Origin: an uncultured Acidobacteriota bacterium
GTDB taxonomy: Bacteria; Acidobacteriota; Thermoanaerobaculia; UBA5066; Gp7-AA6
DNA length: 64,000 bases
Assembly: GCA_963847075.1 (NCBI GenBank)
Contig: CAWJYL010000002.1
Location: 1,276,725 to 1,340,724, forward strand
Direction of reading: 5' to 3'
The notes below the pieces were generated by a model, which had not been told where the DNA came from, ran no database searches, and saw only the letters and a program-made list of their open reading frames with translations. Every line of letters begins with the position of its first letter. Positions within the stretch are counted from its first letter, which is position 1. This document shows, piece by piece, positions 1-64,000 of the stretch. The position numbers and the translations under genes were made by a program.

Positions 1-250
1 AAGAGCGGCGCCGGCGCCCATTTCGGCTGAAACGACCGCTGGGGAAATTGCCGGTCGACCGCTCGCGCCAGATGCCACAGAGAATCCGCCGCGCGCTGAA
101 CCCCTGCATACACTGCTCTTCGCATGTTCGACCCGCCCTTCCGATGTTTCGAGGTTCGCGGCCTGTTCCCCCGCCGGGGAGAAGGGCCGCCCGCCATCAC
201 TGGTATTGAATTCTAGCCGAAATCGGGCGGCGAAGAGGGGTTGCTCGCGG

Positions 251-1381
251 TCATGCCGGACGCAGCGCCCCCGCGAATCGCTCGATGGAAAAGGCGGAAA
301 GATCGCGCGGTGGCCCGTCGGTCAGCCGGTCGGCCATTGCCACCGCCGTCACCGGCGCGAGCAGAATCCCGTTGCGAAAGTGGCCCGTGGCGAAGAAGAG
401 GCCGGGTATGGGAGACTCCCCGAGCACCGGGAGGCCGTCCGGCGTTCCGGGACGCAGGCCGGACCAGGCCGTCACGAACCGCGCCGCGGCAATGGCCGGC
501 AGCAACCGCACCGCCGCCGCGATCAGCCGCTCGACCGCATCCGCCGTCACCTCCTTGCGGAAGCCCACGAACTCGACGGTCGACCCGAGGAGAAGGGTGC
601 CGTCCGGCCGTGGAACCACGTACACATCCTCCGAGCACACGATCCGGGACAACGGCTGCCGGGGCACGCAAAGCTGGACGATCTGCCCGCGCACGGGCTC
701 GACCGGGACGCAGAGAGGCAGAGCCGGGTCGAGAGCCGCCCAGGCTCCCGCCGCATCGACGACGGCGCCCGCGCCGATCCTTCCCTCGTCCGTCTCGACG
801 CCACGGCACGCGCCCCCGTCGATCCAGAAGCGGAGAACCGACACACCCGTCCGCACGCGGGCGCCTCGCCGCTCGGCCAGGAGCCACAGCGCGCGCGACA
901 GAAGACGCGGATCCACGACGGCTTCCTCCGGAAAGAGAATGGCCTCGCACACCAGGCCGGAAAGGCGCCCGTCGACCTCGCCCTCGAGCTCCGGCAGCCG
1001 CAAGTCGGTCAGCGGCAACCCCGCTGCCCTTTGCCATGCGTATTCGCCGGACAGCCACTGCTGCGCCGAGCCGGTCTCGAACGCGCACCGCAAGAGCCCC
1101 GTCCGTCGGTAACCCACGTCAATTCCGGTTTCGTCTGCGAGCGCGCCGGCCCATGCGGGATACAGGTCTCGGCTCTCGAGTGCGAAATCGAAGAACGGGC
1201 CCGGCCCATGCGCCTCGGCCTGCGGCGCGAGCATTCCTGCCGCCGCGCCCGAGGCCTCGGCGCCGGGCGCGGCGCGCTCGATGACGGTCACCGACCGGCC
1301 CCGGGCGGCGAGCTCGGCGGCAATGGCGCATCCGATCGCGCCTCCGCCGACGATGAGCACGTCCGGAGCCGGAGTGCTCAA
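251..1381 (-). CDS. thiO: FAD-dependent oxidoreductase, glycine oxidase ThiO-like (DAO family)
   Basis: C-terminal ~377 aa of ORF 251..1975. It has the dinucleotide-binding motif DVLIVGGGAIGCAIAAELA and the C-terminal FATGHFRNGILLAP motif. The N-terminal 200 codons of the ORF are R/G/P-rich read-through. Start placed at a TTG abutting the stop of the upstream gene at 1378; uncertain by a few codons. Confidence 0.55.
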   Translation of the reverse strand: MSTPAPDVLIVGGGAIGCAIAAELAARGRSVTVIERAAPGAEASGAAAGMLAPQAEAHGPGPFFDFALESRDLYPAWAGALADETGIDVGYRRTGLLRCAFETGSAQQWLSGEYAWQRAAGLPLTDLRLPELEGEVDGRLSGLVCEAILFPEEAVVDPRLLSRALWLLAERRGARVRTGVSVLRFWIDGGACRGVETDEGRIGAGAVVDAAGAWAALDPALPLCVPVEPVRGQIVQLCVPRQPLSRIVCSEDVYVVPRPDGTLLLGSTVEFVGFRKEVTADAVERLIAAAVRLLPAIAAARFVTAWSGLRPGTPDGLPVLGESPIPGLFFATGHFRNGILLAPVTAVAMADRLTDGPPRDLSAFSIERFAGALRPA

Positions 1382-1908
1382 CGGCGTGTTCGGAGGGGCA
1401 GGCCGAATCGTCGCGCACTCCGGAACGCGTCCCGCGCGAACCGCCCGATCGCGATCGCCGCGGCGTATCCCAGTACGCCCCCCGCCAGAGCTCCGATACA
1501 GGCGCGCGCGCCCTCGCGACGCGGCAAGGCCTTGCGGAGCAAACGGACGAGGCCCTGCCGAAGGAATTCCGAGCCGAGGCTGGCCGCCACCCCGGCCGCC
1601 GTCCCCACCGCCCGGTCGCGGCCCGAGGGCGGGCGGCCGTAAAGAATGGCGAGCGCCAGCACGAGGCGATTCAGGGCCACGGTCTGATACGCGAGGTCCA
1701 GGCCGAAGGGCATCGCGCCGAAGAAGGTCGCGGGCCCGGTCATGAGCGCGCTCGCGGCCGCGCACCGCAGCGCCGTCCGGCGAATGAGCCGCTCGGCCAG
1801 GGCGTCCCGGGAGACGCGAGGATGGCGGGACCGAAGCCGACGGACCTCGCGAACGACGAGATCGCGGTCCGTCTCGCTCAGAACGGCGCGCGCCAGAGCA
1901 GCGTACAC
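1378..1908 (-). CDS. hypothetical membrane protein
   Basis: 176-aa ORF with hydrophobic segments (FFGAMPFGLDLAYQTVALNRLVLALAILYG, AAGVAASLG, GALAGGVLGYAAAIAIG). Its stop overlaps the inferred thiO-like start. No recognisable family. Confidence 0.4.
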   Translation of the reverse strand: MYAALARAVLSETDRDLVVREVRRLRSRHPRVSRDALAERLIRRTALRCAAASALMTGPATFFGAMPFGLDLAYQTVALNRLVLALAILYGRPPSGRDRAVGTAAGVAASLGSEFLRQGLVRLLRKALPRREGARACIGALAGGVLGYAAAIAIGRFARDAFRSARRFGLPLRTRR

Positions 1909-1961
1909 GGGGAAATTCTATCAGCCGTGCTATCTTTCGCCGGATTCGGAAAGGAGCCGAC

Positions 1962-2573
1962 GTGACGAAACGCACCGCAATCGCCGTGATGATCGCCTGC
2001 GCCCTCCCCCTCGTGGCCGCGCAGCCGACGACGAAAGGAAAAGGTAAGAAAGTGGCCCGCGACTATGCCAACACGATCGCCACACTGCAGACCGACCTGG
2101 GCGACATCCAGATGAAGTTCCTCTACGACAAGGCGCCCAAGCACGTCGAGAATTTCGTGGACCTATCGGCCAGCGGCTTCTACGACGGCACGCTCTTCCA
2201 CCGCGTAATCCCCGGATTCATGATTCAGGGCGGGGATCCCAACACCAAGAAGCCGGAGACCCCGTCGACCCAGTGGGGAACGGGAGGTAATGGCAGCAAC
2301 CGGCTCAAGGCCGAGTTCAACGACACGCCCCACAAGCGCGGGGTCGTCTCGATGGCGCGGGCCGCCGACCCCAACTCGGCCTCGTCCCAGTTCTTCATCG
2401 TCGTGAAGGACTCGGGCTTCCTCGACAACCAGTACACCGCCTTCGGCGAGGTGATCTCGGGCATGGAGGTCGCCGACAAGATCGCCGCGGCTCCCCGCGG
2501 CGCGAACGACCGCCCGAACCAGCCCATCCACATCAAGAAAGTCATCCTGTCGCAGGCCCAGAGCACGAACTGA
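1962..2573 (+). CDS. ppiA: peptidyl-prolyl cis-trans isomerase, cyclophilin type, with signal peptide
   Basis: GTG start preceded by AAGGAG. N-terminal signal peptide MTKRTAIAVMIACALPLVAAQ. Cyclophilin motifs FHRVIPGFMIQGGDP and SMARAADPNSASSQFFI. Confidence 0.9.
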   Translation: MTKRTAIAVMIACALPLVAAQPTTKGKGKKVARDYANTIATLQTDLGDIQMKFLYDKAPKHVENFVDLSASGFYDGTLFHRVIPGFMIQGGDPNTKKPETPSTQWGTGGNGSNRLKAEFNDTPHKRGVVSMARAADPNSASSQFFIVVKDSGFLDNQYTAFGEVISGMEVADKIAAAPRGANDRPNQPIHIKKVILSQAQSTN

Positions 2574-2652
2574 GGGAAACTTTCAGCTGTCAGCGATCAG
2601 CCATCGGCCGGTCACCGGCTTCAGCGGTTGCCTGGCTGAAAGCTGACGGCTG

Positions 2653-3633
2653 ATGGTCGAGGGCTCGACGATACCCGCGACGGCCGGCCTCGAGGCCCTC
2701 GCGCGCGAGACCGGCCTCCGGCCGCGAAACATCGAGCCCCTCGCCGGAGACGTCGGGCGAAGGCGCTATTTCCGCCTGGCACTCGAGGACAACCACTCGG
2801 TCCTCGGCGTCGTCTATCCCGCCGAGGAGGATGACGCCCGCAACCGCTGGGTGAAGGCGCGGGTGCTCCTGAACGAACACGTGCGTGTTCCGGCACTCAT
2901 CGCCGACGACGGCCGTGGCCATCACATCGTGGAGGATCTCGGAGAGTCGGACCTGGCCGAAGGCTTCGCCGCCTCCCCTCTGGAGCGCGACGCCTGGCTC
3001 GGACGTGCCGTGGACGCCGCGGCCGCGATCGCGGCCCTTCCGGATCCCAGCATCAATCCTGCTTTCGACGCCGTCCTCTTCCGACGAGAGCTCGACCTGG
3101 CGCGCGAGGCGGTCTTCGACATGCTCCTCGGAGCACCGCTCTCCTCCGCAGACCGAGAGTCCCACGATGCCTGGGCCGACGCCCTCGTGCGCGAGGTGCT
3201 CGCGCATCCGTTCGCAACCTGCCATCGCGACTTCCACGCGAACAACCTCTTCCCGGCCGGCGAGACCGTTGCCGTCATCGACTTCCAGGATCTGCGTCGG
3301 GGTCCCGACGCCTACGACCTCGCCTCCCTGCTCTGGGAAAGGACGACGCTCGGCTGGATGTCCGAGGGAACATCGGCGGGGGCGGTCGCCCGGTTTGCGG
3401 CGATCCGGCGCCTCGACGCCACCGCGCTCGCCGCTCGCCTGCGGCGCGTTCTCCTCCAGAGGGCGTGGAAGGTCTGCGGCACGTTCGCCAGGGCGGTCGC
3501 GCAGAGACGGGGGGACACCTATCGCCGCTACCTCCCGGGCGAGCTCGCCCTCGTGAAGCGCCTGCTCTCCGATTCCCCGGAGGATCGCCGGGTCCGGAAG
3601 GTTATCGAGGCCCGCTGCAGCAGCCTCTGTTAA
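2653..3633 (+). CDS. phosphotransferase-family kinase (APH/AmgK-like)
   Basis: 326 aa. Brenner catalytic motif HRDFHANNL and a DFQD metal-binding motif (VIDFQDLRRGPDAYDLASLL). Confidence 0.7.
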   Translation: MVEGSTIPATAGLEALARETGLRPRNIEPLAGDVGRRRYFRLALEDNHSVLGVVYPAEEDDARNRWVKARVLLNEHVRVPALIADDGRGHHIVEDLGESDLAEGFAASPLERDAWLGRAVDAAAAIAALPDPSINPAFDAVLFRRELDLAREAVFDMLLGAPLSSADRESHDAWADALVREVLAHPFATCHRDFHANNLFPAGETVAVIDFQDLRRGPDAYDLASLLWERTTLGWMSEGTSAGAVARFAAIRRLDATALAARLRRVLLQRAWKVCGTFARAVAQRRGDTYRRYLPGELALVKRLLSDSPEDRRVRKVIEARCSSLC

Positions 3634-3695
3634 GCTGGTGGGGCTTTCCGGATCACGGCTCACGCCGCCGGTAAGCCGCCACGAAGGAGAAAACC

Positions 3696-3866
3696 ATGTT
3701 CGGCTCACTCGGGCTTCCGGAGCTTCTGATCATCCTGCTGATCGTGATCATCATTTTCGGGGCAAACAAGCTTCCTCAGCTCGGCAAGGGGCTCGGGCAG
3801 GGCCTGCGCAACTTCAAGGACTCGGTCAAGGGCGACGAACCGCCGCCGGACAAGCCGAAACAGTAG
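3696..3866 (+). CDS. tatA: twin-arginine translocase subunit TatA/E
   Basis: 56-aa product [52 protein letters not shown] Shine-Dalgarno 6 nt upstream. Below the size cut-off of the supplied ORF track. Confidence 0.85.
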
Positions 3867-3906
3867 CAGCGAAGGGGCCCGCGGGCTCGAGCCGGAGACG
3901 ACCCAG

Positions 3907-4086
3907 TCGAGTACGGGATCCTTCGCGCCTCACGGCGCTCAGCGGGGACAGCCGAAACGATATGGGGAGCCGGACCTGTCGAGCTCGGGATCCTTCGCGC
4001 CTCACGGCGCTCAGCGGGGACAGCCGAGGCGATATGGGGAGCTGGACCTGTCGAGCTCGGGTTCCTTCGCGCCTCACGGCGCTCAG
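3907..4086. repeat. 72-bp direct tandem repeat, 2.5 copies
   Basis: Copies start at 3907, 3979 and 4051 (last one truncated). Unit: tcgagctcgggatccttcgcgcctcacggcgctcagcggggacagccgaRRcgatatggggagcYggacctg. Lies between the tatA stop and the terminator. Confidence 0.85.
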
Positions 4087-4089
4087 GAT

Positions 4090-4124
4090 GACGTTCGCGC
4101 GTGCGGCGCGAACGTCATTTTTTC
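4090..4124 (+). terminator. rho-independent terminator ending the tatA-plus-repeat transcript
   Basis: 11-bp GC stem gacgttcgcgc / gcgcgaacgtc with loop gtgcg, followed by attttttc. Confidence 0.6.
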
Positions 4125-4369
4125 TTGGCGATGTCTGGCGAGACCCGGAATTTCTCGCGCGGCAGGCGGATGTTGAGGATCCCGACTTTGTTGCGCAGCG
4201 TGTTGCGATGAATTCCGAGGGAGCTCGCGGCCCGACCCAGATTGCCCGAGGATCGCTTGACGGCGCCCACGATGTACTTCTTCTCGAACTCCTTCTTGGC
4301 GAGATCGAGGGAGATGCCGTGCGCCAGAAGCTCCTCGATGATTTCCTGGAGTTGCCCATCCAGATTCAC
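4115..4369 (-). CDS. Fis-family DNA-binding protein (helix-turn-helix)
   Basis: C-terminal HTH GNLGRAASSLGIHRNTLRNKVGIL. GTG start chosen (MNLDGQLQEIIEELL...) because it is preceded by GGGGAGGGGG; the ORF track starts 7 codons earlier at a TTG. Confidence 0.7.
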   Translation of the reverse strand: MNLDGQLQEIIEELLAHGISLDLAKKEFEKKYIVGAVKRSSGNLGRAASSLGIHRNTLRNKVGILNIRLPREKFRVSPDIAKKK

Positions 4370-4561
4370 GTTGCCCCCTCCCCAAATCAAAGAATCCGAA
4401 ACGGAAGAGGGCGCATCTTAGCAAAGCGAAACCGGAAGCGGTAGTGCGGCGCGATGCAAGGCGAGGGTGGCGGTCTTGATCGGGAACTCGGGCCGTGCGC
4501 GAATTTCCGTGCCAGAGAAATCGCGACTCCGGACAGCGGCCATCAGGAACTGCTCGGGCCC

Positions 4562-4601
4562 AAAAAAAAGAAGAGGCGCGTTGCGCCTCTCCTGATTTTT
4601 T
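4562..4601 (-). terminator. rho-independent terminator downstream of the secreted-protein gene (hairpin flanked by A-run and T-run, possibly bidirectional)
   Basis: aaaaaaaa + stem agaggcgc gttg gcgcctct + tcctgatttttt, about 23 nt past the stop at 4624. Confidence 0.55.
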
Positions 4602-4623
4602 CAGGGAAAAGGATGAAGGGGCC

Positions 4624-5532
4624 CTACTTCAATTCCACCTGGTCGCCGATCTCGATCATGCGGTCGGAGTCGATCACGCGCGCAACCGCCCAGCGGTCCC
4701 CCACGTACAGAATGGCGAGATCTCCCAGGTACGTCCGCGGAACCGACACGTTTGAAGGCGGAGGCTTGTACATCCAGAGGGAGCCCTGGGGCCGAAGCCC
4801 GTAGTCCGACCCGCTCGCGTACCGAAAGACCGAAAGCTGGTCCCCCGGCTGCACACCCTCGGCGAAACCGAGGTCCACGATGACATCGGTGTCGGCACCG
4901 ATGGCGACGAGGCCGTCCCGGGAGTAGACGATGCGCCCATTCGTCTTGCTGGTCGGGGGGTCGCACATCGCCGAGTTCGGAAGACGCCTCCCGAGCGGGA
5001 TGGGAACCGCATCATAGGCCTTGAGGAAGGAGCCCGGGGGGATGTCCGTGCACGAGTGCGTGACCTGGACGACTGCCGTGCGGCCCTCGATACACTTCAC
5101 GACCGCGCGCCCACGGTACTGGTAGAAGCGCCCCATGGCGGTGCCGCTGACCGGGTGGTAGACCATGTCCCCCGGCGTCACGATCCAGAACTCGTCGCCG
5201 GACTTGATGCCCCGGTCGTACCCGGCATCCAGGTACAACAGGTTGTAGGTCGTGTAGTCTTGCTGCTCGGCCTCGTTCTCGCCTCCGACGATCTTCGCGA
5301 CGAACGTCTCTTCGGCGGCCCCCAGATAGCCGAAGCAGTGCACTTCGCTCTCGTAGCCGAAGGGCTTGGGCGCCGCCTCCGTCGTCTGGGGAGCGGTCGA
5401 CTCGATGCGGGTGATCTGCGCCGGCGCCTGGGAAAGGCCTCCGCCGGTGAGCTGCTGGGCTCTGAGAAGGGGTGCCCCCGCCACCAGAGCGACGAGAACC
5501 ACCGGAACGGCAACGCGAGCGGGGAGACGCAT
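4624..5532 (-). CDS. secreted hypothetical protein
   Basis: 302 aa with a clear signal peptide MRLPARVAVPVVLVALVAGAPLLRAQQ. No recognisable domain. Confidence 0.6.
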   Translation of the reverse strand: MRLPARVAVPVVLVALVAGAPLLRAQQLTGGGLSQAPAQITRIESTAPQTTEAAPKPFGYESEVHCFGYLGAAEETFVAKIVGGENEAEQQDYTTYNLLYLDAGYDRGIKSGDEFWIVTPGDMVYHPVSGTAMGRFYQYRGRAVVKCIEGRTAVVQVTHSCTDIPPGSFLKAYDAVPIPLGRRLPNSAMCDPPTSKTNGRIVYSRDGLVAIGADTDVIVDLGFAEGVQPGDQLSVFRYASGSDYGLRPQGSLWMYKPPPSNVSVPRTYLGDLAILYVGDRWAVARVIDSDRMIEIGDQVELK

Positions 5533-5579
5533 GGCGACTCCTTAAAAAATACGGATCCTTGCGGTTTCTGTCCTAAAAT

Positions 5580-6440
5580 TTACTGGCTTTTGGGCTTTGT
5601 GTCAACCGCGGCGGTGGTCGGAGGCGGGTTTTCAGCCTTTTTCTGGTCGGTTTTCGACCGCGCCTTCTTTGCGTACTCGCTCTGCGGAAACTCCTCGATG
5701 ACCTTGCCAAAGTACCGCCGAGCCTCCTCGGTGCGGCCCAGGCGACCGAGCGCAACTGCCTGGTAATAGTAGAGCTTGTCCTTCCGGTCGTAGTCCGGAA
5801 AGCGCGCCTCGACGTCGGTGAATCGGGTGAGGGCGGCTACGGTCGAGCCCTTGCGCAGATAAAAATAGCCCACACCGAAGTCGTGCTCGGCGAGCAGGTC
5901 CGTGAGCCGCCGGACCCGCTCCCGCGCCGCACCCGCGTACCCCGAGTCGGGGAACTCCCGAATGAGGACGCGGTACTGCTCGATCGCCTCTTTGGTGGCC
6001 GTCTGGTCGCGGTCGGGCTTCTCGTGCTCCTTGTCCGAGCAAAGAGCGAACTGGTAACGGGCGTAGTCGCGGTTTGCGGCGCCCGGGTAGCGGTTCAGAT
6101 AGTCGCGATAGCGGTATCGAGCCTCCGTGTATGCCGCCGGAGTTGCCTCCTTGACGAAGGAGTCCGCCACGAGCAGCAAGGACTCACGGCCAATCGTCTC
6201 GTTCGGGTACGTCTCGAAGAGGTAGTTGAGGTACTTGCGCCCCTCGGCGTACTTCTTCTTGGCGATGAGCGCCTTGCCCTTTTCGAAGAGGACTTCCTTC
6301 GGCTCGGTCAAGAGCTCCTGCGTGATCTTGTCGGGCTTCTTGGCTCCCGATCCGGCGCAGGCGGCCGACAACGCCAGGGCAAGGCCGATCGCCGCCGCCC
6401 CGGCGGCCACGAGGAGTCCGGGCCCGCGCACTTGCGTCAT
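5580..6440 (-). CDS. bamD: outer membrane protein assembly factor BamD (TPR lipoprotein)
   Basis: Start MTQVRGPGLLVAAG... with lipobox LALSAAC. TPR-like repeats (YLNYLFETYPNE, YARYQFALC, DSGYAGAAR). Its ATG overlaps the rpe stop (ATGA). The 5' part of ORF 5580..6812 is read-through. Confidence 0.8.
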   Translation of the reverse strand: MTQVRGPGLLVAAGAAAIGLALALSAACAGSGAKKPDKITQELLTEPKEVLFEKGKALIAKKKYAEGRKYLNYLFETYPNETIGRESLLLVADSFVKEATPAAYTEARYRYRDYLNRYPGAANRDYARYQFALCSDKEHEKPDRDQTATKEAIEQYRVLIREFPDSGYAGAARERVRRLTDLLAEHDFGVGYFYLRKGSTVAALTRFTDVEARFPDYDRKDKLYYYQAVALGRLGRTEEARRYFGKVIEEFPQSEYAKKARSKTDQKKAENPPPTTAAVDTKPKSQ

Positions 6441-7108
6441 ACCCGCACGGAACCCATGGCCGCCTGACGCAGCCTCGCGATTGCTTCGGCGGGATTCGGA
6501 TCCCCGTAGACCGCGGTGCCCGCGACGAGAATCTCCGCGCCAGCCATGGCGAGCGCGGCCGCGTTGCCGCCGTTCACGCCGCCATCGATCTCGATCGCGA
6601 GGTGCGCGCCGGCGCCGCGCGCGGCCGCGGCGAGACCCTGCACCTTCTCGATCGACTGCCGGAGAAACGGCTGACCTCCCCACCCCGGGTTGACCGACAT
6701 CACGACGGCATAGTCGAGGTCCGGCCACGCCGCCGCGAGCGCCGCCGCCGGTGTCGCCGGGTTCAACGCAGCCCCGGCCTTCGCACCGCCGTGCCGTATG
6801 GCGGCCAGACACTTCTGGAGGTGCCGCGTGGCTTCGACGTGCACCGAGACCCAGTCCGCCCCCGCGTCGAGATACTCCGAGAGGGAGCGCTCCGGATTCT
6901 CGATCATCAGGTGGACGTCGAGCGGAAGACGTGTCGCCTTGCGCAGTGCCCGGACCACCGGCGGCCCGAGAGTGAGGTTCGGCACGAAGTGGCCGTCCAT
7001 CACGTCCACGTGAACGAGATCCGCCCCGCCCGCCTCCGCCATGGCCAGCGCATCGGCAAGCCGCGTGAAATCCGCCGACAGCAGGGACGGCGCGATCGCA
7101 ACTCTCAT
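6437..7108 (-). CDS. rpe: ribulose-phosphate 3-epimerase
   Basis: 223 aa: MRVAIAPSLLSADFTRLADALAMAEAGGADLVHVDVMDGHFVPNLTLG...VMSVNPGWGGQ. The rest of ORF 6437..7864 is read-through. Confidence 0.9.
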   Translation of the reverse strand: MRVAIAPSLLSADFTRLADALAMAEAGGADLVHVDVMDGHFVPNLTLGPPVVRALRKATRLPLDVHLMIENPERSLSEYLDAGADWVSVHVEATRHLQKCLAAIRHGGAKAGAALNPATPAAALAAAWPDLDYAVVMSVNPGWGGQPFLRQSIEKVQGLAAAARGAGAHLAIEIDGGVNGGNAAALAMAGAEILVAGTAVYGDPNPAEAIARLRQAAMGSVRV

Positions 7109-7848
7109 GAGCGCGGCGAGGCCGCGGCCTCCGGCGACCGCGACACCGTCAGCGAGACGACCTCGCGGCTCGAAAGCGGGTAGCCGGCCGGAGGAAACTG
7201 CTTCAGTACCGTGTTCGGACGAACCCCGTCGTATGCTTCGAACCGCGCGCTGCCGACCCGGAAGCCGAACTTCTCCAGGCGATCCTTCACGGTCTGCGCA
7301 TCCTTGCCGACGAAGTCGGGCATCACGATGCGGGACTCCGGTGCGCCCCGGCTGGTCAGCACACGCACGGCCTCGCCTCGCGCCGCCGGCGTGTCCGCCT
7401 CGGGGTCCTGCGCACTGATGCCCGCGGGCGCCGCCGGATCGCGGTACCACGAGGCCGGCCCGAGCTCGAGGGACTCGCGGGCGAGCTTCAGGGCCGCGGC
7501 CCGCGGAGCCAGGCCCGCGAGATCCGGAACCCGCAGTTCGCGCGGCCCGAGCGAAAGGACTACGCGAACGGTCTGCGACGGTTTGGCGAGAGATCCCCCC
7601 TCCGGCTGCTGCAAGAGGACGCGCCCGCTCGGGACCCGCTCGTCGTGGCGCGCGCGGCTGGCCTGCTCCTCCAGCCGCAGCCCGACCGCGTAGGCGGCGC
7701 GGAACGCCTCGGCCTGCGTCTTTCCCGTCAGGTCCGGCACCGTGATCGATCGGCCCATGATCGCGTTGCGAAACCCGAACCACACGGCGCCCACGAAAAC
7801 GCCGGCAAGCAGCGTGCCGTAAAGAAGGCGAAACACGAGCCGCGCCAC
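7105..7848 (-). CDS. PASTA-domain membrane protein (N-terminal TM helix plus three PASTA repeats; no kinase or PBP domain)
   Basis: TM helix LLYGTLLAGVFVGAVWFGF. Three PASTA-like repeats: ITVPDLTGKTQAEAFRAAYAVGLRL, VPDLAGLAPRAAALKLARESLEL, VMPDFVGKDAQTVKDRLEKFGFRV. Its stop overlaps the rpe start. Confidence 0.65.
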   Translation of the reverse strand: MARLVFRLLYGTLLAGVFVGAVWFGFRNAIMGRSITVPDLTGKTQAEAFRAAYAVGLRLEEQASRARHDERVPSGRVLLQQPEGGSLAKPSQTVRVVLSLGPRELRVPDLAGLAPRAAALKLARESLELGPASWYRDPAAPAGISAQDPEADTPAARGEAVRVLTSRGAPESRIVMPDFVGKDAQTVKDRLEKFGFRVGSARFEAYDGVRPNTVLKQFPPAGYPLSSREVVSLTVSRSPEAAASPRS

Positions 7849-7935
7849 AGCCGGAAGTTAACACGGGATGGTACCCTCAGTCCGGTGGAACAACGTGGCC
7901 GGCTGGCCCGTTTTCCCGGCAAAAGGAGCACCCCG

Positions 7936-8925
7936 GTGCCGTCGAGAACAGACAGCGACTCCGAGCAGCCCGGCTGGTTCGCCGATGGCCGCTTCCGCAA
8001 GGCGGACCTGCACTGCCACTCCGTCTACTCGACGTTCAAGTACTTTCGGATCGCCAACACCCGCGATTCGTACAACCGGCCCGAGGAGGTCTACCGCCTC
8101 GCCAAGGAACGGGGCATGGACTTCGTGACGATCACCGACCACGATTCGATCGACGGCTGCCTCGCCCTGCTCGACCGCGATTGCGATCTCGAGGACTTCT
8201 TCATCTCGGAGGAGGTCGAGACCTGGTTCCCGGACACGCGGCAGCGAATCCACGTCAACGTCTTCGACATCGACGAGAAGCAGCACGCGGAAATTCAGCG
8301 GCGCCGGCACAACATCTACGACCTCCATGACTACCTGAAGGCCGAGAACATCATCGCCTCGGCGAACCACATGTTTCAGAATTACCGGATGCGCAACTCG
8401 CCCCGGCACTACTTCGAGGAAATGCTCCGGATGTTCGACATTTTCGAGGTCAAGAACGGCGCGATGACCTCGCACCACAACCGGCTCGTCGAGGACCTGA
8501 TGGCGGTCGTGCGGGAAAAGCGCGGCCACGTTTCGCTCGTCGCGGGGTCCGACGCGCACACGCTGGCGCCGCTCGCACGCGTGTACACCGTGGCCGAGGC
8601 ACAGACCGTTCGGGAGTTCCTCGAGCGGGTCCGCACCGGCGCTTGCTTCGTCTGGGGCGTGGAGATGGGGTTCCGGATGCTGCTGTCGGACGTCTACCGG
8701 ATGGTCTTCAAGTACTACGGAAGCGTGCTCGACTGGAAGAATCCCGAGTTTTCGGGGGCCGAAAAGGCGCGGCACCTGGCTCTGGCGGCCGTGGGCGCGC
8801 CGTTCTCGGCGGCGGGAGTGCCGCTGGCGGTCACGACGCTGAACTATCTGAAGCAGATCTTCGTCACGAAGACGGTGGGCCAGGAACTGCTGGAGCACTG
8901 GGACGAGAAGCGCGACCCTTCCTGA
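7936..8925 (+). CDS. PHP-domain (polymerase/histidinol-phosphatase-like) metal-dependent phosphoesterase
   Basis: GTG start preceded by AAGGAG. PHP motifs DLHCHSVYS and VTITDHDSIDG. The 3' end overlaps the convergent YfhO-like gene by about 60 nt. Confidence 0.7.
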   Translation: MPSRTDSDSEQPGWFADGRFRKADLHCHSVYSTFKYFRIANTRDSYNRPEEVYRLAKERGMDFVTITDHDSIDGCLALLDRDCDLEDFFISEEVETWFPDTRQRIHVNVFDIDEKQHAEIQRRRHNIYDLHDYLKAENIIASANHMFQNYRMRNSPRHYFEEMLRMFDIFEVKNGAMTSHHNRLVEDLMAVVREKRGHVSLVAGSDAHTLAPLARVYTVAEAQTVREFLERVRTGACFVWGVEMGFRMLLSDVYRMVFKYYGSVLDWKNPEFSGAEKARHLALAAVGAPFSAAGVPLAVTTLNYLKQIFVTKTVGQELLEHWDEKRDPS

Positions 8926-11278
8926 GTCCGGTCGGCAGCGTGAGCGCCAGGATGGCCAGCAGCGTCGCCAGGCTGATCCACGCCCCATACACGAACCCGT
9001 CCGGCAGGTAGCGCAGGACCGCCTCGTGGCGGCCCGGGGGCACCTCGAACGCGAGGAACGCGTGGTTGAAGCCGAAGAGCGGAGCCCGCCGGCCGTCCAG
9101 TGTCAGTCTCCAGCCCTTCCAGGCCGGAATCGACGTGCCCACGAGCGCCGCGCCCCGCGCGTCGATCGAGAGCGCCATCCGCTCGGAGGCGTACGCAGCG
9201 ACCCTCACGTCCGCCTCGCCGTTGTCCCGCCAACCGAGGCGCCCGGGCCGAACGGCGCCCGCCACGCCGTCGTTGGAGAAATCCCAGATGCGAGCCAGGA
9301 CCATCATTTGGACCGCCGGATTGTCCGTCCACACCAGGTGGCGCGGCACGAACGCCCGGGGTAGCGCTCGGGGGTTCTCGTACAGCCGCGAGCCATTCTG
9401 CTCCGCGCGGACGGTCCAACCGGCCGGAGGCGGAAACCCCGGCGGAGCGACGGCGTACCGCACGTTGAGAAACGCGAGAAACGGCGAGTTCGGGTCGTCC
9501 ACGCGGTTGAAGTAGCTCGCCTGCTGCACGCACCAGAGCCCGAAGGTCTCCGCCAGCGGCTGGAACACGAGAGCGTCGTAACCCCGCACATCTTCGACGC
9601 CGTACATCGCCGCGACGTTCGGCGTGAACGTCCACTTGAGGCCGGTCATCCGCACGGGCTCGCCACGGGGGATCGGATCGAGCAGACGCATCGGTGGATA
9701 GAAGGCGCGAGCCGGGTAGGTCGGATAGACCTCGGCCTCCTCGATCCGCCGCTGGGCGAGTACGAGCACGCAGAGCGCGGCGATCGCACCGGCGCCCAGG
9801 CGCGAGCGGCGCGCGAGCGCGAGGACGAGCGTGAGCCCGAGCAGGAGCGGGAGAACCTGCGCCAGCAGCCGGGCCTGGAGGTACGAGGGCTCCATCCCGA
9901 TCGCGCGCAGCTTCGGGCCGCGCGCAGCGCCGACGAGCAGCGCGGCGAGCGTCGTCGCGACGACACCCGCCGCGAAGGCCGGAACCCCCTTTCCGCGCGC
10001 CAGGCTCTCGGCTCCGAGCACCGCCAGCGCCACCAATCCGAACAACGCGAGGAAGATGAAGTAGTCGTTCACGGAGATGTCGAAGAGCGGAATGGACGCG
10101 ATCAGAGACGCGACTCCGACCAGGCGAGCGTGGACTGCAACGCCGAACAGCACGAACGCCAGGAAGATCCACTTGCGCCGGCACCGGGCGGCCAGCCCGG
10201 CGGCGGCGAGTGCCGTCACGAGCGAGCCCGCGTAGGCGGCCGGCAGGATGAGGCGGCCCACGACCTGGCTTCGGCCGAGGGCGCCGTACGCGTAAGGAAC
10301 CAGGCTCGGCACGAGCCGGCGCAGGCTCTCGATGGGCGCTTCCGTACGCTTCGCCTTCGCCAGGAAGCTCACGCGCAGGGTGTGCTGCCACGATTGGGGA
10401 ACGACTTCGAGAAACGGCAGCAGGACCACCGCCGTCAGCCCGAGCGCGAGGGCCCCGGCGGTGAGCGACAGCAGAACGGGCTTCCACCTCCGGCCGGGCC
10501 GGGCGCGCGAGAGCTCAAAGAGAAAAAAGAGGCCGGCCGCCGCGACCGCAAAGAGCAGCGTCTCGGGATGGCCCGCGACGACCATCGCCACGAGCGCGCA
10601 GACCGTCAGGCCAACCGCGCGCCGGTCCGCGTCGTCGACCAGCCGCAGCAGGCCGAGCAGCAGCAGCGGAAACGGCGCAACGCTCGAGACGATCGGATAC
10701 CCCGCGTAGAAGAAGAGGAAGTCGGAAAATGCCCAGGCGCAGGCGCCGAGCAACGCGGCCGCCTCCCCTGCAGCGGTTCCCCGAAAAAACAGATAGGCGC
10801 AGAGCAGGGCCACGAAGAAGCGCAGCGAGACGTCGAACGTCCAGGCCTGCGGCGGCGCAAGGAGCATCCCGAGCCACACCCCCGGCTGCAGGACGGCTGG
10901 CTGCGCGACCGCGGCCAGGGGCGCCCCCCCGAGCACGTGCCGATTCCAGAGCGGGAAACGGCCGGAGGCAATCGCCTCGCGGACGGCATGGCGCCAGGGC
11001 AGCATCTGGGACGCCACGTCCACGAGCAGGGGGTTGGCAGTCGTCTCGATCCCCGCTTCCGCCCGCAGGGCACGGAGCGGCTCGGCCTGGTAGGCGATGT
11101 CGAGCGGCGCGAAGACCCCGCCCGTCAGCATGGCCTTCCCGGTGAAGAGCAGCGGGGCCGCGGCGAGCACGAGCGCGGCGCGTACGCGGACCGGCAGGAC
11201 CAGGCGGTGGGCGGCGAGCAACAGCCCGCCGACCGTCCCGCCATACACCACGAGGGACCCGAGCACGACCGGCAGCAT
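8864..11278 (-). CDS. YfhO-like polytopic membrane protein, paralog 1 (putative GT-C-fold lipid-linked glycosyltransferase)
   Basis: 804 aa. About 12-14 predicted TM helices in the N-terminal 450 aa, then a ~330-aa soluble domain. Shares motifs with its two neighbours: LPWRHAVREAIASGRFPLWN and ENPRALPRAFVP. Confidence 0.55.
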   Translation of the reverse strand: MLPVVLGSLVVYGGTVGGLLLAAHRLVLPVRVRAALVLAAAPLLFTGKAMLTGGVFAPLDIAYQAEPLRALRAEAGIETTANPLLVDVASQMLPWRHAVREAIASGRFPLWNRHVLGGAPLAAVAQPAVLQPGVWLGMLLAPPQAWTFDVSLRFFVALLCAYLFFRGTAAGEAAALLGACAWAFSDFLFFYAGYPIVSSVAPFPLLLLGLLRLVDDADRRAVGLTVCALVAMVVAGHPETLLFAVAAAGLFFLFELSRARPGRRWKPVLLSLTAGALALGLTAVVLLPFLEVVPQSWQHTLRVSFLAKAKRTEAPIESLRRLVPSLVPYAYGALGRSQVVGRLILPAAYAGSLVTALAAAGLAARCRRKWIFLAFVLFGVAVHARLVGVASLIASIPLFDISVNDYFIFLALFGLVALAVLGAESLARGKGVPAFAAGVVATTLAALLVGAARGPKLRAIGMEPSYLQARLLAQVLPLLLGLTLVLALARRSRLGAGAIAALCVLVLAQRRIEEAEVYPTYPARAFYPPMRLLDPIPRGEPVRMTGLKWTFTPNVAAMYGVEDVRGYDALVFQPLAETFGLWCVQQASYFNRVDDPNSPFLAFLNVRYAVAPPGFPPPAGWTVRAEQNGSRLYENPRALPRAFVPRHLVWTDNPAVQMMVLARIWDFSNDGVAGAVRPGRLGWRDNGEADVRVAAYASERMALSIDARGAALVGTSIPAWKGWRLTLDGRRAPLFGFNHAFLAFEVPPGRHEAVLRYLPDGFVYGAWISLATLLAILALTLPTGLRKGRASRPSAPAVPGPPSS

Positions 11279-11290
11279 GGCTGCCGATTA

Positions 11291-13639
11291 TCACGTCCTC
11301 CGGGAAACCACGAGCCACGCGGCCGCGAGGAGCAGGGTCATCGCACTGGCCACGGCGCCATACCGGAACCCGTCGGGCTCGTAGGCGATCGAGAGCCGGT
11401 GCCGACCGGCCGGCACGCGAAAGGACAGGAAAGCGAGGTTGTAGGGCACCGGTGCGGCACGGCGCCCGTCGACCCGGGCCTTCCATCCCGGCCATCCGAC
11501 CATGGACGTTGCGACGAGCGTGTCCCGGGCGGCATCCACACCGAGCTCCATGGCCTGGGGCGCATACGACGCGATCGTCACGCGCGCATCCCCGTTGGCG
11601 ACCCACGTCCCCGGGGATTCCCCCGTCTCCACCAGGCCCCGCTCGGCAAAATCGTCGATCGACTTGAGCAGCTCAATGCCGCGCGCCAGGTCCGGCTCCG
11701 CCCGGACCAGTCGCGGCACGAAGGCCCGTGGCAGCGCGCGCGGGTTCTCGAGCACGCGCACCCCGCTGCCCTCGGCGAGCACCGGCCAGCCATCGGGAAC
11801 CCCGGCGCCCGCCGGCGCGATCACCCACCGGACGTTCAGGAACGACAGGAACGGCCGCGTGGGGTCGTCGACCCGGTTGAACCAGATGCCCTGGGACTCG
11901 CACCAAAGCGGCCACGTCAGGAGGTATCGGCGCAACGTCATCGACGAATAGCCCCGAACGTCCTCGAGCCCGTAGAGCGCCGCCACATTCGGGATGAACG
12001 CGTAGTCGAGCCCGACGACCCGGTACGGCTGACCGCGGGGCACGGCGTCGAGAACAGGCAGGGGCGGAAAGAACGCGCTGGCGGGCGCGGTCGGATAAAC
12101 ACCTCCTGCTTCCGCGATCCGGGACGCGGCGAGCACGACGACGAGAAGCGGGGCTCCTGCGATGGCCCGGTGCCGCCGGGACAGAGCACCCATGGCCACG
12201 AGGGCGACCGCGACGGGCGCGATCTGCCCCGCGAGGCTCGGACGCCAATCGGCCGACGCGAGCCCCCGCCCTTCGTTTTCCGACCGTTCACGCACGGAGA
12301 CTGCCGCCAAGAGGGCGATCGTAAGCAACGCTCCAACGATGAACGCGGGACGACCCTCGCCGTCCCTCAGCCGTTCCGCGCCGATGGCGGCGAGCATCGC
12401 GACGCCAAAGACTGCGAGAAATACGAAATAGTCGAGCACGGCGATGTCGAGAAGGGGCACGGCTCCGGCCAGATCGGCGACCCCGCGCAGCCGCACCCAG
12501 AGGGCGATGCCCGCGGCGGCGACCAGCAGGAGACCCCAGCGCTGGCGACGCCGCGAGAACAACCCGACCAGAGCGAGTGGCAGCAGAATCGAGCCGGCGT
12601 AACACGCCGGAGTCTCGGCCCACCGATCGCGCCCGCCTGGACCAAGACGGGCGGCGGGCACGAGGTTGGGCCAGAGACGCCTCAGGCTCTCCGACGGCGT
12701 AACGGATTTCTGGAGGTGCGAGTACCACGAAACGCGCATCACATGCTCGGCGGTGCCGGGCAGAACCTCGGCCATCGTCCACAGCTGCGTCGCCGTCAGC
12801 CCGAGTGCGATCGCTCCGGCAATCAGGGAAAGACGAATCGGACGCGACCTCCGTCCTCGCTCCGCCCCGGCGAGGAGGAACAGGAAGTAGAGGCCCGCGC
12901 CGACGACCGCGAAGAGCAGCGTCTCGGGGTGCCCCGCTGTCACGATCAGGACGAGCGCGGCGACGGTCAAGCCCGCCGCCGGGGAATTGGCGTCGCGGAC
13001 GAGCCGTGAAAGGCCGAGGGCCAGAAGCGGAAACGGCGCCACGCTCGCGCCGACCGAATAGCCGAGCCAGAAGACGAGAAAGTCCGAAAACGCCCAACCG
13101 ACGGCGCCCACGAGCGCCGCTGCATCGCCGCAGCCGAGATCGCGGCAGAAGAGGTACGCCGCGACCAGGGCGAGCAGCAGGCGCAGCGACATCTGAAACG
13201 TCCACGCCTGCGCCAGCGGCAGGAGAAACCCGATCCATGTGCCGGGATGCAACGGCGCGGCCTGCTGCACGGCGAGCAGCGGCTCCCCCGCCATCACCGC
13301 GGGGTTCCAAAGCGGGAGTCGCCCCTGCCGGACCGCGGCGCGGAGGGCTTGCTGCCACGGGATCATCGAGTACACGACGTCGGACAGAAGCGGCGTTCGC
13401 GGTAGCCCGAGCTGTGCCGCCTGGGGAAGCGACGAGAACGGTTCGGACCGGTACACGATGTCGATCGGCGCGTAGACGCCGCCCGTGAGCAAGGCCTTCC
13501 CCGTGAAGAGCAGGGGTGCCAGGGCGAGCAGGACGGCCACCCGGCGGCGTATCGGAAGGACGAAGCGATTGGCCAGCCATAGGAGGAGGGCCGCGGTCGC
13601 TCCGTAGACGACGCACGAGCGAACGACGAGAAGGAGCAT
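11291..13639 (-). CDS. YfhO-like polytopic membrane protein, paralog 2
   Basis: 782 aa with the same architecture (IPWQQALRAAVRQGRLPLWN, ENPRALPRAFVP). 12 nt from paralog 1. Confidence 0.55.
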   Translation of the reverse strand: MLLLVVRSCVVYGATAALLLWLANRFVLPIRRRVAVLLALAPLLFTGKALLTGGVYAPIDIVYRSEPFSSLPQAAQLGLPRTPLLSDVVYSMIPWQQALRAAVRQGRLPLWNPAVMAGEPLLAVQQAAPLHPGTWIGFLLPLAQAWTFQMSLRLLLALVAAYLFCRDLGCGDAAALVGAVGWAFSDFLVFWLGYSVGASVAPFPLLALGLSRLVRDANSPAAGLTVAALVLIVTAGHPETLLFAVVGAGLYFLFLLAGAERGRRSRPIRLSLIAGAIALGLTATQLWTMAEVLPGTAEHVMRVSWYSHLQKSVTPSESLRRLWPNLVPAARLGPGGRDRWAETPACYAGSILLPLALVGLFSRRRQRWGLLLVAAAGIALWVRLRGVADLAGAVPLLDIAVLDYFVFLAVFGVAMLAAIGAERLRDGEGRPAFIVGALLTIALLAAVSVRERSENEGRGLASADWRPSLAGQIAPVAVALVAMGALSRRHRAIAGAPLLVVVLAASRIAEAGGVYPTAPASAFFPPLPVLDAVPRGQPYRVVGLDYAFIPNVAALYGLEDVRGYSSMTLRRYLLTWPLWCESQGIWFNRVDDPTRPFLSFLNVRWVIAPAGAGVPDGWPVLAEGSGVRVLENPRALPRAFVPRLVRAEPDLARGIELLKSIDDFAERGLVETGESPGTWVANGDARVTIASYAPQAMELGVDAARDTLVATSMVGWPGWKARVDGRRAAPVPYNLAFLSFRVPAGRHRLSIAYEPDGFRYGAVASAMTLLLAAAWLVVSRRT

Positions 13640-13648
13640 TCCCTGTTT

Positions 13649-16009
13649 CTACGGGACTCGCGGCCGCCGCATCCGGGCGATCGCGATGCAGCCCGCGGCG
13701 CCGGCGAGAAAAGCGAGGAGGCCGAGTGTCGACGAGCGCGGCCGATACGCGAGCCGGACGCGGTGCTCGCCCGGCGGGAGCCAGAGGCCGACGAACGCGT
13801 GGTTGACGGTCTCGAGCGCCAGCTCGCCCCCCTCGATCCGGGCGACCCAGCCCGGCCAATCCGGAATCGAGGTCGCCACGAACGCGCGGCGCGCCACCGA
13901 AGCGTCGACGAGGATGTCCGGCCCCGCTTCCCGCACCGAGAGCGCGGCTTCGCCGTTGGACTCCTCGCGGGGTCCTTCGCCCGAAAGCCAGGCGACCTCG
14001 GAGAAGTCGTCGGCGCGGCCCATCGCCCGAAGGCGCTCGCCCGGATCGGCCTCGCGAAGCAAACGGCGCGGAAGAAACGCCCTCGGCAGCGCGCGCGGGT
14101 TCGTAAAGATCGTCATCTCGGGGCCACGCGCCTGCTCGACCCATCCCGCGGGCACCGGATCGCCGGGCGAGCCGATCGCGTAGCGGACGTTCAAGAAGGA
14201 GAGGAACGGGCGCGTCAGGTCCGTCACGCGGTTGAAGGACGCCGGCTGGGACCGCGACCAGAGCGGATACGTGTCGGCGAATCGATCGAGGACGAGCGAT
14301 TCGTATCCGCGCACGTCCTCGAGCCGGTAGAGCGTGGCCTGGTTCGGGCGCAGAACATCCCCCGCCGCCACCACGCGGGAGGGATCGCTGCCGCGCCGGA
14401 GCGCCCCGAGTGTCGGCAGGGACGGCGCGAAGGTCGAGACGGGAAGCGTCGGGTAGGTGCCCTCCATCTCCAGGAAGCGCTGCCCGACGAGCAGAACCAG
14501 GACTCCCACGGCCATGCGCGAGCCCTTCATCCGTCCGGCGAAGCAGACGAGGGCGAGGGTGAGGACCGGCGCCGTTTCGGCGGCGAAGCTGTTCCTCACG
14601 AACGACGGCGGGAGGTCTCGCTCGGAAAAGACCGGCAGCGCGAAAAAGCAAGCCGCACAAAGGGCGGCGACGCACGCCGCGCTCGCGCGCCCAAGCTTCT
14701 TCACGGCCCCGGGCCCTTCGAGCTCCTGCGCGCCGAGCGCCGCGAGGCCCGCCAGCCCGAGGCCCGCGAGAAACACCAGCCGGTAGTTGAGCGCCAGCGC
14801 AAATCCCGGAAGCCGTCCGGTCAGATCCATGACGCCCGGGAAGCTCGCGCCGTAAGCCAGGCCGGCCAGAACGAACGCGAAGAAGAGCGATCTGCCGCGC
14901 GGTGCCGTGCGACGCGCGAACGCCAGGAGCGCAAGAGGAAACAGGATCGCGCCCGCGTAGCCAAGCGGCATTCCGGAACCGTCCCTCCCGTTGCCCGCGA
15001 CGGAGCTGCGCCCGAAGATGCCGTGGGCGAACGGGAGCAGGTCCGGCAGCAGACGCCCGGCGGCATCGGCCAGAGGCACGCTCTGGCTGGTCGGGCCCGC
15101 GGCCAGAGCCCCGCGGCGCGCGCGGTACTCGGCGGAGCGCGGAATCGCTTCGAGCAACGGGAAGAGCTGCGGCCCGGCGAGCAGCATCGCGAGCCCTCCG
15201 GAACAGAGTGCCAGCCCGATCGCCCGAGGCACGATACGCCGCGGCGCAGCCGCCAGCTCCCAGGCGAAATAGACCCCGCCCGCCGCGACCACATGGAGAA
15301 ACGACTCCGGGTGCCCGCCGCAGAACGAGAGCCACAGCGCGGCAGCCGTCAGCGCGATGGCGTCGCGGCCAGGCGCACGGGCGAGGCGCCGCAGCCCCAG
15401 AAGAAGCAGGGGCAGCGTCGCCGTTGAGGGTCCCACGCTCCATCCATCCCAGAAGACGACGTAGGTCGAGAAGCCCCAGCCGACGGCGCCCACGAGCGCC
15501 GCGCGCTCCGAGAGCTCGAAGTCGCGGAAAAAGAGGAAGGCCGTCAGAAGCGCGAGAAAGAGCGTGAACGTGCAGGAGAAGGTCCAGGAGAGCGGCACGG
15601 GCAGCCAGAGGCCGAGCCACGTCGAAGGGTGCAGGATCCCGGCCTGCGCCGTCCCGAGGAGCGGGTTCCCCGCGAGCACGAAGCGGTTCCAGAGAGGCAG
15701 CCTGCCGCTGGCTGCCGCCTCGCGAACGGCCGCGCGCCACGGCAGATTCGCGAAGGCAAGATCCGAGAGGATCGGGTTTCGCACGGCCCCGACGCCGGCC
15801 TCGGCGGCCACGCTCTTCCAGGGGTCCGCTGCGAAGGGAAGGTCCGACGGGCCGTAGAGTCGTCCGAGCAGGACCGCCTTTCCCGTCAGGACGAGCGGCA
15901 GGAACGCCAGGAGAATCCCCGTACGCGCCGAAAGCGACGCGGTGACGCGCCCCGCGAGCCAGAGAGCCAGCGATGCCGACGCCGCGTACGTCAGCCACAA
16001 CCCGAGCAA
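13649..16009 (-). CDS. YfhO-like polytopic membrane protein, paralog 3
   Basis: 786 aa with the same architecture (LPWRAAVREAAASGRLPLWN, TNPRALPRAFLP). 9 nt from paralog 2. Confidence 0.55.
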   Translation of the reverse strand: MLGLWLTYAASASLALWLAGRVTASLSARTGILLAFLPLVLTGKAVLLGRLYGPSDLPFAADPWKSVAAEAGVGAVRNPILSDLAFANLPWRAAVREAAASGRLPLWNRFVLAGNPLLGTAQAGILHPSTWLGLWLPVPLSWTFSCTFTLFLALLTAFLFFRDFELSERAALVGAVGWGFSTYVVFWDGWSVGPSTATLPLLLLGLRRLARAPGRDAIALTAAALWLSFCGGHPESFLHVVAAGGVYFAWELAAAPRRIVPRAIGLALCSGGLAMLLAGPQLFPLLEAIPRSAEYRARRGALAAGPTSQSVPLADAAGRLLPDLLPFAHGIFGRSSVAGNGRDGSGMPLGYAGAILFPLALLAFARRTAPRGRSLFFAFVLAGLAYGASFPGVMDLTGRLPGFALALNYRLVFLAGLGLAGLAALGAQELEGPGAVKKLGRASAACVAALCAACFFALPVFSERDLPPSFVRNSFAAETAPVLTLALVCFAGRMKGSRMAVGVLVLLVGQRFLEMEGTYPTLPVSTFAPSLPTLGALRRGSDPSRVVAAGDVLRPNQATLYRLEDVRGYESLVLDRFADTYPLWSRSQPASFNRVTDLTRPFLSFLNVRYAIGSPGDPVPAGWVEQARGPEMTIFTNPRALPRAFLPRRLLREADPGERLRAMGRADDFSEVAWLSGEGPREESNGEAALSVREAGPDILVDASVARRAFVATSIPDWPGWVARIEGGELALETVNHAFVGLWLPPGEHRVRLAYRPRSSTLGLLAFLAGAAGCIAIARMRRPRVP

Positions 16010-16172
16010 TTCGATTCTCAGGAGCGCATCCCCCGGCCGATTCTAGCCGGGCTGCTGTCTCGATGGGCGGAAACGCCCTGTCATCCTGGGCGCCGGCGAC
16101 GAAGGACGCCGCACTCGACCGCCACTGCCGGTATCGAGCCCGGCGCCCTCCGCGACGCTCAGGACGACAACG

Positions 16173-17537
16173 TCAGAACGGCCACCACCCCGTCGGCAGG
16201 TTCTTGGCGAGGTCGTTGTACAGCACGACCGCCAGCAACGCCAGGATCATCACGAAGCCGACCTGCAGGATGCGTTCCTTGACGCGCAGCGAGAAATCCC
16301 TGCGCGCGGCGCTCTCGACGGCGAGCAGAAACAGGTGCCCTCCGTCGAGCACCGGGATCGGAAGCAGGTTGAAGATGCCGAGCTGCAGGGAGATCGCGGC
16401 CATCAGGGCGACCAGAGGCACCGCGCCCGTGCGGGCCGCCTCGCCCGAGAACTTGGCGATGTCGAGCGGGCCGGACATCGATTTCATGCTGGCGCGGCCC
16501 CGGAAGAGGCGGCCGAGAATGGAGATTGTCATGCGGAAATCGGTCTCGACCCGACGCCAGCCCTCGACGACGGCCTGCCGGAGCGGGAAGCGCTCGAGCA
16601 CCTCCGGGAGGTCGCCCCCGACCTGGACGCCTACCTTCCACGAGCCGTCCGGATCGCGCCGCGGCGTCACCATCGCGGTTGCGGTCCTCCCGTCTCGCAG
16701 ATATTCGATCGGGAAGGGGCCCGGCGCGGCGCCGGTGACGGCGGAGACGAAGTTCGTGAAGACCTGATCCGGCGCTCCCGTGATCGGCTTACCCGCCACC
16801 TTCAGGACCACGTCGCCCGACTTCAACCCCGCCTTCTCGGCCGGCGAGCCGGCGACCACCGCTCCGATGCGGGCGCGGACGTCCGTCCCAAAGTCGGGCA
16901 GAAGGCCCACGTACCCGAGGTCGTATTTCGTGTTGGGTCGAGGGACGACCTGCAGAAACACCCCGTTGCCCGCGCGATCGACCTCGACGTCGAGCTTCTC
17001 GCGGGCGTTCATGCCGAAGAGGAAGAGCACGTCGCGCCAGCGCGGTGTCTGCGTGCCGCCGATGGAGATGACCCGGTCGCCGGGCTGGAAGCCCGCCGCA
17101 GCGCCCGGCGAGCCAGCCTCCACCACGCGAATGACCGGCCGCTCGAGCTCGTAGGCGGGGACCTTCACGCCGATTGCGAAGACGGCCGAATGGAGAACGA
17201 TCGCGAGAACGAGATTCGTCGCTGGCCCGGCGAGGAGGATGAGCGCCCGCTGCCAGCGCTTTCCGACGGGCGGCGCCTCTTGCGACGTACCCTCCGTGAC
17301 CGTCGACTCGTCCGGCCCGAGCCCGATCACGCGCACGTACCCGCCAAGCGGGATCGCGGACACGCGATAGTCGGTGCCTCGCACCTTGCGCCCGAAGAGA
17401 CGTTTTCCGAAGCCGACCGAGAAGACCTCGACCGGAAAGCCGAACCATTTCGCCACGGCGAAGTGGCCGAACTCGTGGGCCACGACGAGCACGGAGAGGA
17501 CGACGATGAGAGCGAGCGTGTTTCCGAGGATCGTCAA
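16173..17537 (-). CDS. rseP: RIP zinc metalloprotease RseP (site-2 protease with PDZ domains)
   Basis: HEFGH zinc motif at the N-terminus. PDZ segments (GSPGAAAGFQPGDRV, GSPAEKAGLKSGDVV). C-terminal LDGGH motif. Confidence 0.9.
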   Translation of the reverse strand: MTILGNTLALIVVLSVLVVAHEFGHFAVAKWFGFPVEVFSVGFGKRLFGRKVRGTDYRVSAIPLGGYVRVIGLGPDESTVTEGTSQEAPPVGKRWQRALILLAGPATNLVLAIVLHSAVFAIGVKVPAYELERPVIRVVEAGSPGAAAGFQPGDRVISIGGTQTPRWRDVLFLFGMNAREKLDVEVDRAGNGVFLQVVPRPNTKYDLGYVGLLPDFGTDVRARIGAVVAGSPAEKAGLKSGDVVLKVAGKPITGAPDQVFTNFVSAVTGAAPGPFPIEYLRDGRTATAMVTPRRDPDGSWKVGVQVGGDLPEVLERFPLRQAVVEGWRRVETDFRMTISILGRLFRGRASMKSMSGPLDIAKFSGEAARTGAVPLVALMAAISLQLGIFNLLPIPVLDGGHLFLLAVESAARRDFSLRVKERILQVGFVMILALLAVVLYNDLAKNLPTGWWPF

Positions 17538-17558
17538 AAAAGGCTCCTTCGCGGGCAG

Positions 17559-18740
17559 TTACCGGGCAGCGACGGCTGCGGCACGGCGCCGGACCAGTCC
17601 GTCGGCCGCTACGCGTGCGGCCTGATCGAGGCCCTGGGCTTCCTCCAGGCTCGCGGGGGCGGTCTTTGGACCAGCGGCATCCAGAGTTCCGGAAACCACG
17701 CTAACGATGTCGGGAAAGGAAATCTTCCCTTCCAGGAACGCCGCCACCGCAACCTCGTTGGCCGCATTCAGGACGGCGGGCATGCCTCCACCGGAGGCCA
17801 GGGCCGCCCGGGCGAGCCCGAGCGCCGGGTAACGCCTCGGATCGAGCTCGAAAAAATCGAGGCGCGAGAGGGCGACGAGATCGAGCCGGCCAAAGTCGTT
17901 CGGCAGGCGCTCGGGGAAGCTGAGCGCATACACGATCGGGAATTTCATGTCGTTCTTCGCCAGCTGCGCGAGCAACGAGCCGTCCACGAACTCGACGAAG
18001 GAGTGGATGAGCGACTGCGGATGAATGACGACGTCGACGCGCTCTCCCGGGACGCCGAACAGGAAGTGCGCCTCGATGACCTCGAGTCCCTTGTTCATCA
18101 TCGTCGCCGAATCAATCGTGATCTTCGGTCCCATCTTCCAGGTCGGATGGGCCAGCGCGTCCTCGACGGTGATCGCGTCGAACGTGTCGAGGCGCCGCTC
18201 GCGAAACGGGCCCCCCGAGGCCGTGAGAACGAGGCGGCGCACTTCGCCGGGCTGCCCCCCGCGCAGGGCCTGGTGAATGGCGCTGTGCTCGGAGTCGACG
18301 GGCACGATCTCCGCGCCGCTCTTCCTCGCCTCGGCCAGGATCAGCTCCCCCGCGACGACGAGCGTCTCCTTGTTGGCCAGCGCCAGCCGCTTGCCGGCCC
18401 GGATGGCCGCGTGCGCCGAGCGCAGACCGTGAGCCCCGACGAGACCCCCGACCACCGTGTCCGCCTCGGGATGACAGGCGGCTTCGTCGAGCCCTTCCAT
18501 CCCGGAGACGATCCGGCACGCCATGCCGGACGGCAGCAACCGCTCGAGCCGCGACACATCCTCCGACCTCTCGATCGCGATGAGCTTCGGCCGGAAGCGG
18601 GCGGCCTGCTCCGCGAGTTTCTCGATCGACCGGCCCGCCGCGAGCGCGACGACCCGGAAGCGATCGGGCAAGCCGGCCACGACGTCGAGCGACGAGCGCC
18701 CGATTGAGCCCGTCGAGCCAAGGATCGAGAGAGATCTCAT
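17559..18740 (-). CDS. dxr: 1-deoxy-D-xylulose 5-phosphate reductoisomerase
   Basis: MRSLSILGSTGSIGRSSLDVV..., LANKETLV, GPKITIDSATMMNKGLEVIEAHFLFG. Confidence 0.95.
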   Translation of the reverse strand: MRSLSILGSTGSIGRSSLDVVAGLPDRFRVVALAAGRSIEKLAEQAARFRPKLIAIERSEDVSRLERLLPSGMACRIVSGMEGLDEAACHPEADTVVGGLVGAHGLRSAHAAIRAGKRLALANKETLVVAGELILAEARKSGAEIVPVDSEHSAIHQALRGGQPGEVRRLVLTASGGPFRERRLDTFDAITVEDALAHPTWKMGPKITIDSATMMNKGLEVIEAHFLFGVPGERVDVVIHPQSLIHSFVEFVDGSLLAQLAKNDMKFPIVYALSFPERLPNDFGRLDLVALSRLDFFELDPRRYPALGLARAALASGGGMPAVLNAANEVAVAAFLEGKISFPDIVSVVSGTLDAAGPKTAPASLEEAQGLDQAARVAADGLVRRRAAAVAAR

Positions 18741-18803
18741 GTGCGACTGCTCATTATATTGGGGGGATGCGGTATGCGGGATACGGGATGCGGGATCGTG
18801 AGG

Positions 18804-19601
18804 CTACCTCCAGGCCAGGAAGGCTGCCATCACCGGGCCGGCGAAGAGGAGCGAGTCGATCCGGTCGTAGAAACCGCCGTGGCCCGGCAGGAAGGTCCCC
18901 GAGTCCTTCACTGCGCCGCCCCGCTTCCACAACGACTCGACGAGGTCGCCGAGCTGGCCGGCGCTCGAAGCGAGAGCGCCCAGCAGAGCGCCGGTCGGTG
19001 CGCCGAGCTCGGGGAGCAGCCACCAGGTTCCGGCGATCCCGCCGAAGGCCGCCGCACCCATGAGCCCCGCGACCGAGCCCTCCCAGGATTTCTTGGGAGA
19101 GACCACGGGAGCGAGCCGATGCCGGCCGAACCGGCGCCCGAAGTAGTAGGCGCACGAGTCGCACACCCACACGAGCAGGAGAAGGAAGAGGACGGCTCGG
19201 GCCGAGTAGTGGCGCAGGAAGCACATCGCCGCAGCCGGAAGGGCGACGATGAGAACTCCGAAGATCGTCGCGCTCGCCCCCGCAAGGGAGACCGCGGGCG
19301 CCACGCGCGCAAAGAGAGGCGCCAGGGCCGAGAGCAACGCGCCGACCAGCAATATCGCCAGCCAGCGGCCTGGCCGCTCCCGCGCCAGGATCTCGACAAG
19401 CAGTCCGGAGGGGGTCTGAAAACGGATCGGCCCCCAGTACACGGCCGCGTTTCCGAGAACGATGCCACCGAGGGCGATGCCGACCATCTTCGCCACGGGA
19501 AGGCCCGACTTCTCCGCGATGCGGTAGAACTCCCAGAGCGCTCCCAGCGCCACGAACGCGACGAGCACGTTGAACGCAATCGGCGGCGCCAGGAACAGCA
19601 C
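18804..19601 (-). CDS. cdsA: phosphatidate cytidylyltransferase CdsA
   Basis: CdsA signature KKSWEGSVAGL...GDLVESLWKRGGAVKDSGTFLPGHGGFYDRIDS. End given is the first canonical start (GTG). A conserved N-terminal helix is encoded upstream of it (see finding), so the true start may be near 19655. Confidence 0.85.
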   Translation of the reverse strand: MLFLAPPIAFNVLVAFVALGALWEFYRIAEKSGLPVAKMVGIALGGIVLGNAAVYWGPIRFQTPSGLLVEILARERPGRWLAILLVGALLSALAPLFARVAPAVSLAGASATIFGVLIVALPAAAMCFLRHYSARAVLFLLLLVWVCDSCAYYFGRRFGRHRLAPVVSPKKSWEGSVAGLMGAAAFGGIAGTWWLLPELGAPTGALLGALASSAGQLGDLVESLWKRGGAVKDSGTFLPGHGGFYDRIDSLLFAGPVMAAFLAWR

Positions 19602-19686
19602 CGCGAGAACGATGGGGATCGCGACCGCGGCCGCGAGCTCGCGCTTCAGGGTCTGGAGCCCTCGGGCTGAAACCGGGTCCCGGCCA

Positions 19687-20499
19687 TCAGCCCTCGGCCT
19701 CGGCCTTGTCCTCCGAGGAACGTCCTTCGCTGATCACGCCACCGTACCGGCGCTCGCGCTTCTGGAAATCGAGGATCGCCTCGAACAGATGCCGCTTGCG
19801 AAAATCCGGCCAGAGCGTCGGGGTAACCCAGATCTCGCTGTAGGCGATCTGCCAGAGCAGAAAGTTCGAGACGCGCATCTCGCCGCTGGTCCGGATCAGG
19901 AGGTCGGGATCCGGCAGACCCGCCGTGCCGAGGCGCGAGCCCAGCGTCTCCTCGTCGATCTGCTCGGGCGTCAGCCTGCCGGAAACCACGTCGTTGGCGA
20001 GGGAGCGGCAAGCGTCCACGATCTCCGTTCGGCCGCCGTAGTTGAGCGCGATGTTGAAGGTCATGCCGCGGCACGAAGAGGTCGCCGCCAGGCCCTGCGC
20101 CAGCGCCTTCTGCACCGACGGATCGAGCTCGTTCATCCTCCCGACGACGCGGAATCGGATGTCGTTCTTGAGCAGATTCGCCAGCTCCTTGGCGAGGTAC
20201 TCCTTCAGGAGAGTCATCAGCGTCACGATCTCGAAGCGCGGGCGCTTCCAGTTCTCCACCGAAAAGGCATAGATCGTCAGCGCGTCGAGCTCCAGGCGCG
20301 CGCAGGTCTCGACGGCCTCCCGGACGGACGCTATTCCGGCGCGATGCCCCTCGACTCTCGGCGAGCCCCGCTGCTGCGCCCAGCGGCCGTTGCCATCCAT
20401 GATGATCGCGACGTGCCGCGGCAGTTTCGTGAGATCGATCTGGTCGAGCAGCCGCCGCTCGGCGGAGCCCGCCGGCGCCAGGGTATCCGTCTCGATCAT
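19687..20499 (-). CDS. uppS: undecaprenyl-diphosphate synthase (isoprenyl transferase)
   Basis: HVAIIMDGNGRWA, ALTIYAFSVENWKRP, RTSGEMRVSNFLLWQ. Confidence 0.95.
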   Translation of the reverse strand: MIETDTLAPAGSAERRLLDQIDLTKLPRHVAIIMDGNGRWAQQRGSPRVEGHRAGIASVREAVETCARLELDALTIYAFSVENWKRPRFEIVTLMTLLKEYLAKELANLLKNDIRFRVVGRMNELDPSVQKALAQGLAATSSCRGMTFNIALNYGGRTEIVDACRSLANDVVSGRLTPEQIDEETLGSRLGTAGLPDPDLLIRTSGEMRVSNFLLWQIAYSEIWVTPTLWPDFRKRHLFEAILDFQKRERRYGGVISEGRSSEDKAEAEG

Positions 20500-21275
20500 C
20501 CGCCAAGTGTAGCGCGCCCGTGCTCCGGCCCGTAGGACACCCGAACGAGCGTCAGGCCCTGCGCCGGCGCCTTGCTCGAGAGGAGCGTCCGATCGCCCGT
20601 CTCAAGCAGCCCGGCCAGGCGCTCCGCCGGGACACGGCCGCGAGAAATATCGGCAAGGACGCCGCTGATCGACCGCACCATGCCCCGCAGGAATCCGTCG
20701 CCGCGGAAGAGTGCGGAGAGCTCCGCACCGCTCTCCCCGATGGTGATCGCGTGCAGGGTCCGGACGGTGGACTCACCGGTCCGGGGACCGACCGCGAAGA
20801 CCCGGAAGTCGCGCGTGCCGGGCACGAGCCGGGCGGCTTCCCGCATGCGCCCGGCCTCCGCGCGCGGCGACATCGGAGCGACGAACGGCGCGTCGCGCGG
20901 CGGGACGACCGACGCTCGACTCCAGCGATACAGATACTCCTTCCAGAGTGCGTCGCGGCGGGCGTGAAAGTCCGGCGGAGCCTCCTCCACGTCCAGCAGG
21001 CGCACATCGTCGGGCAGCGCATCGTTCACCGCGTCGCGGACGGCGCGCGGCTCGCGACGACCCGGCAGGTCGAAATGAACGACCTGGCCTTCGGCGTGCA
21101 CCCCCGTATCGGTGCGGCTCGCGCCCTCGACGCGGACGGCCTCGCGCACCAATCGCCGCAGCGACTCCTCGATCACCGCCTGGACCGTGCGCGGGGCGTT
21201 GCTCTGCAGCTGCCAGCCGTGGAAGCCGGTGCCGATGTACGCGACCGTGGCGCGATAGCGCATGGGCGGACTCAT
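20496..21275 (-). CDS. truA: tRNA pseudouridine(38-40) synthase TruA
   Basis: [20 protein letters not shown]...[16 protein letters not shown]. Start at the ATG (MSPPMRYR). Stop overlaps the uppS start. The upstream part of ORF 20496..21698 is read-through. Confidence 0.85.
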
Positions 21276-21411
21276 GCGGATCGAAAGCGACCCGGACGAG
21301 TCACTCCAAACGCCTCGAGGCACCCATCGCCCGCGAAGTCTACGCCGTCGACCTCCCCTTCGAAGCCGGGCATGGCCGCAGGGGAGCCTCTGCCGCGGTA
21401 GGCTTGGCAGC

Positions 21412-23844
21412 GTGCCCTCTCGCGATCCGGTTTGTGGCATGCAGGTCGAGCCCGCGGAGGCTGCCGCGACGCGCAGCGTCGGCGGGCAGGAGATCCTCTT
21501 CTGCGCCCGAAGCTGTGCCGAGGCGTTCGACCGGGAACCGGAGAGGTATCGCAGCGGCACGGGGGCGCGGCCAATGACGCCGCCGGCGATGCTGCCGATC
21601 TTCGAGACCCCGGGGCGAGAGGCCCGGGTCGAGAACGGAGTGCCCGACGTCTCCCTGGCTCTGGAGGGCATGCACTGCGCCTCCTGCGTGACGGCCATCG
21701 AAAAGGCGCTTTGCGCGGTGCCCGGCGTCTCGCGAGCCTCGGTGAACCTCGCGACGGCACGCGCCGACGTGCATGGTGCGGGACTCGATGCGAACCGGCT
21801 CGCCGAGGCCGTCCGCGCAAGCGGTTACGGAGCCCGTCCGACTGCGCAGGCAGCGGACGACGACGAGAAGCGCGCGCTCGGCCAGAGGCGAGAGATTCTC
21901 CGCCGCACAGTCGTCGCCGGCGCGCTGACGCTTCCCGTCGCCGTGATCTCGATGAGCGGCGCGATGTTCCCGGGCCGCGACGTCGTGCTGCTCGTCCTCA
22001 CGCTGCCGGTCTACTTCTGGGGAGGCTGGCCCTTTCTGACGGGCGCCGTCCGCACCCTCGCCCACCGAACGGCGAACATGGATACGCTGATCGCGATCGG
22101 CACGACGGCGGCGCTCCTGCTCTCGGCCGCCTCCACGCTCGTTCCGCAGGCGTTTGCCGCCGGCGCGAACCAACCGATGGGGCACGTGTACTACGAGGCC
22201 GTCGGCGTCGTCCTGACGCTCGTTCTTCTCGGCCGCTATCTCGAGACGCGCGCCCGGGGGCGCGCCTCGGCGGCCGTGCGCGCGCTCCTCGATCTGGCTC
22301 CCAAGAAGGCACGGCGGCTGGTCGCGGGCGTCGAGACCGAGGTCCCCATGGCGGAGATCGCCGTCGGCGATCGAGTCCGCGTCAAGCCCGGGGACGCGGT
22401 TCCCGTGGATGGCATCGTGCGCGCGGGCCGATCCGCCGTCGACGAGTCCATGGTGACCGGCGAGCCGATCCCGGTCGAGAAGACGGAAGGCGCGAGGGTG
22501 ATCGGGGGAACGTTGAATGGCGACGGCGTGATCGACGTCGAGGCAACGGCCGTCGGTGGCGAGACCGCGCTCGCCCAGATCGTGCGGCTCGTCGAGCAGG
22601 CACAGGCCTCGAAGCCGCCCATCCAGAAGCTCGCCGACCGCGTGGCCGGAATCTTCGTTCCTGCCGTCCTGCAGATCGCCGTCGTTACGTGGGTCGTGTG
22701 GTACGTCGTCGGGCCCGAGCCGCGGGCCGTTCTTGCGACCATCGCGTTCGCGTCGGTCCTGATCATCGCCTGCCCCTGCGCCCTCGGGCTGGCCACACCG
22801 ACCGCCATTCTCGTGGGAACGGGGCGCGGCGCGCGCGAGGGCATCCTGTTCCGAAATGCCGAGGCGCTGGAGCAGTCCCGGCGGGTCACGCTCGTTCTCC
22901 TGGACAAAACCGGAACGATCACGGAGGGAACGCCCCGCTTGACCGACCGCGTGCACGTTGCCGGAGTCTCCGAAGAGGAACTCCTGGGGCTCGCGGCCGC
23001 TCTCGAAAAGGGCTCCGCCCATCCCCTCGCCGGCCCGGTCGTGGCCGCCGCGGGCGAGAAGCACATTGCACTGCCCGCCGTCGAGACGTTCGCGTCGAAG
23101 ACCGGCCTCGGCGTCGCCGGGACCGTGGGAGGCCGGCGCGTTCTCGTCGGCAGCACCCGACTCCTCGAAGCGGAGAAGATCGACGTCGGGCCCGTCGCCG
23201 AAGACGTCGCCCGCTTCGCGGCAGAGGGGAAGACCCCGCTGCTCGTGGCGGCCGACGGCAGGCTGCTCGGCCTGCTCGCCGTCGCCGACCGGGAGAAGCC
23301 CTCGTCGAGGGCCGCCGTTCGTCGGCTTCGCGACATGGGCCTGAAAATCGCCATGCTCACTGGCGATCGCGAGGATACGGCGCGGGCAGTGGCCGCGCGC
23401 GTCGGAATCGAGGAGGTCTTCGCCGGGGTGCTCGCGCCCGACAAGGCGGCCAAGGTCAGGCAGCTGCAGGCACGGGGCGAGATCGTGGCAATGGTCGGCG
23501 ACGGCGTCAACGATGCGCCTGCGCTCGCGCAGGCCGACGTCGGCATCGCCATCGGTGCGGGCGCCGACGTCGCCATCGAGGCCTCCGACGTGACGCTCGT
23601 CGGCGGCAGCCTCGATTCCGTGGCCCAGGCCATCGCGCTCTCGCGGTCGACCCTCGCGACGATCCGCCAGAACCTCCTCTTCGCGTTTCTCTACAACGTG
23701 CTCGGCATCCCGATCGCCGCCGGAGCGCTCTACCCCGTTCTCGGCTGGATGCTCTCGCCCATGATCGCGTCGGCCGCGATGGCGGCGTCTTCCGTATCGG
23801 TCGTGACCAACAGCCTGCGGCTCGACCGAACGAGGCTCGCATGA
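21412..23844 (+). CDS. copA: copper-translocating P1B-type ATPase with N-terminal YHS/TRASH and HMA domains
   Basis: GTG start giving [11 protein letters not shown]... (YHS/TRASH motif). HMA motif [11 protein letters not shown] transmembrane motif [12 protein letters not shown]-type motifs DKTGTIT and [10 protein letters not shown]. The ORF track start at 21262 overlaps the divergent truA. Confidence 0.85.
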
Positions 23845-24218
23845 CCCCCGATCGGATCGCCGTGATCACGGTCGGCGCGGCCCTCATCGTTTTTCTCAAT
23901 GTCTTCTTCTTCGGCCGGCGAAGAGCGGCGTCGGCCGTGGTGGGGCGCACGGGGAGCTCGGAGATCACGGTCATCGTCGAAGGCGGCTATACGCCGGACA
24001 CGATCGTCGCGCGCCGCGGCGTTGCGCTGCGCCTCGTTTTCGACCGGCGCGAGTCGAGTCCGTGCAGCGACGAGATCGTGCTGCCGGATTTCGGCGTACG
24101 CCGCACGCTCGAGCCGCACGCCCGGACGGCGATCGAGATCCTGCCCGAGCGGGCCGGGGAGTTTCCCTTCTCGTGCGGCATGAACATGCTGCACGGCAAG
24201 ATCCGGGTGGTCGACTGA
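23841..24218 (+). CDS. small cupredoxin-like membrane-anchored protein
   Basis: 125 aa. N-terminal TM helix, then a beta-rich domain with a C-terminal Cys/Met/His cluster [18 protein letters not shown] overlap with the copA stop. Confidence 0.55.
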
Positions 24219-24235
24219 AAGAGCCCACGCTTCGC

Positions 24236-24862
24236 GTGACGGAAATCTTCCGCTCGATCCAGGGCGAGTCGATGCGGGCAGGCTTTCCCTGCGCCTTCAT
24301 TCGCCTGACGGGGTGCGCGCTGCGCTGCGTCTGGTGCGACTCGGCGTACGCATTCCACGGCGGGGAAGACATGGCGATCTCGGAGGCGACCCGGCGGGTG
24401 CTCGCCCTCGGCACGGGGCTCGTCGAGGTCACGGGCGGCGAGCCGCTCGAGCAGGATGCCGTCTATCCCCTCATGCAGGAGCTTCTGGCCGCGGGCAAGA
24501 CGGTGCTGCTCGAGACCGGCGGCCACGTCGCCATCGACCGCGTCGATCCGCGGGTCGTCAAGATCGTCGATGTCAAGGCTCCGGGGAGCGGAATGCAGCA
24601 CGCCAACCTTTCCGAGAACCTCGAGAACCTCCAGCCCCACGACGAGCTCAAGTTCGTCCTCGCGAGCCGTTCCGATTTCGACTGGGCGCTCGCCCTGGTC
24701 GCAGAGCGCCGACTCGACGAGAGAAACGTCGTGAGCTTCTCCCCCGCCTGGGAGGGGTTGCGCGCCGAAGAGCTCGCGGCGTGGGTGCGTGACTCGGGCC
24801 GCCCGATTCGGCTCGGACTCCAGCTCCACAAGGTCCTCTGGGGGGACGTTCCGGGACGATGA
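24236..24862 (+). CDS. queE: 7-carboxy-7-deazaguanine synthase (radical SAM)
   Basis: GTG start (TEIFRSIQGES). Radical-SAM cluster CALRCVWCD. Confidence 0.85.
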   Translation: MTEIFRSIQGESMRAGFPCAFIRLTGCALRCVWCDSAYAFHGGEDMAISEATRRVLALGTGLVEVTGGEPLEQDAVYPLMQELLAAGKTVLLETGGHVAIDRVDPRVVKIVDVKAPGSGMQHANLSENLENLQPHDELKFVLASRSDFDWALALVAERRLDERNVVSFSPAWEGLRAEELAAWVRDSGRPIRLGLQLHKVLWGDVPGR

Positions 24863-25545
24863 GCCAACCCGGGATCGTCCTTCTCTCCGGAGGTCTCGAT
24901 TCCGCGACCTGCCTGCTCATTGCCCGCCACGAGGGACTCGCGGTTCACGCCCTGTCGTTCGACTACGGCCAGCGTCACGCGATCGAGCTCGATCGCGCGC
25001 GGGAGCTCGCGTCACGCTACGGGGCAACGGAGCATCGGATCGCGCGCATCGACTTCCCCGCCGCGGCCGCGTCGGCCCTGACGAACCCCGCCATCGCCGT
25101 CCCCCGCGACAGTCTCGGGTTCGAACCGATCCCGGTGACTTACGTACCCGCGCGCAACATGCTTTTCCTCTCTCACGCGGTGGCCTGGGGCGAGGCGATC
25201 GGCGCCGCCGACATCTTCATCGGCGCCAACGCGCTCGATTACTCCGGGTATCCCGACTGTCGCCAGGAGTTTCTGGACGCCTTCGCCTTGGCCGCGAACC
25301 TCGGAACCCGGGCGGGAGTCGAAGGGATCCTGACGTTCCGGATCCGAGCGCCTTTGCTCAGGATGAGCAAGGCCGAGATCATCGCGAAAGCCGCGGGCCT
25401 GGGACTCGACTTTCGGCTCACCTCTTCCTGTTACTCGCCGGACCCAACGGGCACGCCCTGCCTCCAGTGCGATTCCTGTCTTCTCAGGGAAAAGGGATTC
25501 CGCGAGGCTGGTCTGACCGATCCCATTAGACGCTCCAGTACGTAA
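24859..25545 (+). CDS. queC: 7-cyano-7-deazaguanine synthase
   Basis: PP-loop LLSGGLDSATC. Zinc Cys cluster CYSPDPTGTPCLQCDSC. ATGA overlap with queE. Confidence 0.9.
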   Translation: MSQPGIVLLSGGLDSATCLLIARHEGLAVHALSFDYGQRHAIELDRARELASRYGATEHRIARIDFPAAAASALTNPAIAVPRDSLGFEPIPVTYVPARNMLFLSHAVAWGEAIGAADIFIGANALDYSGYPDCRQEFLDAFALAANLGTRAGVEGILTFRIRAPLLRMSKAEIIAKAAGLGLDFRLTSSCYSPDPTGTPCLQCDSCLLREKGFREAGLTDPIRRSST

Positions 25546-25639
25546 CTACTTGAGTTATATATACTAATATTCCTCTGTAAAAGACTTGACATGCTAAGAC
25601 TCATATAATAGATTTCCAGCTCGGAAGGTACTGAACTCA
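25546..25639 (+). promoter_or_regulatory. AT-rich promoter/operator island upstream of clpB-hsp20
   Basis: About 30% GC in a ~70% GC context. Contains TTGACA (~25585) and TATAAT-like hexamers with non-canonical spacing, and an imperfect inverted repeat CTTGAGT-N7-ACTAATA. GGAAGG lies 11 nt before the clpB ATG. Confidence 0.4.
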
Positions 25640-28246
25640 ATGCGTTTCGACCAGCTCACCATCAAGGCCCAGGAGGCCGTCCAGCAGGCGCAGAGCGATG
25701 CACGCGCTCGCGGCAATGCCGAGCTGACCTGCGATCATCTCCTGCTCGCCCTGCTGGAACAGAAGGACGGTGTCGTAGTTCCCGTCCTGCAGAAGCTCGG
25801 CGTCGCGCCCGAAAGCCTTGCCCGGGAGATCGAAACCGAGCTCGAACGCCGGCCGAAGGTCACCGGTGCCTCCGCTGACGCTGCCCTGTCGCGGGACCTC
25901 TCACGGGTCTTCGATCGCGCCTTTGAGGTCGCCAAGGAGTTCGGCGACGAGTACGTCTCGAGCGAACACTTTCTGCTCGCTCTCGCCGAGTCGGGCGGCG
26001 ACACGGCCCGGCGGCTGACGAAGGCTGGCATCCAGAAGGACGCCCTTCTCAAGGCCCTCAAGGAACTGCGGGGTTCGACCCGGATCACGGACCCGAATCC
26101 CGAGGACAAGTATCAGGCCCTCAAGCGCTACACGCGCGATCTGACCGACCTCGCCCGGCGCGGCAAGATCGACCCCGTCATCGGCCGCGACGAAGAGATC
26201 CGCCGGGTCATCCAGGTCCTCTCCCGGCGCACCAAAAACAATCCCGTCCTCATCGGGGAGCCCGGCGTCGGCAAGACCGCCATCGTGGAAGGCCTCGCCC
26301 GCCGCATTCACATGGGCGACGTCCCCGAAGGTCTGAAGAACAAGCGCGTGGTCTCGCTCGACCTCGGCGCCATGATCGCCGGCGCAAAGTACCGCGGCGA
26401 ATTCGAAGACCGCCTCAAGGCCGTCCTCAAGGAGATCGAGGAAGCCCAGGGCACGATCGTTCTCTTCATCGACGAGCTCCACACGCTCGTGGGCGCCGGA
26501 GCGGCGGAGGGGGCGATGGACGCCTCCAACATGTTGAAGCCCGCCCTGGCACGCGGCGAGCTGCGCGCCATCGGGGCGACCACGCTCTCCGAATACCAGA
26601 AGCACATCGAGAAGGACGCCGCCCTCGAGCGGCGGTTCCAACCCGTCTACGTCGAGGAGCCCACCGTCGAGGACACGATCGCTATACTCCGGGGCCTCCA
26701 GGAGCGTTACGAGATCCATCACGGCGTACGCATCACCGACGCGGCGCTCGTTGCCGCGGCACGCCTTTCGCATCGGTACATCACCGACCGTTTCCTCCCC
26801 GACAAGGCGATCGACCTCGTGGACGAGGCCGCGGCGCGCATGCGCACCGAGATCGATTCGATGCCCGCCGAGATCGACGCGGTCGAGCGGCGCATGGTCT
26901 CGCTCGAGATCGAGAAGCGAGCCCTCCAGAAGGAGAAGACGAAGGAGGCGAAGGAGCGCCTGGCCGAGATCGAAAAGGCCCTCGCGCAGGAGCGCGAAGA
27001 GTCGAGCCGGTTGCGGGCGAAGTGGTCCGCCGAGAAGACCGTCATCCAGAGATCCGGCCAGATCAAGGAGACGCTCGAGAAGGTCAAGCAGGAGGCCGTG
27101 GAGGCCGAGCGCCAGGGCGAGCTGCAGAAGGTGGCCGAGCTGCGCTACGGGCGCCTGCCTCAGCTCGAGAAGGATCTCGCCGCCGAGAATGCGCGGCTGG
27201 CCGAGTTGCAGAAGGGCCAGCCGATGCTGCGCGAAGAGGTGACCGAGGAGGACATCGCAGCGGTCGTCTCGAAGTGGACCGGCATTCCCGTCAGCCGGAT
27301 GATCGAGGGCGAGTCGCAGAAGCTCCTCAAGATGGAGGACCGGCTCCACCTGCGCGTCATCGGCCAGGACGAGGCCGTCCGGGCGATCGCCGACGCCGTG
27401 CGCCGCTCACGGGCGGGGCTCGCGGACCCGAAGAAGCCTCTGGGCTCGTTTCTCTTCGTCGGGCCCACGGGCGTCGGCAAGACCGAGCTTGCCCGTGCCC
27501 TCGCCGAGTTCCTGTTCGACGACGAGCACTCGATCGTCCGCCTCGACATGTCGGAGTACATGGAGAAGCACTCGGTCGCACGGATGATCGGCGCGCCGCC
27601 GGGCTACGTCGGCTACGAAGAGGGCGGGCGCCTGACCGAGGCCGTGCGGCGCCGCCCCTATTCCGTCGTCCTCTTCGACGAGATCGAAAAGGCGCACCCG
27701 GACGTCTTCAACGTCCTGCTGCAGGTCCTCGACGACGGCCGTCTGACCGACGGCAAGGGACGCGTCGTGTCCTTCAAGAACACCGTCGTCATCATGACCT
27801 CGAATCTCGGCTCCGAATGGATCGCCGAGGAGTCGTCGCGGGACGAGGCCGAGATCAAGGCAAAGATCGAGGAGTCCCTGAGGCGCCACTTCCGGCCGGA
27901 GTTCTTCAACCGGATCGACGACGTGATCGTCTTCCACCGGCTGACGCGGGAGGAGATCGAGAAGATCGTCGAGATTCAGCTCGAGAGCCTGGCGCGTACC
28001 GTCCTCGGCCGCGGCATCTTCCTCTCGTGGACGCCGGCCGCCCGGCGGCTGCTCGCAGGCCAGGGCTACGATCCGACCTACGGCGCGCGACCCCTGAAGC
28101 GGCTGATCCAGAAGCAGGTGTCGGACGTTCTGGCCACCCGGCTGCTCTCGAGCGACATCGGCGAAGGCGAGGCCGTCGAGCTCGACGTTGCCCCCGACGG
28201 ATCGTCGCTGACCGTCAACAAGAAGTCCGCAAAGGTAACCGTATGA
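25640..28246 (+). CDS. clpB: ATP-dependent chaperone ClpB
   Basis: 868 aa. Two AAA+ modules ([16 protein letters not shown]), a middle coiled-coil region and Clp N-domain repeats. Confidence 0.97.
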
Positions 28247-28271
28247 CCCATTTCTATTCATGGAGGTATGT

Positions 28272-28760
28272 ATGAATCTGATGCGTTGGGAACCCTATCG
28301 TGAGATCGCGACCCTTCAGGATCGACTGAACCGAGTCTTCGGCGGGACGCTCGCCCGCCCCCAGGGCGAGGACGAGATGAACCTCGCCGCCTGGGCGCCG
28401 CCCGTCGACATCGCCGAGGAGAAGGACCGGATCCTCATCACGGCGGAGCTGCCCGGCTTCCGGGAGGACGAGATCGAGATCCAGACCGAGAACGGGATGC
28501 TCACCCTTCGCGGCGAGCGTAAGTTCGAGAAGGAGTCGGACGGCAAGAGCTATCACCGCGTGGAGCGCTCCTACGGCCAATTCGTCCGGAGCTTCAGCCT
28601 TCCGAACAACGTGGACCGTGAGAAGATCAAGGCGCACTTCAGCGACGGCCTGCTCAAGGTCGACCTTCCCAAGCGCGAGGATGCCAAGCCCCGCACGATC
28701 AAGATTTCGGGGGGCAAGGCCGAAGTGAAGCCCGACACGATCGACGTCAAGGCTCGCTGA
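28272..28760 (+). CDS. Hsp20/alpha-crystallin family small heat-shock protein
   Basis: GGAGG then ATG (MNLMRWEPY...). Alpha-crystallin domain with AEELPGF and GMLTLRGER motifs. Confidence 0.9.
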   Translation: MNLMRWEPYREIATLQDRLNRVFGGTLARPQGEDEMNLAAWAPPVDIAEEKDRILITAELPGFREDEIEIQTENGMLTLRGERKFEKESDGKSYHRVERSYGQFVRSFSLPNNVDREKIKAHFSDGLLKVDLPKREDAKPRTIKISGGKAEVKPDTIDVKAR

Positions 28761-28786
28761 TCCACGCGCTCGTCTGTCGATTTCCG

Positions 28787-28815
28787 GCCCCGCCTCACGG
28801 CGGGGCTTTCTTTTT
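28787..28815 (+). terminator. rho-independent terminator after hsp20
   Basis: gccccgcc tcac ggcggggc followed by tttcttttt. Confidence 0.6.
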
Positions 28816-28839
28816 GACCGGCAGCACGAAGCCGCGGCC

Positions 28840-28943
28840 GATCATCCCGAGCGTAGCGAGCCCCTGTCATCCCGAGCAGCAAGGCCCGCAGCCTGCCCCG
28901 AGAAGCCGAAAGGCTCGGGATGACAGCGCCGCGGGAATGACAG
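28840..28943. repeat. composite palindromic repeat element, copy A (GTCATCCCGAGC family)
   Basis: Two forward cores (gatcatcccgagcgtagcgag, tgtcatcccgagcagc) and two reverse cores (gctcgggatgacag, cgggaatgacagg). Same architecture as 57621..57757. Sits immediately upstream of the htrA start. Confidence 0.7.
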
Positions 28944-28974
28944 GAACCGGAATGCCGATGCAGAATGCGCCGTT

Positions 28975-30273
28975 GTGCTGCCCGTGGTGCGCCGCTTCGC
29001 CGCCGTTCTCACCCTCACCGCCGCCGCCCTGGCCGGGGCCACGCCTCTGTCGTCTCGGCGCAGCGAGATCGTCCTGGTGGTCGAGAAGGTCTCCCCCGCC
29101 GTCGTCAACATCTCCGCTGATCAGATCCAGCGCCGCCGGCCGTCGGTGTTCGACGATTTCTTCTTCGGATTCGACTCCCGGCGGGAGCGCCACAGCCAGT
29201 CGCTCGGCTCCGGCGCGATCATCGACCCGAAGGGCATTATCATCACCAACGAGCACGTCGTCTCCGGCGCCTCGAAGATCGTCGCCATGACGAAGTCCGG
29301 CATGGAGCTCGAGTGCGAGCTCGTCGGCTCCGACTCCGACAACGACCTCGCGGTCCTGCGCGTTCGCAAGCCGACCGCCGCCCTGCCGGCCCTCAAGCTC
29401 GGTTCGTCCTCGGACCTCATGATCGGGGAAACGATCGTCGCCATTGGAAACCCCTTCGGCCTTTCGCACACGGTCACCGCCGGCGTCGTCTCCGCCACGG
29501 GGCGCAGCGTCCGGGGCGAGAACAATCAGACGTATACGGATTTCATCCAGACGGATGCTTCCATCAACCCCGGCAACTCGGGCGGCCCCCTCGTGAATGT
29601 CGACGGCGAAATGGTCGGTGTCGCCACGGCGATCATCGGCGGCGCACAGGGAATCGGTTTCGCCATTCCGGCCGATCGCGCGCGCCGCGTCGTCGATGAC
29701 CTCCTGCGCTACGGTGAAGTGCGGGCGGTCTGGGTCGGCATCCGGGGCAAGACGCTCGTCTCCGGAGACGAGAACCGGCCGCACGGGTTTCGCGTGCGCG
29801 CCGTCTACCCCAACTCCCCGGCATCCCGCGCCGGCGTGCGCGAGGGCGACCTCGTCGTCTCGGTGGATGGCAATCCCGTCGATTCGCAGGAGGGCTTCGA
29901 GACCATCCTCTCGACGAAGGGCCCGGGCCGCCCCCTGAAGATCGTTCTGCGCGGCAAGCAGGGAGAGCGCACGATCACGCTGCAGGGCGAGGCGGCTCCG
30001 GCCGGCATCGGGACGCGCATCCTGCGCGACGCCATCGGCGTCAGCCTGCGGCCCGACGGCGACGGCGTCCGCATCGTGGTCGCGGACCGTGACGGGCTGG
30101 CCGCGCAGGCGGGACTGAAGACCGGAGACCGCCTCCTGTCCCTCAACGGGACCGAGGTTCAGGCGACCGACGACGTGGACCGCATCCTGCAACGGGACTT
30201 CAACAAGCCAAGCCTCGTCGCCGTCATCGGGCGTGGGCGGTTTTCTTACACGCTGACGTTTCCGCTCGATTAA
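28975..30273 (+). CDS. htrA: DegP/HtrA-family periplasmic serine protease with two PDZ domains
   Basis: GTG start with signal peptide. Catalytic triad context (TNEHVV, DLAVLRV, GNSGGPLVN). Two PDZ-like regions. Confidence 0.9.
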   Translation: MLPVVRRFAAVLTLTAAALAGATPLSSRRSEIVLVVEKVSPAVVNISADQIQRRRPSVFDDFFFGFDSRRERHSQSLGSGAIIDPKGIIITNEHVVSGASKIVAMTKSGMELECELVGSDSDNDLAVLRVRKPTAALPALKLGSSSDLMIGETIVAIGNPFGLSHTVTAGVVSATGRSVRGENNQTYTDFIQTDASINPGNSGGPLVNVDGEMVGVATAIIGGAQGIGFAIPADRARRVVDDLLRYGEVRAVWVGIRGKTLVSGDENRPHGFRVRAVYPNSPASRAGVREGDLVVSVDGNPVDSQEGFETILSTKGPGRPLKIVLRGKQGERTITLQGEAAPAGIGTRILRDAIGVSLRPDGDGVRIVVADRDGLAAQAGLKTGDRLLSLNGTEVQATDDVDRILQRDFNKPSLVAVIGRGRFSYTLTFPLD

Positions 30274-30543
30274 CGTCGCCTCCGCTCCGCGAGGGGTCTG
30301 CGCGCCGTCGCGCGCACCGGCGCCCGGCTCGCCCGGGTGCGGGCTCGACCGGACGCCTGACCCCTCGTTCCGCTCCGGCTCCCGCGTCGCGAACCTCCTC
30401 CCTCCCTCCGGTCGGGAGACTATTCGCGACGCGAGCTATTGGGCGCGCGAGTGGCTCGGCGAGCGGCAGTCCGCTCAGTGCCTCAGGATCTCGTGGCCAC
30501 GCGGGACCCGAGTAGGCTAGCATCGGGCGCCTTGGATGGTCCG

Positions 30544-31962
30544 ATGCGCCCCCGCGTGCGCTTTGCGCCCTCCCCGACCGGCCTGCTGCACGTCGGGGGC
30601 GCGCGCACGGCCCTCTACAACCTCCTTTTCGCGCGCCACGAGAAGGGCACCTTCATCCTCCGCATCGAGGACACCGACGTCGAGCGCTCGCGCGAGGAGA
30701 TGACCGCGCAGATTCTGTCGGCCATGGAGTGGCTCGGCCTCGACTACGACGAGGGGCCGTTCTACCAGTCGGGACGCCACGACCTCTACCGCGCGGCAGC
30801 GGACCGGCTCATCGGCGAAGGAAAGGCCTATCGCGCCTTCGAGACGCCCGAGGAGCTCGACATCGAGCGCAAGAGGGCCGAGGCGGCCGGGAAGGCCTAC
30901 CGTTACTCGGGTGCCGGCCGGTCGATTCCCGCCGACGAGAGCGAGCGCCGCGCACGCGCCGGAGAACGCCACGTCGTCCGCCTCCGGATGCCCGCCGAGA
31001 CGATCGTCGTGGACGACCTCATCCGCGGCCGCGTGGAGTTTCCGGCCGACGCCCTCGACGACTTCGTTCTCGTGCGCTCCGACGGGCATCCCCTCTACCA
31101 CTTCTGTGTCTGCGTCGACGACGCCGAGATGCGGATCACCCACGTCATCCGCGGGGACGACCATCTCGCGAACACGCCCAAGCACGTCGCCCTGTTCCGG
31201 GCTCTCGGCGCCCCGATCCCGAAGTTCGCCCACCTCGGCATGATCCTCGGCACCGACCGCAAGAAGCTCTCCAAGAGGCACGGCGCGGCCGCCGTCGAGG
31301 AATGGCGCGACGAGGGCATTCTCCCCGAGGCGCTCTTCAACTTCCTCGCGCTCCTCGGCTGGGCTCCGGGCGGGGATCGCGAGATTTTGAGCCGCGAAGA
31401 AATGGAGCGGGAGTTCTCGCTCGACCGGGTCGGCGCCTCGCCGTCCGTCTTCGACCCGGAGAAGCTGCTGTGGATGAACGCGCAGTACATCGCGCAGATG
31501 CCGGCCGCAGAGCTGCTCACGCGTTCACTTCCCCATGCGGCGGCGGGTGCTCCCGCCGAGGAGATCGCCCTTCGCGCGATCGATCTCCACCGGCCTCGCG
31601 TGCGCACGACGATCGAGATGGGTCGGGCGCTTTCGTCCTACGCCCGCGACCCCTCCAGCTACGAGCCGGAGGGGCTCAAGAAGCACGTCAAGCCCGACAC
31701 GCCGCGGCACCTCGAGAACCTGGCCGCGCGCCTCGAAGCGCTGCCCGACTGGTCCGCGGCGACGACCGAGACGGCCCTGCGGGAGACCGCAGAGGCCGAG
31801 CGGGTCCCCGCGGGCAAGCTCATCCACCCGACGCGGCTGGCTCTGACCGGTGTCACGGTCGGCGCGCCCCTCTTCGACGTCGCGGAGCTGCTCGGCAGGG
31901 AAACGAGCCTGCGCCGGCTGCGCGGGTTCATCGAAGCCATGAAGGCAAGAACCCCGGCCTAG
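30544..31962 (+). CDS. gltX: glutamate--tRNA ligase
   Basis: Start MRPRVRFAPSPTGLLHVGGARTALYN (HIGH motif). KMSKS variant KLSKR. Confidence 0.95.
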   Translation: MRPRVRFAPSPTGLLHVGGARTALYNLLFARHEKGTFILRIEDTDVERSREEMTAQILSAMEWLGLDYDEGPFYQSGRHDLYRAAADRLIGEGKAYRAFETPEELDIERKRAEAAGKAYRYSGAGRSIPADESERRARAGERHVVRLRMPAETIVVDDLIRGRVEFPADALDDFVLVRSDGHPLYHFCVCVDDAEMRITHVIRGDDHLANTPKHVALFRALGAPIPKFAHLGMILGTDRKKLSKRHGAAAVEEWRDEGILPEALFNFLALLGWAPGGDREILSREEMEREFSLDRVGASPSVFDPEKLLWMNAQYIAQMPAAELLTRSLPHAAAGAPAEEIALRAIDLHRPRVRTTIEMGRALSSYARDPSSYEPEGLKKHVKPDTPRHLENLAARLEALPDWSAATTETALRETAEAERVPAGKLIHPTRLALTGVTVGAPLFDVAELLGRETSLRRLRGFIEAMKARTPA

Positions 31963-31983
31963 AGTCGGATCACGCGACCCCTG

Positions 31984-32322
31984 TCAGCCCCCGACCCGGT
32001 AATCCTCCCGGAGCTTGCGCAGATCCTTCAGCGCGCCGCGCAGGACCCCGATCACGCGGGAGACTTCCCTTCCGTAGAATTTCATCTCCGCATCGCAATC
32101 GGTGAGAGCGTAGACCGCCTCGTCCTTTTCCAGCCGATCCTTCTCGAAGGTCAGCCTCTCGATCATCTCGTCGAGCTCCCCGCGCAGCACGAAAGCGATG
32201 TCGCGCACGCCGAGATACCGGCTGCACTGGGGGCAGTGAACCTCCTCCGTGCCGGCATCGGGCACGCTGTCGATCACGAACTGGCGTTCGCAGCGCGGGC
32301 ACTCGAAGACTTCGGGGATCAT
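31984..32322 (-). CDS. small zinc-ribbon protein
   Basis: 112 aa, MIPEVFECPRCERQF...VHCPQCSRYLG (two CxxC pairs), then an acidic helical tail. Embedded in the longer spurious ORF 31984..32802. Confidence 0.5.
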   Translation of the reverse strand: MIPEVFECPRCERQFVIDSVPDAGTEEVHCPQCSRYLGVRDIAFVLRGELDEMIERLTFEKDRLEKDEAVYALTDCDAEMKFYGREVSRVIGVLRGALKDLRKLREDYRVGG

Positions 32323-32467
32323 GGCCGTCTGATCCCCGAGTGTACCTTCCGCGACGGCGATTTTCCGCTCCCCGGGGACGCGCAAAGCCCTTACAATGCC
32401 GGCAGGTCGGCGTGTGGCTGGCCGCACCGCCGCTCCCCTGCAGCCCGGCGGCCGCAAGCGACCTCTC

Positions 32468-33565
32468 ATGAAATTCGTCGTCGTCGTGGGTACACGCCCG
32501 GAGGCCATCAAGATGGCTCCCGTCATCCGGCGCCTCCGGGAGGAGACGGGCAGCCAGACTCTTCTCTGCGCGACGGCCCAGCACCGCGAGATGCTCGACC
32601 AGGTCCTCGCCCTCTTCGCGCTCGAACCCGACATCGACCTCGACCTCATGCGCCCGGACCAGACGCCCAACGAGCTCGCCTCGCGCGCCCTGGCCGGGCT
32701 CGACGCGGTGATCGCGCGCGAGAGGCCCGACTGGCTCCTCGTCCAGGGGGACACGACGACGGCCATGTGCGCCGCGATCGCCGCCTTCCACCGCCGGGTC
32801 AAGGTCGGTCACGTCGAGGCCGGCCTGCGCACGGGGGATTTCCAGCATCCCTTCCCCGAGGAGATGAACCGCCGGGTCGTCGATCTGATCTCGGACGCGA
32901 ACTTCGCGCCTACACGCCGCGCCGCCAAGGCGCTTGCCGCCGAGGACGTCCCCGAAGCCAAGATCTTCCTGACGGGCAACACGGTCGTCGACGCCCTCGA
33001 GCAGATCGTCCGCGGCGAGGGCGACTCGCCCGAGGAGGACCTCGTCCTGATCACGGCGCATCGCCGCGAGAGCTTCGGGCTTCCGCTCGAGGGCATCGTG
33101 CGGGCGATCGGGCGTCTGGCAAGCGCGTTTCCCGCGACGCGCTTCATCCACGTGATCCATCCGAACCCCAACGTCGCTTCCGTCGTGCGCCGCAACGCGG
33201 GGCTGCCCAACGTGACCCTCGTCGAGCCGCTCGACTATCTCGCCCTCGTCCGGCTCATGCGCCGCGCGCGCCTCATCCTCACGGATTCCGGCGGCATCCA
33301 GGAGGAGGCGCCGACGTTCCACAAGCCGGTGCTCGTCCTGCGCGAGAAGACCGAGCGCCCCGAGGGTGTGGAGGCGGGGCTCGCCGAGCTCGTCGGCACG
33401 GACGAAGAGCGGATCTACGAACGTGCCCGCACGCTTTTGAGCGACGGCGCCGCGCGCCGCCGGATGGCCGGCCGGGCGAACCCTTACGGCGACGGCCGGG
33501 CGGCCGAGCGGATCGCGGCGATCCTCTCCGGGCGGCCCTTCGCCCCTTTCGCGCCGCCCCCATGA
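32468..33565 (+). CDS. wecB: UDP-N-acetylglucosamine 2-epimerase (non-hydrolysing)
   Basis: MKFVVVVGTRPEAIKMAPV..., HVEAGLRT, TDSGGIQEEAP. Confidence 0.9.
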   Translation: MKFVVVVGTRPEAIKMAPVIRRLREETGSQTLLCATAQHREMLDQVLALFALEPDIDLDLMRPDQTPNELASRALAGLDAVIARERPDWLLVQGDTTTAMCAAIAAFHRRVKVGHVEAGLRTGDFQHPFPEEMNRRVVDLISDANFAPTRRAAKALAAEDVPEAKIFLTGNTVVDALEQIVRGEGDSPEEDLVLITAHRRESFGLPLEGIVRAIGRLASAFPATRFIHVIHPNPNVASVVRRNAGLPNVTLVEPLDYLALVRLMRRARLILTDSGGIQEEAPTFHKPVLVLREKTERPEGVEAGLAELVGTDEERIYERARTLLSDGAARRRMAGRANPYGDGRAAERIAAILSGRPFAPFAPPP

Positions 33566-33593
33566 CCGCCCGCCGGAACGAGCCGACCCGCAT

Positions 33594-34901
33594 ATGAGAC
33601 CGGAATGGGAACGGGGCCTGCGCGGTCGGATCTATGCCTTCGGTCGCCGTGCGGTTCCGATCGCCTGGCGGCGGGCCCTGCGGCGGCGCATGCGGCCCGA
33701 GCGGCTGCTCGGGATCCGCAAGCCCGAAGTCGAGCTCTCGCGCTACGAGCTCGATCCGGGCCGCCCGAGGCCTGGGCGCCCCGACATCGTTATCCTGCCC
33801 ATCATTGCCTGGAGCTACCGCCGCCAGCGCCCGCAACAGCTGGCCGAGGCGCTGGCCCGCCGGCGGATGCGCATCTTCTACGGGTCCCTGCGCGGCACCG
33901 GCGAGCCGGACAGGCCCATCGGCGTCGCTCCCGGGGTGACCCTCCTGCCCATTGCCGGCGCGCGCCGCGAGGACCTCGGGGATCGCAAGCTCGCCGATGC
34001 CGCCCTGGAAGCCGCGTTCGAGAGCCTCGCCGCCTGGCGCGAGCGCTTCGACCTGCGCGAGGCCGTCCTGCTCGTCCAGTCGCCGTTCTGGGCGCCGCTC
34101 GCCGGCCCGCTGCGCGAGAGCTTCGGATGGCGCGTCGTGTACGACTGCCTGGACGCGCACGAAGAGTTCTCGACCAACCGGCCCCAGATCCTCGCCGAGG
34201 CGGAGCGGGAGCTGGCAGGCGGCGCGGATCTCGTCGTCGCGACCTCGGAGTCGCTGCGGAAGCAGATGGCCGCGTTGACCGGCGACTGCCGCCTGCTTCC
34301 CAACGCCTGCGACTTCGATCTCTTCGCGGAGACCCCGGAGCCCGCTCCGGCGGACACCGCGAACCTGACAGTCGGCTACGTCGGCGCCGTGGACGAGTGG
34401 TTCGACATGCCGCTTCTGGCGGGGCTCGCGGCCCTGTGCCCGACGTGGCGATTCGAGATCGTCGGCGGTCTCGAAGGTGTGGCCCTCGAGGTTCCGCGCC
34501 TTCCGAACCTGGCCTTCTACGGCGAACGGCCCCACCGGGAGATGCCCCGGTTCCGCGCACGGTTCGACGTCGAGATCATTCCCTTTCGCCTCTCCGGCCT
34601 GACGCACGCAACCGACCCGGTCAAGCTGTACGAGGCGGCGGCGGCCGGACGGACGGTCGTCGCCACCCCGATGCGGTCCCTCGAACCGTTCGCCCGTCGG
34701 GGGCTCGTGCGCCTCGCGGCGACACCCGAGGAGTTCGTTCGCGAGATCGAGGCGGCCGTGGCCGAGGGGACCGCCGGCTCGCGGCGTCAGCGGGCCTTTG
34801 CGCGCGAGAATACCTGGGACATCCGCGCGGCCACCCTCGAGGGCTGGTTGACCCGGGCGGACACCCGTGGCACCGTGCGGGGCGAGGCCGATCGTTCGTG
34901 A
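33594..34901 (+). CDS. glycosyltransferase, GT-B fold (family 4/1-like)
   Basis: 435 aa. C-terminal GT-B nucleotide-sugar domain (GYVGAVDEWFDMPLL...FDVEIIPFRLS...KLYEAAAAGRTVVAT). Confidence 0.65.
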   Translation: MRPEWERGLRGRIYAFGRRAVPIAWRRALRRRMRPERLLGIRKPEVELSRYELDPGRPRPGRPDIVILPIIAWSYRRQRPQQLAEALARRRMRIFYGSLRGTGEPDRPIGVAPGVTLLPIAGARREDLGDRKLADAALEAAFESLAAWRERFDLREAVLLVQSPFWAPLAGPLRESFGWRVVYDCLDAHEEFSTNRPQILAEAERELAGGADLVVATSESLRKQMAALTGDCRLLPNACDFDLFAETPEPAPADTANLTVGYVGAVDEWFDMPLLAGLAALCPTWRFEIVGGLEGVALEVPRLPNLAFYGERPHREMPRFRARFDVEIIPFRLSGLTHATDPVKLYEAAAAGRTVVATPMRSLEPFARRGLVRLAATPEEFVREIEAAVAEGTAGSRRQRAFARENTWDIRAATLEGWLTRADTRGTVRGEADRS

Positions 34902-34932
34902 GACACAGCGCTTGAGCAAGGGTCCCGCCGCC

Positions 34933-35754
34933 ATGCCCGGCGCTCCGGTCTACGATTCGGCGCGGCAAAGACCCTTCTGGCTCGAGGAGGGGGTGAACCT
35001 CTGGCGTTACCGGGGCCTCGTCCACGAGCTCGTCATCCGCGACATCAAGGTCCGCTACAAGCGGTCCTTTCTCGGGATCCTATGGACGATGCTGGCGCCC
35101 CTGCTGAACATGATCGCCCTCACGCTGGTCTTCTCGGCGCTCCTGAAGATGTCCATCCGAAACTACCCCGTCTATTTCATGGCCGGGTCCATCTTCTGGA
35201 CGTTCTTCTCGCAGACGACCTCGACCGCGACGGCGCAGACCCTTGGCTCCAACGAGCTCGCGAAACGAATGTTCGTCCCGCGCTCGGTCTTCATCGCATC
35301 GGCCCTGGGCGGCGGCCTGGTCAACCTCTTCCTGTCGCTCGTCCCGCTGCTCCTGATCCTCGTCGCGACGGGCTACCCGCTCTACGCAACCTGGGCCTTC
35401 CTGCCCATCTCGGTGTTGATCACCGCCCTCTTCACGGCCGGCGTTTCCCTGGTGCTCTTCACCGTGGCATCGCGGTTTGCCGACATCAAGGAGATGTACC
35501 TCGTCATCGTGCAGACCTGGTTCTTCCTGACGCCGATCGTGTATCACCCATCGATCGTGCCGTTCCGCTACCGGATCGCGCTGTGGGCGAACCCGATGTA
35601 CTACCTCGTCCAGGTCTTCCGAAAGCCGATCTACGACGGCGTGATTCCCTCGGCGGAACTCACCCTCGGCTCGCTCGCCCTCTCGGTCGTCGTTCTCGTG
35701 ACGGGCTGGGTCTTCTTCTGCCACCGCCGCGACAACATGGCTTACTGGAGCTGA
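34933..35754 (+). CDS. ABC-2 type polysaccharide/teichoic-acid exporter permease (Wzm/TagG-like)
   Basis: ABC-2 signature ELVIRDIKVRYKRSFLGILWTMLAPL followed by six TM helices. Confidence 0.8.
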   Translation: MPGAPVYDSARQRPFWLEEGVNLWRYRGLVHELVIRDIKVRYKRSFLGILWTMLAPLLNMIALTLVFSALLKMSIRNYPVYFMAGSIFWTFFSQTTSTATAQTLGSNELAKRMFVPRSVFIASALGGGLVNLFLSLVPLLLILVATGYPLYATWAFLPISVLITALFTAGVSLVLFTVASRFADIKEMYLVIVQTWFFLTPIVYHPSIVPFRYRIALWANPMYYLVQVFRKPIYDGVIPSAELTLGSLALSVVVLVTGWVFFCHRRDNMAYWS

Positions 35755-35767
35755 GCGGGCGAGGATC

Positions 35768-36520
35768 ATGACCGAGGTCATCCGTCTCGAGAAGGTCACC
35801 CTCCGGTACCGCGTGCCGCGGGAGCGCATCTTTTCGCTCAAGGAATATGCGATCCACCGCCTGCAGAAGCGCATCGTGTACGACGACTTCACCGCCCTCT
35901 CCGAGATCGACCTCTCGGTCACGGCCGGCGAGCGCGTGGGCGTCATCGGCCGCAACGGAGCCGGCAAGAGCACGCTCTTCCGGATCATCTCCCGCGTGCT
36001 GCCGCCGGGAGAGGGCCGCGTCTACGTCGCTGGCCGGATCGCTCCGATCCTCGAGCTCGGCCTCGGATTCCACGGCGAGCTCACCGGCCGCGAGAACGTC
36101 ATGCTCCAGGGTGCGCTGCTCGGCTTCTCGCGGGCCGAGACCCGCCGCCGGCTCGACCGCATCGTCGCCTGGGCGGAGCTCGAGGAGTTCATCGACGCGC
36201 CGATCCGGACGTTTTCGACCGGCATGGCCGCGCGCCTCGCCTTCGCCGTCGCGACGGACGTCGATCCGGACATCCTTCTCGTCGACGAGGCCCTCGCCGT
36301 CGGCGACGAGAAGTTCCAGCGCAAGTGCAAGGAGCGCATGGCCGCCCTGCGCTCGGGCGGCAAGACCTTCATGCTGGTCTCCCATTCGCTCCAGCAGATT
36401 CGCCGCACGTGCGACCGCGTGATCTGGCTCCACCACGGACGCATCGTCCGCGACGGCGACGCCCGAACCGTCTGCGACGCGTACCACCTCTGGTCGCTCG
36501 GCGAGACCGACGCGGTCTAG
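35768..36520 (+). CDS. ABC transporter ATP-binding protein (Wzt/TagH-like)
   Basis: Walker A GRNGAGKST, signature FSTGMAARLAF, Walker B ILLVDEAL. Confidence 0.9.
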   Translation: MTEVIRLEKVTLRYRVPRERIFSLKEYAIHRLQKRIVYDDFTALSEIDLSVTAGERVGVIGRNGAGKSTLFRIISRVLPPGEGRVYVAGRIAPILELGLGFHGELTGRENVMLQGALLGFSRAETRRRLDRIVAWAELEEFIDAPIRTFSTGMAARLAFAVATDVDPDILLVDEALAVGDEKFQRKCKERMAALRSGGKTFMLVSHSLQQIRRTCDRVIWLHHGRIVRDGDARTVCDAYHLWSLGETDAV

Positions 36521-36684
36521 CCTCCCCCGTAATCCCGAGGGCGAATTCCACGCGCAGCCAAACCGCCGTAAACGGATCCTCGGCCTGGCGGCCCTCGGAA
36601 TGATCGCGGACGGCGCTGCGGGCTTCGCCGGCGAAAACGAACGGGCGCGGCGTGAGCCGCGCCCGCCATTCGAAGGTCAACGCC

Positions 36685-37260
36685 TTACGGTACGTGCGGC
36701 AGGTTGAACGCCACGCTCAGGAAGACCGCCATCTCCGCGTTCGTCGACCACCCGTTGGTGGGAGCCGGATTGCTCGGGTCGTGGTCCGGGCAGAACAGCT
36801 TCGGACTCGTGCTGCAGCCGGCCGTGATGCCCTCGTTGTAGAGCGCGTTGACCCACGGCGCGAACCCGTTCGAGCACGGCACATCGTCGAAGATCGGCGT
36901 GACGCAGGCGGGCGGTACCCAACCCGACCCGTGCTTGCCGAGCAGGACGAAAACCGCCATCTGCTCGCGCGGAATCGGAGCGTCCGGGCAGTACAACCGC
37001 GGGTTCACGCTGCATCCCGCCGTGATCCCGTCGTCCACCAGGCCCTGGATGTAGTTGGCGTTGAAGTCGTTGAAGAACACGTCCTGGAACTCGCCCAGAT
37101 AGACCGGCGGGGATGTCTGCGATCCGTGGATCGCCCGCTCGATGTACCCGGCCATCGCGGCGCGGGTCACGAGCGAGCCCGGACAGAACAGGTAGTACTC
37201 GCAGCCATGCATGATGCCGGCGCCAGCCGCGCCGTAGGCGAAGTTCCAAGCGAAGCTGTC
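36685..37260. repeat. duplicated block, copy 1 (3' end of surface-protein gene A)
   Basis: Near-identical to 39870..40445 (offset 3185 bp). Mirrored by the identical alternate-frame ORFs 36848..37054 and 40033..40239. Confidence 0.75.
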
Positions 37261-39831
37261 AACCGGGACGTCGTTGAAAAGAACGGTAAGGTTGACGGGC
37301 ACGGGCGCGACAGGGTCGGGCGTGTCCGTCTCGACCTTCAATTGCGCCTGGCGCAGTCCGGGAAGCAGGCCCGCGGAGTTGAAGGTCACGGTCACCGGGA
37401 AAGGATTCGCGGCAACGTTGCGCGGCCGCACCGGTGCCGCACCGGGAACCGTGCCGGATGTCGGGCTCTCGGAGAGCCACGGAATGTCGATCGAGCAGAA
37501 GTTCTCCTCGCCGGAGTCGACCTCGTAAAGCGTCTGCGTATACTGATTGACCATCCACAAGTGACCGTCGCAATCGGCCTCCATGCCGGCGCCGCCGTGG
37601 TCGTCAAAGGCGCCGTCGGAGACGTGGAAGCTGCCGACGAGGGCGTAGTTGCTCTTCGCATCCAGAACCGAGATGGCGTTGTCGTCGAGGTCCTGGACCT
37701 GCACGAAAAGATGCCCTGTCTTCGGGTAGTACGCAAGGCCCGAGATGCCGAGACCCACGTACGCCGAGTCGAGAATCGTCCCCGCCGGGTCGAAATGGTA
37801 GATCGTGGCATCGAGCCACGAGCCCATGTAGTAGGTGTCCGTCGTTGGATCGTAGGCGAGGCCGCGCTCGGACGTGTCGATCTCCGTGCAGATCGTATTG
37901 CCCGTGACCTTTCGGGTCGACGGGTTCACTTCGAAAATGCACGCCGGAGCGGTCCCGTCGGTGGTGGCGACGTACCACATCATTCCGGTGTTCGCGTTGA
38001 ACGTCCCGTCAGCCGCCCACAGTGTGATCGCAGAGCTGATGTCGATCGTTGCATCGGTTTTCGTGGCATCCGAAAGGAACTTGTACAGGTCGGGCGTGAA
38101 GATGTCCGTCAGCCAGGTTGCGTCTGCGCTCTTGTCGAATCCCACACCCCATCCCTGATCGAGATCGGTCGAACCGGATGCCAGGATGTTTCCGGCGGCA
38201 AAGGGAAACTTGGGTTTGACGGGTCCGGAGAATCTCGGAACCGGGGCCAAGCCCTTCGCATCCGCGGCGCCGGATAGCGTGCGCCGCTGCTTCGAGTCCT
38301 TGGGCAGCCGAGCGAGAGCCTGGTTTCTGAGAGCCGGTGAGGCGAACCCCTGCGTCAGGGAGGGCTTGGGCGGAATGTTGACCTCGAAAAGGTGGAAAGC
38401 GACATCCTGAGCGCCCGTATCGGTCAGGTCGAGCGTGAGGTCCTGGATGCTGTTGGTCTTGATGAAGGAGGAAAGGGGCTGCGGGCTCGCGTTCAACTGC
38501 CCCGCCGGCAGCACGAAGTCCTGCCGGACGACGCCGCCCAGGGCCACGGTCGGAGTCTCCTGCTCGGACACGTAGAACTGCTTCGCAGCCTGCAGGGTCT
38601 GCGCGCCCGCCGGGCAGAAGAGCGTGTAGAAGCCGTTTCCCTGGCCCGGATCCTCCGGCGTCGGAAATGTCTCCGTCGAGGAGCTGTTCCCGAGGTTCGT
38701 GACCGTGGCGTCATCGACGCCGTTTCCCGTGTTGGCGTTAGAGACGTTTCCGACGACGAGCCCTCCCGCTTGCGCCTGGCAAGTCGCCTCGGGATCGCCG
38801 AGCAGGACGTTGTCCACCTGCCACCAGCCACCCCAGAAGCTCTGGTAGTGGAAGCGGGCTTTCACGTTCGCCTGCCCCGCCGCAACACCCGAGATGTCGG
38901 CCGACTGGACCGAGGGCCCGACGATGTTGTCGCTCCCCGTCGCCTCCCAGACGTTCGTCCACGTGGTGCCGCCGTCGGTGCTGATGTCCACGTCGCCGAC
39001 CTGGGTGCGGTCGCAGAAGCTGCACTGTATGAACTCGGTGTTCCACTGGATGACGGCATTCGCGAGGGACGACATGTCGAGGCTGGGTGTGACCAGAGAT
39101 GTGTCGTCCGTAGTCTCGAGATCCGAAAAACACTGACTGTTCACGAGGGCGTAGGGGCCCGAACCACCCGTGTTGTTGCCAGGGAAGCTGCCGCAGGGAT
39201 CCCCGAGCGCCGTCACCTTCCAGTGCGCGCTGCCGGAGACGTTAACCACTTCCCAACCGGGGGGGACCTTGTCGGTCGAGAACGTCTCGAAGAGCGAGCC
39301 AACCGGGTAGCTGTATCCGGGAGCCGTGCATTCCACCGCGTCGATCTCCAGGGCCCAGTCCTGCTCGACCGGTCCATCCGTGGTCACCGGCCCGCCGCCC
39401 GGCAAATAACCGGGGCCGACGGCGGTCACGACGAACGTGTAGTCGACGCCGTCGGGGAGATCCATCGAATAGGCGCCCGTGACCGGGTCCGTGAAGACGA
39501 CGACGGGCTCCGTCGAATCCGACGTCGCCTCGATCCGCGCATAAAGCGGCCACCCGGCGCCCGAGCCGTCCGTGACCGTGCCGCTGACCGTGACGTTCGC
39601 GGTCACAGCCGTTGCCCGTCTGGCTCCAGCGATCCGCTTTGTCGTCGCCACCGGCCTGGCCGGAGAGTTGGCGGCGGCCGTCTTCGCCGGGGCCGCGACC
39701 CGAATTCCAGACGCAGCCCCCTTTTCGGGACGCGCGCCCTGCGCCAAAAGGACCAGCGAGTTTCCGGCAGCGGCGATGCACGCCACCGAGACCACCCGAG
39801 CCATGAGCTTCTTCACCAACGACCTGTTCAT
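36685..39831 (-). CDS. large secreted surface protein A: signal peptide, MAM/jelly-roll-like domain, Cna-B-like and beta-propeller-like repeats, three C-terminal SLH-like domains
   Basis: 1048 aa. GGAGGG then ATG (MNRSLVKKLMARVVSVACIAAAG). C-terminal triplicate motif GITAGC...L(Y/F)CPD...REQMAVF of SLH type. The upstream part of ORF 36685..40686 is an artefact of the duplicated DNA. Confidence 0.7.
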   Translation of the reverse strand: MNRSLVKKLMARVVSVACIAAAGNSLVLLAQGARPEKGAASGIRVAAPAKTAAANSPARPVATTKRIAGARRATAVTANVTVSGTVTDGSGAGWPLYARIEATSDSTEPVVVFTDPVTGAYSMDLPDGVDYTFVVTAVGPGYLPGGGPVTTDGPVEQDWALEIDAVECTAPGYSYPVGSLFETFSTDKVPPGWEVVNVSGSAHWKVTALGDPCGSFPGNNTGGSGPYALVNSQCFSDLETTDDTSLVTPSLDMSSLANAVIQWNTEFIQCSFCDRTQVGDVDISTDGGTTWTNVWEATGSDNIVGPSVQSADISGVAAGQANVKARFHYQSFWGGWWQVDNVLLGDPEATCQAQAGGLVVGNVSNANTGNGVDDATVTNLGNSSSTETFPTPEDPGQGNGFYTLFCPAGAQTLQAAKQFYVSEQETPTVALGGVVRQDFVLPAGQLNASPQPLSSFIKTNSIQDLTLDLTDTGAQDVAFHLFEVNIPPKPSLTQGFASPALRNQALARLPKDSKQRRTLSGAADAKGLAPVPRFSGPVKPKFPFAAGNILASGSTDLDQGWGVGFDKSADATWLTDIFTPDLYKFLSDATKTDATIDISSAITLWAADGTFNANTGMMWYVATTDGTAPACIFEVNPSTRKVTGNTICTEIDTSERGLAYDPTTDTYYMGSWLDATIYHFDPAGTILDSAYVGLGISGLAYYPKTGHLFVQVQDLDDNAISVLDAKSNYALVGSFHVSDGAFDDHGGAGMEADCDGHLWMVNQYTQTLYEVDSGEENFCSIDIPWLSESPTSGTVPGAAPVRPRNVAANPFPVTVTFNSAGLLPGLRQAQLKVETDTPDPVAPVPVNLTVLFNDVPVDSFAWNFAYGAAGAGIMHGCEYYLFCPGSLVTRAAMAGYIERAIHGSQTSPPVYLGEFQDVFFNDFNANYIQGLVDDGITAGCSVNPRLYCPDAPIPREQMAVFVLLGKHGSGWVPPACVTPIFDDVPCSNGFAPWVNALYNEGITAGCSTSPKLFCPDHDPSNPAPTNGWSTNAEMAVFLSVAFNLPHVP

Positions 39832-39869
39832 GAACGATCCCTCCTTCAGTCGAAGCGACATGGGCCCGC

Positions 39870-40445
39870 TCACGGAACGTGGGGCAGGTTGAACGCCACA
39901 CTCAGGAAGACCGCCATCTCCGCGTTCGTCGACCACCCGTTGGTGGGAGCCGGATTGCTCGGGTCGTGGTCCGGGCAGAACAGCTTCGGACTCGTGCTGC
40001 AGCCGGCCGTGATGCCCTCGTTGTAGAGCGCGTTGACCCACGGCGAGAACCCGTTCGAGCACGGCACGTCGTCGAAGATCGGCGTGACGCAGGCGGGCGG
40101 TACCCAACCCGACCCGTGCTTGCCGAGCAGGATGAAAACCGCCATCTGCTCGCGCGGAATCGGAGCGTCGGGGCAGTACAACCGCGGGCTCACGTTGCAG
40201 CCCGCCGTTATCCCATCGTCCACGAGACCCTGGATGTAGTCCGCGTTGAAGCTGCTGTAGAAGACGTCCTGGAATTCGGCCTGATAGACGGGCGGCGACG
40301 TGAGGGGCCCATGGACTGCCCGCTCGATGTAACCCGCCATGGCGGCACGGGTCACCAGCATGTTGGGACAGAAGTCGTAGAAGGAGCAGCCGCGCATGAT
40401 GCCCGCGCCGGCGGCGCCAGAGATGAAGTTCCACGCAAAGCCGCC
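39870..40445. repeat. duplicated block, copy 2 (3' end of surface-protein gene B)
   Basis: See copy 1. Confidence 0.75.
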
Positions 40446-43400
40446 CTGCGACACATCGTTGAAGAGGACAGTGAGATTGACCGGCACCGGCGCTATGGGA
40501 TACGGCGTGTCGGTCTTGACGAGCAGCTGGGCCTGCCGCAGACCTGGCAACAGGCCGGTCGCGTCGAACGTCGTCATCACCGGGAACGGATTGGTTCCAA
40601 CGCTCGCTGGCTGACCGCCGACCGACGCTGGAACCGTGCCGGATGTCGGCGACTCGCTGAGCCATGGAATCTCGGGAAGCACGCATGCACTGGACTCGCC
40701 CGAATCCACCTCGAGGACGCTCCCCGTGTTCTGGTCGACGAGCCAGAGATGGCCGTCGCAGCTCATGTCCATTCCCGCCAGCGTGGGGAACACCGGATTC
40801 CCGCCGCTCGTGATGTTGAACTCGTTGACCACTGCATAGCCGTTACGGGGGTCCAGAACCCACATGTCGATGGGCTCGAAAAAGACCGCGTCGTAGACGA
40901 ACAGGTGGCCCGTCGAGGGGTTGAAAGCAAGGCCCCCGATGAAGAGACCGACGTTTGCCGAGTCCAAGACGTTCCCGGCGCTGTCGATGTGGTAAATGAT
41001 TCCCTCGTTCCATCCGCCCACGTAGTACGTGTCCGTCAACGGGTCGTAAGCCACACCGCGCTGCGATGTCGCGGTCCAGGCAGACCCGCAGATCTTCTTC
41101 CCGGTAACCACTGCCGTGGTCGGATCCGACTCGTAGAGGCAATTGTCGCCGCCGACGTTGACGTTCCACATCATCCCCGTCCGGACGTTGTAGGTCCCGT
41201 CAGCCTGCCACTCGCCGCCCGTACTCGTGATGTCGATCGTGTTGCCGGTGGGCATTCCATCCGGAAGGTACTGGTGATCGAGGCCGTCGCCGAAGGAGGA
41301 GTCAGCCGGGGCATCCGGGCTTGTAACCCAGAGGTTGTTGGCGTCCGTGTTGTAGGCGACCCCAAACGGACTCGCCACGCCGGCCGCAAAGGAGCTGACC
41401 ACGTTCCCCGCCGTTCCAGCCGGAGGGTTGGCAAGAGGCTTCGCAGGCTTCGGCAGAGGCGACAGGCCCTTCGGGTCCCGAGCGTTCTGCCTGGCAAACG
41501 GAATCCTCTTGATGGCAGCCATGCGATCCAGCGCTGTTGCGAACGAGGGGTGGGGCGCCGAGGCCGCGGCTGAGGCCGGGGCGTTCAGCTCCTTGAGCGA
41601 AAAGGTCCCGGAGCCGGTGCCGCTGTTGCTCAGGTTGAGCGTCAGGCTCTGTATTCCACCGGGGTTCAAGACCATCGTCAGCGGCCGCGGGCTGGCGCCG
41701 AGCTTGCCTGCCAGAAGCGAGAAGTCGAGGCGCGTCACACCATTGGGAACGACCGTGACGTTCTTGGTGAGCGCAGCATAGCCGTCCTTCGAGGCTTCGA
41801 AGGACTGCGAACCGCTCCCGTTGAACAAGGTGTAGTAGCCGGCCCCCTGGCTGGGCGTCGTGGCCGTGGTCGCCTTGGGACTCCCCGGCTGCGGCAAATT
41901 TGCTACGGTTGCGCCGTTCAGGCCCGTTCCGGAATTCGAGTCGGTCACGGTGCCGACGATGAGACCGCCGGGCACCGGTGTGCAGCTCGTCGGGGCAATC
42001 TTCACGTTGTCCACCTGCCACCACCAGCCCCAGTAGCCCTGGAAGTGGAAGCGTGCCTTGACGTCGGGATGCCCGATCGCAAACGTCATGTCGGCGGTCT
42101 GGGTGCCCGGGCCGGGCACGCTCGAGCCGACGGCGCTCCAGACATTGGTCCAGTTCGCGCCGCCGTCGATGCTGACGTCGACCTGAGCGCTCGTCCCGAG
42201 GTCGATGTAGTCGTTGGCCCAGTTGATCACGGCATTCGGGAGGGTGGAGAGATCGACCGACTTCGTGATGAGAGACGAGTCGTCGTTCGCCAGGGGTTGA
42301 TTGCAATCCCCGTTCGAGTCGTTGCTATTGAGGAGTGCAAACGGTCCCGTCCCGCCCGTCCGGTTGCCCCCAAACTCGCCGCAGGGATCCGCACCCGTAT
42401 GAATCTCCCAGCCCGGACCGGACGGCGTGTCGATGGCCCAGCCGGGTGGAAGGGTGCCCGCATCGAAGCTCTCGTCCAGAACGGGCGTTCCGAGAGTGCC
42501 CGGAACGTAGCCGGGCGCGTTGCAGGCGCCTCCGGCTACGAGACTCCAGTTCACGACCACGGCTCCCGGCCCATTGCCGGGCGGGATCGACACGGTCACA
42601 GGCCCGCCTCCCGGCGCATAACCCGGGTTGACCGAGGTGACGACGAAGTCATAGGTGAGGCCAGCGACCAGGTTGGTTGAGTAGTATCCGGTCACCGGGT
42701 CCGTATAGATCGTCGCGCCCGGGAACCCTCCAGGCCCGGGTAGAATCTCGACCCTCGCGAACAGAGGCCAGCCCTGGCCCGAACCGTCCTTGACGACGCC
42801 ATTGACCGGTAGTGTCAGATTCAGCCCCAGAACGAAATCCTGCACCGTGTTCGCCCCCTCCGCGACCACGATCCCGGAGGCTGCTCCCGGCGTGTAGCCG
42901 TACTTCAAGGCGGTCATGTCATAAGAGCCGACCGGCACGCCCGCGAACTGATAGTTGCCAGACGCGTCGGTCGATCTCGAGTACGGTCCCGCGGTGACGA
43001 AAACGCCCGGGATCGGGTTCACTCCGTCAGTCACGGTTCCCGAGATGGATCCCGTGGCGACGGGGTTCGTGCAGCTCGGGAACTTGAACGAGGCAATGCG
43101 GGTCTTGAAGTCGAACGAACCAGTGGCCGCGTAGTACTGCTGCGCGTACCAGAAAGTACAGTCGTCGGTCGGATCGATCGACATCGAGCTGTAATCGCCC
43201 CAGCGGTTGAAGCTGGCCGTCTGGCTCCCCCCCCCGTTCAGAAAGACGTCCTCGGCTCCCATCGTTCCGAGGGTGTCTCCGGGGAGACGGCCCGTGATCG
43301 CGATCGACGGATAGATCGTGGTGTCCGATTTCGAGTAGCCGAGGGCCATGTCGCCGCTTGCGTCCTGGGCGATCGAGCCCATCCAGCGATAGCTCGAGTC

Positions 43401-44678
43401 CGGGGCGTAGGTACTCTCCTGATAGAGCGTAGGCGTTGGGCCCGGGTTCCGGATCTCGAACCATCGGATCGCCGCTGGCCCGTCGGCCGTGCCGACGGTG
43501 AAGTTGCCGACGAGCGCCTCATGGTCGCCGAAGTTGCGGTACGGGAGCCGGAACATCATGTCGCCGACGAGCGTCTCGAGCAGCTCCGTCGAGCCGAGCT
43601 GCGGAACGCACTGGTCGCGGAAATTGGCGCAAACGGGAACGATGAACGAAGAGACCGGAATCGCGATCGGGCCTGTCATCGTGCTGTTGGCCGGCACCGC
43701 CCAGTCGACGTGGAACTCGAACATGTGAAGGGTCGACGTGTCGTACCAGTCGAGCAGATAGTTTGGAGCTCCCACCGGGGGCGGCGTCATGCCGTCGAGG
43801 TCCGAAGGCAAGAGTCCCCCTTCGGAGTCTCCGAGGCTGAATCCGATGGACGCGGCCGCGCTGCCCACGAGCATCTTGCTGCGGTCGAAGGCGAACGCCA
43901 GTCCCTCGAATCCGCCAGCGTCCGGAAACCCGTTGAAGGTGACGTAGTAGCCGTCGGGCCAGATTCCCAGCTTGGGGTAGTCGTTGAAGACATTCGGGCT
44001 GATCAGGAAGTCGTACGCATAGTAGGCGCCGGTCGGGTCGCCCGTCGCAGAAACCGCGATGCATTGGTCGTAGGACGTCCCCGTGACCGAGAACTGAGTA
44101 AGGACCCATCGGTCGGCAAACTTGTCGTATTTCGCGACCGGGTCGCCGTTGTTGGTGTTCTTGCAGTTTCCCGGAAGGCTCTGCCACAGCGAGTTGCCCG
44201 GCAATGGCCCCATGACGAGCGTTCCGGTCTTATCGTAGACCGCCCAGATCCCGTTGATGTACTCGACGTAGTGGTTCGGACCGACATCGCCGTTGGTGTC
44301 GGGCGGGACGAAACGGGTGCCAACCGTGACCGCGTTGTCATCGTCCGAAAGCCCTTCGAACTGGCCTACTTCATCGGGTTGGGACTTCCCGAATTGCTTC
44401 TGGACGACCGGATCCGCGACCGGCGCCGAACCGGACCTCTTCTTCGGGACGATGTCGTTCCTGACCTGCATCTTCGCGACCGGACTGACGGGACCAACGA
44501 ACCTGAAATCGCGCATCGGCGTCGTAATCACGTGCGCGACGTCGGAGCCGACCGACGGCGTTCGATTGACGGATGGCGCCACCTGCTCGCTCGCGAGGAG
44601 GGAAGTCGCAACGAGAGAGAGACCGATACCAACGGAGACAAACGAAACCGAGAGCCTTGTCGCCGAGTTCCGGTGCAT
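39870..44678 (-). CDS. giant secreted surface protein B: signal peptide, ~500-aa unassigned N-terminal domain, CarbopepD_reg-like and MAM-like domains, beta-propeller-like region, three C-terminal SLH-like domains
   Basis: 1602 aa. ATG with GGAGG. Signal peptide MHRNSATRLSVSFVSVGIGLSLVATSLLA. C-terminal 105 aa nearly identical to protein A. Confidence 0.7.
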   Translation of the reverse strand: MHRNSATRLSVSFVSVGIGLSLVATSLLASEQVAPSVNRTPSVGSDVAHVITTPMRDFRFVGPVSPVAKMQVRNDIVPKKRSGSAPVADPVVQKQFGKSQPDEVGQFEGLSDDDNAVTVGTRFVPPDTNGDVGPNHYVEYINGIWAVYDKTGTLVMGPLPGNSLWQSLPGNCKNTNNGDPVAKYDKFADRWVLTQFSVTGTSYDQCIAVSATGDPTGAYYAYDFLISPNVFNDYPKLGIWPDGYYVTFNGFPDAGGFEGLAFAFDRSKMLVGSAAASIGFSLGDSEGGLLPSDLDGMTPPPVGAPNYLLDWYDTSTLHMFEFHVDWAVPANSTMTGPIAIPVSSFIVPVCANFRDQCVPQLGSTELLETLVGDMMFRLPYRNFGDHEALVGNFTVGTADGPAAIRWFEIRNPGPTPTLYQESTYAPDSSYRWMGSIAQDASGDMALGYSKSDTTIYPSIAITGRLPGDTLGTMGAEDVFLNGGGSQTASFNRWGDYSSMSIDPTDDCTFWYAQQYYAATGSFDFKTRIASFKFPSCTNPVATGSISGTVTDGVNPIPGVFVTAGPYSRSTDASGNYQFAGVPVGSYDMTALKYGYTPGAASGIVVAEGANTVQDFVLGLNLTLPVNGVVKDGSGQGWPLFARVEILPGPGGFPGATIYTDPVTGYYSTNLVAGLTYDFVVTSVNPGYAPGGGPVTVSIPPGNGPGAVVVNWSLVAGGACNAPGYVPGTLGTPVLDESFDAGTLPPGWAIDTPSGPGWEIHTGADPCGEFGGNRTGGTGPFALLNSNDSNGDCNQPLANDDSSLITKSVDLSTLPNAVINWANDYIDLGTSAQVDVSIDGGANWTNVWSAVGSSVPGPGTQTADMTFAIGHPDVKARFHFQGYWGWWWQVDNVKIAPTSCTPVPGGLIVGTVTDSNSGTGLNGATVANLPQPGSPKATTATTPSQGAGYYTLFNGSGSQSFEASKDGYAALTKNVTVVPNGVTRLDFSLLAGKLGASPRPLTMVLNPGGIQSLTLNLSNSGTGSGTFSLKELNAPASAAASAPHPSFATALDRMAAIKRIPFARQNARDPKGLSPLPKPAKPLANPPAGTAGNVVSSFAAGVASPFGVAYNTDANNLWVTSPDAPADSSFGDGLDHQYLPDGMPTGNTIDITSTGGEWQADGTYNVRTGMMWNVNVGGDNCLYESDPTTAVVTGKKICGSAWTATSQRGVAYDPLTDTYYVGGWNEGIIYHIDSAGNVLDSANVGLFIGGLAFNPSTGHLFVYDAVFFEPIDMWVLDPRNGYAVVNEFNITSGGNPVFPTLAGMDMSCDGHLWLVDQNTGSVLEVDSGESSACVLPEIPWLSESPTSGTVPASVGGQPASVGTNPFPVMTTFDATGLLPGLRQAQLLVKTDTPYPIAPVPVNLTVLFNDVSQGGFAWNFISGAAGAGIMRGCSFYDFCPNMLVTRAAMAGYIERAVHGPLTSPPVYQAEFQDVFYSSFNADYIQGLVDDGITAGCNVSPRLYCPDAPIPREQMAVFILLGKHGSGWVPPACVTPIFDDVPCSNGFSPWVNALYNEGITAGCSTSPKLFCPDHDPSNPAPTNGWSTNAEMAVFLSVAFNLPHVP

Positions 44679-44949
44679 GCAGAACCTCCGTTGGGGAATA
44701 CAATGAAGAAGCCAGAAGCTGCGACTAGATCACCCGTCAAGTTTTAGTGTCAATAGGAAACGTCGGCGGCAGCTTTCGTGCACAGGCACTTGTGCACCAC
44801 CTGACCGAAGAGCCGATGGGCCGGAAGCAAGAGTCGGAACCGTTCATTGATGCGGCACGCCTTCAACGAACAGAGGGGCGCCCACAATCGCCGGCACAAT
44901 ACAAGCCTTCTGGAAATATGGACGAATCCGGCTCCCGCCTCCCGCAGGC

Positions 44950-46932
44950 CTACGGCAAGGGCAGCGCGAAGGTCGTCGTCAGGAAAACCGCCATTTCGGC
45001 ACGCGAGACCGGCGCGTTAGGACAGAACTTCCCGCTTCCGCAGCCCGCCGCGATCCCGCGATGGTAGAGGTCCTCGATGAAGTCGACGGCGAAACCGCCA
45101 GGGCACGGCACGTCCGAAAACACCGGACTCCCCGGCTTGCAAGCTGGCGGTACGTAGCCCGGGTCGCGCATGCTCAACAGGAAGACGGCCATTTGCGCCC
45201 GGGTGACCGGGTCGCCCGAGCCGTAGGTGCCGTTCGGGTAACCGGCGGTGATCCCCCGATGGTAGAGGTCTTCGATGAAGTTCACGGCGAAGCCGCCAGG
45301 ACAGGGGACGTCCGAAAAGACGGGACTACCCGGGACGCAGGCCGGCGGAGCGTAGGTCGAGCCCTGGCTCGCGACGAGCAGCAAGACCGCCGTCTGGGCC
45401 CTCGTCGCAATTCCGTCCGGGCAGAACAGGCGGAGATCGCAACCCGCGGTAACGCCGGCGTCGTGGACCGCCTGGATGAACTTGAAAGCCCAGTAGCCGT
45501 TCGGCACGTCGAGGAACGTGGGATTGATGTCGAGCGTCCCGGGGGCGGAGGTGCCTCCACCGGGCGCCGGATTGAAGACCGTAGCGGCGGCGCTGCCTGC
45601 CGCCGCGATGTCGCTTGCCGGCACGGCGGCCGTCAGCTTTGCGGCCGAGACGAAGGTGGTCGGACGGTCGGAGCCGTTGATGCGCACCACCGACTCCGCA
45701 ACGAAGCCGGCCCCGTTGACCGTCAGGGTGAAGGCCGGGTCGCCCGCAATCACGGAGGCGGGCGAGATGCTCGAGATCGAAGGCTGCGGCAGCGCCGTCG
45801 CGTCGAGGCGGTAGATCTTTCCGCCGAGGTTTGCGACATAGAGCTCGCCCGCTTCGTCCTCGCCGAAGCTCGAGACCGAGAGGGAGGTTGCGAGCAGGAG
45901 CGACGTGGTCCAGCTCCCGCCAGCCCCTGCGGTGGCAGCGTAGAGGTCACCGAGGCAGGAATCGGAGTAGACGTAGTCTCCATAGAGGGACGGGATCGCC
46001 GAGCCGCGGTAGCGCAGGCCACCGATGATCGCGCACCAACCGCCGTTTGGTGAATTGTGATTGTGCTCGAGGATGGGGAGGGTCAGGCTTCCATCGTTGC
46101 AGTTGTTCGAGGGGTTGTAACAGTGGAGGCCTTCCATCATCCGCCAGCCGTAGTTCTCGCCGCCGGTCGACGTCACGGGCTGAAAGTCGATCTCCTCATA
46201 GAGGTTCTGGCCCACGTCGCCGATGAAGAGGTCGCCCGTGACGCGGTCGAACGCGAAACGCCACGGATTGCGCAGGCCGTACGCCCAGATCTCCTTGCAG
46301 TCGGTGTCGCTGCCGGCGAAGGGGTTCGACGCCGGGATGGCGTAAGGTTTCGCTCCGGTCTGCCCGCACGGCACCGCGCCGGTCCCATCGACGTCCAGGC
46401 GGAGCATCTTGCCGAGCAGCACCGAGAGCGTCTGCGCGTTGTTCGGCGGATCGCCGCCCGAGCCGCCGTCTCCGGTGCCGACGTAAAGATAACCGTCGGT
46501 CGGGCTGAAGTAGAGCTGCCCGCCGTTGTGATTCGCGTTGGTCGGGTGCGGCACGACGAGAACGATCTGCGCCGACGCGGGGTCGGCCACGTCCGGGTTC
46601 GCGGAGACGTGGTACCGCGCGATCGTGATGTCGCCGGGACTCACCAGCGTGTTGACGTAGTAGACGTAGAAGTAGCCATTCGAGGCGTACTTCGGGTGGA
46701 AGGCGACCGAGAGCAAGCCCTGCTCGCCGCAGCAGGTCACGAGCCCCGAGATGTCGAGAAACGGCGTCGCAAGAAGCGCGCCGTTCTTGTAGATACGGAT
46801 CGTGCCTGCTTGCTCGACGACGAAGAGCCGGCCCGAGCCGTCCCCCGCGTTGGCGATGTGGACCGGCGACGAGAGGGTGCCCGGCATCTGCGTGAGTACG
46901 ACCGAGGGAAGAGCGCGGAGATCCGACGGCAA
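44950..46932 (-). CDS. glucose/sorbosone dehydrogenase (GSDH, PQQ-type beta-propeller) fused to an IPT/TIG domain and three SLH-like domains
   Basis: GSDH motifs ([53 protein letters not shown]). TIG domain [11 protein letters not shown]...TLTVNGAGF. Three [11 protein letters not shown]...GITAG...[12 protein letters not shown] repeats. The annotated TTG start lacks a signal peptide; see the finding on an upstream frame problem. Confidence 0.7.
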
Positions 46933-47135
46933 GAGAGCGCAGACGGCAAAGACACCGAGGACGAGGCGAGAGACACGTCGCGCGATCGAGCGGGCTTCCT
47001 CGAATTTTCATGATGCGCTCGATTGTAGGGTGCGGCTCCGCTCGGCGGAGGCGCTTCTACTTACGTTAATGTGAGGCGACGGTGATCGCGCTCACACTCG
47101 GCGCGGGAGAGAAAGTCGGGTCCCGCAGCGGCGCT

Positions 47136-47153
47136 CCTGTTCGCGCGAACAGG
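47136..47153. promoter_or_regulatory. perfect 18-bp palindrome cctgttcgcgcgaacagg in the 485-bp region upstream of the SLH-protein gene cluster
   Basis: Seen directly in sequence. Candidate operator. Confidence 0.3.
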
Positions 47154-47497
47154 CGACGGCTGTAACGACGACCGATCCCCTGTTCTTTTGTGCCGCTCCG
47201 CGCCTTTTGAGGACCGAGGCGCGTGCCGGCAGGAAGCGCCGCGGCGAGCAGCCGGTGCGCAGACGGCCGTTCTTGAATCCGGTTTTCCACTTTCTTCGAT
47301 CCCGGCGCGACTATGTATATCGGCGCCACGGTCCTCCCCGGCGCGAAGGTGCGTGCCCGGTCGCGGCGGGAGGCGCCCGAGCGGCAAAGCCGACGTGCTG
47401 CTTGCCGTTGACGCGCGACGTGGAGCTGCGCATCATGCGGTGTTGCGCGAAGCTAATGCATTGCCGAGCGGAGGCGGTCCGTCGGTCTACCGGGTCT

Positions 47498-47746
47498 CTA
47501 TTTAGTCGCCGACGAGTCCAGCATGCGAACGATCAAGCGAACACTGTCGAAATTGTTCGCGTCGAAGCCTTCCGCCGCGAAGTCGAAGCCGAGCTCTTCC
47601 TCGAGTCCGACGACGAGATCGAGCACATCGATCGACGCCAGGCGCCCACTCATGATGAAAGAGTCCTCGTCGGCGAATCCCGCCGTGTCGCCTTTGGCCG
47701 AAAGAACCTTCGCCACCAGTTTCCGTACCACAGCGGCTTTGTCCAT
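47498..47746 (-). CDS. acyl/D-alanyl carrier protein-like (phosphopantetheine-binding)
   Basis: 82 aa: MDKAAVVRKLVAKVL...FIMSGRLASIDVLDLVVGLEEELGF (Ser in a DSL-type motif). 4 nt downstream of the MBOAT gene. Confidence 0.6.
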   Translation of the reverse strand: MDKAAVVRKLVAKVLSAKGDTAGFADEDSFIMSGRLASIDVLDLVVGLEEELGFDFAAEGFDANNFDSVRLIVRMLDSSATK

Positions 47747-47750
47747 GGAT

Positions 47751-49139
47751 CTACTGTAGACGAATCCCGAAAAGATGGAACAGGAACCGGAAGGAGTCTC
47801 CGAATCCATTTTCCGGGCCAGCGCTCTCGAAAACCACCAGGAGACAGTAGAAGAGCCAGACTCCCGCCACCGGCATCACCCGGCCTCCGAAGGCTTCGCT
47901 CCGGTCCAGGGAACGACGCCGGCCTCGCAGCTGGGACACCGCGATGCCCGCGGCCATGACGAGGTTGACGAAGACATGCACCCGCATGCCCAGCAGGGCT
48001 TTCCAGAAACCGAGCTCGATGACGTGCTGGGGGTAGGAGAAGAATTGGTACATGCTGTTGCCCAGGCCGACCGCGGCGAAAGTGGCGGCAACGACTCGCA
48101 GCCGGGGGTGGCGCCTGAAATATCGCACGAACGTCGGATAGAAAAAGCAGTCCACGAGAAGTTCCTTGTAGTAGTAGTACCAGCGGTTCCAGAAGTCCCC
48201 GATCGTTCGCGCCTGCAGGGGCCTGCACGTGTTCCGGAGCGCCCGAAAGCCCGCCATCCTGCAGATCGCCACGACGAAACCGCCCCGAATCGAGAGGCCG
48301 AGTACATCGCCGAGGAACTGCGAGACCAGACTCGCCCAGCACATGTACCAGGGAAGCGGCTGGCCCAAGACGCTCCGGCGGAACGTTGCGTACAAATACG
48401 GCACGGCAAAGCGAGACAGAGGTCCGAGTCCGAGGGCCCTGAGGGGCGCCGCCAGGTGGGCGGCCTGGCCCGTCACTTGGCCGTGGACGAACAGGTGGAA
48501 CAACTGCTGCGTCACGAGCAGCACCAGGGACCAGGCCAGGAGCTTGATGGCTTTGAGCTGGCAAACGGCCAGATCTTCTGGCGACTTCGCCTCGATCTTT
48601 CTCAGATAGGCGGCGCCCTTGACGAAGGGAGTGGGCGCATCGGTGACCGTCCAGAACGGCAAAAACGTGCCGACTTGAAGAGGGACCGGATCCCGGTCGG
48701 GCGAGTTTCGATCGAGCAGCGCGTAGCTGAAACACCAGAGGTAGCCTGCGCCAGCGGCGACGAAGGCCCAGGCGACGACGCGCCAGAGACCCGACAGAGG
48801 GGCGAGAGAGGTGCACAAAACGAGAGCGGTATATGAGAGATACAGGGTCAACAGAGGTCGCCGCACAAGCAGAGAAGAACCTCCACGATTGATGATTCGT
48901 AACCCGACAGTGAAGAGGGCCAGCATGACCAGAAGAACGACCCGGTAGACGAAGGAAGCGTTCAGCGTCCCCAGCCCCTCCTGTTTGATCGCGTCTCCGA
49001 CGATGTCGGTACGGTTCCAGATCGGATGCGCGATTATCCAGTAGACGACGCTGAGGCTCAGCAGGGTCCTCCGACGGCTCGGGAAGAGCATGATCAGGCC
49101 GAGAACGGCAAGGATCTCGAAAAACTCCGGGAACCGCAT
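47751..49139 (-). CDS. MBOAT-family membrane O-acyltransferase (DltB/AlgI-like)
   Basis: Polytopic. MBOAT signature region DFWNRWYYYYKELLVDCFFYPTFVRYF, with Tyr where the catalytic His of FWxRWH is expected. Start at the ATG (MRFPEFFEIL); an alternative GTG lies at 49208. Confidence 0.6.
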   Translation of the reverse strand: MRFPEFFEILAVLGLIMLFPSRRRTLLSLSVVYWIIAHPIWNRTDIVGDAIKQEGLGTLNASFVYRVVLLVMLALFTVGLRIINRGGSSLLVRRPLLTLYLSYTALVLCTSLAPLSGLWRVVAWAFVAAGAGYLWCFSYALLDRNSPDRDPVPLQVGTFLPFWTVTDAPTPFVKGAAYLRKIEAKSPEDLAVCQLKAIKLLAWSLVLLVTQQLFHLFVHGQVTGQAAHLAAPLRALGLGPLSRFAVPYLYATFRRSVLGQPLPWYMCWASLVSQFLGDVLGLSIRGGFVVAICRMAGFRALRNTCRPLQARTIGDFWNRWYYYYKELLVDCFFYPTFVRYFRRHPRLRVVAATFAAVGLGNSMYQFFSYPQHVIELGFWKALLGMRVHVFVNLVMAAGIAVSQLRGRRRSLDRSEAFGGRVMPVAGVWLFYCLLVVFESAGPENGFGDSFRFLFHLFGIRLQ

Positions 49140-49243
49140 GGTAGCGAGCAACGCGGCAAAAACAGCCAGGGCCGCCGCCTTGCCCGCCGGTGTTTGCACA
49201 AAGGCCACGATTCGGGGATCGCGGTCGATCCGAGGAATGATCC

Positions 49244-50842
49244 TCAACTGTCCTGCTTCCCGTTCGTCTTGTCTTCGCGTTCGAGCAGTCCGGAAAGCGC
49301 TTTGCGGTCCACCTTGCCGCTGCTGCCGAGCGGCAGGGTTTCCAGAAACTCGAGGCGAGAGGGAACCATGTAGGCGGGGACTCTCCGTCGCATCGATTCC
49401 CGTATCTCCGCCGCGGAACGCGTCGTGCCGCTCACGAAGGCGACGATGCCCTTTGCCGATCCCGCGTCTACGGGCCACGCGACGCACGAGACGAGGTCCG
49501 ACCCACAGACTTCCCGCAAATGAGCGTCGACCTCCTCGAGCTCGACCCGATTGCCGAGCACCTTGACCTGATGATCGATGCGGCCGAGATGATGGAAAAG
49601 CCCGTCGGCGTCCTGGTAAGCGAAGTCGCCGGTGAGATACCACGTCTTCCCCTCGATGGTCGGAAAGCGGGCCTCCGTCTGGGCCGGGTCCGCGAAGTAG
49701 CCTCGGGCGATCTGAGCGCCGGAGAGGGCGAGCTCGCCCTCTCTGCCACGTGGCAGGAACTTCCGATCGGGACCGACGACCGCCGCCTGCATGCCGGTGA
49801 AGGGCTTGCCGATCGCGACGATTCCTCGATCACGGGTCACCGGTATCGGGTCCGAGACGCGTTGCACGAGGCAAGCGACCGTCGCCTCGGTCGGGCCATA
49901 GAGGTTGTCGACGATGCTGGCGGACGCGGCCTCCCGCCAGGCTCTCGCGCTGCTGGCGGGCAGAGGCTCGCCGCAAAAGAGCGAGTACCGAAGAGTTGGG
50001 AAGGCGCCCGCTGAAAGCATCTTCATCTGGCGCATGAAACCGATGGTGGACGGAACGGAAAACCAGACCGTCAGGGCCTGCTCGCGGATGAAGCGGTAGG
50101 GCCCCATCAGCTGCGAAGCGGGAACGACGCAGAGGCAGGCGCCCGCGCCCCAGGTCATGAAGAGATCGAAGACAGAGAGGTCGAATGTCAGCTCGAAGGC
50201 CTGTGAGATCCGATCGTCCGGTCCGAACCCATAACGCTTCTGGAGCACCGAAAGCAGGTGATGCACGTTGCCTGCGGAAATCATGACTCCTTTGGGTACT
50301 CCGGTCGTCCCCGAAGTGAACATGACGTACGCGAGTTCATCCGGCCCCACCGGCCGGGGCGCCCGGATCGCGTCGGGCGACGGGAGACGATCACGGCCGT
50401 CTATGCGCATGCGACCACGCCGCTCCGCCTCGAGCGAGAACGAGTCGGCGCGGCATGGAGAAAGGATCCGCGCAGGGCAATGGTCGAGCAGCCGCCGGGA
50501 AAGAAGCCCGATCCTCGCGTCGTCGATGATCAAGGCGTCGGGCGCGATGATGTCGAGAACTCGGATCAAACGCTCTTCGGGCGCGTTTGGGCTGAGCGGC
50601 ACGTAGGCGGCGCCAGCCCAGCAGGCTCCGAGGACTCCCGCGTAGGTTTCCAGGCTGCGCGAGGCCAGAACGGCGACGCGGGCTTGAGCGCGAGCCGGTG
50701 CCTCCTCGAGCCAGGCCGCAATCTGCCCGGCCATTTCCGCCAGGCGCCCATAGTTCGTGTCCGACCCATCTATGCGGAGCGCCGGTCGGTCCGGGTTGGC
50801 TCCGGCCTGCACACGGAATGGTAGCGCCAGGTTCAGGCTCAT
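49244..50842 (-). CDS. AMP-dependent synthetase/ligase (adenylation enzyme, DltA-like)
   Basis: AMP-binding motif FTSGTTGVPKG. Adenylation core YGPTE, LTGD, C-terminal GK. Confidence 0.8.
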   Translation of the reverse strand: MSLNLALPFRVQAGANPDRPALRIDGSDTNYGRLAEMAGQIAAWLEEAPARAQARVAVLASRSLETYAGVLGACWAGAAYVPLSPNAPEERLIRVLDIIAPDALIIDDARIGLLSRRLLDHCPARILSPCRADSFSLEAERRGRMRIDGRDRLPSPDAIRAPRPVGPDELAYVMFTSGTTGVPKGVMISAGNVHHLLSVLQKRYGFGPDDRISQAFELTFDLSVFDLFMTWGAGACLCVVPASQLMGPYRFIREQALTVWFSVPSTIGFMRQMKMLSAGAFPTLRYSLFCGEPLPASSARAWREAASASIVDNLYGPTEATVACLVQRVSDPIPVTRDRGIVAIGKPFTGMQAAVVGPDRKFLPRGREGELALSGAQIARGYFADPAQTEARFPTIEGKTWYLTGDFAYQDADGLFHHLGRIDHQVKVLGNRVELEEVDAHLREVCGSDLVSCVAWPVDAGSAKGIVAFVSGTTRSAAEIRESMRRRVPAYMVPSRLEFLETLPLGSSGKVDRKALSGLLEREDKTNGKQDS

Positions 50843-51243
50843 GAGCGACCCGGAAAGGGCGTCCCCCGCGAGATTAGGCTGAGGGGTTTTCTCGGTCGGA
50901 ACCCGGGAAACTGCGACGTGTCATCGGTCAATCGCGTTCTCGCCATCATGCCGCTCGAGTGAGGGGTTCAGGCGCCCGGCACAGCCCGGCGGCGTGCAGA
51001 AGAGGAGCATCGCGGCGACGGTCATGTGTCATTGTACCTTTGAACCCCTCGTTCTTGCCAGCAGGCCAGCCGGTAAGGTGGATCGCATCGGCTTGGGCGC
51101 TCGGTCACGCCGATGAGCATCGCGACCCCGAGGAGTCCGGCCCTACGAACACGAAGTCGCCATGCGGGCCTCGAGCCAGGAAGAGACCGAGTCCCGAAAG
51201 CGCCATGAGGCGCCGACTCAAACCGTTCGTCGCCGCCGTCCGG

Positions 51244-52095
51244 TCAATCCTCCTCTTCCATGAAGTAGAAGGAGCCGTCGTTCGTCGTGTTGTCGAGCTG
51301 AACCCCGTAGGCCGACAAGTAGTTGTTGCTGCCCCCTGCCGCCTGCGCCTGAATCACCATAGCGCGGGTGGTCGAAGGGATACCGGACTCCGCGAAGACG
51401 TTGTTGAGTTGGTAGACCTCGTTCTCCTCCAGCACGTGCCCGGACCTCGAACTGATCAAAAACGTCTTCAACAAGGCGCCGGTCGCGCCGTCGTAGTACG
51501 AGATTTCGACATCCGTCGTGCCGAAGCCCTCGTTGATGATCCCGATGTTGGCCCGAGTGCTGCCATCGTTTCCGAAGACCCCGCTGCGAGCCGCGCCGAG
51601 AACGCGATGCTGGCTCCCCGTCAAGCAAAAACACCGGCCGGCATACGCGAAGCCCTGCGTTCCTCCACCTGCCGCCGCACTGTACGTGCGCGCCACGGCC
51701 GCCGCTTCCGCCTTTTCGTTCAATGCGCCGTAAGTCACCAGAAGCGTTCCGAAAAGGCCCGCGTTCATGTCTTGCGCACGAATGGCGCCGGCGTCCTTGA
51801 AGGCCTGGATGATGTCGGGAAGGAAGCCGATACGCCTGGGGCCGAGGGCCCCGGCGTTCACATTCACCACTTGAAATGAGCCATCCGCAGGAGATCGATA
51901 GGAGAAAAGCAGGCTGATCGGGGTCGTGATCGACGAGCTGGCGTTGGAGATCGTAACGGACGTCCGGTAGAGGGTCACGCCTTGGACTTGTGTCACGACG
52001 GGTATCGATTTGGTGTGCTCGGCGGCTGCGAAAGCGGCGAGGAGCCAAGCGCAAGCCACGGAGACGATACGAAAAAACCGGAGGGATGGGGGCAT
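51244..52095 (-). CDS. secreted hypothetical protein
   Basis: AAGGAG then ATG. Signal peptide MPPSLRFFRIVSVACAWLLAAFAAA. No domain match. The upstream part of ORF 51244..52356 overlaps the tRNA and is not coding. Confidence 0.55.
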   Translation of the reverse strand: MPPSLRFFRIVSVACAWLLAAFAAAEHTKSIPVVTQVQGVTLYRTSVTISNASSSITTPISLLFSYRSPADGSFQVVNVNAGALGPRRIGFLPDIIQAFKDAGAIRAQDMNAGLFGTLLVTYGALNEKAEAAAVARTYSAAAGGGTQGFAYAGRCFCLTGSQHRVLGAARSGVFGNDGSTRANIGIINEGFGTTDVEISYYDGATGALLKTFLISSRSGHVLEENEVYQLNNVFAESGIPSTTRAMVIQAQAAGGSNNYLSAYGVQLDNTTNDGSFYFMEEED

Positions 52096-52322
52096 GTGCA
52101 CTCCTTTCGGAAAGGTGAGGCCTGCGAGCATATCGCCGCACGGGCGGCCTTCGTCGACGTTGGAAAAAATGCCGCAATGCCGCACCCGGCTGTAAACGCT
52201 ACGGACACACTGGTGACGGCGGCTCCCGCCAATCCAACCTTGGTGATCATGCACTCTTCGTCGCACTTCGGGGAAGCGACATTGCCTGGAAAGGCGCAAG
52301 GCCCCGCTCCTGAGTGGGCTTT

Positions 52323-52396
52323 TGGCTGGGAGGCAGGGACTCGAACCCCGATTCACTGGTCCAGAGCCAGTTGTCCTACCATTGAACGACCTCCCA
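52323..52396 (-). tRNA. tRNA-Gln (anticodon CUG)
   Basis: 74 nt. 7-bp acceptor stem UGGGAGG/CCUCCCA, U8, 5-bp anticodon stem with loop CUCUGGA, T-loop TTCGAGT, discriminator G, encoded CCA. Confidence 0.8.
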
Positions 52397-52491
52397 GTCG
52401 CTCGAGGGACGCGGATTATCTGCGGATGCTGGCCCCGGGGTCAAATCGCCCGAATCGGCCGCCGGAGGTAGGATCCGCCCCGGAGAACCGA

Positions 52492-52863
52492 ATGGTCGAC
52501 GACATGGAGAACCTCGCCTCCAAGACCTGCGTGCCCTGCCGCGGGGGGGCCCCATCGCTCACGGGCGAGCAGGCACAGCAGTTGCTCCCCGCCCTGCCGG
52601 GCTGGGGGCTCGCGGAAAACGCCACGCGGCTCGTGCGGCGCTTCGAGTTCGGCGACTTCGTCGAGGCGATCAAGTTCGTCAACCGGGTGGCCGAAGTCGC
52701 CGAGCGCGAGGGCCATCACCCCGACATCGCCATCCACTGGAACAAGGTGGACCTGACCCTCTGGACGCACAAGATTGGCGGGCTCCACGAGAACGACTTC
52801 ATCCTGGCGGCGAAGGTGAATCGCCTGCTCGACGACGATCCCGACGCGACCGTGGCCGGCTGA
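52492..52863 (+). CDS. phhB: 4a-hydroxytetrahydrobiopterin dehydratase (pterin-4a-carbinolamine dehydratase)
   Basis: GGAG then ATG. RFEFGDFVEAIKFVNRVAEVAEREGHHPDIAIHWNKVDLTLWTH. Confidence 0.85.
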   Translation: MVDDMENLASKTCVPCRGGAPSLTGEQAQQLLPALPGWGLAENATRLVRRFEFGDFVEAIKFVNRVAEVAEREGHHPDIAIHWNKVDLTLWTHKIGGLHENDFILAAKVNRLLDDDPDATVAG

Positions 52864-52900
52864 ACCGCCTCCTCGCGGACAACAGGCCGATGGAGGACAA

Positions 52901-53932
52901 ATGAGGTCGCGCAGGATGCGTTTGCTCGCGATCCTCGCGGGGACCGCGATCGCCGGCTCCGCGGCCGGCGCCGCGGAGCCGGCCGCCCCGATCACGGCCG
53001 CCCTCCGGAAACGCATCGAAGGCAAGGCGAGCCTCGCCGACGTGCGCATCGACGCCTACTGGTCGCGCGACGGCAAAGCGACGTCGGCCCGCATCTTCGG
53101 CGACGGCGTCGGCATCTGGCAGCGACAACTCCAATTCCAACTTTCGAAATCCCGGGTCCTCGAACTCCTGGGAGTCATCCAGAAGTCGGAGTTCGGAGCC
53201 ATGCCGGACAGCTTCGGAGAATCGGAGGGGGGCGAAGGGAATGAGGGGCCGCGGCTCAAGGGGCGCCTTTCCGTATTCGCGGGATCGACGTCGAAAACGG
53301 TCATTCAACTCGTCGACGGCGATCAGTCGAAAGAGCTCGACCTGCTCGTCAACGGAATTCTCGATGCCTGCGCGGAACCGGCGACGCGGGGAGTCGGCGC
53401 GGCCAGCATGGAGGAGGGCCTGAGGCTTCTCGCCTCGGGCAAGCTTTCGCCGCACATCCTCGACACCCGGTTTCAGCGACCGCCGGACCCGAAGGCAACC
53501 GAGACGCCGGACACGGGATGGACCCTGCGCACGAGCGGTCTGCGCGCGAGCGCGGAACAAATGCGGGCCGGCAGGGCCCCGGCTCCCGCCCGGGAGCTCG
53601 CGCTCTCCATGAAGGATTTCCGCGCGCTCGCGACGGCCCTGGCCGACTCCGACCCCGCGTCGCTTCCCCAGAGCCTCTACGCGGCGCGGTACACGGATCT
53701 GACCGTCGAGCTCTTCAGCTACCGCCGCACGATCGCCGGACGCCGGTTTCTCGGGATGACGCCGGAAACGCACGGCGAGAAGCAGAAGGCGTTCGACCGC
53801 CTGATCGAAACGTTCCGGGCCCTGCGTGATCGCATCGAGGTTGCCGGAAAGCCGGTGACGGCCGACCTCGCGCCGGTCGAGACCGACCGCCCGAAACGGG
53901 AAGCGAAGGGAGAGAAAAGGGAAGAGAAATAA
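52901..53932 (+). CDS. secreted hypothetical protein
   Basis: Signal peptide MRSRRMRLLAILAGTAIAGSAAGAAEP. C-terminal lysine/glutamate-rich tail. No domain match. Confidence 0.5.
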   Translation: MRSRRMRLLAILAGTAIAGSAAGAAEPAAPITAALRKRIEGKASLADVRIDAYWSRDGKATSARIFGDGVGIWQRQLQFQLSKSRVLELLGVIQKSEFGAMPDSFGESEGGEGNEGPRLKGRLSVFAGSTSKTVIQLVDGDQSKELDLLVNGILDACAEPATRGVGAASMEEGLRLLASGKLSPHILDTRFQRPPDPKATETPDTGWTLRTSGLRASAEQMRAGRAPAPARELALSMKDFRALATALADSDPASLPQSLYAARYTDLTVELFSYRRTIAGRRFLGMTPETHGEKQKAFDRLIETFRALRDRIEVAGKPVTADLAPVETDRPKREAKGEKREEK

Positions 53933-53940
53933 GGACGAAT

Positions 53941-54162
53941 TCAGGTCTTCTTGCCCGGCAGGATGGTGAAGACGAGGCCGATCACGGCCGTGCCGGCGAG
54001 CAGCCAGCGCGCCGTCTCCCAGCCCTCACGCTTGCCGCGCTCGCTCGAGGAGAACGTCGCCTTGAGCGACCCCTCGACCGAGTCGTAGCTCGCCCGCCGG
54101 CTCGAAGCGAGCAGGAAGCCAGCCAGACCGACCGCGAGCAGAATCAGACCGACTTTACGCAT
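53941..54162 (-). CDS. small membrane protein
   Basis: 73 aa with two hydrophobic helices (MRKVGLILLAVGLAGFLLAS...WLLAGTAVIGLVFTILPG). Confidence 0.4.
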   Translation of the reverse strand: MRKVGLILLAVGLAGFLLASSRRASYDSVEGSLKATFSSSERGKREGWETARWLLAGTAVIGLVFTILPGKKT

Positions 54163-54166
54163 CGCT

Positions 54167-55354
54167 TCAGTACCTCGGTAGGGACGGGTCGATACGCTCC
54201 GCCCACTTGTTGATGCCACCAACCAGGTTCCGCGCCTTCTCGTAGCCGTTCTGGAGCAGAAACTGCACGGCGTTGCCCGAGCGGGCGCCGCTACGACAGT
54301 AGACGACGATGTCGTCCTCCTTCGAGAGCTTGTCGAGGCTCTGCGGAAGCGATCCGAGCGGAATCTTGACCGACTCGGCCAGGTCCGCGATCGCCCATTC
54401 CCGCGCCTCCCGCACGTCGACGAGAACGAACGCCTCGCCGCGCTCGCGCATGGATTTCAGCTCCTCGACGGTGACCTCGGGGACGTGGCCGAACATCGCC
54501 GAAGAAGATACCACCGGCACGCCGTCGACGGTCGTGCCGCAGAAGGATTCGTAGTCGATGAGCCGCGTCACGGTGGGCCGAGGGCCGCAGAGAACGCAGG
54601 CGGGGTCCTTGCGGATCTTCATCTCCCGGAAGCGCATGGACAGCGCGTCGACGAGCACGAGACGCCCGACGAGCGGCTCCCCGACACCGAGCAGGATCTT
54701 CAGCGTCTCGGTTGCCTGCATCAGGCCGAGCAGGCCGGGCAGGATCCCGAGCACTCCTCCCTCCGCGCAGGAGGGCACGAGGCCCGGAGGTGGCGGCTGC
54801 GCATACAGGCAGCGATAGCAGGGCCCCTTCTGCGCCCAGAACACCGACGCCTGCCCCTCGAAACGGAAAACCGAGGCGTAGACGTTGGGCTTGCCGAGAA
54901 GCACGCAGGCGTCGTTGACGAGATAGCGCGTGGGAAAATTGTCCGTTCCGTCCGCGACCACGTCGAAGCCACGCAGAATGTCGAGCGCGTTGGCGGAGGT
55001 CAGCCGTTCCTCGAAGGGCTCCACCGTCACGTTGGGGTTGACCCCGCGCAGCCGCTCGATGGCGGCAGCGAGCTTCGGCCGGCCCACGTCGCCGGTTCCG
55101 AAAAGGACCTGGCGATGCAGGTTCGATTCGTCGACGACGTCGAAGTCGACGAGACCGAGCGTCCCCACCCCCGCCGCGGCGAGGTACAGGGCGAGCGGCG
55201 AGCCGAGTCCCCCGGCGCCGACCGCGAGCACGCGGGAGGCCTTGAGCCTTCTCTGCCCCTCGAGCCCGACCTCGGGCAGGATGAGGTGGCGCGCGTAGCG
55301 CCGGATCTCTTCGCCCGACAGCTCCGGCAGCGCGATCGTGGACACCGTCTCCAT
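54167..55354 (-). CDS. moeB: MoeB/ThiF-family adenylyltransferase with C-terminal rhodanese domain (MoeZ-type)
   Basis: ThiF nucleotide loop VLAVGAGGLGSPLALYLAAAGVGTLGLVDFD. CxxC pairs (CYRC, CVLC). C-terminal rhodanese with active-site CRSGARS. Confidence 0.85.
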   Translation of the reverse strand: METVSTIALPELSGEEIRRYARHLILPEVGLEGQRRLKASRVLAVGAGGLGSPLALYLAAAGVGTLGLVDFDVVDESNLHRQVLFGTGDVGRPKLAAAIERLRGVNPNVTVEPFEERLTSANALDILRGFDVVADGTDNFPTRYLVNDACVLLGKPNVYASVFRFEGQASVFWAQKGPCYRCLYAQPPPPGLVPSCAEGGVLGILPGLLGLMQATETLKILLGVGEPLVGRLVLVDALSMRFREMKIRKDPACVLCGPRPTVTRLIDYESFCGTTVDGVPVVSSSAMFGHVPEVTVEELKSMRERGEAFVLVDVREAREWAIADLAESVKIPLGSLPQSLDKLSKEDDIVVYCRSGARSGNAVQFLLQNGYEKARNLVGGINKWAERIDPSLPRY

Positions 55355-55355
55355 T

Positions 55356-56003
55356 CTACTTTTGGAGCTCCAGGCGCAGGGTCGAACCCGTTCGGCCGAC
55401 CCGCATCGCCGCAAAGGGCGTGCGCGCGACGGCGGGCCGGACCGTCCCTTCCACCTCGCGAATCGTGAAGCCGTGCCCCCGGGCAAGGCGGCGCTGCCAT
55501 CCCGCCGGGACCCGGAGCCATCCCCAGATGGGGGCCCGGTCGGCGTGGAGCTCGGCGTTGGAGGCCTCCGCATCCTGCTCGTAGATCCAGAGCATCCCGC
55601 CCGGCGTCAACGCGCGATGAACAGCGGCGAGCTCTTCGATCGGCTCCTCCCAGTGGTGAAACGCGAGGACCGAGAGCGCGAAGTCGAATTGCTCCGAGAA
55701 ACCGGCCGATGCCGGGCTGCCCAGCCGGAACTCGAGGTTGGGCGGCGCAGGTTGGCGCTCGGCCTGGCGGATCATGTCGGCCGAAATGTCCAGGCCCGTC
55801 ACCCGGACGCCGGGCCGGCCAGCCGCGATCCGCCGGGTCAGACGGCCCGGCCCGCACCCGATGTCGAGCAGACTCCCCCGCTCGATCGGGATCTCGGCGG
55901 CAATCCGCGCGTGCATGGGCTCGATCGCCGGCTCGGCCCACAGGCGGTAGAAAAACGCCGCAATCGCCCCGAAACTCTCGGCCTTTGCGCCTTTGAGGTT
56001 CAC
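55356..56003 (-). CDS. class I SAM-dependent methyltransferase
   Basis: GTG start. Motif I LLDIGCGPG. Confidence 0.7.
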   Translation of the reverse strand: MNLKGAKAESFGAIAAFFYRLWAEPAIEPMHARIAAEIPIERGSLLDIGCGPGRLTRRIAAGRPGVRVTGLDISADMIRQAERQPAPPNLEFRLGSPASAGFSEQFDFALSVLAFHHWEEPIEELAAVHRALTPGGMLWIYEQDAEASNAELHADRAPIWGWLRVPAGWQRRLARGHGFTIREVEGTVRPAVARTPFAAMRVGRTGSTLRLELQK

Positions 56004-56055
56004 GGCGGGAAGTCTGTCACGAGGCTTTGATAAATTCCCCCTTTCGGAGGTCACC

Positions 56056-57603
56056 TTGCTCCCTGAATTCTCCAACGAGCCACTGACGGACTTTTCCGTC
56101 CCCGCCCACAAGAACGCGTTTCGCGCCGCGCTCCTCAAGATCGAGAAGCAGCTGCCGATACGCGGCCGCAATCGAATCGGCGGCAGGGCCGTCGACGCGG
56201 CCAAGCACTTCGAGTCGGTCAATCCCTGCGATTTCCGGCAGGTCATCGGCCGGTTCCCGGAGGGCACGGTGGGCGACGCCGACCGCGCCCTGGACTCAGC
56301 GACCGACGCGTTCGCCTCGTGGAGCCGCATGCCCGCGGCCGAGCGCTCGGCTTTCGTGCTGCGCATCGCGGCGATCCTGCGCCGGCGCAAGCACGAATTC
56401 TCCGCGATGATGGTGCTCGAGGAGTCGAAGTCCTGGCCCGAGGCCGACGGCGACACCGCCGAGGCGATCGACTTCTGCGAATTCTACGCGCGCGAGATGG
56501 AGCGCCTTTCCCTGCCGCAGCCCATGACGCCGTTTCCCGGCGAGCGCAATGAGCTCCAGCACATCCCCCTCGGCGTCTGTGTCGTCATCCCGCCCTGGAA
56601 CTTCCCGCTCGCGATTCTCTGCGGCATGACGACGGCCGCGCTCGTCGCCGGAAACACGGTGGTCCTCAAGCCCTCTTCCGACGCCGCCGGAATCGCGACG
56701 ATGTTCATGGAGGCGTGCGAGGAGGCCGGCGTGCCCGACGGCGTCCTGAACTTCCTGACCGGCGGCGGCTCGACCGTCGGCAACGCCCTGGTCGAGAGCC
56801 CGAAGTCCCGATTGATCGCCTTCACCGGATCCCGCGACGTCGGCATCCAGATCAGCGAGAAGGCCGGCCGCGTCGTCCCGGGCCAGATCTGGATCAAGCG
56901 CGCGATCCTCGAGATGGGCGGCAAGGATTTCATCCTCGTCGACGAGACGGCCGACGTCGAGGACGTCGCCAACGGCGTGGTCGCCGCGGCGTTCGGGTTC
57001 CAGGGTCAGAAGTGCTCGGCCTGCTCCCGCCTGATCGTGCACCACAAAATCCACGGAGAGCTCCTCGAGCGGGTCGTCGCGAAGACGAAAGCCCTCTCCG
57101 TCGGCGACGTGCGAGACCCCAAAAACTCCGTCGGCGCCGTCATCAACGCGCGCGCTCAGAAGACCATTCTCGAGTACGTCGGCATCGGCAAGAGGGAGGG
57201 CCGGATCGCCGCCGGGGGAAAGGCGGGCCCGAAGCAGGGCTACTTCGTCCTGCCCACAGTCGTCGACGGCATCCGCCCGAGCGCGCGCCTCGCCTGCGAG
57301 GAGATCTTCGGCCCCGTGCTCGCCGTGCTCAAGGTGAAGAGCTTCGAGGAGGGCATCGCCGTCGCCAACGACTCCGAGTACGGCCTGACGGGCTCGCTCT
57401 ACTCGCGAGACCGGGAGCGGCTCCTGCGCGGCAAGCGCGAGCTCTTCGTCGGCAACCTGTACTTGAACCGCAAGTGCACGGGCGCGCTCGTCGGCGTGCA
57501 CCCGTTCGGCGGGTTCAACATGTCCGGCACGGACTCCAAGGCCGGCGGCCGCGAGTACCTGTACCTGTTCACCCAGCAGAAGGCGATCTCGGAGAAGCTG
57601 TAG
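56056..57603 (+). CDS. pruA: L-glutamate gamma-semialdehyde (1-pyrroline-5-carboxylate) dehydrogenase, ALDH family
   Basis: GGAGG then TTG (LPEFSNEPLTDF). ALDH motifs PWNFPLAI, FTGS, EMGGK, FGFQGQKCSACSR. Confidence 0.8.
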   Translation: MLPEFSNEPLTDFSVPAHKNAFRAALLKIEKQLPIRGRNRIGGRAVDAAKHFESVNPCDFRQVIGRFPEGTVGDADRALDSATDAFASWSRMPAAERSAFVLRIAAILRRRKHEFSAMMVLEESKSWPEADGDTAEAIDFCEFYAREMERLSLPQPMTPFPGERNELQHIPLGVCVVIPPWNFPLAILCGMTTAALVAGNTVVLKPSSDAAGIATMFMEACEEAGVPDGVLNFLTGGGSTVGNALVESPKSRLIAFTGSRDVGIQISEKAGRVVPGQIWIKRAILEMGGKDFILVDETADVEDVANGVVAAAFGFQGQKCSACSRLIVHHKIHGELLERVVAKTKALSVGDVRDPKNSVGAVINARAQKTILEYVGIGKREGRIAAGGKAGPKQGYFVLPTVVDGIRPSARLACEEIFGPVLAVLKVKSFEEGIAVANDSEYGLTGSLYSRDRERLLRGKRELFVGNLYLNRKCTGALVGVHPFGGFNMSGTDSKAGGREYLYLFTQQKAISEKL

Positions 57604-57620
57604 TGTCCTCCCGACCCAAA

Positions 57621-57757
57621 AACCTGTCATCTCGAGCCGGACAGTTTGTCATCCCGAGCGCAGCGAGGGATCCCCTTCCGAGTCACACTGCAGCGGAAAG
57701 AGAGATCCCTCGTCGCTGCGCGCCTCGGGATGACATAGTGCTCCTCGGGATGACATA
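57621..57757. repeat. composite palindromic repeat element, copy B (GTCATCCCGAGC family)
   Basis: Forward cores cctgtcatctcgagc and tgtcatcccgagcgcagcgagggatc. About 30-bp inverted arm gatccctcgtcgctgcgcgcctcgggatgaca. Second reverse core ctcctcgggatgacatag. 137 bp between the pruA stop and the next RBS. Confidence 0.7.
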
Positions 57758-57772
57758 GAAAAGGAGGCGGCC

Positions 57773-57952
57773 ATGCTTCGTCTGCTCGGCATCCTCGTCT
57801 TCGTCCTCGACATCATCGCGATCGTCTCGATCCTGAAGAGCTCGGCCGACGCGGGATCGAAGCTCCTCTGGATGATCCTCGTCATCCTGCTCCCCTTCCT
57901 CGGCATGATCCTGTACTTCCTGATCGGCCCGGGTCGCCGGACCGTGCTCTGA
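57773..57952 (+). CDS. PLD-nuclease N-terminal-domain (PLDc_N) small membrane protein
   Basis: AAGGAGG then ATG. 59 aa: MLRLLGILVFVLDIIAIVSILKSSADAGSKLLWMILVILLPFLGMILYFLIGPG. Confidence 0.6.
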   Translation: MLRLLGILVFVLDIIAIVSILKSSADAGSKLLWMILVILLPFLGMILYFLIGPGRRTVL

Positions 57953-57962
57953 GGCGCCCGCT

Positions 57963-59156
57963 GTGACCGAAGGCCCGTTTCCACGTCCCGCGCGCCGCTT
58001 CGAGAAGGTGGGCTTCTCGGAGATCGTCAAGGTCCGCAACCGCGTCATCGAGCTGCTCGGCGAGGGGCGCAAGGTGTGGCGCTTCGAAGGCGGCGAGCCG
58101 TGGATGAACACCCCGGATGCCGTCAAGGAGGCCATGGGCGCTGCGCTCGCGCGCAACCTGACGCGCTACGCGCCGTCCTCCGGGATCCCCGAGCTGCGCC
58201 AGTCGATTCTCGCCAAGGTCCGCAATCGCAACGGGATTCCGGCCGATGCCGAGAGCCCGATCGTCGTCGTCGGCGGCATGCAGGGGCTTTTCGCCGCCTT
58301 CGCAACGCTGCTCGATCCGGGCGACGAGGTCCTTCTCTTCTCGCCGTACTGGACGCCCGTCGTGGATCTCGTTCAGTATCACCAGGCGACTCCCGTCCTG
58401 GTCCCGACCGCGGCGGCCCGACGCGAGGGCCTCGCGGCGGCACTCGTACGCCGCACGACACCGCGCACGAAGGTGCTGTACTGGAACTGCCCCAACAATC
58501 CGACCGGCGACGTGCTCTCGCGGCAGGAGGTCGAGGAGCTCGCCGCCTTCGCGCGCAGCCGTGGCCTCGCCGTCGTCTCCGACGAGGCCTACGAGGACCT
58601 CATCTACGAGGGCGCGCCCAACGTGGCGATCGCTTCGCTGCCCGGGATGTACGAGCGCACGATCACGGTCTTCACGCTCTCGAAGAGCTACTCGATGACC
58701 GGCTGGCGCATCGGTTACGTCGTCGCTCCCGAGCGCTACCAGTCCGCAGTCAAGACCGTCGTCCTCTACACGACCAACGGCGTCTCGACTCCCACGCAGT
58801 GGGCGGCCGTCGAGGCTCTCGCGCGCGGCAGCGAATTCATCACGCAGTGGCGCGAAGGCTACCGCGCCCGCCGCGACCGTCTCGCCGCGGGGCTCAGCGC
58901 CGCCGGGTTCGAGCTCGAAATCCCGCGCGCCGCGCTCTATCTCTTCCCGAAGATCCCGTCGTGGCTCGGCGCCGACTCCCGCCAGGCCGCGCGCACCCTG
59001 CTCGACGAGGCGCAGATCGCGACCGTGCCGGGAATCGTCTTCGGCCCCGAAGGCGAGGGCCACCTGCGCTTCTCGTTCTCAGTTTCGGACGAGATGATCA
59101 CCGGCGGCGTCGAGGCGCTCGCCGCCTTCGCCGCGCAGGGCGCCGGCCGGCGCTGA
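57963..59156 (+). CDS. pyridoxal-phosphate-dependent aminotransferase, class I/II (aspartate/aromatic type)
   Basis: NPTG motif (NCPNNPTGDV) and PLP-lysine context (TLSKSYSMTGWRIGY). Confidence 0.85.
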   Translation: MTEGPFPRPARRFEKVGFSEIVKVRNRVIELLGEGRKVWRFEGGEPWMNTPDAVKEAMGAALARNLTRYAPSSGIPELRQSILAKVRNRNGIPADAESPIVVVGGMQGLFAAFATLLDPGDEVLLFSPYWTPVVDLVQYHQATPVLVPTAAARREGLAAALVRRTTPRTKVLYWNCPNNPTGDVLSRQEVEELAAFARSRGLAVVSDEAYEDLIYEGAPNVAIASLPGMYERTITVFTLSKSYSMTGWRIGYVVAPERYQSAVKTVVLYTTNGVSTPTQWAAVEALARGSEFITQWREGYRARRDRLAAGLSAAGFELEIPRAALYLFPKIPSWLGADSRQAARTLLDEAQIATVPGIVFGPEGEGHLRFSFSVSDEMITGGVEALAAFAAQGAGRR

Positions 59157-59645
59157 TCAGGAGCCTTGCCGGTCCCGCTCCTCGCGCAGCGCTTCGAGCT
59201 CGGCGATGATCTCGAGGTCCTTCGGCCTTCCGGCGGCACGCTTGACCGCGATGAGTTTTTGGAGGCCGAGGCAACGGCATTCAACCCCGGCGATCCGGAC
59301 AGGAGCGCTAAAGGGCAAGAGCCCCTCGTATGTTCCGCCTCCAGTCACTTCGCCAAGGAGATCGAGATCGCCAAGGCTCGTTGTGAGCGTAAAGTTCAGG
59401 CCGCGTCGAATCGTGTCCTCGTCCCACCGAAAGGGCAGACCGGGCGGGGCGCCTCGCAAGTACGGCTGGAACGGCCTCAAGAGGGCAGTGAGTTTGACAA
59501 TGTTCTCCGGAGTCCGGCGATAAACCACATCGAGATCGTTTGTGGACCTGGCTGAGCCGTGAGCCGAGGCGGAAACCCCTCCGACGACGATGAACTCAAC
59601 TTGAGCCCTGGCCAGAGCCCCGAGCATCGCCTTGAGATCCATCAT
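59157..59645 (-). CDS. Pol-beta-superfamily nucleotidyltransferase (minimal NTase, toxin-antitoxin-like)
   Basis: Motif hGGVSASAHGSARSTNDLDVV (G[SG]...DxD). ATG overlaps the stop of the upstream small gene (ATGA). Confidence 0.5.
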   Translation of the reverse strand: MMDLKAMLGALARAQVEFIVVGGVSASAHGSARSTNDLDVVYRRTPENIVKLTALLRPFQPYLRGAPPGLPFRWDEDTIRRGLNFTLTTSLGDLDLLGEVTGGGTYEGLLPFSAPVRIAGVECRCLGLQKLIAVKRAAGRPKDLEIIAELEALREERDRQGS

Positions 59646-59833
59646 CGGAAGGCGAGCCTCCCGGCTTCGCGCCACTCCTCGAGAAACTTCTGAAAAGCGA
59701 TGAGCTTCTCGATCCGCTGCTCAGGAGTGAGCCTCAGGTTCTCCCTGAGAAGCGTCCGGTCTATGTCCTTCTTATAGGCCTCGATGACGGGGTCGGGCTC
59801 GAGGGCGACTTCAGGAATCTGCTTCTCGTCCAC
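59642..59833 (-). CDS. small acidic helical protein, partner of the nucleotidyltransferase
   Basis: 63 aa from a GTG preceded by GGGAGA: MDEKQIPEVALEPDPVIEAYKKDIDRTLLRENLRLTPEQRIEKLIAFQKFLEEWREAGRLAFR. Lies inside spurious ORF 59642..60907. Confidence 0.4.
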   Translation of the reverse strand: MDEKQIPEVALEPDPVIEAYKKDIDRTLLRENLRLTPEQRIEKLIAFQKFLEEWREAGRLAFR

Positions 59834-59862
59834 GCCTCTATTATCTCCCGCAAGCAACCCGG

Positions 59863-60633
59863 CTACCGCCGGTACGCCTCGGGGCGCCGGTCGCGCAGGA
59901 CAGGAAACGTCACGCGGGCGTCGCGGACGGCGGCGGGATCGACGTCGCCGACGATGACCGCCTCCGACGCGCTTCCCTCCGCGAGCGTCTCGCCCCAGGG
60001 CGAGATCAGGGCGGAGTCGCCCGCGTAGCGCAGGCCTCCGCCCTCGCCGACCCGGTTGACGCCCGCGACGTAGCAGAGGTTCTCGATCGCGCGCGCGCGC
60101 AGCAGCGTGCGCCAGTGCTCGCACCGCGGCTCGGGCCAGTTGGCGACGACGGCGAAGAGATCGGTGTCCTCGGCCACGAGCCGAAACGGTTCCGGAAAGC
60201 GCAGGTCGTAGCAGACGAAGGGAGTCACGCGCAGTCCCTCTACCGCGACCGTGACGATCCGGTCGCCGCCCGCGTAGACGCGATCCTCGCCGCCGAAGGA
60301 GAATGGGTGAATCTTGGCGTAGCGCGTCGCGGAGCCGTCGGGCGCGGCGAGGATGGCCATGTTGCGCGGCCTCGGCTCCCCCGCCTCGGGCACGCTCGCG
60401 AGGATCCACATCGAGAGTTCCCTCGCCGTCTCCCTCAGAAACGACTCCGACGGGCCGCCGGGCCCTTGCGCGATGCGTTCGGACCGCATCGAGAACCCCG
60501 TGCAGAACATCTCGGGAAGGAGAGCAAACCGCGCGCCCCGGTCCCGCGCCTCCTCGAGATGCCGCCGCGCCCGGCGGTGGTTCTCGGCCACGTCTTCCCA
60601 GGCGAGGTCCATCTGAACGAGGGCTAGGAGCAC
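59863..60633 (-). CDS. carbon-nitrogen hydrolase (nitrilase superfamily, omega-amidase-like)
   Basis: GTG start ([14 protein letters not shown]). Catalytic Cys context TPFVCYDLRFPE. ALLPEMF motif. Confidence 0.8.
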   Translation of the reverse strand: MLLALVQMDLAWEDVAENHRRARRHLEEARDRGARFALLPEMFCTGFSMRSERIAQGPGGPSESFLRETARELSMWILASVPEAGEPRPRNMAILAAPDGSATRYAKIHPFSFGGEDRVYAGGDRIVTVAVEGLRVTPFVCYDLRFPEPFRLVAEDTDLFAVVANWPEPRCEHWRTLLRARAIENLCYVAGVNRVGEGGGLRYAGDSALISPWGETLAEGSASEAVIVGDVDPAAVRDARVTFPVLRDRRPEAYRR

Positions 60634-61781
60634 AGATCCTCCAGCCGTGCGACCGCTGCCTCGAGGGTCTCCTGTTTCTTGCAGAAGGCGAAGCGCACGT
60701 ACGGTCTCCCCTGCTCGACGTCGTCGTAGAAGGCGGACGGCGGGATCGCTGCCACGCCGACCTTCTCGATGAGGTGCCGCGCGAACGCACGGTCGTCGTC
60801 GAAGCCGAAGGGCCGGAAGTCGGCGCACGCGAAGTACGTGCCCTGGGGGTTGGACACGACGAACCCGAGCCGCCGCAGCTCCCGCACGAGATAGTCGCGC
60901 CTGGCACGGTAGCCCGCCAGGAGCAGCGCGTAGTAGTCGGGTCCCGCCGCGAGCGCCACGGCGGCCCCGTGCTGGAGCGGCGTCGCCGTGGCGAAGGTGA
61001 TGAACTGGTGGGCCGAACGCACAGCCGCCGCGAGCTCCGGCGGCGCCGCCGCCCAGCCGATCTTCCAGCCGGTCAGCGAAAAGGTCTTCCCGAAGGACGA
61101 GATCGTGATCGTCCGTTCCCGCATGCCGGGCAGCGTCGCCATGGGAACGTGCGCACCCTCGTAGACCAGGTGCTCGTAGACTTCGTCGGTGATGCAGTAG
61201 GCGCCGCGCTCGCGGCACAGCCCCGCGATCGACGCGAGCTCCTCGCGCCCGAAGACCTTCCCCGTCGGATTGTGCGGCGAGTTGAGCAGGACCGCGCGGG
61301 TGCGCGGGCCGAATGCGCGGACCAGTTCGTCCGCGTCGAAGCTCCAATCGGGCTCGCGCAGCGTCACGAAACGCGGCACGGCCCCCGCCATCCGTACGCT
61401 CGCCTTGTAGGAGTCGTAGTACGGTTCGAAGAGAACGACCTCGTCGCCCTCGTCGCAGAGGCCCTGGATTGCGGCGAAGATGGCCTCGGTCGCGCCCGAC
61501 GTGACGACGATCTCCGAGTCCGGCGCGTAGTCGAGGCCATGGTCGCGGCGGTACTTCGCGGAGAGGGCGCGGTGCATTTCCGGGATGCCCGTCATCCGCG
61601 CGTATTGTCCGTGGCCGGCGCGGATCGCCGCGACCGCCCCCTCCTTCGCAAACTCGGGGCCGTCGAAATCCGGGAAGCCCTGCGCGAGGTTGATTGCTCC
61701 GCGTTCGTTGGCGAGTCGGGTCATTTCCGTGAAGATGGTCGTCCCGAAGCCCTCGAGCCTGCGGGAAAGGGCGGAGCGCAT
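60624..61781 (-). CDS. class-I aminotransferase (methionine/kynurenine-oxoglutarate aminotransferase-like)
   Basis: [37 protein letters not shown]. Start chosen at ATG 61781 ([17 protein letters not shown]); earlier in-frame starts would overlap the divergent trxB start. Confidence 0.8.
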
Positions 61782-61827
61782 GCCGTGGATGATATCGGTC
61801 GGCGCCGCTGATATTCTCGCCGCCGCC

Positions 61828-62778
61828 ATGGCACCGACCAAACAGCACTACCGCATCGCCATCATCGGCTCGGGCCCGGCGGGCTGGACCGCAGCACTCT
61901 ACGCCTCGCGAGCCGAGCTTTCGCCGGTGGTGTTCGAGGGGCCCCAGCCGGGCGGCCAGCTCACGATCACGACCGAAGTCGAGAACTACCCCGGATTCAA
62001 GGACGGCATCCAGGGCCCGGAGCTCATGGAGGTCTTCCGCGAGCAGGCCCGGCGCTTCGGCACGGAGGTCGTCCTGGACACCGTCACGGACGTCGACTTC
62101 GGCAAACGGCCCTTCCGCCTCGTTCTCGACGAGGGCGGCGCGATCACCGCCGACGCCGTCATCGTGTCGTCTGGCGCCTCGGCGAAGCTTCTCGGCCTCG
62201 AGTCGGAAAAGAAGCTCATGGGCCATGGCGTTTCGGCGTGCGCGACCTGCGACGGCTTCTTTTTCAAGGGAAAGGAAGTCGTCGTCGTCGGCGGCGGCGA
62301 CACGGCCATGGAGGAGGCGACCTTCTTGACGAAATTCGTCTCGAAGGTCACGATCGTGCACCGCCGCGAGGAGTTCCGTGCCTCGAAGATCATGCTCGAG
62401 CGCGCGCGCCACAATCCGAAGATTGCGTGGAAGTTGAACGCCGGCGTGGAGGAGATCCAGGGCGGCGAGCGCGGCGTCATCGGGGTCACGCTCAAGGACA
62501 CCCGCTCGGGCGAGATCTCGCAGTTTCCGACCCAGGGTGTCTTCGTCGCGATCGGCCACTCGCCCAACACCGAGATCTTCCGAGGCAAGCTCGAGCTGAA
62601 CGACGTCGGTTACATCAAGATCCGCCATCCGTCGACCTGGACCTCCGTCGAGGGCGTGTTTGCGGCGGGCGATGTCGCGGACCCGACCTACCGCCAGGCC
62701 GTCTCGGCCGCCGGCGAAGGCTGCAAGGCTGCGATCGACGCGGAACGCTGGCTCGCCGCGCATGGAATCCACGGCTGA
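61828..62778 (+). CDS. trxB: thioredoxin-disulfide reductase
   Basis: [26 protein letters not shown]. Redox-active CATC. NADPH motif [12 protein letters not shown]. Confidence 0.95.
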
Positions 62779-62815
62779 GCGACGAGTGACGAGTGACGAG
62801 TGACGAGCGATGACC
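62779..62815. repeat. heptanucleotide microsatellite (TGACGAG)x4-5
   Basis: gcgacgagtgacgagtgacgagtgacgagcgatgacc, directly after the trxB stop. Confidence 0.7.
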
Positions 62816-62970
62816 CGGGGGGCGACCCCCGCGACACGCCCTTTCTCGCCATCCTCCTCTACGTTCTCGGCTTCATGGGGGCGCTCGCGCTGTTGGCCTG
62901 GGTAGGGGCCCGGCTCCTCCGATAGTCCCCAGAACCCGGCGCGGCCCTACCCGTATCCCTCCGTGACCCC

Positions 62971-64000
62971 ATGCTGAAGTACTGGAAGGACCTGCGGCAC
63001 CTGCCGCGCCCGGTGTGGATCGTCGCGGCCTCCCAGTTGGTCAACCGCGCGGGCTCGATGGTTTTGTCCTTTCTCGTGATCTACCTGACGCGGGACCGCG
63101 GCTTTTCGGCAGAGCACGCCGGTTTCATCCTCTTCGTGTACGGCGTCGGCGCGATCGTCGCCGGTCCCATTGCGGGGCGCCTGGCCGACCGCTGGGGCAC
63201 GGCACCCCTCATGCGCGCCTCGCTTTTCCTCTCGGGCGCGATGCTCCTGCTCTACCCGCTCGCGCACACCGCGCCCGCGATCATCGCTACGACGGCGGCA
63301 CTGGCGATGCTGACCGAGGGATTTCGCCCGGCCGCCATGTCGTTCTTCGGCGAGGTGGTCGAACCCGCCCGGCGCAAGTCGGCCTTTGCGGTTTACCGGT
63401 TGGCGATCAACCTCGGAATGGCGATCGGGCCGGCGATCGGCGGAATGCTCGCGACGATCTCCTTCCGGTATCTCTTCCTCGTGGATGGCGTCACGTCGCT
63501 GGCCGCGGCGGCCGTCCTCGCTCTGGCCGCCCTCCCGATGCGCCCCCTCGGGCGCGCCGGGAAAGATCCCACGTCGGCAGCCCCCGTGCGCCTCGCGACG
63601 GCCGCGCATGCGGACCCCCGGTTCCTCTTCTTTCTCGCGGGCGTGCTGCCGGTCACCGTGATCTTCTTTCAGCACATCTCCTCGATGCCGCTCTTCATCG
63701 TTCGCAATCTCGGTCTCTCCGTAGCGAGCTTCGGCCTGCTCTTCTCGCTCAACTGCCTGCTCATCGTCGTCTTCGAGATTCCGCTCAACGCGGTCACCGC
63801 GCATTGGCCACACCGGCGCACGCTCGCTTTGGGTGCGCTCCTGTCGGGGGCGGGGTTCGGAGCGATGGCATTCGCGCGCGACTTCGGAACGCTCGCGGCG
63901 ACGGTCGTCGTCTGGACGACCGGAGAGATGCTCTTCTTCCCGGCCTCGGCGGCCTACGCCACGGACATCGCCCCGAACGAGCGCCGCGGCGAATACAGCG
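62971..64000 (+). CDS. MFS transporter (3'-partial; runs off the window)
   Basis: ATG 62971. MLKYWKDLRHLPRPVWIVAASQLVNRAGSMVLSFLVIYLTRDRGFSAEHAGFILFVYGVGAIVAGPIAGRLADRWG (MFS motif A GRLADRWG). No stop before 64000, so it is absent from the ORF track. Confidence 0.65.
   Translation, partial: MLKYWKDLRHLPRPVWIVAASQLVNRAGSMVLSFLVIYLTRDRGFSAEHAGFILFVYGVGAIVAGPIAGRLADRWGTAPLMRASLFLSGAMLLLYPLAHTAPAIIATTAALAMLTEGFRPAAMSFFGEVVEPARRKSAFAVYRLAINLGMAIGPAIGGMLATISFRYLFLVDGVTSLAAAAVLALAALPMRPLGRAGKDPTSAAPVRLATAAHADPRFLFFLAGVLPVTVIFFQHISSMPLFIVRNLGLSVASFGLLFSLNCLLIVVFEIPLNAVTAHWPHRRTLALGALLSGAGFGAMAFARDFGTLAATVVVWTTGEMLFFPASAAYATDIAPNERRGEYS

Follow-up and report, generated by a model that had tools for sequence, protein, structure and literature searches.

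A conserved tandem array of three diverged YfhO-family GT-C proteins in a Thermoanaerobaculia bacterium

The window analyzed here, a 64-kb stretch of DNA (64,000 nucleotides) from a Thermoanaerobaculia (Acidobacteriota) bacterium, contains three consecutive minus-strand genes, which we call Y3, Y2, and Y1 in the order in which they are read (cf. Table 1). Their coordinates, strand, and lengths proved to be exactly those of a preliminary description of this DNA, which had listed three genes of 804, 782, and 786 aa lying 9–12 nt apart. The exact sequences of the three proteins are already deposited in public collections, and the spacers of 9 nt (Y3-Y2) and 12 nt (Y2-Y1) recur unchanged in length at the related locus L012. 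Two giant open reading frames across the array, 12288..15998 and 10130..13009, had been described as spurious antisense frames. They are indeed ruled out as genes by their non-coding codon statistics (GC3 of 0.54 and 0.74 versus 0.84–0.88 in the real frames), and their arginine content is 16–23%; however, only 10130..13009 is antisense, whereas 12288..15998 lies on the same strand in another frame. The array directly follows uppS-cdsA-dxr-rseP, gene identities that were borne out by Pfam (Prenyltransf for uppS, CTP_transf_1 for cdsA, DXP_reductoisom for dxr, and Peptidase_M50 with PDZ for rseP), and truA comes after uppS in this upstream block.

Table 1 Features of the YfhO-family array and its surroundings (positions are those of the window)
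Feature	Position	Strand	Remarks
Y3, upstream YfhO-family GT-C paralog	13649..16009	-	786 aa, TTG start
Y2, middle YfhO-family GT-C paralog	11291..13639	-	782 aa
Y1, downstream YfhO-family GT-C paralog	8864..11278	-	804 aa
Spacer, Y3 stop to Y2 start	13640..13648	-	9 nt, AAACAGGGA, weakly SD-like, read from sequence
Spacer, Y2 stop to Y1 start	11279..11290	-	12 nt, read from sequence
Y1 first periplasmic loop (EL1), predicted	10856..11122	-	residues 53-141; D60, D87, and LPW...R...GRxPLWN helix
Y1 GHPE motif	10562..10573	-	residues 236-239; predicted periplasmic turn between two transmembrane helices
Y1 periplasmic beta-rich domain, predicted	9002..9736	-	residues 515-759 (~245 aa)
Y1 C-terminal transmembrane anchor, predicted	8921..9001	-	residues 760-786; model helix, then basic disordered cytoplasmic tail
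Upstream genes	16173..20499	-	rseP, dxr, cdsA, uppS
rseP	16173-17537	-	
dxr	17559-18740	-	
cdsA	18804-19601	-	
uppS	19687-20499	-	
Intergenic region, rseP stop to Y3 start	16010..16172	-	163 nt
Downstream block	5580..8925	.	PHP, PASTA, rpe, bamD (Pfam)
Convergent PHP-domain gene	7645-8925	+	ORF; overlaps Y1 3' end by 62 nt
PASTA protein	7105-7848	-	
rpe	6437-about 7108	-	
bamD	5580-about 6440	-	~2 kb downstream of array

A Pfam search placed all three proteins in the YfhO family (PF09586), as the preliminary description had proposed: the scores were 71.5 bits for Y1, 45.2 for Y2, and 56.2 for Y3 against a gathering threshold of 28.5 bits for the whole-protein score, with two matched stretches per protein. 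Precomputed PF09586 matches cover nearly all homologues, and NCBI names the close ones 'YfhO family protein [Thermoanaerobaculia bacterium]'. Automated annotation already names the homologues correctly; Y1-Y3 are new but ordinary members of a known family, and the array reveals no new kind of system. The only NCBIfam models that matched Y1-Y3 were those of the characterized streptococcal proteins PgfM1 and PgfM2. Since these matches were partial (the C-terminal 60–75 residues) and far under the cut-offs (15–44 bits versus 1400–1500), Y1-Y3 are, as judged by sequence, distant YfhO-family members and not equivalogs of PgfM1, PgfM2, or any characterized enzyme.

The motifs common to the paralogs were largely as first described. 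LPW/IPW..A.R.A...GR(L/F)PLWN is found at residues 93–112 in Y1, Y2, and Y3, and NPRALPRAF is invariant across the three, although the leading glutamate of the proposed ENPRALPRAF is replaced by threonine in Y3. Furthermore, D60, D87, R100, W111, N112, GHPE, E291, and R302 are shared by the three paralogs and retained by no fewer than 49 of 50 relatives. Within the first loop, D87, P94, R100, P109, and W111 are invariant among the 50 aligned family members, whereas position 60 is aspartate in 49 and glutamate in one; GHPE occurs in all 50. Conserved acidic residues in the first extracytoplasmic loop (a modified DXD motif) are a hallmark of GT-C_A enzymes, and D60 and D87, which lie in the predicted loop 53-141 of Y1, occur in all paralogs. 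By analogy with the GT-C paradigm, D60 and D87 of Y1 are candidate catalytic acidic residues, and GHPE might bind a metal or phosphate.

As a crude hydropathy scan gave overlapping segments, the helices of the AF2 model, with about 15 predicted transmembrane helices per protein, were used in its place. The soluble domain of Y1 sits between helix 496-514 and the terminal helix; the latter coincides with a hydropathy peak at 763-781, and the tail after it has a pLDDT below 50. Lysine and arginine account for 14 of 52 residues in the short loops of the proposed cytoplasmic side and for 1 of 31 on the opposite side, the latter count omitting a 47-aa functional loop. On the basis of this positive-inside count, EL1, which comes after a transmembrane helix and lies across the membrane from the K/R-rich short loops, and the 245-aa domain were placed in the periplasm. 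The active site is thus predicted to be extracytoplasmic, another GT-C_A hallmark. Hence, the earlier picture of a polytopic N-terminal half with an extracytoplasmic, rather than cytoplasmic, C-terminal domain agrees with the prediction, but the domain comprises about 245 aa instead of the supposed ~330 aa and is followed by a final helix.

The predicted structure was recognized by Foldseek as a GT-C fold, in line with the preliminary description, and its transmembrane core and first periplasmic loop are similar to those of solved GT-C enzymes, as expected of GT-C_A members. Thus, neither of the two findings that would have contradicted that description, a lack of GT-C/YfhO similarity or a C-terminal domain predicted to be cytoplasmic, was made. 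PglB and STT3 were among the best structural matches, and the Emb proteins (PDB 7bve, 7bvc) were also found. For the periplasmic domain, likeness to the soluble region of AftD, a mycobacterial arabinofuranosyltransferase (DUF3367; PDB 6w98, 6wbx), was far above anything else in the structural comparison. This resemblance is structural only, with 10–15% identity in the alignments; a PDB search with the single Y1 sequence or a 50-sequence profile retrieved no chain at E ≤ 10, so that neither membership of AftD/DUF3367 nor any sequence similarity to it was seen even by profile. Because the PDB holds no YfhO-family structure detectable by profile search, the active site has no solved anchor. AftD further differs in that it carries three extra carbohydrate-binding modules, spans the membrane with 16 helices, binds an acyl carrier protein, and uses decaprenyl-P-arabinose as its donor.

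The pairwise identities of the paralogs are 51% (Y1-Y2), 39% (Y1-Y3), and 42% (Y2-Y3), i.e. 39–51% rather than the 35–45% first estimated. The conclusion drawn from that estimate, an old triplication and no recent assembly duplication, stands, since each of the three copies has an orthologous clade of its own and their arrangement is shared with other genomes. Related Thermoanaerobaculia genomes with the order Y3-Y2-Y1 are L003, L009, and L012; the first gene of the array is a Y3 orthologue (60–87% identity) in L003, L005, L008, L009, L011, and L012. The Y2 clade is large and also includes singleton genes in GtrB-type GT2 operons. Divergence among the paralogs is greatest in segment 646-712 of the periplasmic domain (22–35% identity); in EL1 identity is 46–51%.

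Could one or more copies be decaying, non-functional paralogs, or the triplet an assembly artefact? Among the relatives, the Y2-position copy is a 213-aa remnant in L011 and missing in L005, and in L009 the first copy is broken into two ORFs. In the window, however, Y1-Y3 are full-length and keep every conserved motif. Moreover, dN/dS against the L012 orthologues is 0.17–0.22 over the three genes (0.17 for Y3 and 0.22 for Y2), which indicates that all three copies are maintained. An independent assembly, L012, carries the same three genes with the same spacers, and an identity of only 39–51% is not that of an artefactual copy. Identity, orthology, and dN/dS together rule out an assembly duplication or pseudogenes, and we regard this extremely improbable explanation as already largely refuted. 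Given their family assignment and fold, their predicted topology, the conserved residues, the signs of purifying selection, and the shared gene order, Y1-Y3 are probably (with a probability of roughly 0.8) three active, anciently diverged YfhO-family GT-C glycosyltransferases of the inner membrane of this diderm bacterium.

A clue to the donor sugar comes from the relatives of Y2. In L007 and L010, a Y2-type singleton and the first gene of the operon downstream of it share 4 nt. The products of this operon are an epimerase/dehydratase, a hexapeptide acetyltransferase, a DegT aminotransferase, and a GT2 of 312 aa, which over its full length is homologous to GtrB (5ekp, E 7.6e-55) and ArnC (E 4e-40). 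Likewise, DegT and GT2 genes are located downstream of the YfhO gene in L004. That Y2 relatives share operons with enzymes of sugar modification and with a GtrB/ArnC-type GT2 supports an undecaprenyl-phosphate (Und-P)-sugar donor, from which we infer the donor of Y1-Y3. In the 64-kb window itself, tblastn gave no match to the L007 operon proteins (epimerase, acetyltransferase, DegT, GtrB-type GT2), nor to the relatives' radical SAM/SPASM gene, ispG, and unassigned neighbors, and Pfam, applied to essentially all coding-looking ORFs, showed no GtrB/CsbB-type GT2, GtrA flippase, or sugar-nucleotide pathway gene beside the array. The pairing with a GT-A synthase and a GtrA flippase that typifies the family is therefore absent from the window; its GT2 half is present for Y2-type relatives in L004, L007, and L010, while no flippase was recognized in the window or in the relatives' loci. 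Such pairing is typical and not obligatory, as Listeria yfhO (lmo1079) is not beside csbB (lmo2550) (PMC8035078).

We propose that a GtrB/ArnC-type GT2 encoded elsewhere in the genome would put a monosaccharide on undecaprenyl phosphate at the cytoplasmic face, that the lipid-linked sugar would be flipped to the periplasmic face, and that each YfhO paralog would then move it from Und-P to an extracytoplasmic acceptor. The EL1 aspartates might serve as base or metal ligand, GHPE and the conserved arginines (R100, R302) could hold phosphate or metal, and the periplasmic domain may position the acceptor. The three copies may have been subfunctionalized for a different acceptor, position, or donor.

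To our knowledge, a diderm acidobacterium is not expected to make teichoic acids, and the acceptor must therefore differ from that of the Gram-positive YfhO proteins. These comprise YfhO of Bacillus subtilis and Staphylococcus aureus (with CsbB and GtcA) and Listeria Lmo1079, teichoic-acid GlcNAc transferases that share PF09586 with Y1-Y3; for the B. subtilis protein, a 2018 paper notes that biochemical evidence of such transfer was lacking (PMC5836110). [quoted passage not shown] Unlike the single Gram-positive gene, Y1-Y3 are three tandem copies, and the window has neither a GT2 nor a GtrA flippase next to them. ArnT, which acts with ArnB and ArnC on lipid A (aminoarabinose), and the three-component Gtr O-antigen systems of Gram-negative bacteria belong to a different GT-C family, and neither ArnT nor GtrC has a counterpart of the large C-terminal periplasmic domain and the terminal anchor predicted for Y1-Y3.

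As the acceptor class we tentatively favor, with low confidence, an envelope glycan over a protein; the glycan might be LPS, O-polysaccharide, or some other exported polymer. The converse assumption, that the paralogs are three protein O-glycosyltransferases acting on disordered, Ser/Thr-rich stretches of proteins in the periplasm, the inner membrane, or the outer membrane, draws on the streptococcal protein O-glycosyltransferases PgtC2, PgfM1, and PgfM2, which are YfhO-family members. They use Und-P-monosaccharides, such as Und-P-Glc or Und-P-GalNAc, made by a GtrB-type or PgfS-type GT-A (PMC12041528). S. mutans even has two paralogs, PgfM1 and PgfM2, in one operon, comparable with the tandem copies here; moreover, PgfM1 and PgfM2 are the sole NCBIfam matches, and PglB and STT3 rank high among the structural ones. 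Still, the PgfM matches are short and low-scoring, the periplasmic domain is closest to the soluble region of AftD, which acts on glycans, we noticed no gene for a Ser/Thr-rich target beside the array, and nothing here points to protein acceptors, which makes a protein-directed role unlikely.

Stepwise building or branching of a periplasmic glycan, possibly by a hetero-oligomer, would instead liken the array to the mycobacterial Emb/Aft arabinosyltransferases. In Mycobacterium, embC-embA-embB, a tandem set of three diverged GT-C paralogs that differ in acceptor specificity, provides a precedent for such an array. The Emb proteins, however, belong to family GT53, are much larger, build chains, and form a known EmbA-EmbB heterodimer. 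All characterized YfhO members add single decorating sugars and not chain units (PMC8035078), Y1 (804 aa) lacks the three extra carbohydrate-binding modules of AftD (~1,400 aa), and the loss or decay of the middle copy in L005 and L011 speaks against an obligatory three-step or three-subunit machine. Stepwise building or branching thus seems unlikely to us.

The position of the array next to uppS might suggest that it is coupled to, or co-transcribed with, uppS-cdsA-dxr-rseP, so that Und-P supply and Und-P-sugar use would be co-regulated, and that it fills the slot of bamA in other diderms. Both in the window and in its close relative L012, the array comes immediately after rseP and has the same orientation, and simple scans of the window's 163-nt gap revealed neither a terminator-like nor a sigma-70-like site, although over 8500-16400 such scans are uninformative for Acidobacteria (no sigma-70-like sites, and terminator-like sites all inside genes, 10 observed versus 6.0 ± 2.4 expected). 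The neighborhood from uppS through the array to bamD is kept in seven genomes, the same downstream block following the array in L003, L005, L008, L009, L011, and L012. However, in five of the six relatives the first YfhO gene is cut off from rseP (or ispG) by an oppositely oriented gene, namely a radical SAM/SPASM gene in L003, L005, L009, and L011 and a 536-aa gene of no assigned function, besides ispG, in L008. Co-transcription with uppS is therefore not conserved, and direct adjacency is confined to the immediate lineage of the window. In addition, same-family YfhO singletons occur in unrelated neighborhoods, and gene order may be conserved by descent within a single bacterial class, with no functional link behind it. 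The "bamA position" was borrowed from proteobacterial gene order and finds nothing in its support here; bamA was not found by Pfam among essentially all coding-looking ORFs of the window. The suggested uppS link is weak, and we consider the coupling quite improbable.

Work on YfhO-family enzymes has been limited to Firmicutes, in which their targets are teichoic acids or surface proteins (PMC8035078, PMC5836110, PMC12041528), and we found no literature on YfhO in Acidobacteria and no experiment on any diderm YfhO homologue. The family is nevertheless abundant and anciently multiplied in this poorly known class of diderm Acidobacteria. The conserved paralog order, together with the aminosugar/GtrB-type GT2 operons of the relatives, provides a starting point for finding the envelope molecule glycosylated in the periplasm of these soil and sediment bacteria, and the modeled likeness of the YfhO periplasmic domain to the AftD soluble region may help to model the acceptor site of the family. 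A bolder reading, which we hold to be very doubtful, is that Y3-Y2-Y1 form a Thermoanaerobaculia-specific periplasmic pathway in which three specialized enzymes successively decorate or build one envelope polymer, coupled to carrier-lipid supply. If true, this would be the first defined role of YfhO enzymes outside Gram-positive bacteria, and the fixed place of the array beside Und-P/isoprenoid genes would reflect a real coupling. Candidate polymers for such a pathway are the product of a nearby ABC-transporter glycan cluster and a secondary cell-wall polymer anchoring SLH-domain proteins.

The preliminary description of this region had placed three minus-strand genes downstream of uppS-cdsA-dxr-rseP, and ORFs of the positions and lengths that it claimed were found, with the quoted motifs present; the genes are named here Y3, Y2 and Y1, from the first transcribed to the last (see table). 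They are separated by spacers of 9 nt (Y3-Y2) and 12 nt (Y2-Y1). In a window with a G+C content of about 70%, their frames have a GC3 of 0.84-0.88 and a GC2 of about 0.5, as expected for coding sequences at a high genomic G+C content. Two large overlapping ORFs (12288..15998 and 10130..13009) were rejected as spurious because of their GC3 (0.54 and 0.74, respectively) and an arginine content of 16-23%. Both had been called spurious and antisense; codon statistics bear out the former, whereas the latter applies to 10130..13009 only, as 12288..15998 shares the strand of the three genes but uses a different frame. Pairwise protein identities are 51% (Y1-Y2), 39% (Y1-Y3) and 42% (Y2-Y3), so that the range of 35-45% reported earlier fits the last two pairs but is exceeded by the first. 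The exact sequences of the three proteins are already present in public collections, all on one contig. At its 3' end, Y1 meets a convergent PHP-domain gene (7645-8925, plus strand), with which it shares 62 nt of coding sequence (8864-8925), within the disordered basic tail of Y1 (pLDDT below 50); L012, the locus of a close relative, has this overlap too, at 16959-17020. Since its orthologues are 329-351 aa long, the true start of the PHP gene is probably near 7930.

YfhO genes and associated features in the window and in homologous loci of related assemblies (L003-L012)
Feature	Locus	Position (strand)	Remarks
Y3	window	13649-16009 (-)	786-aa ORF
Y2	window	11291-13639 (-)	782-aa ORF
Y1	window	8864-11278 (-)	804-aa ORF
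YfhO array	L012		same three genes, 9- and 12-nt spacers, 62-nt convergent PHP overlap; proteins 85-87% identical
YfhO array	L003		three copies, same order
YfhO array	L009		three copies, same order; first copy broken into two ORFs
YfhO array	L005		Y3 and Y1 types only
YfhO array	L011		Y3 type, 213-aa Y2 remnant, Y1 type
YfhO array	L008		one Y3 type, one Y2-like copy
Radical SAM/SPASM gene	L003	6280-7590 (-)	435-438 aa
Radical SAM/SPASM gene	L005	4520-5836 (-)	435-438 aa
Radical SAM/SPASM gene	L009	6294-7604 (-)	435-438 aa
Radical SAM/SPASM gene	L011	8624-9931 (-)	435-438 aa
YfhO (Y2 type)-to-GT2 operon	L007	10001-16012	
YfhO (Y2 type)-to-GT2 operon	L010	10001-16002	

The proposed YfhO/GT-C identity was confirmed at the level of both sequence and predicted structure. 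The PF09586 (YfhO) scores of 71.5 (Y1), 45.2 (Y2) and 56.2 bits (Y3) all exceed the Pfam gathering score of 28.5, and the only NCBIfam matches were weak, C-terminal ones to PgfM1 and PgfM2, YfhO-family enzymes of streptococci. Homologues are numerous in a collection of 5.8 billion proteins, in which the named ones read 'YfhO family protein [Thermoanaerobaculia bacterium]' or MAG of Acidobacteriota; no relative among PDB chains was detectable by sequence or profile search. An AlphaFold2 model of Y1, computed from a 50-sequence alignment, was confident (pLDDT 92.3, pTM 0.92), and its Foldseek matches in the PDB at E<=1e-3 were exclusively GT-C enzymes, namely AftD, ArnT, EmbC and STT3. The model comprises about 15 transmembrane helices, a long first loop with short interfacial helices (residues 53-141), a soluble, mainly beta domain of 245 aa (515-759), and a last helix (760-786) followed by a basic disordered tail. 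With loop boundaries taken from this model, the short loops on one side contain 14 Lys and Arg in 52 residues and those on the opposite side 1 in 31, a 47-aa functional loop being set aside; following the positive-inside rule, this skew predicts that the first loop and the 245-aa domain are periplasmic. Such a topology agrees with that published for Bacillus subtilis YfhO, in which the last two of 13 transmembrane helices are separated by a 389-aa loop (PMC5836110). A large extracytoplasmic C-terminal domain, as suggested earlier, is thus predicted, though with 245 instead of about 330 aa and with a terminal anchor that had been missed. Residues conserved over 50 family members and the three paralogs include D87 (50/50 family members) and D60 (49 D, 1 E) in the first loop and the invariant GHPE motif (236-239) in a predicted periplasmic turn; R100, W111, N112, E291 and R302 are likewise conserved, as are the soluble-domain motifs EDVRGY, FNRV and NPRALPRAF.

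In a neighbor-joining tree (no bootstrap support values), the sequences formed a Y3 clade, a Y1 clade and a large Y2-type clade, which also takes in all 120 best database matches to Y2 and several singleton genes. These three clades indicate that the duplications are older than the divergence of these genomes, in agreement with the old triplication assumed before. The dN/dS values relative to L012 were 0.17 (Y3), 0.22 (Y2) and 0.18 (Y1), compared with 0.04-0.11 for dxr, rseP and cdsA; all three genes are therefore under purifying selection, yet evolve faster than their housekeeping neighbors. The least conserved stretch between the paralogs is segment 646-712 of the periplasmic domain (22-35% identity), whereas the first loop shows 46-51%, a pattern that we would expect if catalysis were common to the three enzymes and the acceptor, or its positioning, different.

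Six further assemblies from Thermoanaerobaculia or Acidobacteriota share the neighborhood, in the order truA-uppS-cdsA-dxr-rseP, YfhO array, PHP-PASTA-rpe-bamD; in the window, Pfam identified rseP, dxr, cdsA, uppS and truA upstream of the array, and the convergent PHP-domain gene, a PASTA protein, rpe and bamD downstream. The broken first copy of L009 consists of ORFs of 332 and 280 aa, and the 213-aa ORF of L011 (12392-13033), with 39% identity to Y2 residues 350-510, is a decayed middle copy. The PASTA protein (7105-7848, minus strand) has 247 aa and three PASTA repeats, lies 4 nt from rpe, and is kept between the PHP gene and rpe in all related loci with no kinase or PBP domain attached. 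Synteny of the array with uppS-cdsA-dxr-rseP thus holds in the window and six relatives, but co-transcription does not, as opposite-strand genes intervene in five of the six. In four of them, a divergent radical SAM/SPASM gene separates rseP from the first YfhO gene, a Y3 orthologue, and starts 70-80 bp upstream of it; the radical SAM/SPASM gene is absent from the window (tblastn, no match) and from L012. In L008, ispG and an opposite-strand 536-aa gene lie at this position, which leaves a direct rseP-array junction only in the window and L012 among the seven genomes. Since YfhO-family singletons occur in unrelated neighborhoods, a functional link of the array to undecaprenyl phosphate (Und-P) synthesis, beyond common use of the carrier lipid, is plausible but unsupported. 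The 'bamA position' assigned to the array is an analogy with proteobacterial gene order; Pfam scans found no bamA among the coding ORFs scanned in the window, and bamD (5580-about 6440) indicates a diderm with bamA located elsewhere. Upstream of uppS in L008, a gene running off the locus (1-190) is called as a 702-aa product matching GT87/MptA_B, another polyprenyl-phosphate-dependent GT-C family, and PseudoU_synth_1; either truA has been joined by miscalling to a second GT-C gene next to uppS, or the fusion is genuine.

The relatives also provided hints on the donor. In L007 and L010, a Y2-type singleton comes first in an operon and overlaps the following gene by 4 nt. The other products of the operon are an NAD-dependent epimerase/dehydratase, a hexapeptide acetyltransferase, a DegT-type aminotransferase and a GT2 (310-312 aa), with a second, convergent DegT gene immediately downstream of the operon. 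Over its full length, the GT2 is homologous to two polyprenyl-phosphate glycosyltransferases, GtrB (5ekp, E 7.6e-55) and ArnC (E 4e-40); L004 is similar in that DegT and GT2 genes lie downstream of a YfhO gene. The operon resembles the Arn system and, judging from its content, its donor is probably an acetamido-deoxy sugar on Und-P. The YfhO-GT2 pairing follows the scheme of periplasmic glycosylation systems with three components (PMC8035078; PMC11127046). A single genome appears to carry both the uppS-locus array and the singleton operon (homologues P0170 and P0060). No GT2, flippase or sugar-nucleotide gene was found with the array in the 64-kb window by tblastn with the L007 operon proteins and Pfam scans.

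The best-supported reading is that Y1, Y2 and Y3 are three active, periplasm-facing, polyprenyl-phosphate-sugar-dependent YfhO glycosyltransferases of the GT-C type, subfunctionalised after an ancient duplication. What the analysis itself establishes is membership of the family, the fold, the predicted topology, conserved motifs and gene order, purifying selection, and the GT2 pairing in relatives; the identity of the donor, the acceptor and the catalytic roles of D60, D87, GHPE and R302 we infer. The main interpretation of the preliminary description was therefore correct and its observation real, considering PF09586 membership, the GT-C fold, the predicted periplasmic domain and the three clades. 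The proteins are new members of a known family already labelled by automated annotation, not a new kind of system; the modest leads are the triple array conserved in a diderm lineage and the resemblance between YfhO and AftD domains. Characterised YfhO enzymes of Firmicutes use teichoic acids or Ser/Thr-rich protein regions as acceptors (PMC8035078; PMC5836110; PMC12041528), and in a diderm acidobacterium the acceptor must be a different one. Possible candidates are LPS or O-polysaccharide, another exported glycan, and envelope proteins, and we slightly favor a glycan, as the modeled soluble domain is AftD-like.

Elsewhere in the window, a plus-strand cluster at 32396-36520 (UDP-GlcNAc 2-epimerase, GT1/GT4-like glycosyltransferase, ABC-2 permease and ABC ATPase) looks like ABC-transporter-dependent glycan export of the Wzm/Wzt or TagGH type and could be a source of acceptor polymer. 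A 660-aa protein (44950-46932, minus strand) has a beta-propeller of the glucose/sorbosone dehydrogenase type together with a TIG domain and two SLH domains; in an acidobacterial diderm, the latter hint at either a secondary cell-wall polymer that is pyruvylated or an envelope protein tethered to peptidoglycan. Two minus-strand ORFs of 1333 and 1602 aa (36685-40686 and 39870-44678), with CarboxypepD_reg as their only Pfam match, probably encode large secreted or outer-membrane proteins; they overlap by about 800 nt, and at least one start is therefore miscalled. Finally, a heat-shock/envelope-stress cluster (clpB, hsp20 and an HtrA/DegP-type protease with PDZ domains) lies at 25640-30273 on the plus strand, and a CopA-type P-type ATPase gene (21262-23844) is divergent from truA.

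Follow-up and report, generated by a model that had tools for sequence, protein, structure and literature searches.

In the genome of an uncultured soil acidobacterium, wecB, a GT-B glycosyltransferase gene, wzm and wzt on the plus strand converge on three minus-strand genes for secreted SLH proteins (P1, P2 and P3), upstream of which lies an operon for an adenylation enzyme, a membrane protein (MBOAT by its fold) and a carrier protein. A sequence-only reading of the window (the whole stretch of 64,000 nucleotides analysed here) gave this gene order and its coordinates (32468-50842) correctly, and regarded the region as a single surface-layer island whose three modules work together in a diderm. 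The host is indeed a diderm (BamD/YfiO, 107.7 bits). Do the three modules belong together, and to what would the SLH proteins be attached? Acidobacteriota are members of the Gracilicutes. According to a published survey, SLH and CsaB are almost entirely lacking from the Gracilicutes (preprint 10.1101/2021.05.31.446380), and an SLH array in an acidobacterium is of interest for that reason. Our results suggest, at slightly better than even odds, that this diderm of the Thermoanaerobaculia (Acidobacteriota) has here a variable locus for its cell envelope, made up of two functionally separate things, at 32.4-47.0 kb and at 47.5-52.1 kb.

SLH triads and passenger domains of P1, P2 and P3

The first of the two parts contains the following features.

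32468-33565, plus strand: wecB, non-hydrolysing UDP-GlcNAc 2-epimerase yielding UDP-ManNAc (TIGR00236, 427 bits, cutoff 210; Epimerase_2, 1e-107)
33594-34901, plus strand: GT-B (GT4-like) glycosyltransferase, 435 aa (Glyco_trans_1_4, 5e-7; Glyco_trans_1_2, 1e-5)
34867-35754, plus strand: Wzm-type ABC-2 permease (ABC2_membrane, 4e-17; Wzm/RfbD model, 82 bits, below cutoff)
35768-36520, plus strand: Wzt/TagH-type ABC ATPase, 250 aa (ABC_tran, 5e-21; Wzt/TagH-type models, 1e-57, below cutoffs)
36685-39831, minus strand: P1, 1048 aa, with Sec signal peptide; paralogue of P2 residues ~620-1602 (51% identity over 1066 columns)
36688-37278, minus strand: SLH triad of P1 (motifs TRAA / PREQ / TNAE; GxxxG in 3/3 repeats)
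39870-44678, minus strand: P2, 1602 aa, multi-domain secreted protein
39873-40463, minus strand: SLH triad of P2
40674-41426, minus strand: P2 NHL-type beta-propeller, residues ~1085-1335
41994-42566, minus strand: P2 jelly-roll (cleaved-adhesin / reelin-B / MAM-like), residues ~705-895
43059-44396, minus strand: P2 N-terminal 7-bladed beta-propeller, residues ~95-540, with no Pfam model
44950-47011, minus strand: P3, ~685 aa, with signal peptide, GSDH/HHIP-type beta-propeller, IPT/TIG (choice-of-anchor Z repeat) and SLH triad
44953-45516, minus strand: SLH triad of P3 (motifs TRAQ / TRAQ / SRAE)

All three proteins end in an SLH triad, as had been claimed, although a Pfam search of the C-termini, the check proposed with the claim, was clear only for P3 (three SLH repeats, 88.8 bits) and gave one weak repeat each for P1 and P2 (18 and 27.9 bits, the latter on the isolated C-terminus; gathering score, 20.8). 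The assignment of P1 and P2 comes from homology to P3 and from solved SLH structures: the C-terminus of P2 and the triad of P3 can be aligned over their full length (39% identity, E=1e-32), and a profile of the P1/P2-type C-termini matched Sap (6e-14) and, over the entire triad, SbsB (6e-13). With the ligand-contact positions defined after PMC6081394, GxxxG is kept in nine of the nine repeats, and the Arg of the TRAE motif in all three repeats of P3 and in two of three in P1 and P2, the same count as in the functional SpaA. The triads are 77-88% identical within a genome and 59-74% between genomes, versus 48-60% for the passengers, and the last 300 nucleotides of P1 and P2 are identical at 293 positions. 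The anchors evolve in concert; gene conversion within each genome would keep them alike, and we propose that all paralogues would consequently fit the same ligand. By their triads, P3, P2 and P1 would be docked non-covalently to an anionic glycan of the envelope that is most likely pyruvylated. UDP-ManNAc is the precursor of 4,6-Pyr-beta-D-ManNAc, the one SLH epitope with a defined structure (PMC6081394).

P2 has more than 5000 homologues, the sole name of which is "carboxypeptidase regulatory-like domain-containing protein". The domain of 500 aa that had been left unassigned is a generic 7-bladed beta-propeller. The second propeller is of the NHL type (profile against Pizza designer propellers, ~4e-11; PknD NHL sensor, 7e-6). 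The "MAM-like jelly-rolls" are jelly-rolls, but MAM proper is less close to them than Cleaved_Adhesin and Reelin-B are, as seen from Pfam matches (Reelin_subrepeat-B in 10, Cleaved_Adhesin in 8 and MAM in 1 of 18 members) and from profile matches to the gingipain K3 and K2 adhesin domains (1.8e-5 and 6.6e-5). P1 has CarboxypepD_reg (29 bits), a jelly-roll, an NHL-type propeller and the SLH triad and does not have the N-terminal propeller. P3 matched GSDH (1e-35), TIG (1.7e-6), SLH (1e-23) and NF058597 (5e-33) and, among solved structures, HHIP (4e-36) and the SLH part of Sap; domains of the "choice-of-anchor" kind are found on surface proteins that undergo sorting. The length of P3, previously given as at least 660 aa, became ~685 aa after comparison with an orthologue of 79% identity (in L005), relative to which P3 has a 1-nt insertion right after the ATG at 47011. 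Because of the insertion, start codon and signal peptide are no longer in the same frame, so that it is a frameshift or an assembly indel.

Variability of the locus, and the site and ligand of the SLH proteins

We compared five related loci (L001, L005, L006, L089 and L090). In relatives of the same lineage, an array of SLH proteins is bordered alike, by ThiF–Pterin4a–tRNA-Gln at one end and by Wzt–Wzm–GT–wecB–GltX–DegP–ClpB at the other. L089 has the left flank in common with the window (ThiF, an unknown gene, Pterin4a, tRNA-Gln), and L005 and L090 have the right one (Wzt, Wzm, GT, wecB), which in L090 is followed by GltX, DegP and ClpB. L001, L006, L089 and L090 have the same tRNA-Gln at the corresponding position, and it heads the variable segment in every relative examined. 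Between these flanks the SLH proteins differ greatly, both in how many there are and in their sequences. Against L005, wecB, GT, Wzm and Wzt are 91-96% identical (wecB, 91%; GT, 93%), P3 79% and P2 58/54%; against L090, the neighbours are 71-91% identical (wecB, 81%; GT, 71%) and P2 51%. The SLH proteins diverge much faster than the neighbouring genes.

The passengers (beta-propellers, Ig-like CarboxypepD_reg, adhesin-type jelly-roll and GSDH-type propeller) may form an exposed, rapidly diversifying coat or enzyme display; the term "surface layer", and the surface exposure that it implies, are presumptive for P1-P3. All three have Sec signal peptides at their N-termini, and neither an outer-membrane translocation signal nor a beta-barrel, a dedicated secretion system (T1SS, T9SS) or a PEP-CTERM signal was visible for them, so that, on their signals, the proteins of a diderm could equally be periplasmic and wall-tethered. 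The SLH triads would then hold them on a peptidoglycan-linked polymer, as is the case for the SLH portions of OmpM and SlpA in other diderms. On this reading P3 would be a sugar dehydrogenase tethered in the periplasm, and P1 and P2 periplasmic binding or scaffold proteins. Consistent with this, P3 is a member of the GSDH family, soluble enzymes of which are periplasmic in E. coli. Also, the characterised SLH ligands of diderms are peptidoglycan-linked periplasmic polymers (preprint 10.1101/2021.05.31.446380). Nevertheless, divergence as fast as that of P1-P3 is typical of exposed proteins, and the adhesin-type and Ig-like passengers, together with a protein size of ~170 kDa, also argue against a periplasmic site. 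In addition, homologues of the P2 core in Anaerolineae have, in place of SLH, PKD-type C-termini, which are typical of extracellular proteins. We consider periplasmic retention rather doubtful and prefer the exposed coat or display.

The claim that wecB and an ABC-2 exporter adjoin the SLH proteins was borne out by the model matches listed above. The wecB ORF opens at 32396, and its alignment with orthologues starts at 32468. The four genes would form an operon in which UDP-ManNAc is made and an undecaprenol-linked, ManNAc-containing glycan is exported via the ABC transporter. The glycosyltransferase matched a TuaH-like model weakly (71 bits, cutoff 550), and the Wzt ATPase does not have a C-terminal carbohydrate-binding domain. 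Among the window genes scanned there was no csaB (PS_pyruv_trans), GT26/TagA, LCP ligase or initiating phosphoglycosyl transferase, so that the exported glycan is not identifiable as the SLH ligand, and, with csaB, a tagA-type GT26 and an LCP gene among those not found, the label "SCWP-like" remains unproven. The operon and the array may be chance neighbours, the operon making an O-antigen, a capsule or another glycan unrelated to SLH, with the ligand synthesised elsewhere or with the triads binding directly to modified peptidoglycan. The conserved synteny also spans the housekeeping genes GltX, DegP and ClpB and may reflect shared descent of the gene order rather than functional coupling; the operon has a single GT and the scanned window genes no pyruvyl transferase; and SLH of Negativicutes binds polyamine-modified peptidoglycan (preprint 10.1101/2021.05.31.446380). 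Against this, the product of wecB is the precursor of the only defined SLH epitope, and the adjacency is kept in L005 and L090, the two relatives in which this end of the array can be seen. We give the chance arrangement appreciable but minor weight, and tentatively keep the link between glycan and SLH ligand.

The Dlt-like cassette

The second part of the locus contains the following features.

47498-47746, minus strand: carrier protein of the Dlt-like cassette, 82 aa
47751-49247, minus strand: MBOAT-fold membrane protein by predicted fold, 498 aa, of a discrete family with no Pfam model
49244-50842, minus strand: stand-alone amino-acid adenylation enzyme of the DltA/NRPS A-domain type (TIGR01733, 325 bits, cutoff 317; AMP-binding, 8e-70)
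51244-52095, minus strand: secreted protein, 283 aa, with no Pfam match (GC3 0.77)
52323-52396, minus strand: tRNA-Gln(CTG), head of the variable segment

The adenylation enzyme is below the cutoff of the DltA subfamily model (265 bits). The carrier protein matched weak ACP models but was just under the PP-binding threshold (19.7 against 20.8 bits). The term MBOAT holds at the fold level only: Pfam MBOAT models did not match the membrane protein, the match to DltB was only 20.9 bits at the sequence level, and the family profile found no solved MBOAT by sequence, but an AF2 model (pLDDT 86.8) gave DltB (6bug/8jem), HHAT, DGAT1 and SOAT1 as the best Foldseek matches (probability 0.72-1.00, TM 0.30-0.53), DltB being the closest. 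In this family of ~1030 clusters, Tyr, Phe, Asn or Ser occupies the column of the canonical catalytic His of MBOAT proteins, and His itself never does; in the window copy a near-invariant His (95% conserved) is Gln and a Tyr (96% conserved) is Val. Since, moreover, neither a C-terminal FxYxxF acyl/Tyr-shuttle motif nor an SGNH, DltD or DltX partner was found for the protein, a DltB-like mechanism is not assured.

That the three modules constitute one system was not upheld; of the single island, the adjacency of the SLH array and the wecB-GT-Wzm-Wzt operon stands, but the cassette appears to be a separate, accessory insertion beside tRNA-Gln, directly downstream of which it lies, and outside the SLH locus proper. 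Besides this position, further observations point to an insertion: its GC3 is 0.75-0.79, versus 0.83-0.93 in the neighbours; none of the five related loci has it here; and its three genes recur together, as a unit of their own, in other and unrelated contexts that have no SLH proteins or wecB/Wzm/Wzt (identity with the window cassette: A-domain, 53%; membrane protein, 42%; carrier, 47%). In L007, the gene at the position of the window carrier codes for 81 aa and is 47% identical to it. The 283-aa secreted protein, absent from every related locus compared, probably belongs to the inserted block by its composition. The same observations bear on the integrated system, in which the cassette would aminoacylate the Wzm/Wzt-exported glycan or the SLH ligand and tune the attachment of the SLH proteins. 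The modules are adjacent, the cassette is on the same strand as P3-P1, and an established precedent is known in Dlt, which D-alanylates wall polymers (PMC12148441). However, one of the relatives without the cassette has neighbours of 91-96% identity, and a gap of 490 bp separates P3 from the cassette, whose composition and independent recurrence also argue against such coupling; we regard it as very improbable. The block at 47.5-52.1 kb would rather be an accessory insertion whose adenylation enzyme, carrier protein and MBOAT-fold membrane protein may, by analogy with DltA/DltC/DltB, activate an amino acid, load it onto the carrier and transfer it through the inner membrane to an acceptor.

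Comparison with known systems

Like DltABCD(X), the cassette is a single operon with genes for a stand-alone A-domain, for a small carrier protein and for a membrane protein of the MBOAT fold, the best structural match of which is DltB. It differs from DltABCD(X) and from the MBOAT-SGNH pairs (PatAB, AlgI/J) in having no DltD/SGNH partner, no DltX and no C-terminal FxYxxF Tyr shuttle, and in the residues at the MBOAT His column and the lack of a Pfam MBOAT match. In the Gram-negative AlmEFG system (lipid A glycylation in Vibrio cholerae), a DltA-like ligase and a DltC-like carrier are likewise present, and an envelope component is modified, but the transferase AlmG is an enzyme of the lipid A acyltransferase family and not of the MBOAT fold. 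The export genes resemble Wzm/Wzt and TagGH in that an ABC-2 permease and an ATPase lie beside a GT and a nucleotide-sugar epimerase; here, every specific equivalog model is below cutoff and the ATPase has no glycan-binding C-terminal domain.

P2 is similar in size to the Kustd1514-family S-layer glycoprotein of anammox Planctomycetes (NF052345, ~1600 aa). Membership was rejected, since the local match (68 bits over ~110 residues of a CarboxypepD_reg-like stretch) falls a long way short of the family's cutoff (1400) and spans one Ig-like domain only. OmpM, SlpA and Ompα of diderm Terrabacteria also have SLH in a two-membrane envelope and bind a wall-linked polymer, but they consist of one N-terminal SLH, a coiled coil and an outer-membrane beta-barrel, whereas P1-P3 have a C-terminal triad and no barrel.

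Compared with the SLH proteins of Firmicutes (Sap/EA1 of B. anthracis, SpaA/SlhA of P. alvei and SbsB of G. stearothermophilus), the host here is an acidobacterium with a diderm envelope, the triad lies at the C-terminus and is cysteine-rich (GC....FCP in place of G..DGTF.P), and csaB, tagA and LCP genes were not seen. In common with P1-P3, the Firmicutes proteins have a tandem SLH triad, which in Sap and SbsB was matched by the P1/P2-type profile, the GxxxG and (T/S/P)R(A/E)x motifs and large multi-domain passengers; and their systems likewise have a wecB-type epimerase nearby, the ManNAc supply that the SCWP epitope requires.

Gene layout and the export operon

The ORF listing and family scans bore out the gene layout proposed in the sequence-only reading, in which a plus-strand glycan synthesis and export operon (wecB, a GT-B glycosyltransferase, Wzm and Wzt) converges on the minus-strand genes of three large secreted proteins with C-terminal SLH triads (P1, P2 and P3), with a Dlt-like cassette upstream of the last of these. 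The principal genes are as follows.

Principal genes of the export operon, the SLH array and the cassette
Export operon, + strand, GT-B glycosyltransferase, 435 aa
Export operon, + strand, Wzt/TagH-like ATPase, 250 aa
36685-39831, - strand, P1, 1048 aa
39870-44678, - strand, P2, 1602 aa
44950 to ~47011, - strand, P3
Further upstream, - strand, Dlt-like cassette: carrier (82 aa), membrane protein (498 aa, gene call of the source) and adenylation enzyme (532 aa)

The G+C content of the window is 63-71%. Its ClpB has 81-88% identity to proteins that, in every case where the source is named, come from a 'Thermoanaerobaculia bacterium', and the host is therefore placed in that acidobacterial class. 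A BamD/YfiO lipoprotein is encoded in the window (PF13525, 107.7 bits), which fits the diderm envelope that had been claimed for the host. The only Rfam match was a tRNA, and promoter and terminator scans gave no excess over shuffled controls. Three tandem paralogues of about 800 aa with YfhO-like (GT-C membrane glycosyltransferase) C-terminal matches lie at 8864-16042 (-), adjoining rseP, dxr, cdsA and uppS, and may constitute another envelope-glycan modification locus.

In the export operon, the wecB, glycosyltransferase, ABC-2 permease and ATPase genes are tightly spaced or overlapping, and wecB scored 427 bits with TIGR00236 (cutoff 210). The permease and the ATPase (ABC2_membrane, 62.8 bits; ABC_tran, 76.1 bits) stand beside wecB and the glycosyltransferase, and such a pair next to glycan synthesis genes is the arrangement by which Wzm/Wzt-type export is predicted; the equivalog models NF050109, NF050108 and TagH all scored under their cutoffs for this pair. 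A conserved zinc-ribbon-like protein of 110 aa (31993-32322, -) is transcribed divergently from wecB; its identity in the related locus L090 (91%) is above that of every neighbouring gene.

SLH anchors and their passengers

The claim that all three proteins end in SLH domains (PF00395; PROSITE PS51272) was upheld, for P3 by Pfam and for P1 and P2 by homology to P3 and by profile matches to solved structures. P3 has three Pfam SLH repeats (PF00395, 88.8 bits) and also matches the solved Sap SLH domain. The isolated C-terminus of P2 gave one repeat at 27.9 bits, above the gathering score of 20.8, and P1 one repeat at 18 bits, under that score. The P1 and P2 triads are 87% identical, and the P3 triad can be aligned with the entire C-terminus of P2 (39% identity, E=1e-32). 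Twelve P1/P2-type C-termini were combined into a profile which, searched against PDB sequences, matched OmpM-type SLH chains, Sap (6e-14) and SbsB (6e-13; profile positions 7-190, spanning the triad). In SpaA, 4,6-pyruvyl-ManNAc is contacted by SLH-Gly29 (GIIxG) and SLH-Arg43 (TRAE) (PMC6081394), and we read these motifs directly in the sequences according to the definitions given there. The Gly29 position is Gly in all nine repeats of P1-P3, and the Arg43 position is Arg in all three repeats of P3 (TRAQ, TRAQ, SRAE) and in two of the three repeats of P1 and P2 (TRAA, PREQ, TNAE), the same count as in SpaA, where Arg occurs in two of the three repeats. A failure of the C-terminal repeats to match SLH, which would have refuted the earlier reading, was therefore not observed. 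Judged from sequence, the C-termini of P1-P3 are predicted to be three tandem repeats homologous to the solved three-pronged SLH trimers.

P2 consists, in this order, of a signal peptide, an N-terminal propeller, CarboxypepD_reg Ig-like domains, a jelly-roll, an NHL-type propeller and the SLH triad; P1 is a paralogue of its residues ~620-1602 (51% identity). Of the MAM-like jelly-roll read earlier, the jelly-roll stood, whereas the MAM assignment was marginal, the profile matching the gingipain cleaved-adhesin domain and Reelin-B. P2 has more than 5000 homologues, none with a functional name; many are proteins of about 1580 aa from Thermoanaerobaculia MAGs that end in SLH, and those from Anaerolineae have PKD-type ends in place of SLH. 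The N-terminal propeller (43059-44396, -) is seven-bladed, has no Pfam model and carries the motifs GPNHY, NDYPK.G.WPDGYY and RWGDYS..DP.DDCTFWY. It is mobile by itself: more than 580 metagenome loci encode it, alone as a secreted protein of about 550 aa or joined to C-terminal modules of various kinds. Since the loci recovered with it are mostly without the remainder of P2, they are uninformative on wecB/SLH synteny.

In P3, a GSDH/HHIP-type propeller and an IPT/TIG 'choice-of-anchor Z' repeat precede the SLH triad. The propeller scored 123.7 bits with GSDH, the family of PQQ-dependent soluble glucose/sorbosone dehydrogenases (PF07995, cutoff 25), and 43 bits with TIGR03606 (cutoff 434); among solved structures it is closest to HHIP, which is not an enzyme (4e-36), as against about 4e-15 for the bacterial dehydrogenases. 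The TTG-initiated ORF of P3 (660 aa) has no signal peptide, and upstream of the TTG the same frame reads on for 17 residues (not shown). The ATG at 47011 lies in another reading frame than the signal peptide and the remaining gene (46990-47015, -), and in comparison with the 79%-identical orthologue in the related locus L005 there is one extra base directly after this ATG (L005, ATGAAAATCCAGG; window, ATGAAAATTCGAGG). Either the frameshift is genuine or the assembly has an indel here.

A contig scan with P2 gave only three short loci. The arrangement of the array was compared in five related loci (L001, L005, L006, L089 and L090). The order in L005 is a glycosyltransferase gene (-), the P3 orthologue and two full-length P2 paralogues (58% and 54% identity), followed by convergent Wzt-Wzm-GT-wecB, of which wecB, the glycosyltransferase, Wzm and Wzt are 91-96% identical to those of the window. 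In L090 the array comprises four or more SLH proteins; after it come convergent ABC-ABC2-GT-epimerase genes and then GltX, DegP and ClpB, exactly as in the window's right flank. The neighbouring genes of L090 are 71-91% identical to those of the window and its P2 51%. Its gene call splits the Wzm orthologue in two (17820-18679; 211 and 71 aa), so that this relative probably has a frameshift or a faulty assembly at that point. L089, L001 and L006 share the left flank of the window (ThiF, a conserved unknown protein, Pterin_4a and tRNA-Gln), after which come P2/P1 pairs and a LamG-GSDH-SLH protein; in L001 and L006 the arrays extend beyond the 10-kb flank, so that the wecB/ABC end lies outside the view. 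The flanks shared on either side thus show that in this lineage the site of the SLH-protein array between them is fixed, whereas the copy number and content of the array vary. A secreted protein of 343 aa (52901-53932, +), for which there was no Pfam match, is conserved beside ThiF in the window, L001 and L006, and a second paralogue of it (36-39% identity) flanks the P2-P1 pair in L001 and L006.

Divergence of the SLH proteins is far above that of the neighbouring genes, and it is unevenly distributed along them. In every genome checked (those of the window, L001, L005, L006 and L089), paralogues of the same genome have SLH triads with 77-88% identity to one another, versus 59-74% between genomes; for the passenger regions the figure is 48-60%. 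At the 3' ends of P1 and P2 (36685-37000 and 39870-40185, -), 293 of the final 300 nt are identical, with about 50% identity in the remaining protein. The anchors thus seem to have evolved in concert. The fast divergence of the passengers, together with the homogenisation of the anchors within each genome, suggests exposed, diversifying passengers on anchors that would all be constrained to one genome-specific ligand.

The cassette at the tRNA-Gln site

In the sequence-only reading, the Dlt-like cassette was the third module of a single integrated system, and this unity did not hold. The cassette was found at the array site in none of the five relatives. Together with sec283, an orphan secreted protein of 283 aa encoded at 51244..52095 (-), it has a GC3 of 0.75-0.79 versus 0.83-0.93 in the surroundings. 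The block lies directly 3' of tRNA-Gln(CTG) (52323-52396, -), in a segment of variable content: sec283 and the cassette in the window, PAP2, acyltransferase and MFS genes in L001 and L006, and small ORFs and a glycosyltransferase gene in L089 and L090. The same trio recurs in unrelated neighbourhoods (A-domain protein of ~508 aa, membrane protein of ~473 aa and carrier of 81 aa, with stop/start overlap), where sec283 is not conserved with it. We therefore regard the cassette as a separate accessory element. Signs of an integrase-type island at tRNA-Gln were also sought; no att-like flanking direct repeat was found at the block and no integrase gene among the scanned genes.

The adenylation enzyme scored 325.3 against 317.4 with TIGR01733 and 250.7 with the DltA equivalog, under its cutoff of 559.9; its core motifs are readable (FTSGTTGVPKG, NLYGPTE, YLTGD, GRIDHQVK and GK). 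For the membrane protein (47751-49247, -), which had been called an MBOAT, the fold was confirmed and the sequence match was not: there was no Pfam match at E<=10, TIGR04091 gave 20.9 bits (cutoff 375), and the family profile had no match among PDB sequences. The top eight Foldseek hits of its AF2 model (pLDDT 86.8, pTM 0.86) were all MBOATs (DltB, HHAT, DGAT1, SOAT1), the top four with probability 1.00 and TM 0.43-0.53, DltB being the closest; the protein is therefore MBOAT-fold. Its family is small and discrete (~1030 clusters at 50% identity, E<=1e-3, among 1.84 billion) and is always paired with an adenylation enzyme and a carrier protein. At the His column of FWxRWH, which we take to be the DltB/MBOAT motif with the invariant catalytic His, the 238 family members have Tyr (172), Phe (17), Asn (14), Ser (9) or other residues and never His, the column being placed by the TIGR04091 local match and the DltB motif; the window protein reads FWNRWYYYY there. 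Within the family, conservation reaches 99% or more at Y359, K361, E362, R330, R355 and R384; the window copy has Gln for the only 95%-conserved His and Val for a 96%-conserved Tyr. The family C-terminus is FRFLxHLF, without Tyr, and an FxYxxF shuttle is absent; no SGNH/DltD partner was matched in the neighbouring genes. A DltABC-like mechanism is proposed as probable for the cassette.

The SLH ligand and comparison with known systems

We read the locus as SLH-anchored envelope proteins beside ABC-dependent glycan export, uncharacterised, next to an unrelated inserted cassette. Of the earlier interpretation, the SLH array beside an ABC exporter thus survives and the cassette as a third module does not; the system, proposed as previously undescribed, is not a new kind. 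The one SLH epitope that has been defined has UDP-ManNAc as its precursor, and because of this the conserved adjacency of export operon and array is suggestive of a functional link, but the block is also one of conserved housekeeping synteny. P1-P3 themselves may lie either outside the outer membrane or in the periplasm. No csaB (PS_pyruv_trans, PF04230) was found in the scanned genes of the 64-kb window or in the ±10 kb gene lists of the five relatives. Neither a ManNAc transferase (TagA/WecG, GT26) nor an LCP ligase was among the scanned window genes, and both could be elsewhere in the genome; the sole glycosyltransferase of the export operon is GT-B/GT4-like.

An SGNH partner (DltD/PatB) and the acyl-shuttle Tyr of FxYxxF, carried on DltX or at the MBOAT C-terminus, typify bacterial MBOAT systems (PMC12148441), and the cassette differs from the Dlt pathway and from MBOAT-SGNH pairs in that neither was found in it or its neighbouring genes. 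Either of the two families without a Pfam model, the seven-bladed propeller of hundreds of soil metagenome loci and the MBOAT-fold family without the canonical His, may repay biochemical study. The only sequence link of P2 to S-layer families is a match of 68 bits to Kustd1514 (cutoff 1400), and membership of that family was rejected.

What is of interest is that in a soil acidobacterial lineage a whole SLH array has a constant chromosomal position, next to a ManNAc/ABC export operon. A far-reaching reading, which we consider rather unlikely, is that Thermoanaerobaculia, which are Gracilicutes diderms, have a Terrabacteria-style SLH/glycan system: propeller/adhesin proteins of ~1600 aa would form a hypervariable coat, held by disulfide-rich SLH triads on a ManNAc-containing glycan that Wzm/Wzt exports, perhaps at the external surface of the outer membrane, with the anchors co-evolving with their ligand by intragenomic gene conversion. 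Reviews of S-layers and of pyruvylation barely mention Acidobacteria. In a survey, SLH and CsaB were practically absent from Gracilicutes, and SLH anchoring on pyruvylated polymer made by CsaB was a Terrabacteria trait (10.1101/2021.05.31.446380). The array is therefore worth experiment, as a concrete and testable way to study the cell surface of a widespread group of soil bacteria, of which very little is known. If true, the Terrabacteria-style system would be an exception to the Terrabacteria/Gracilicutes divide in the use of SLH and CsaB and a new S-layer type for Acidobacteriota.
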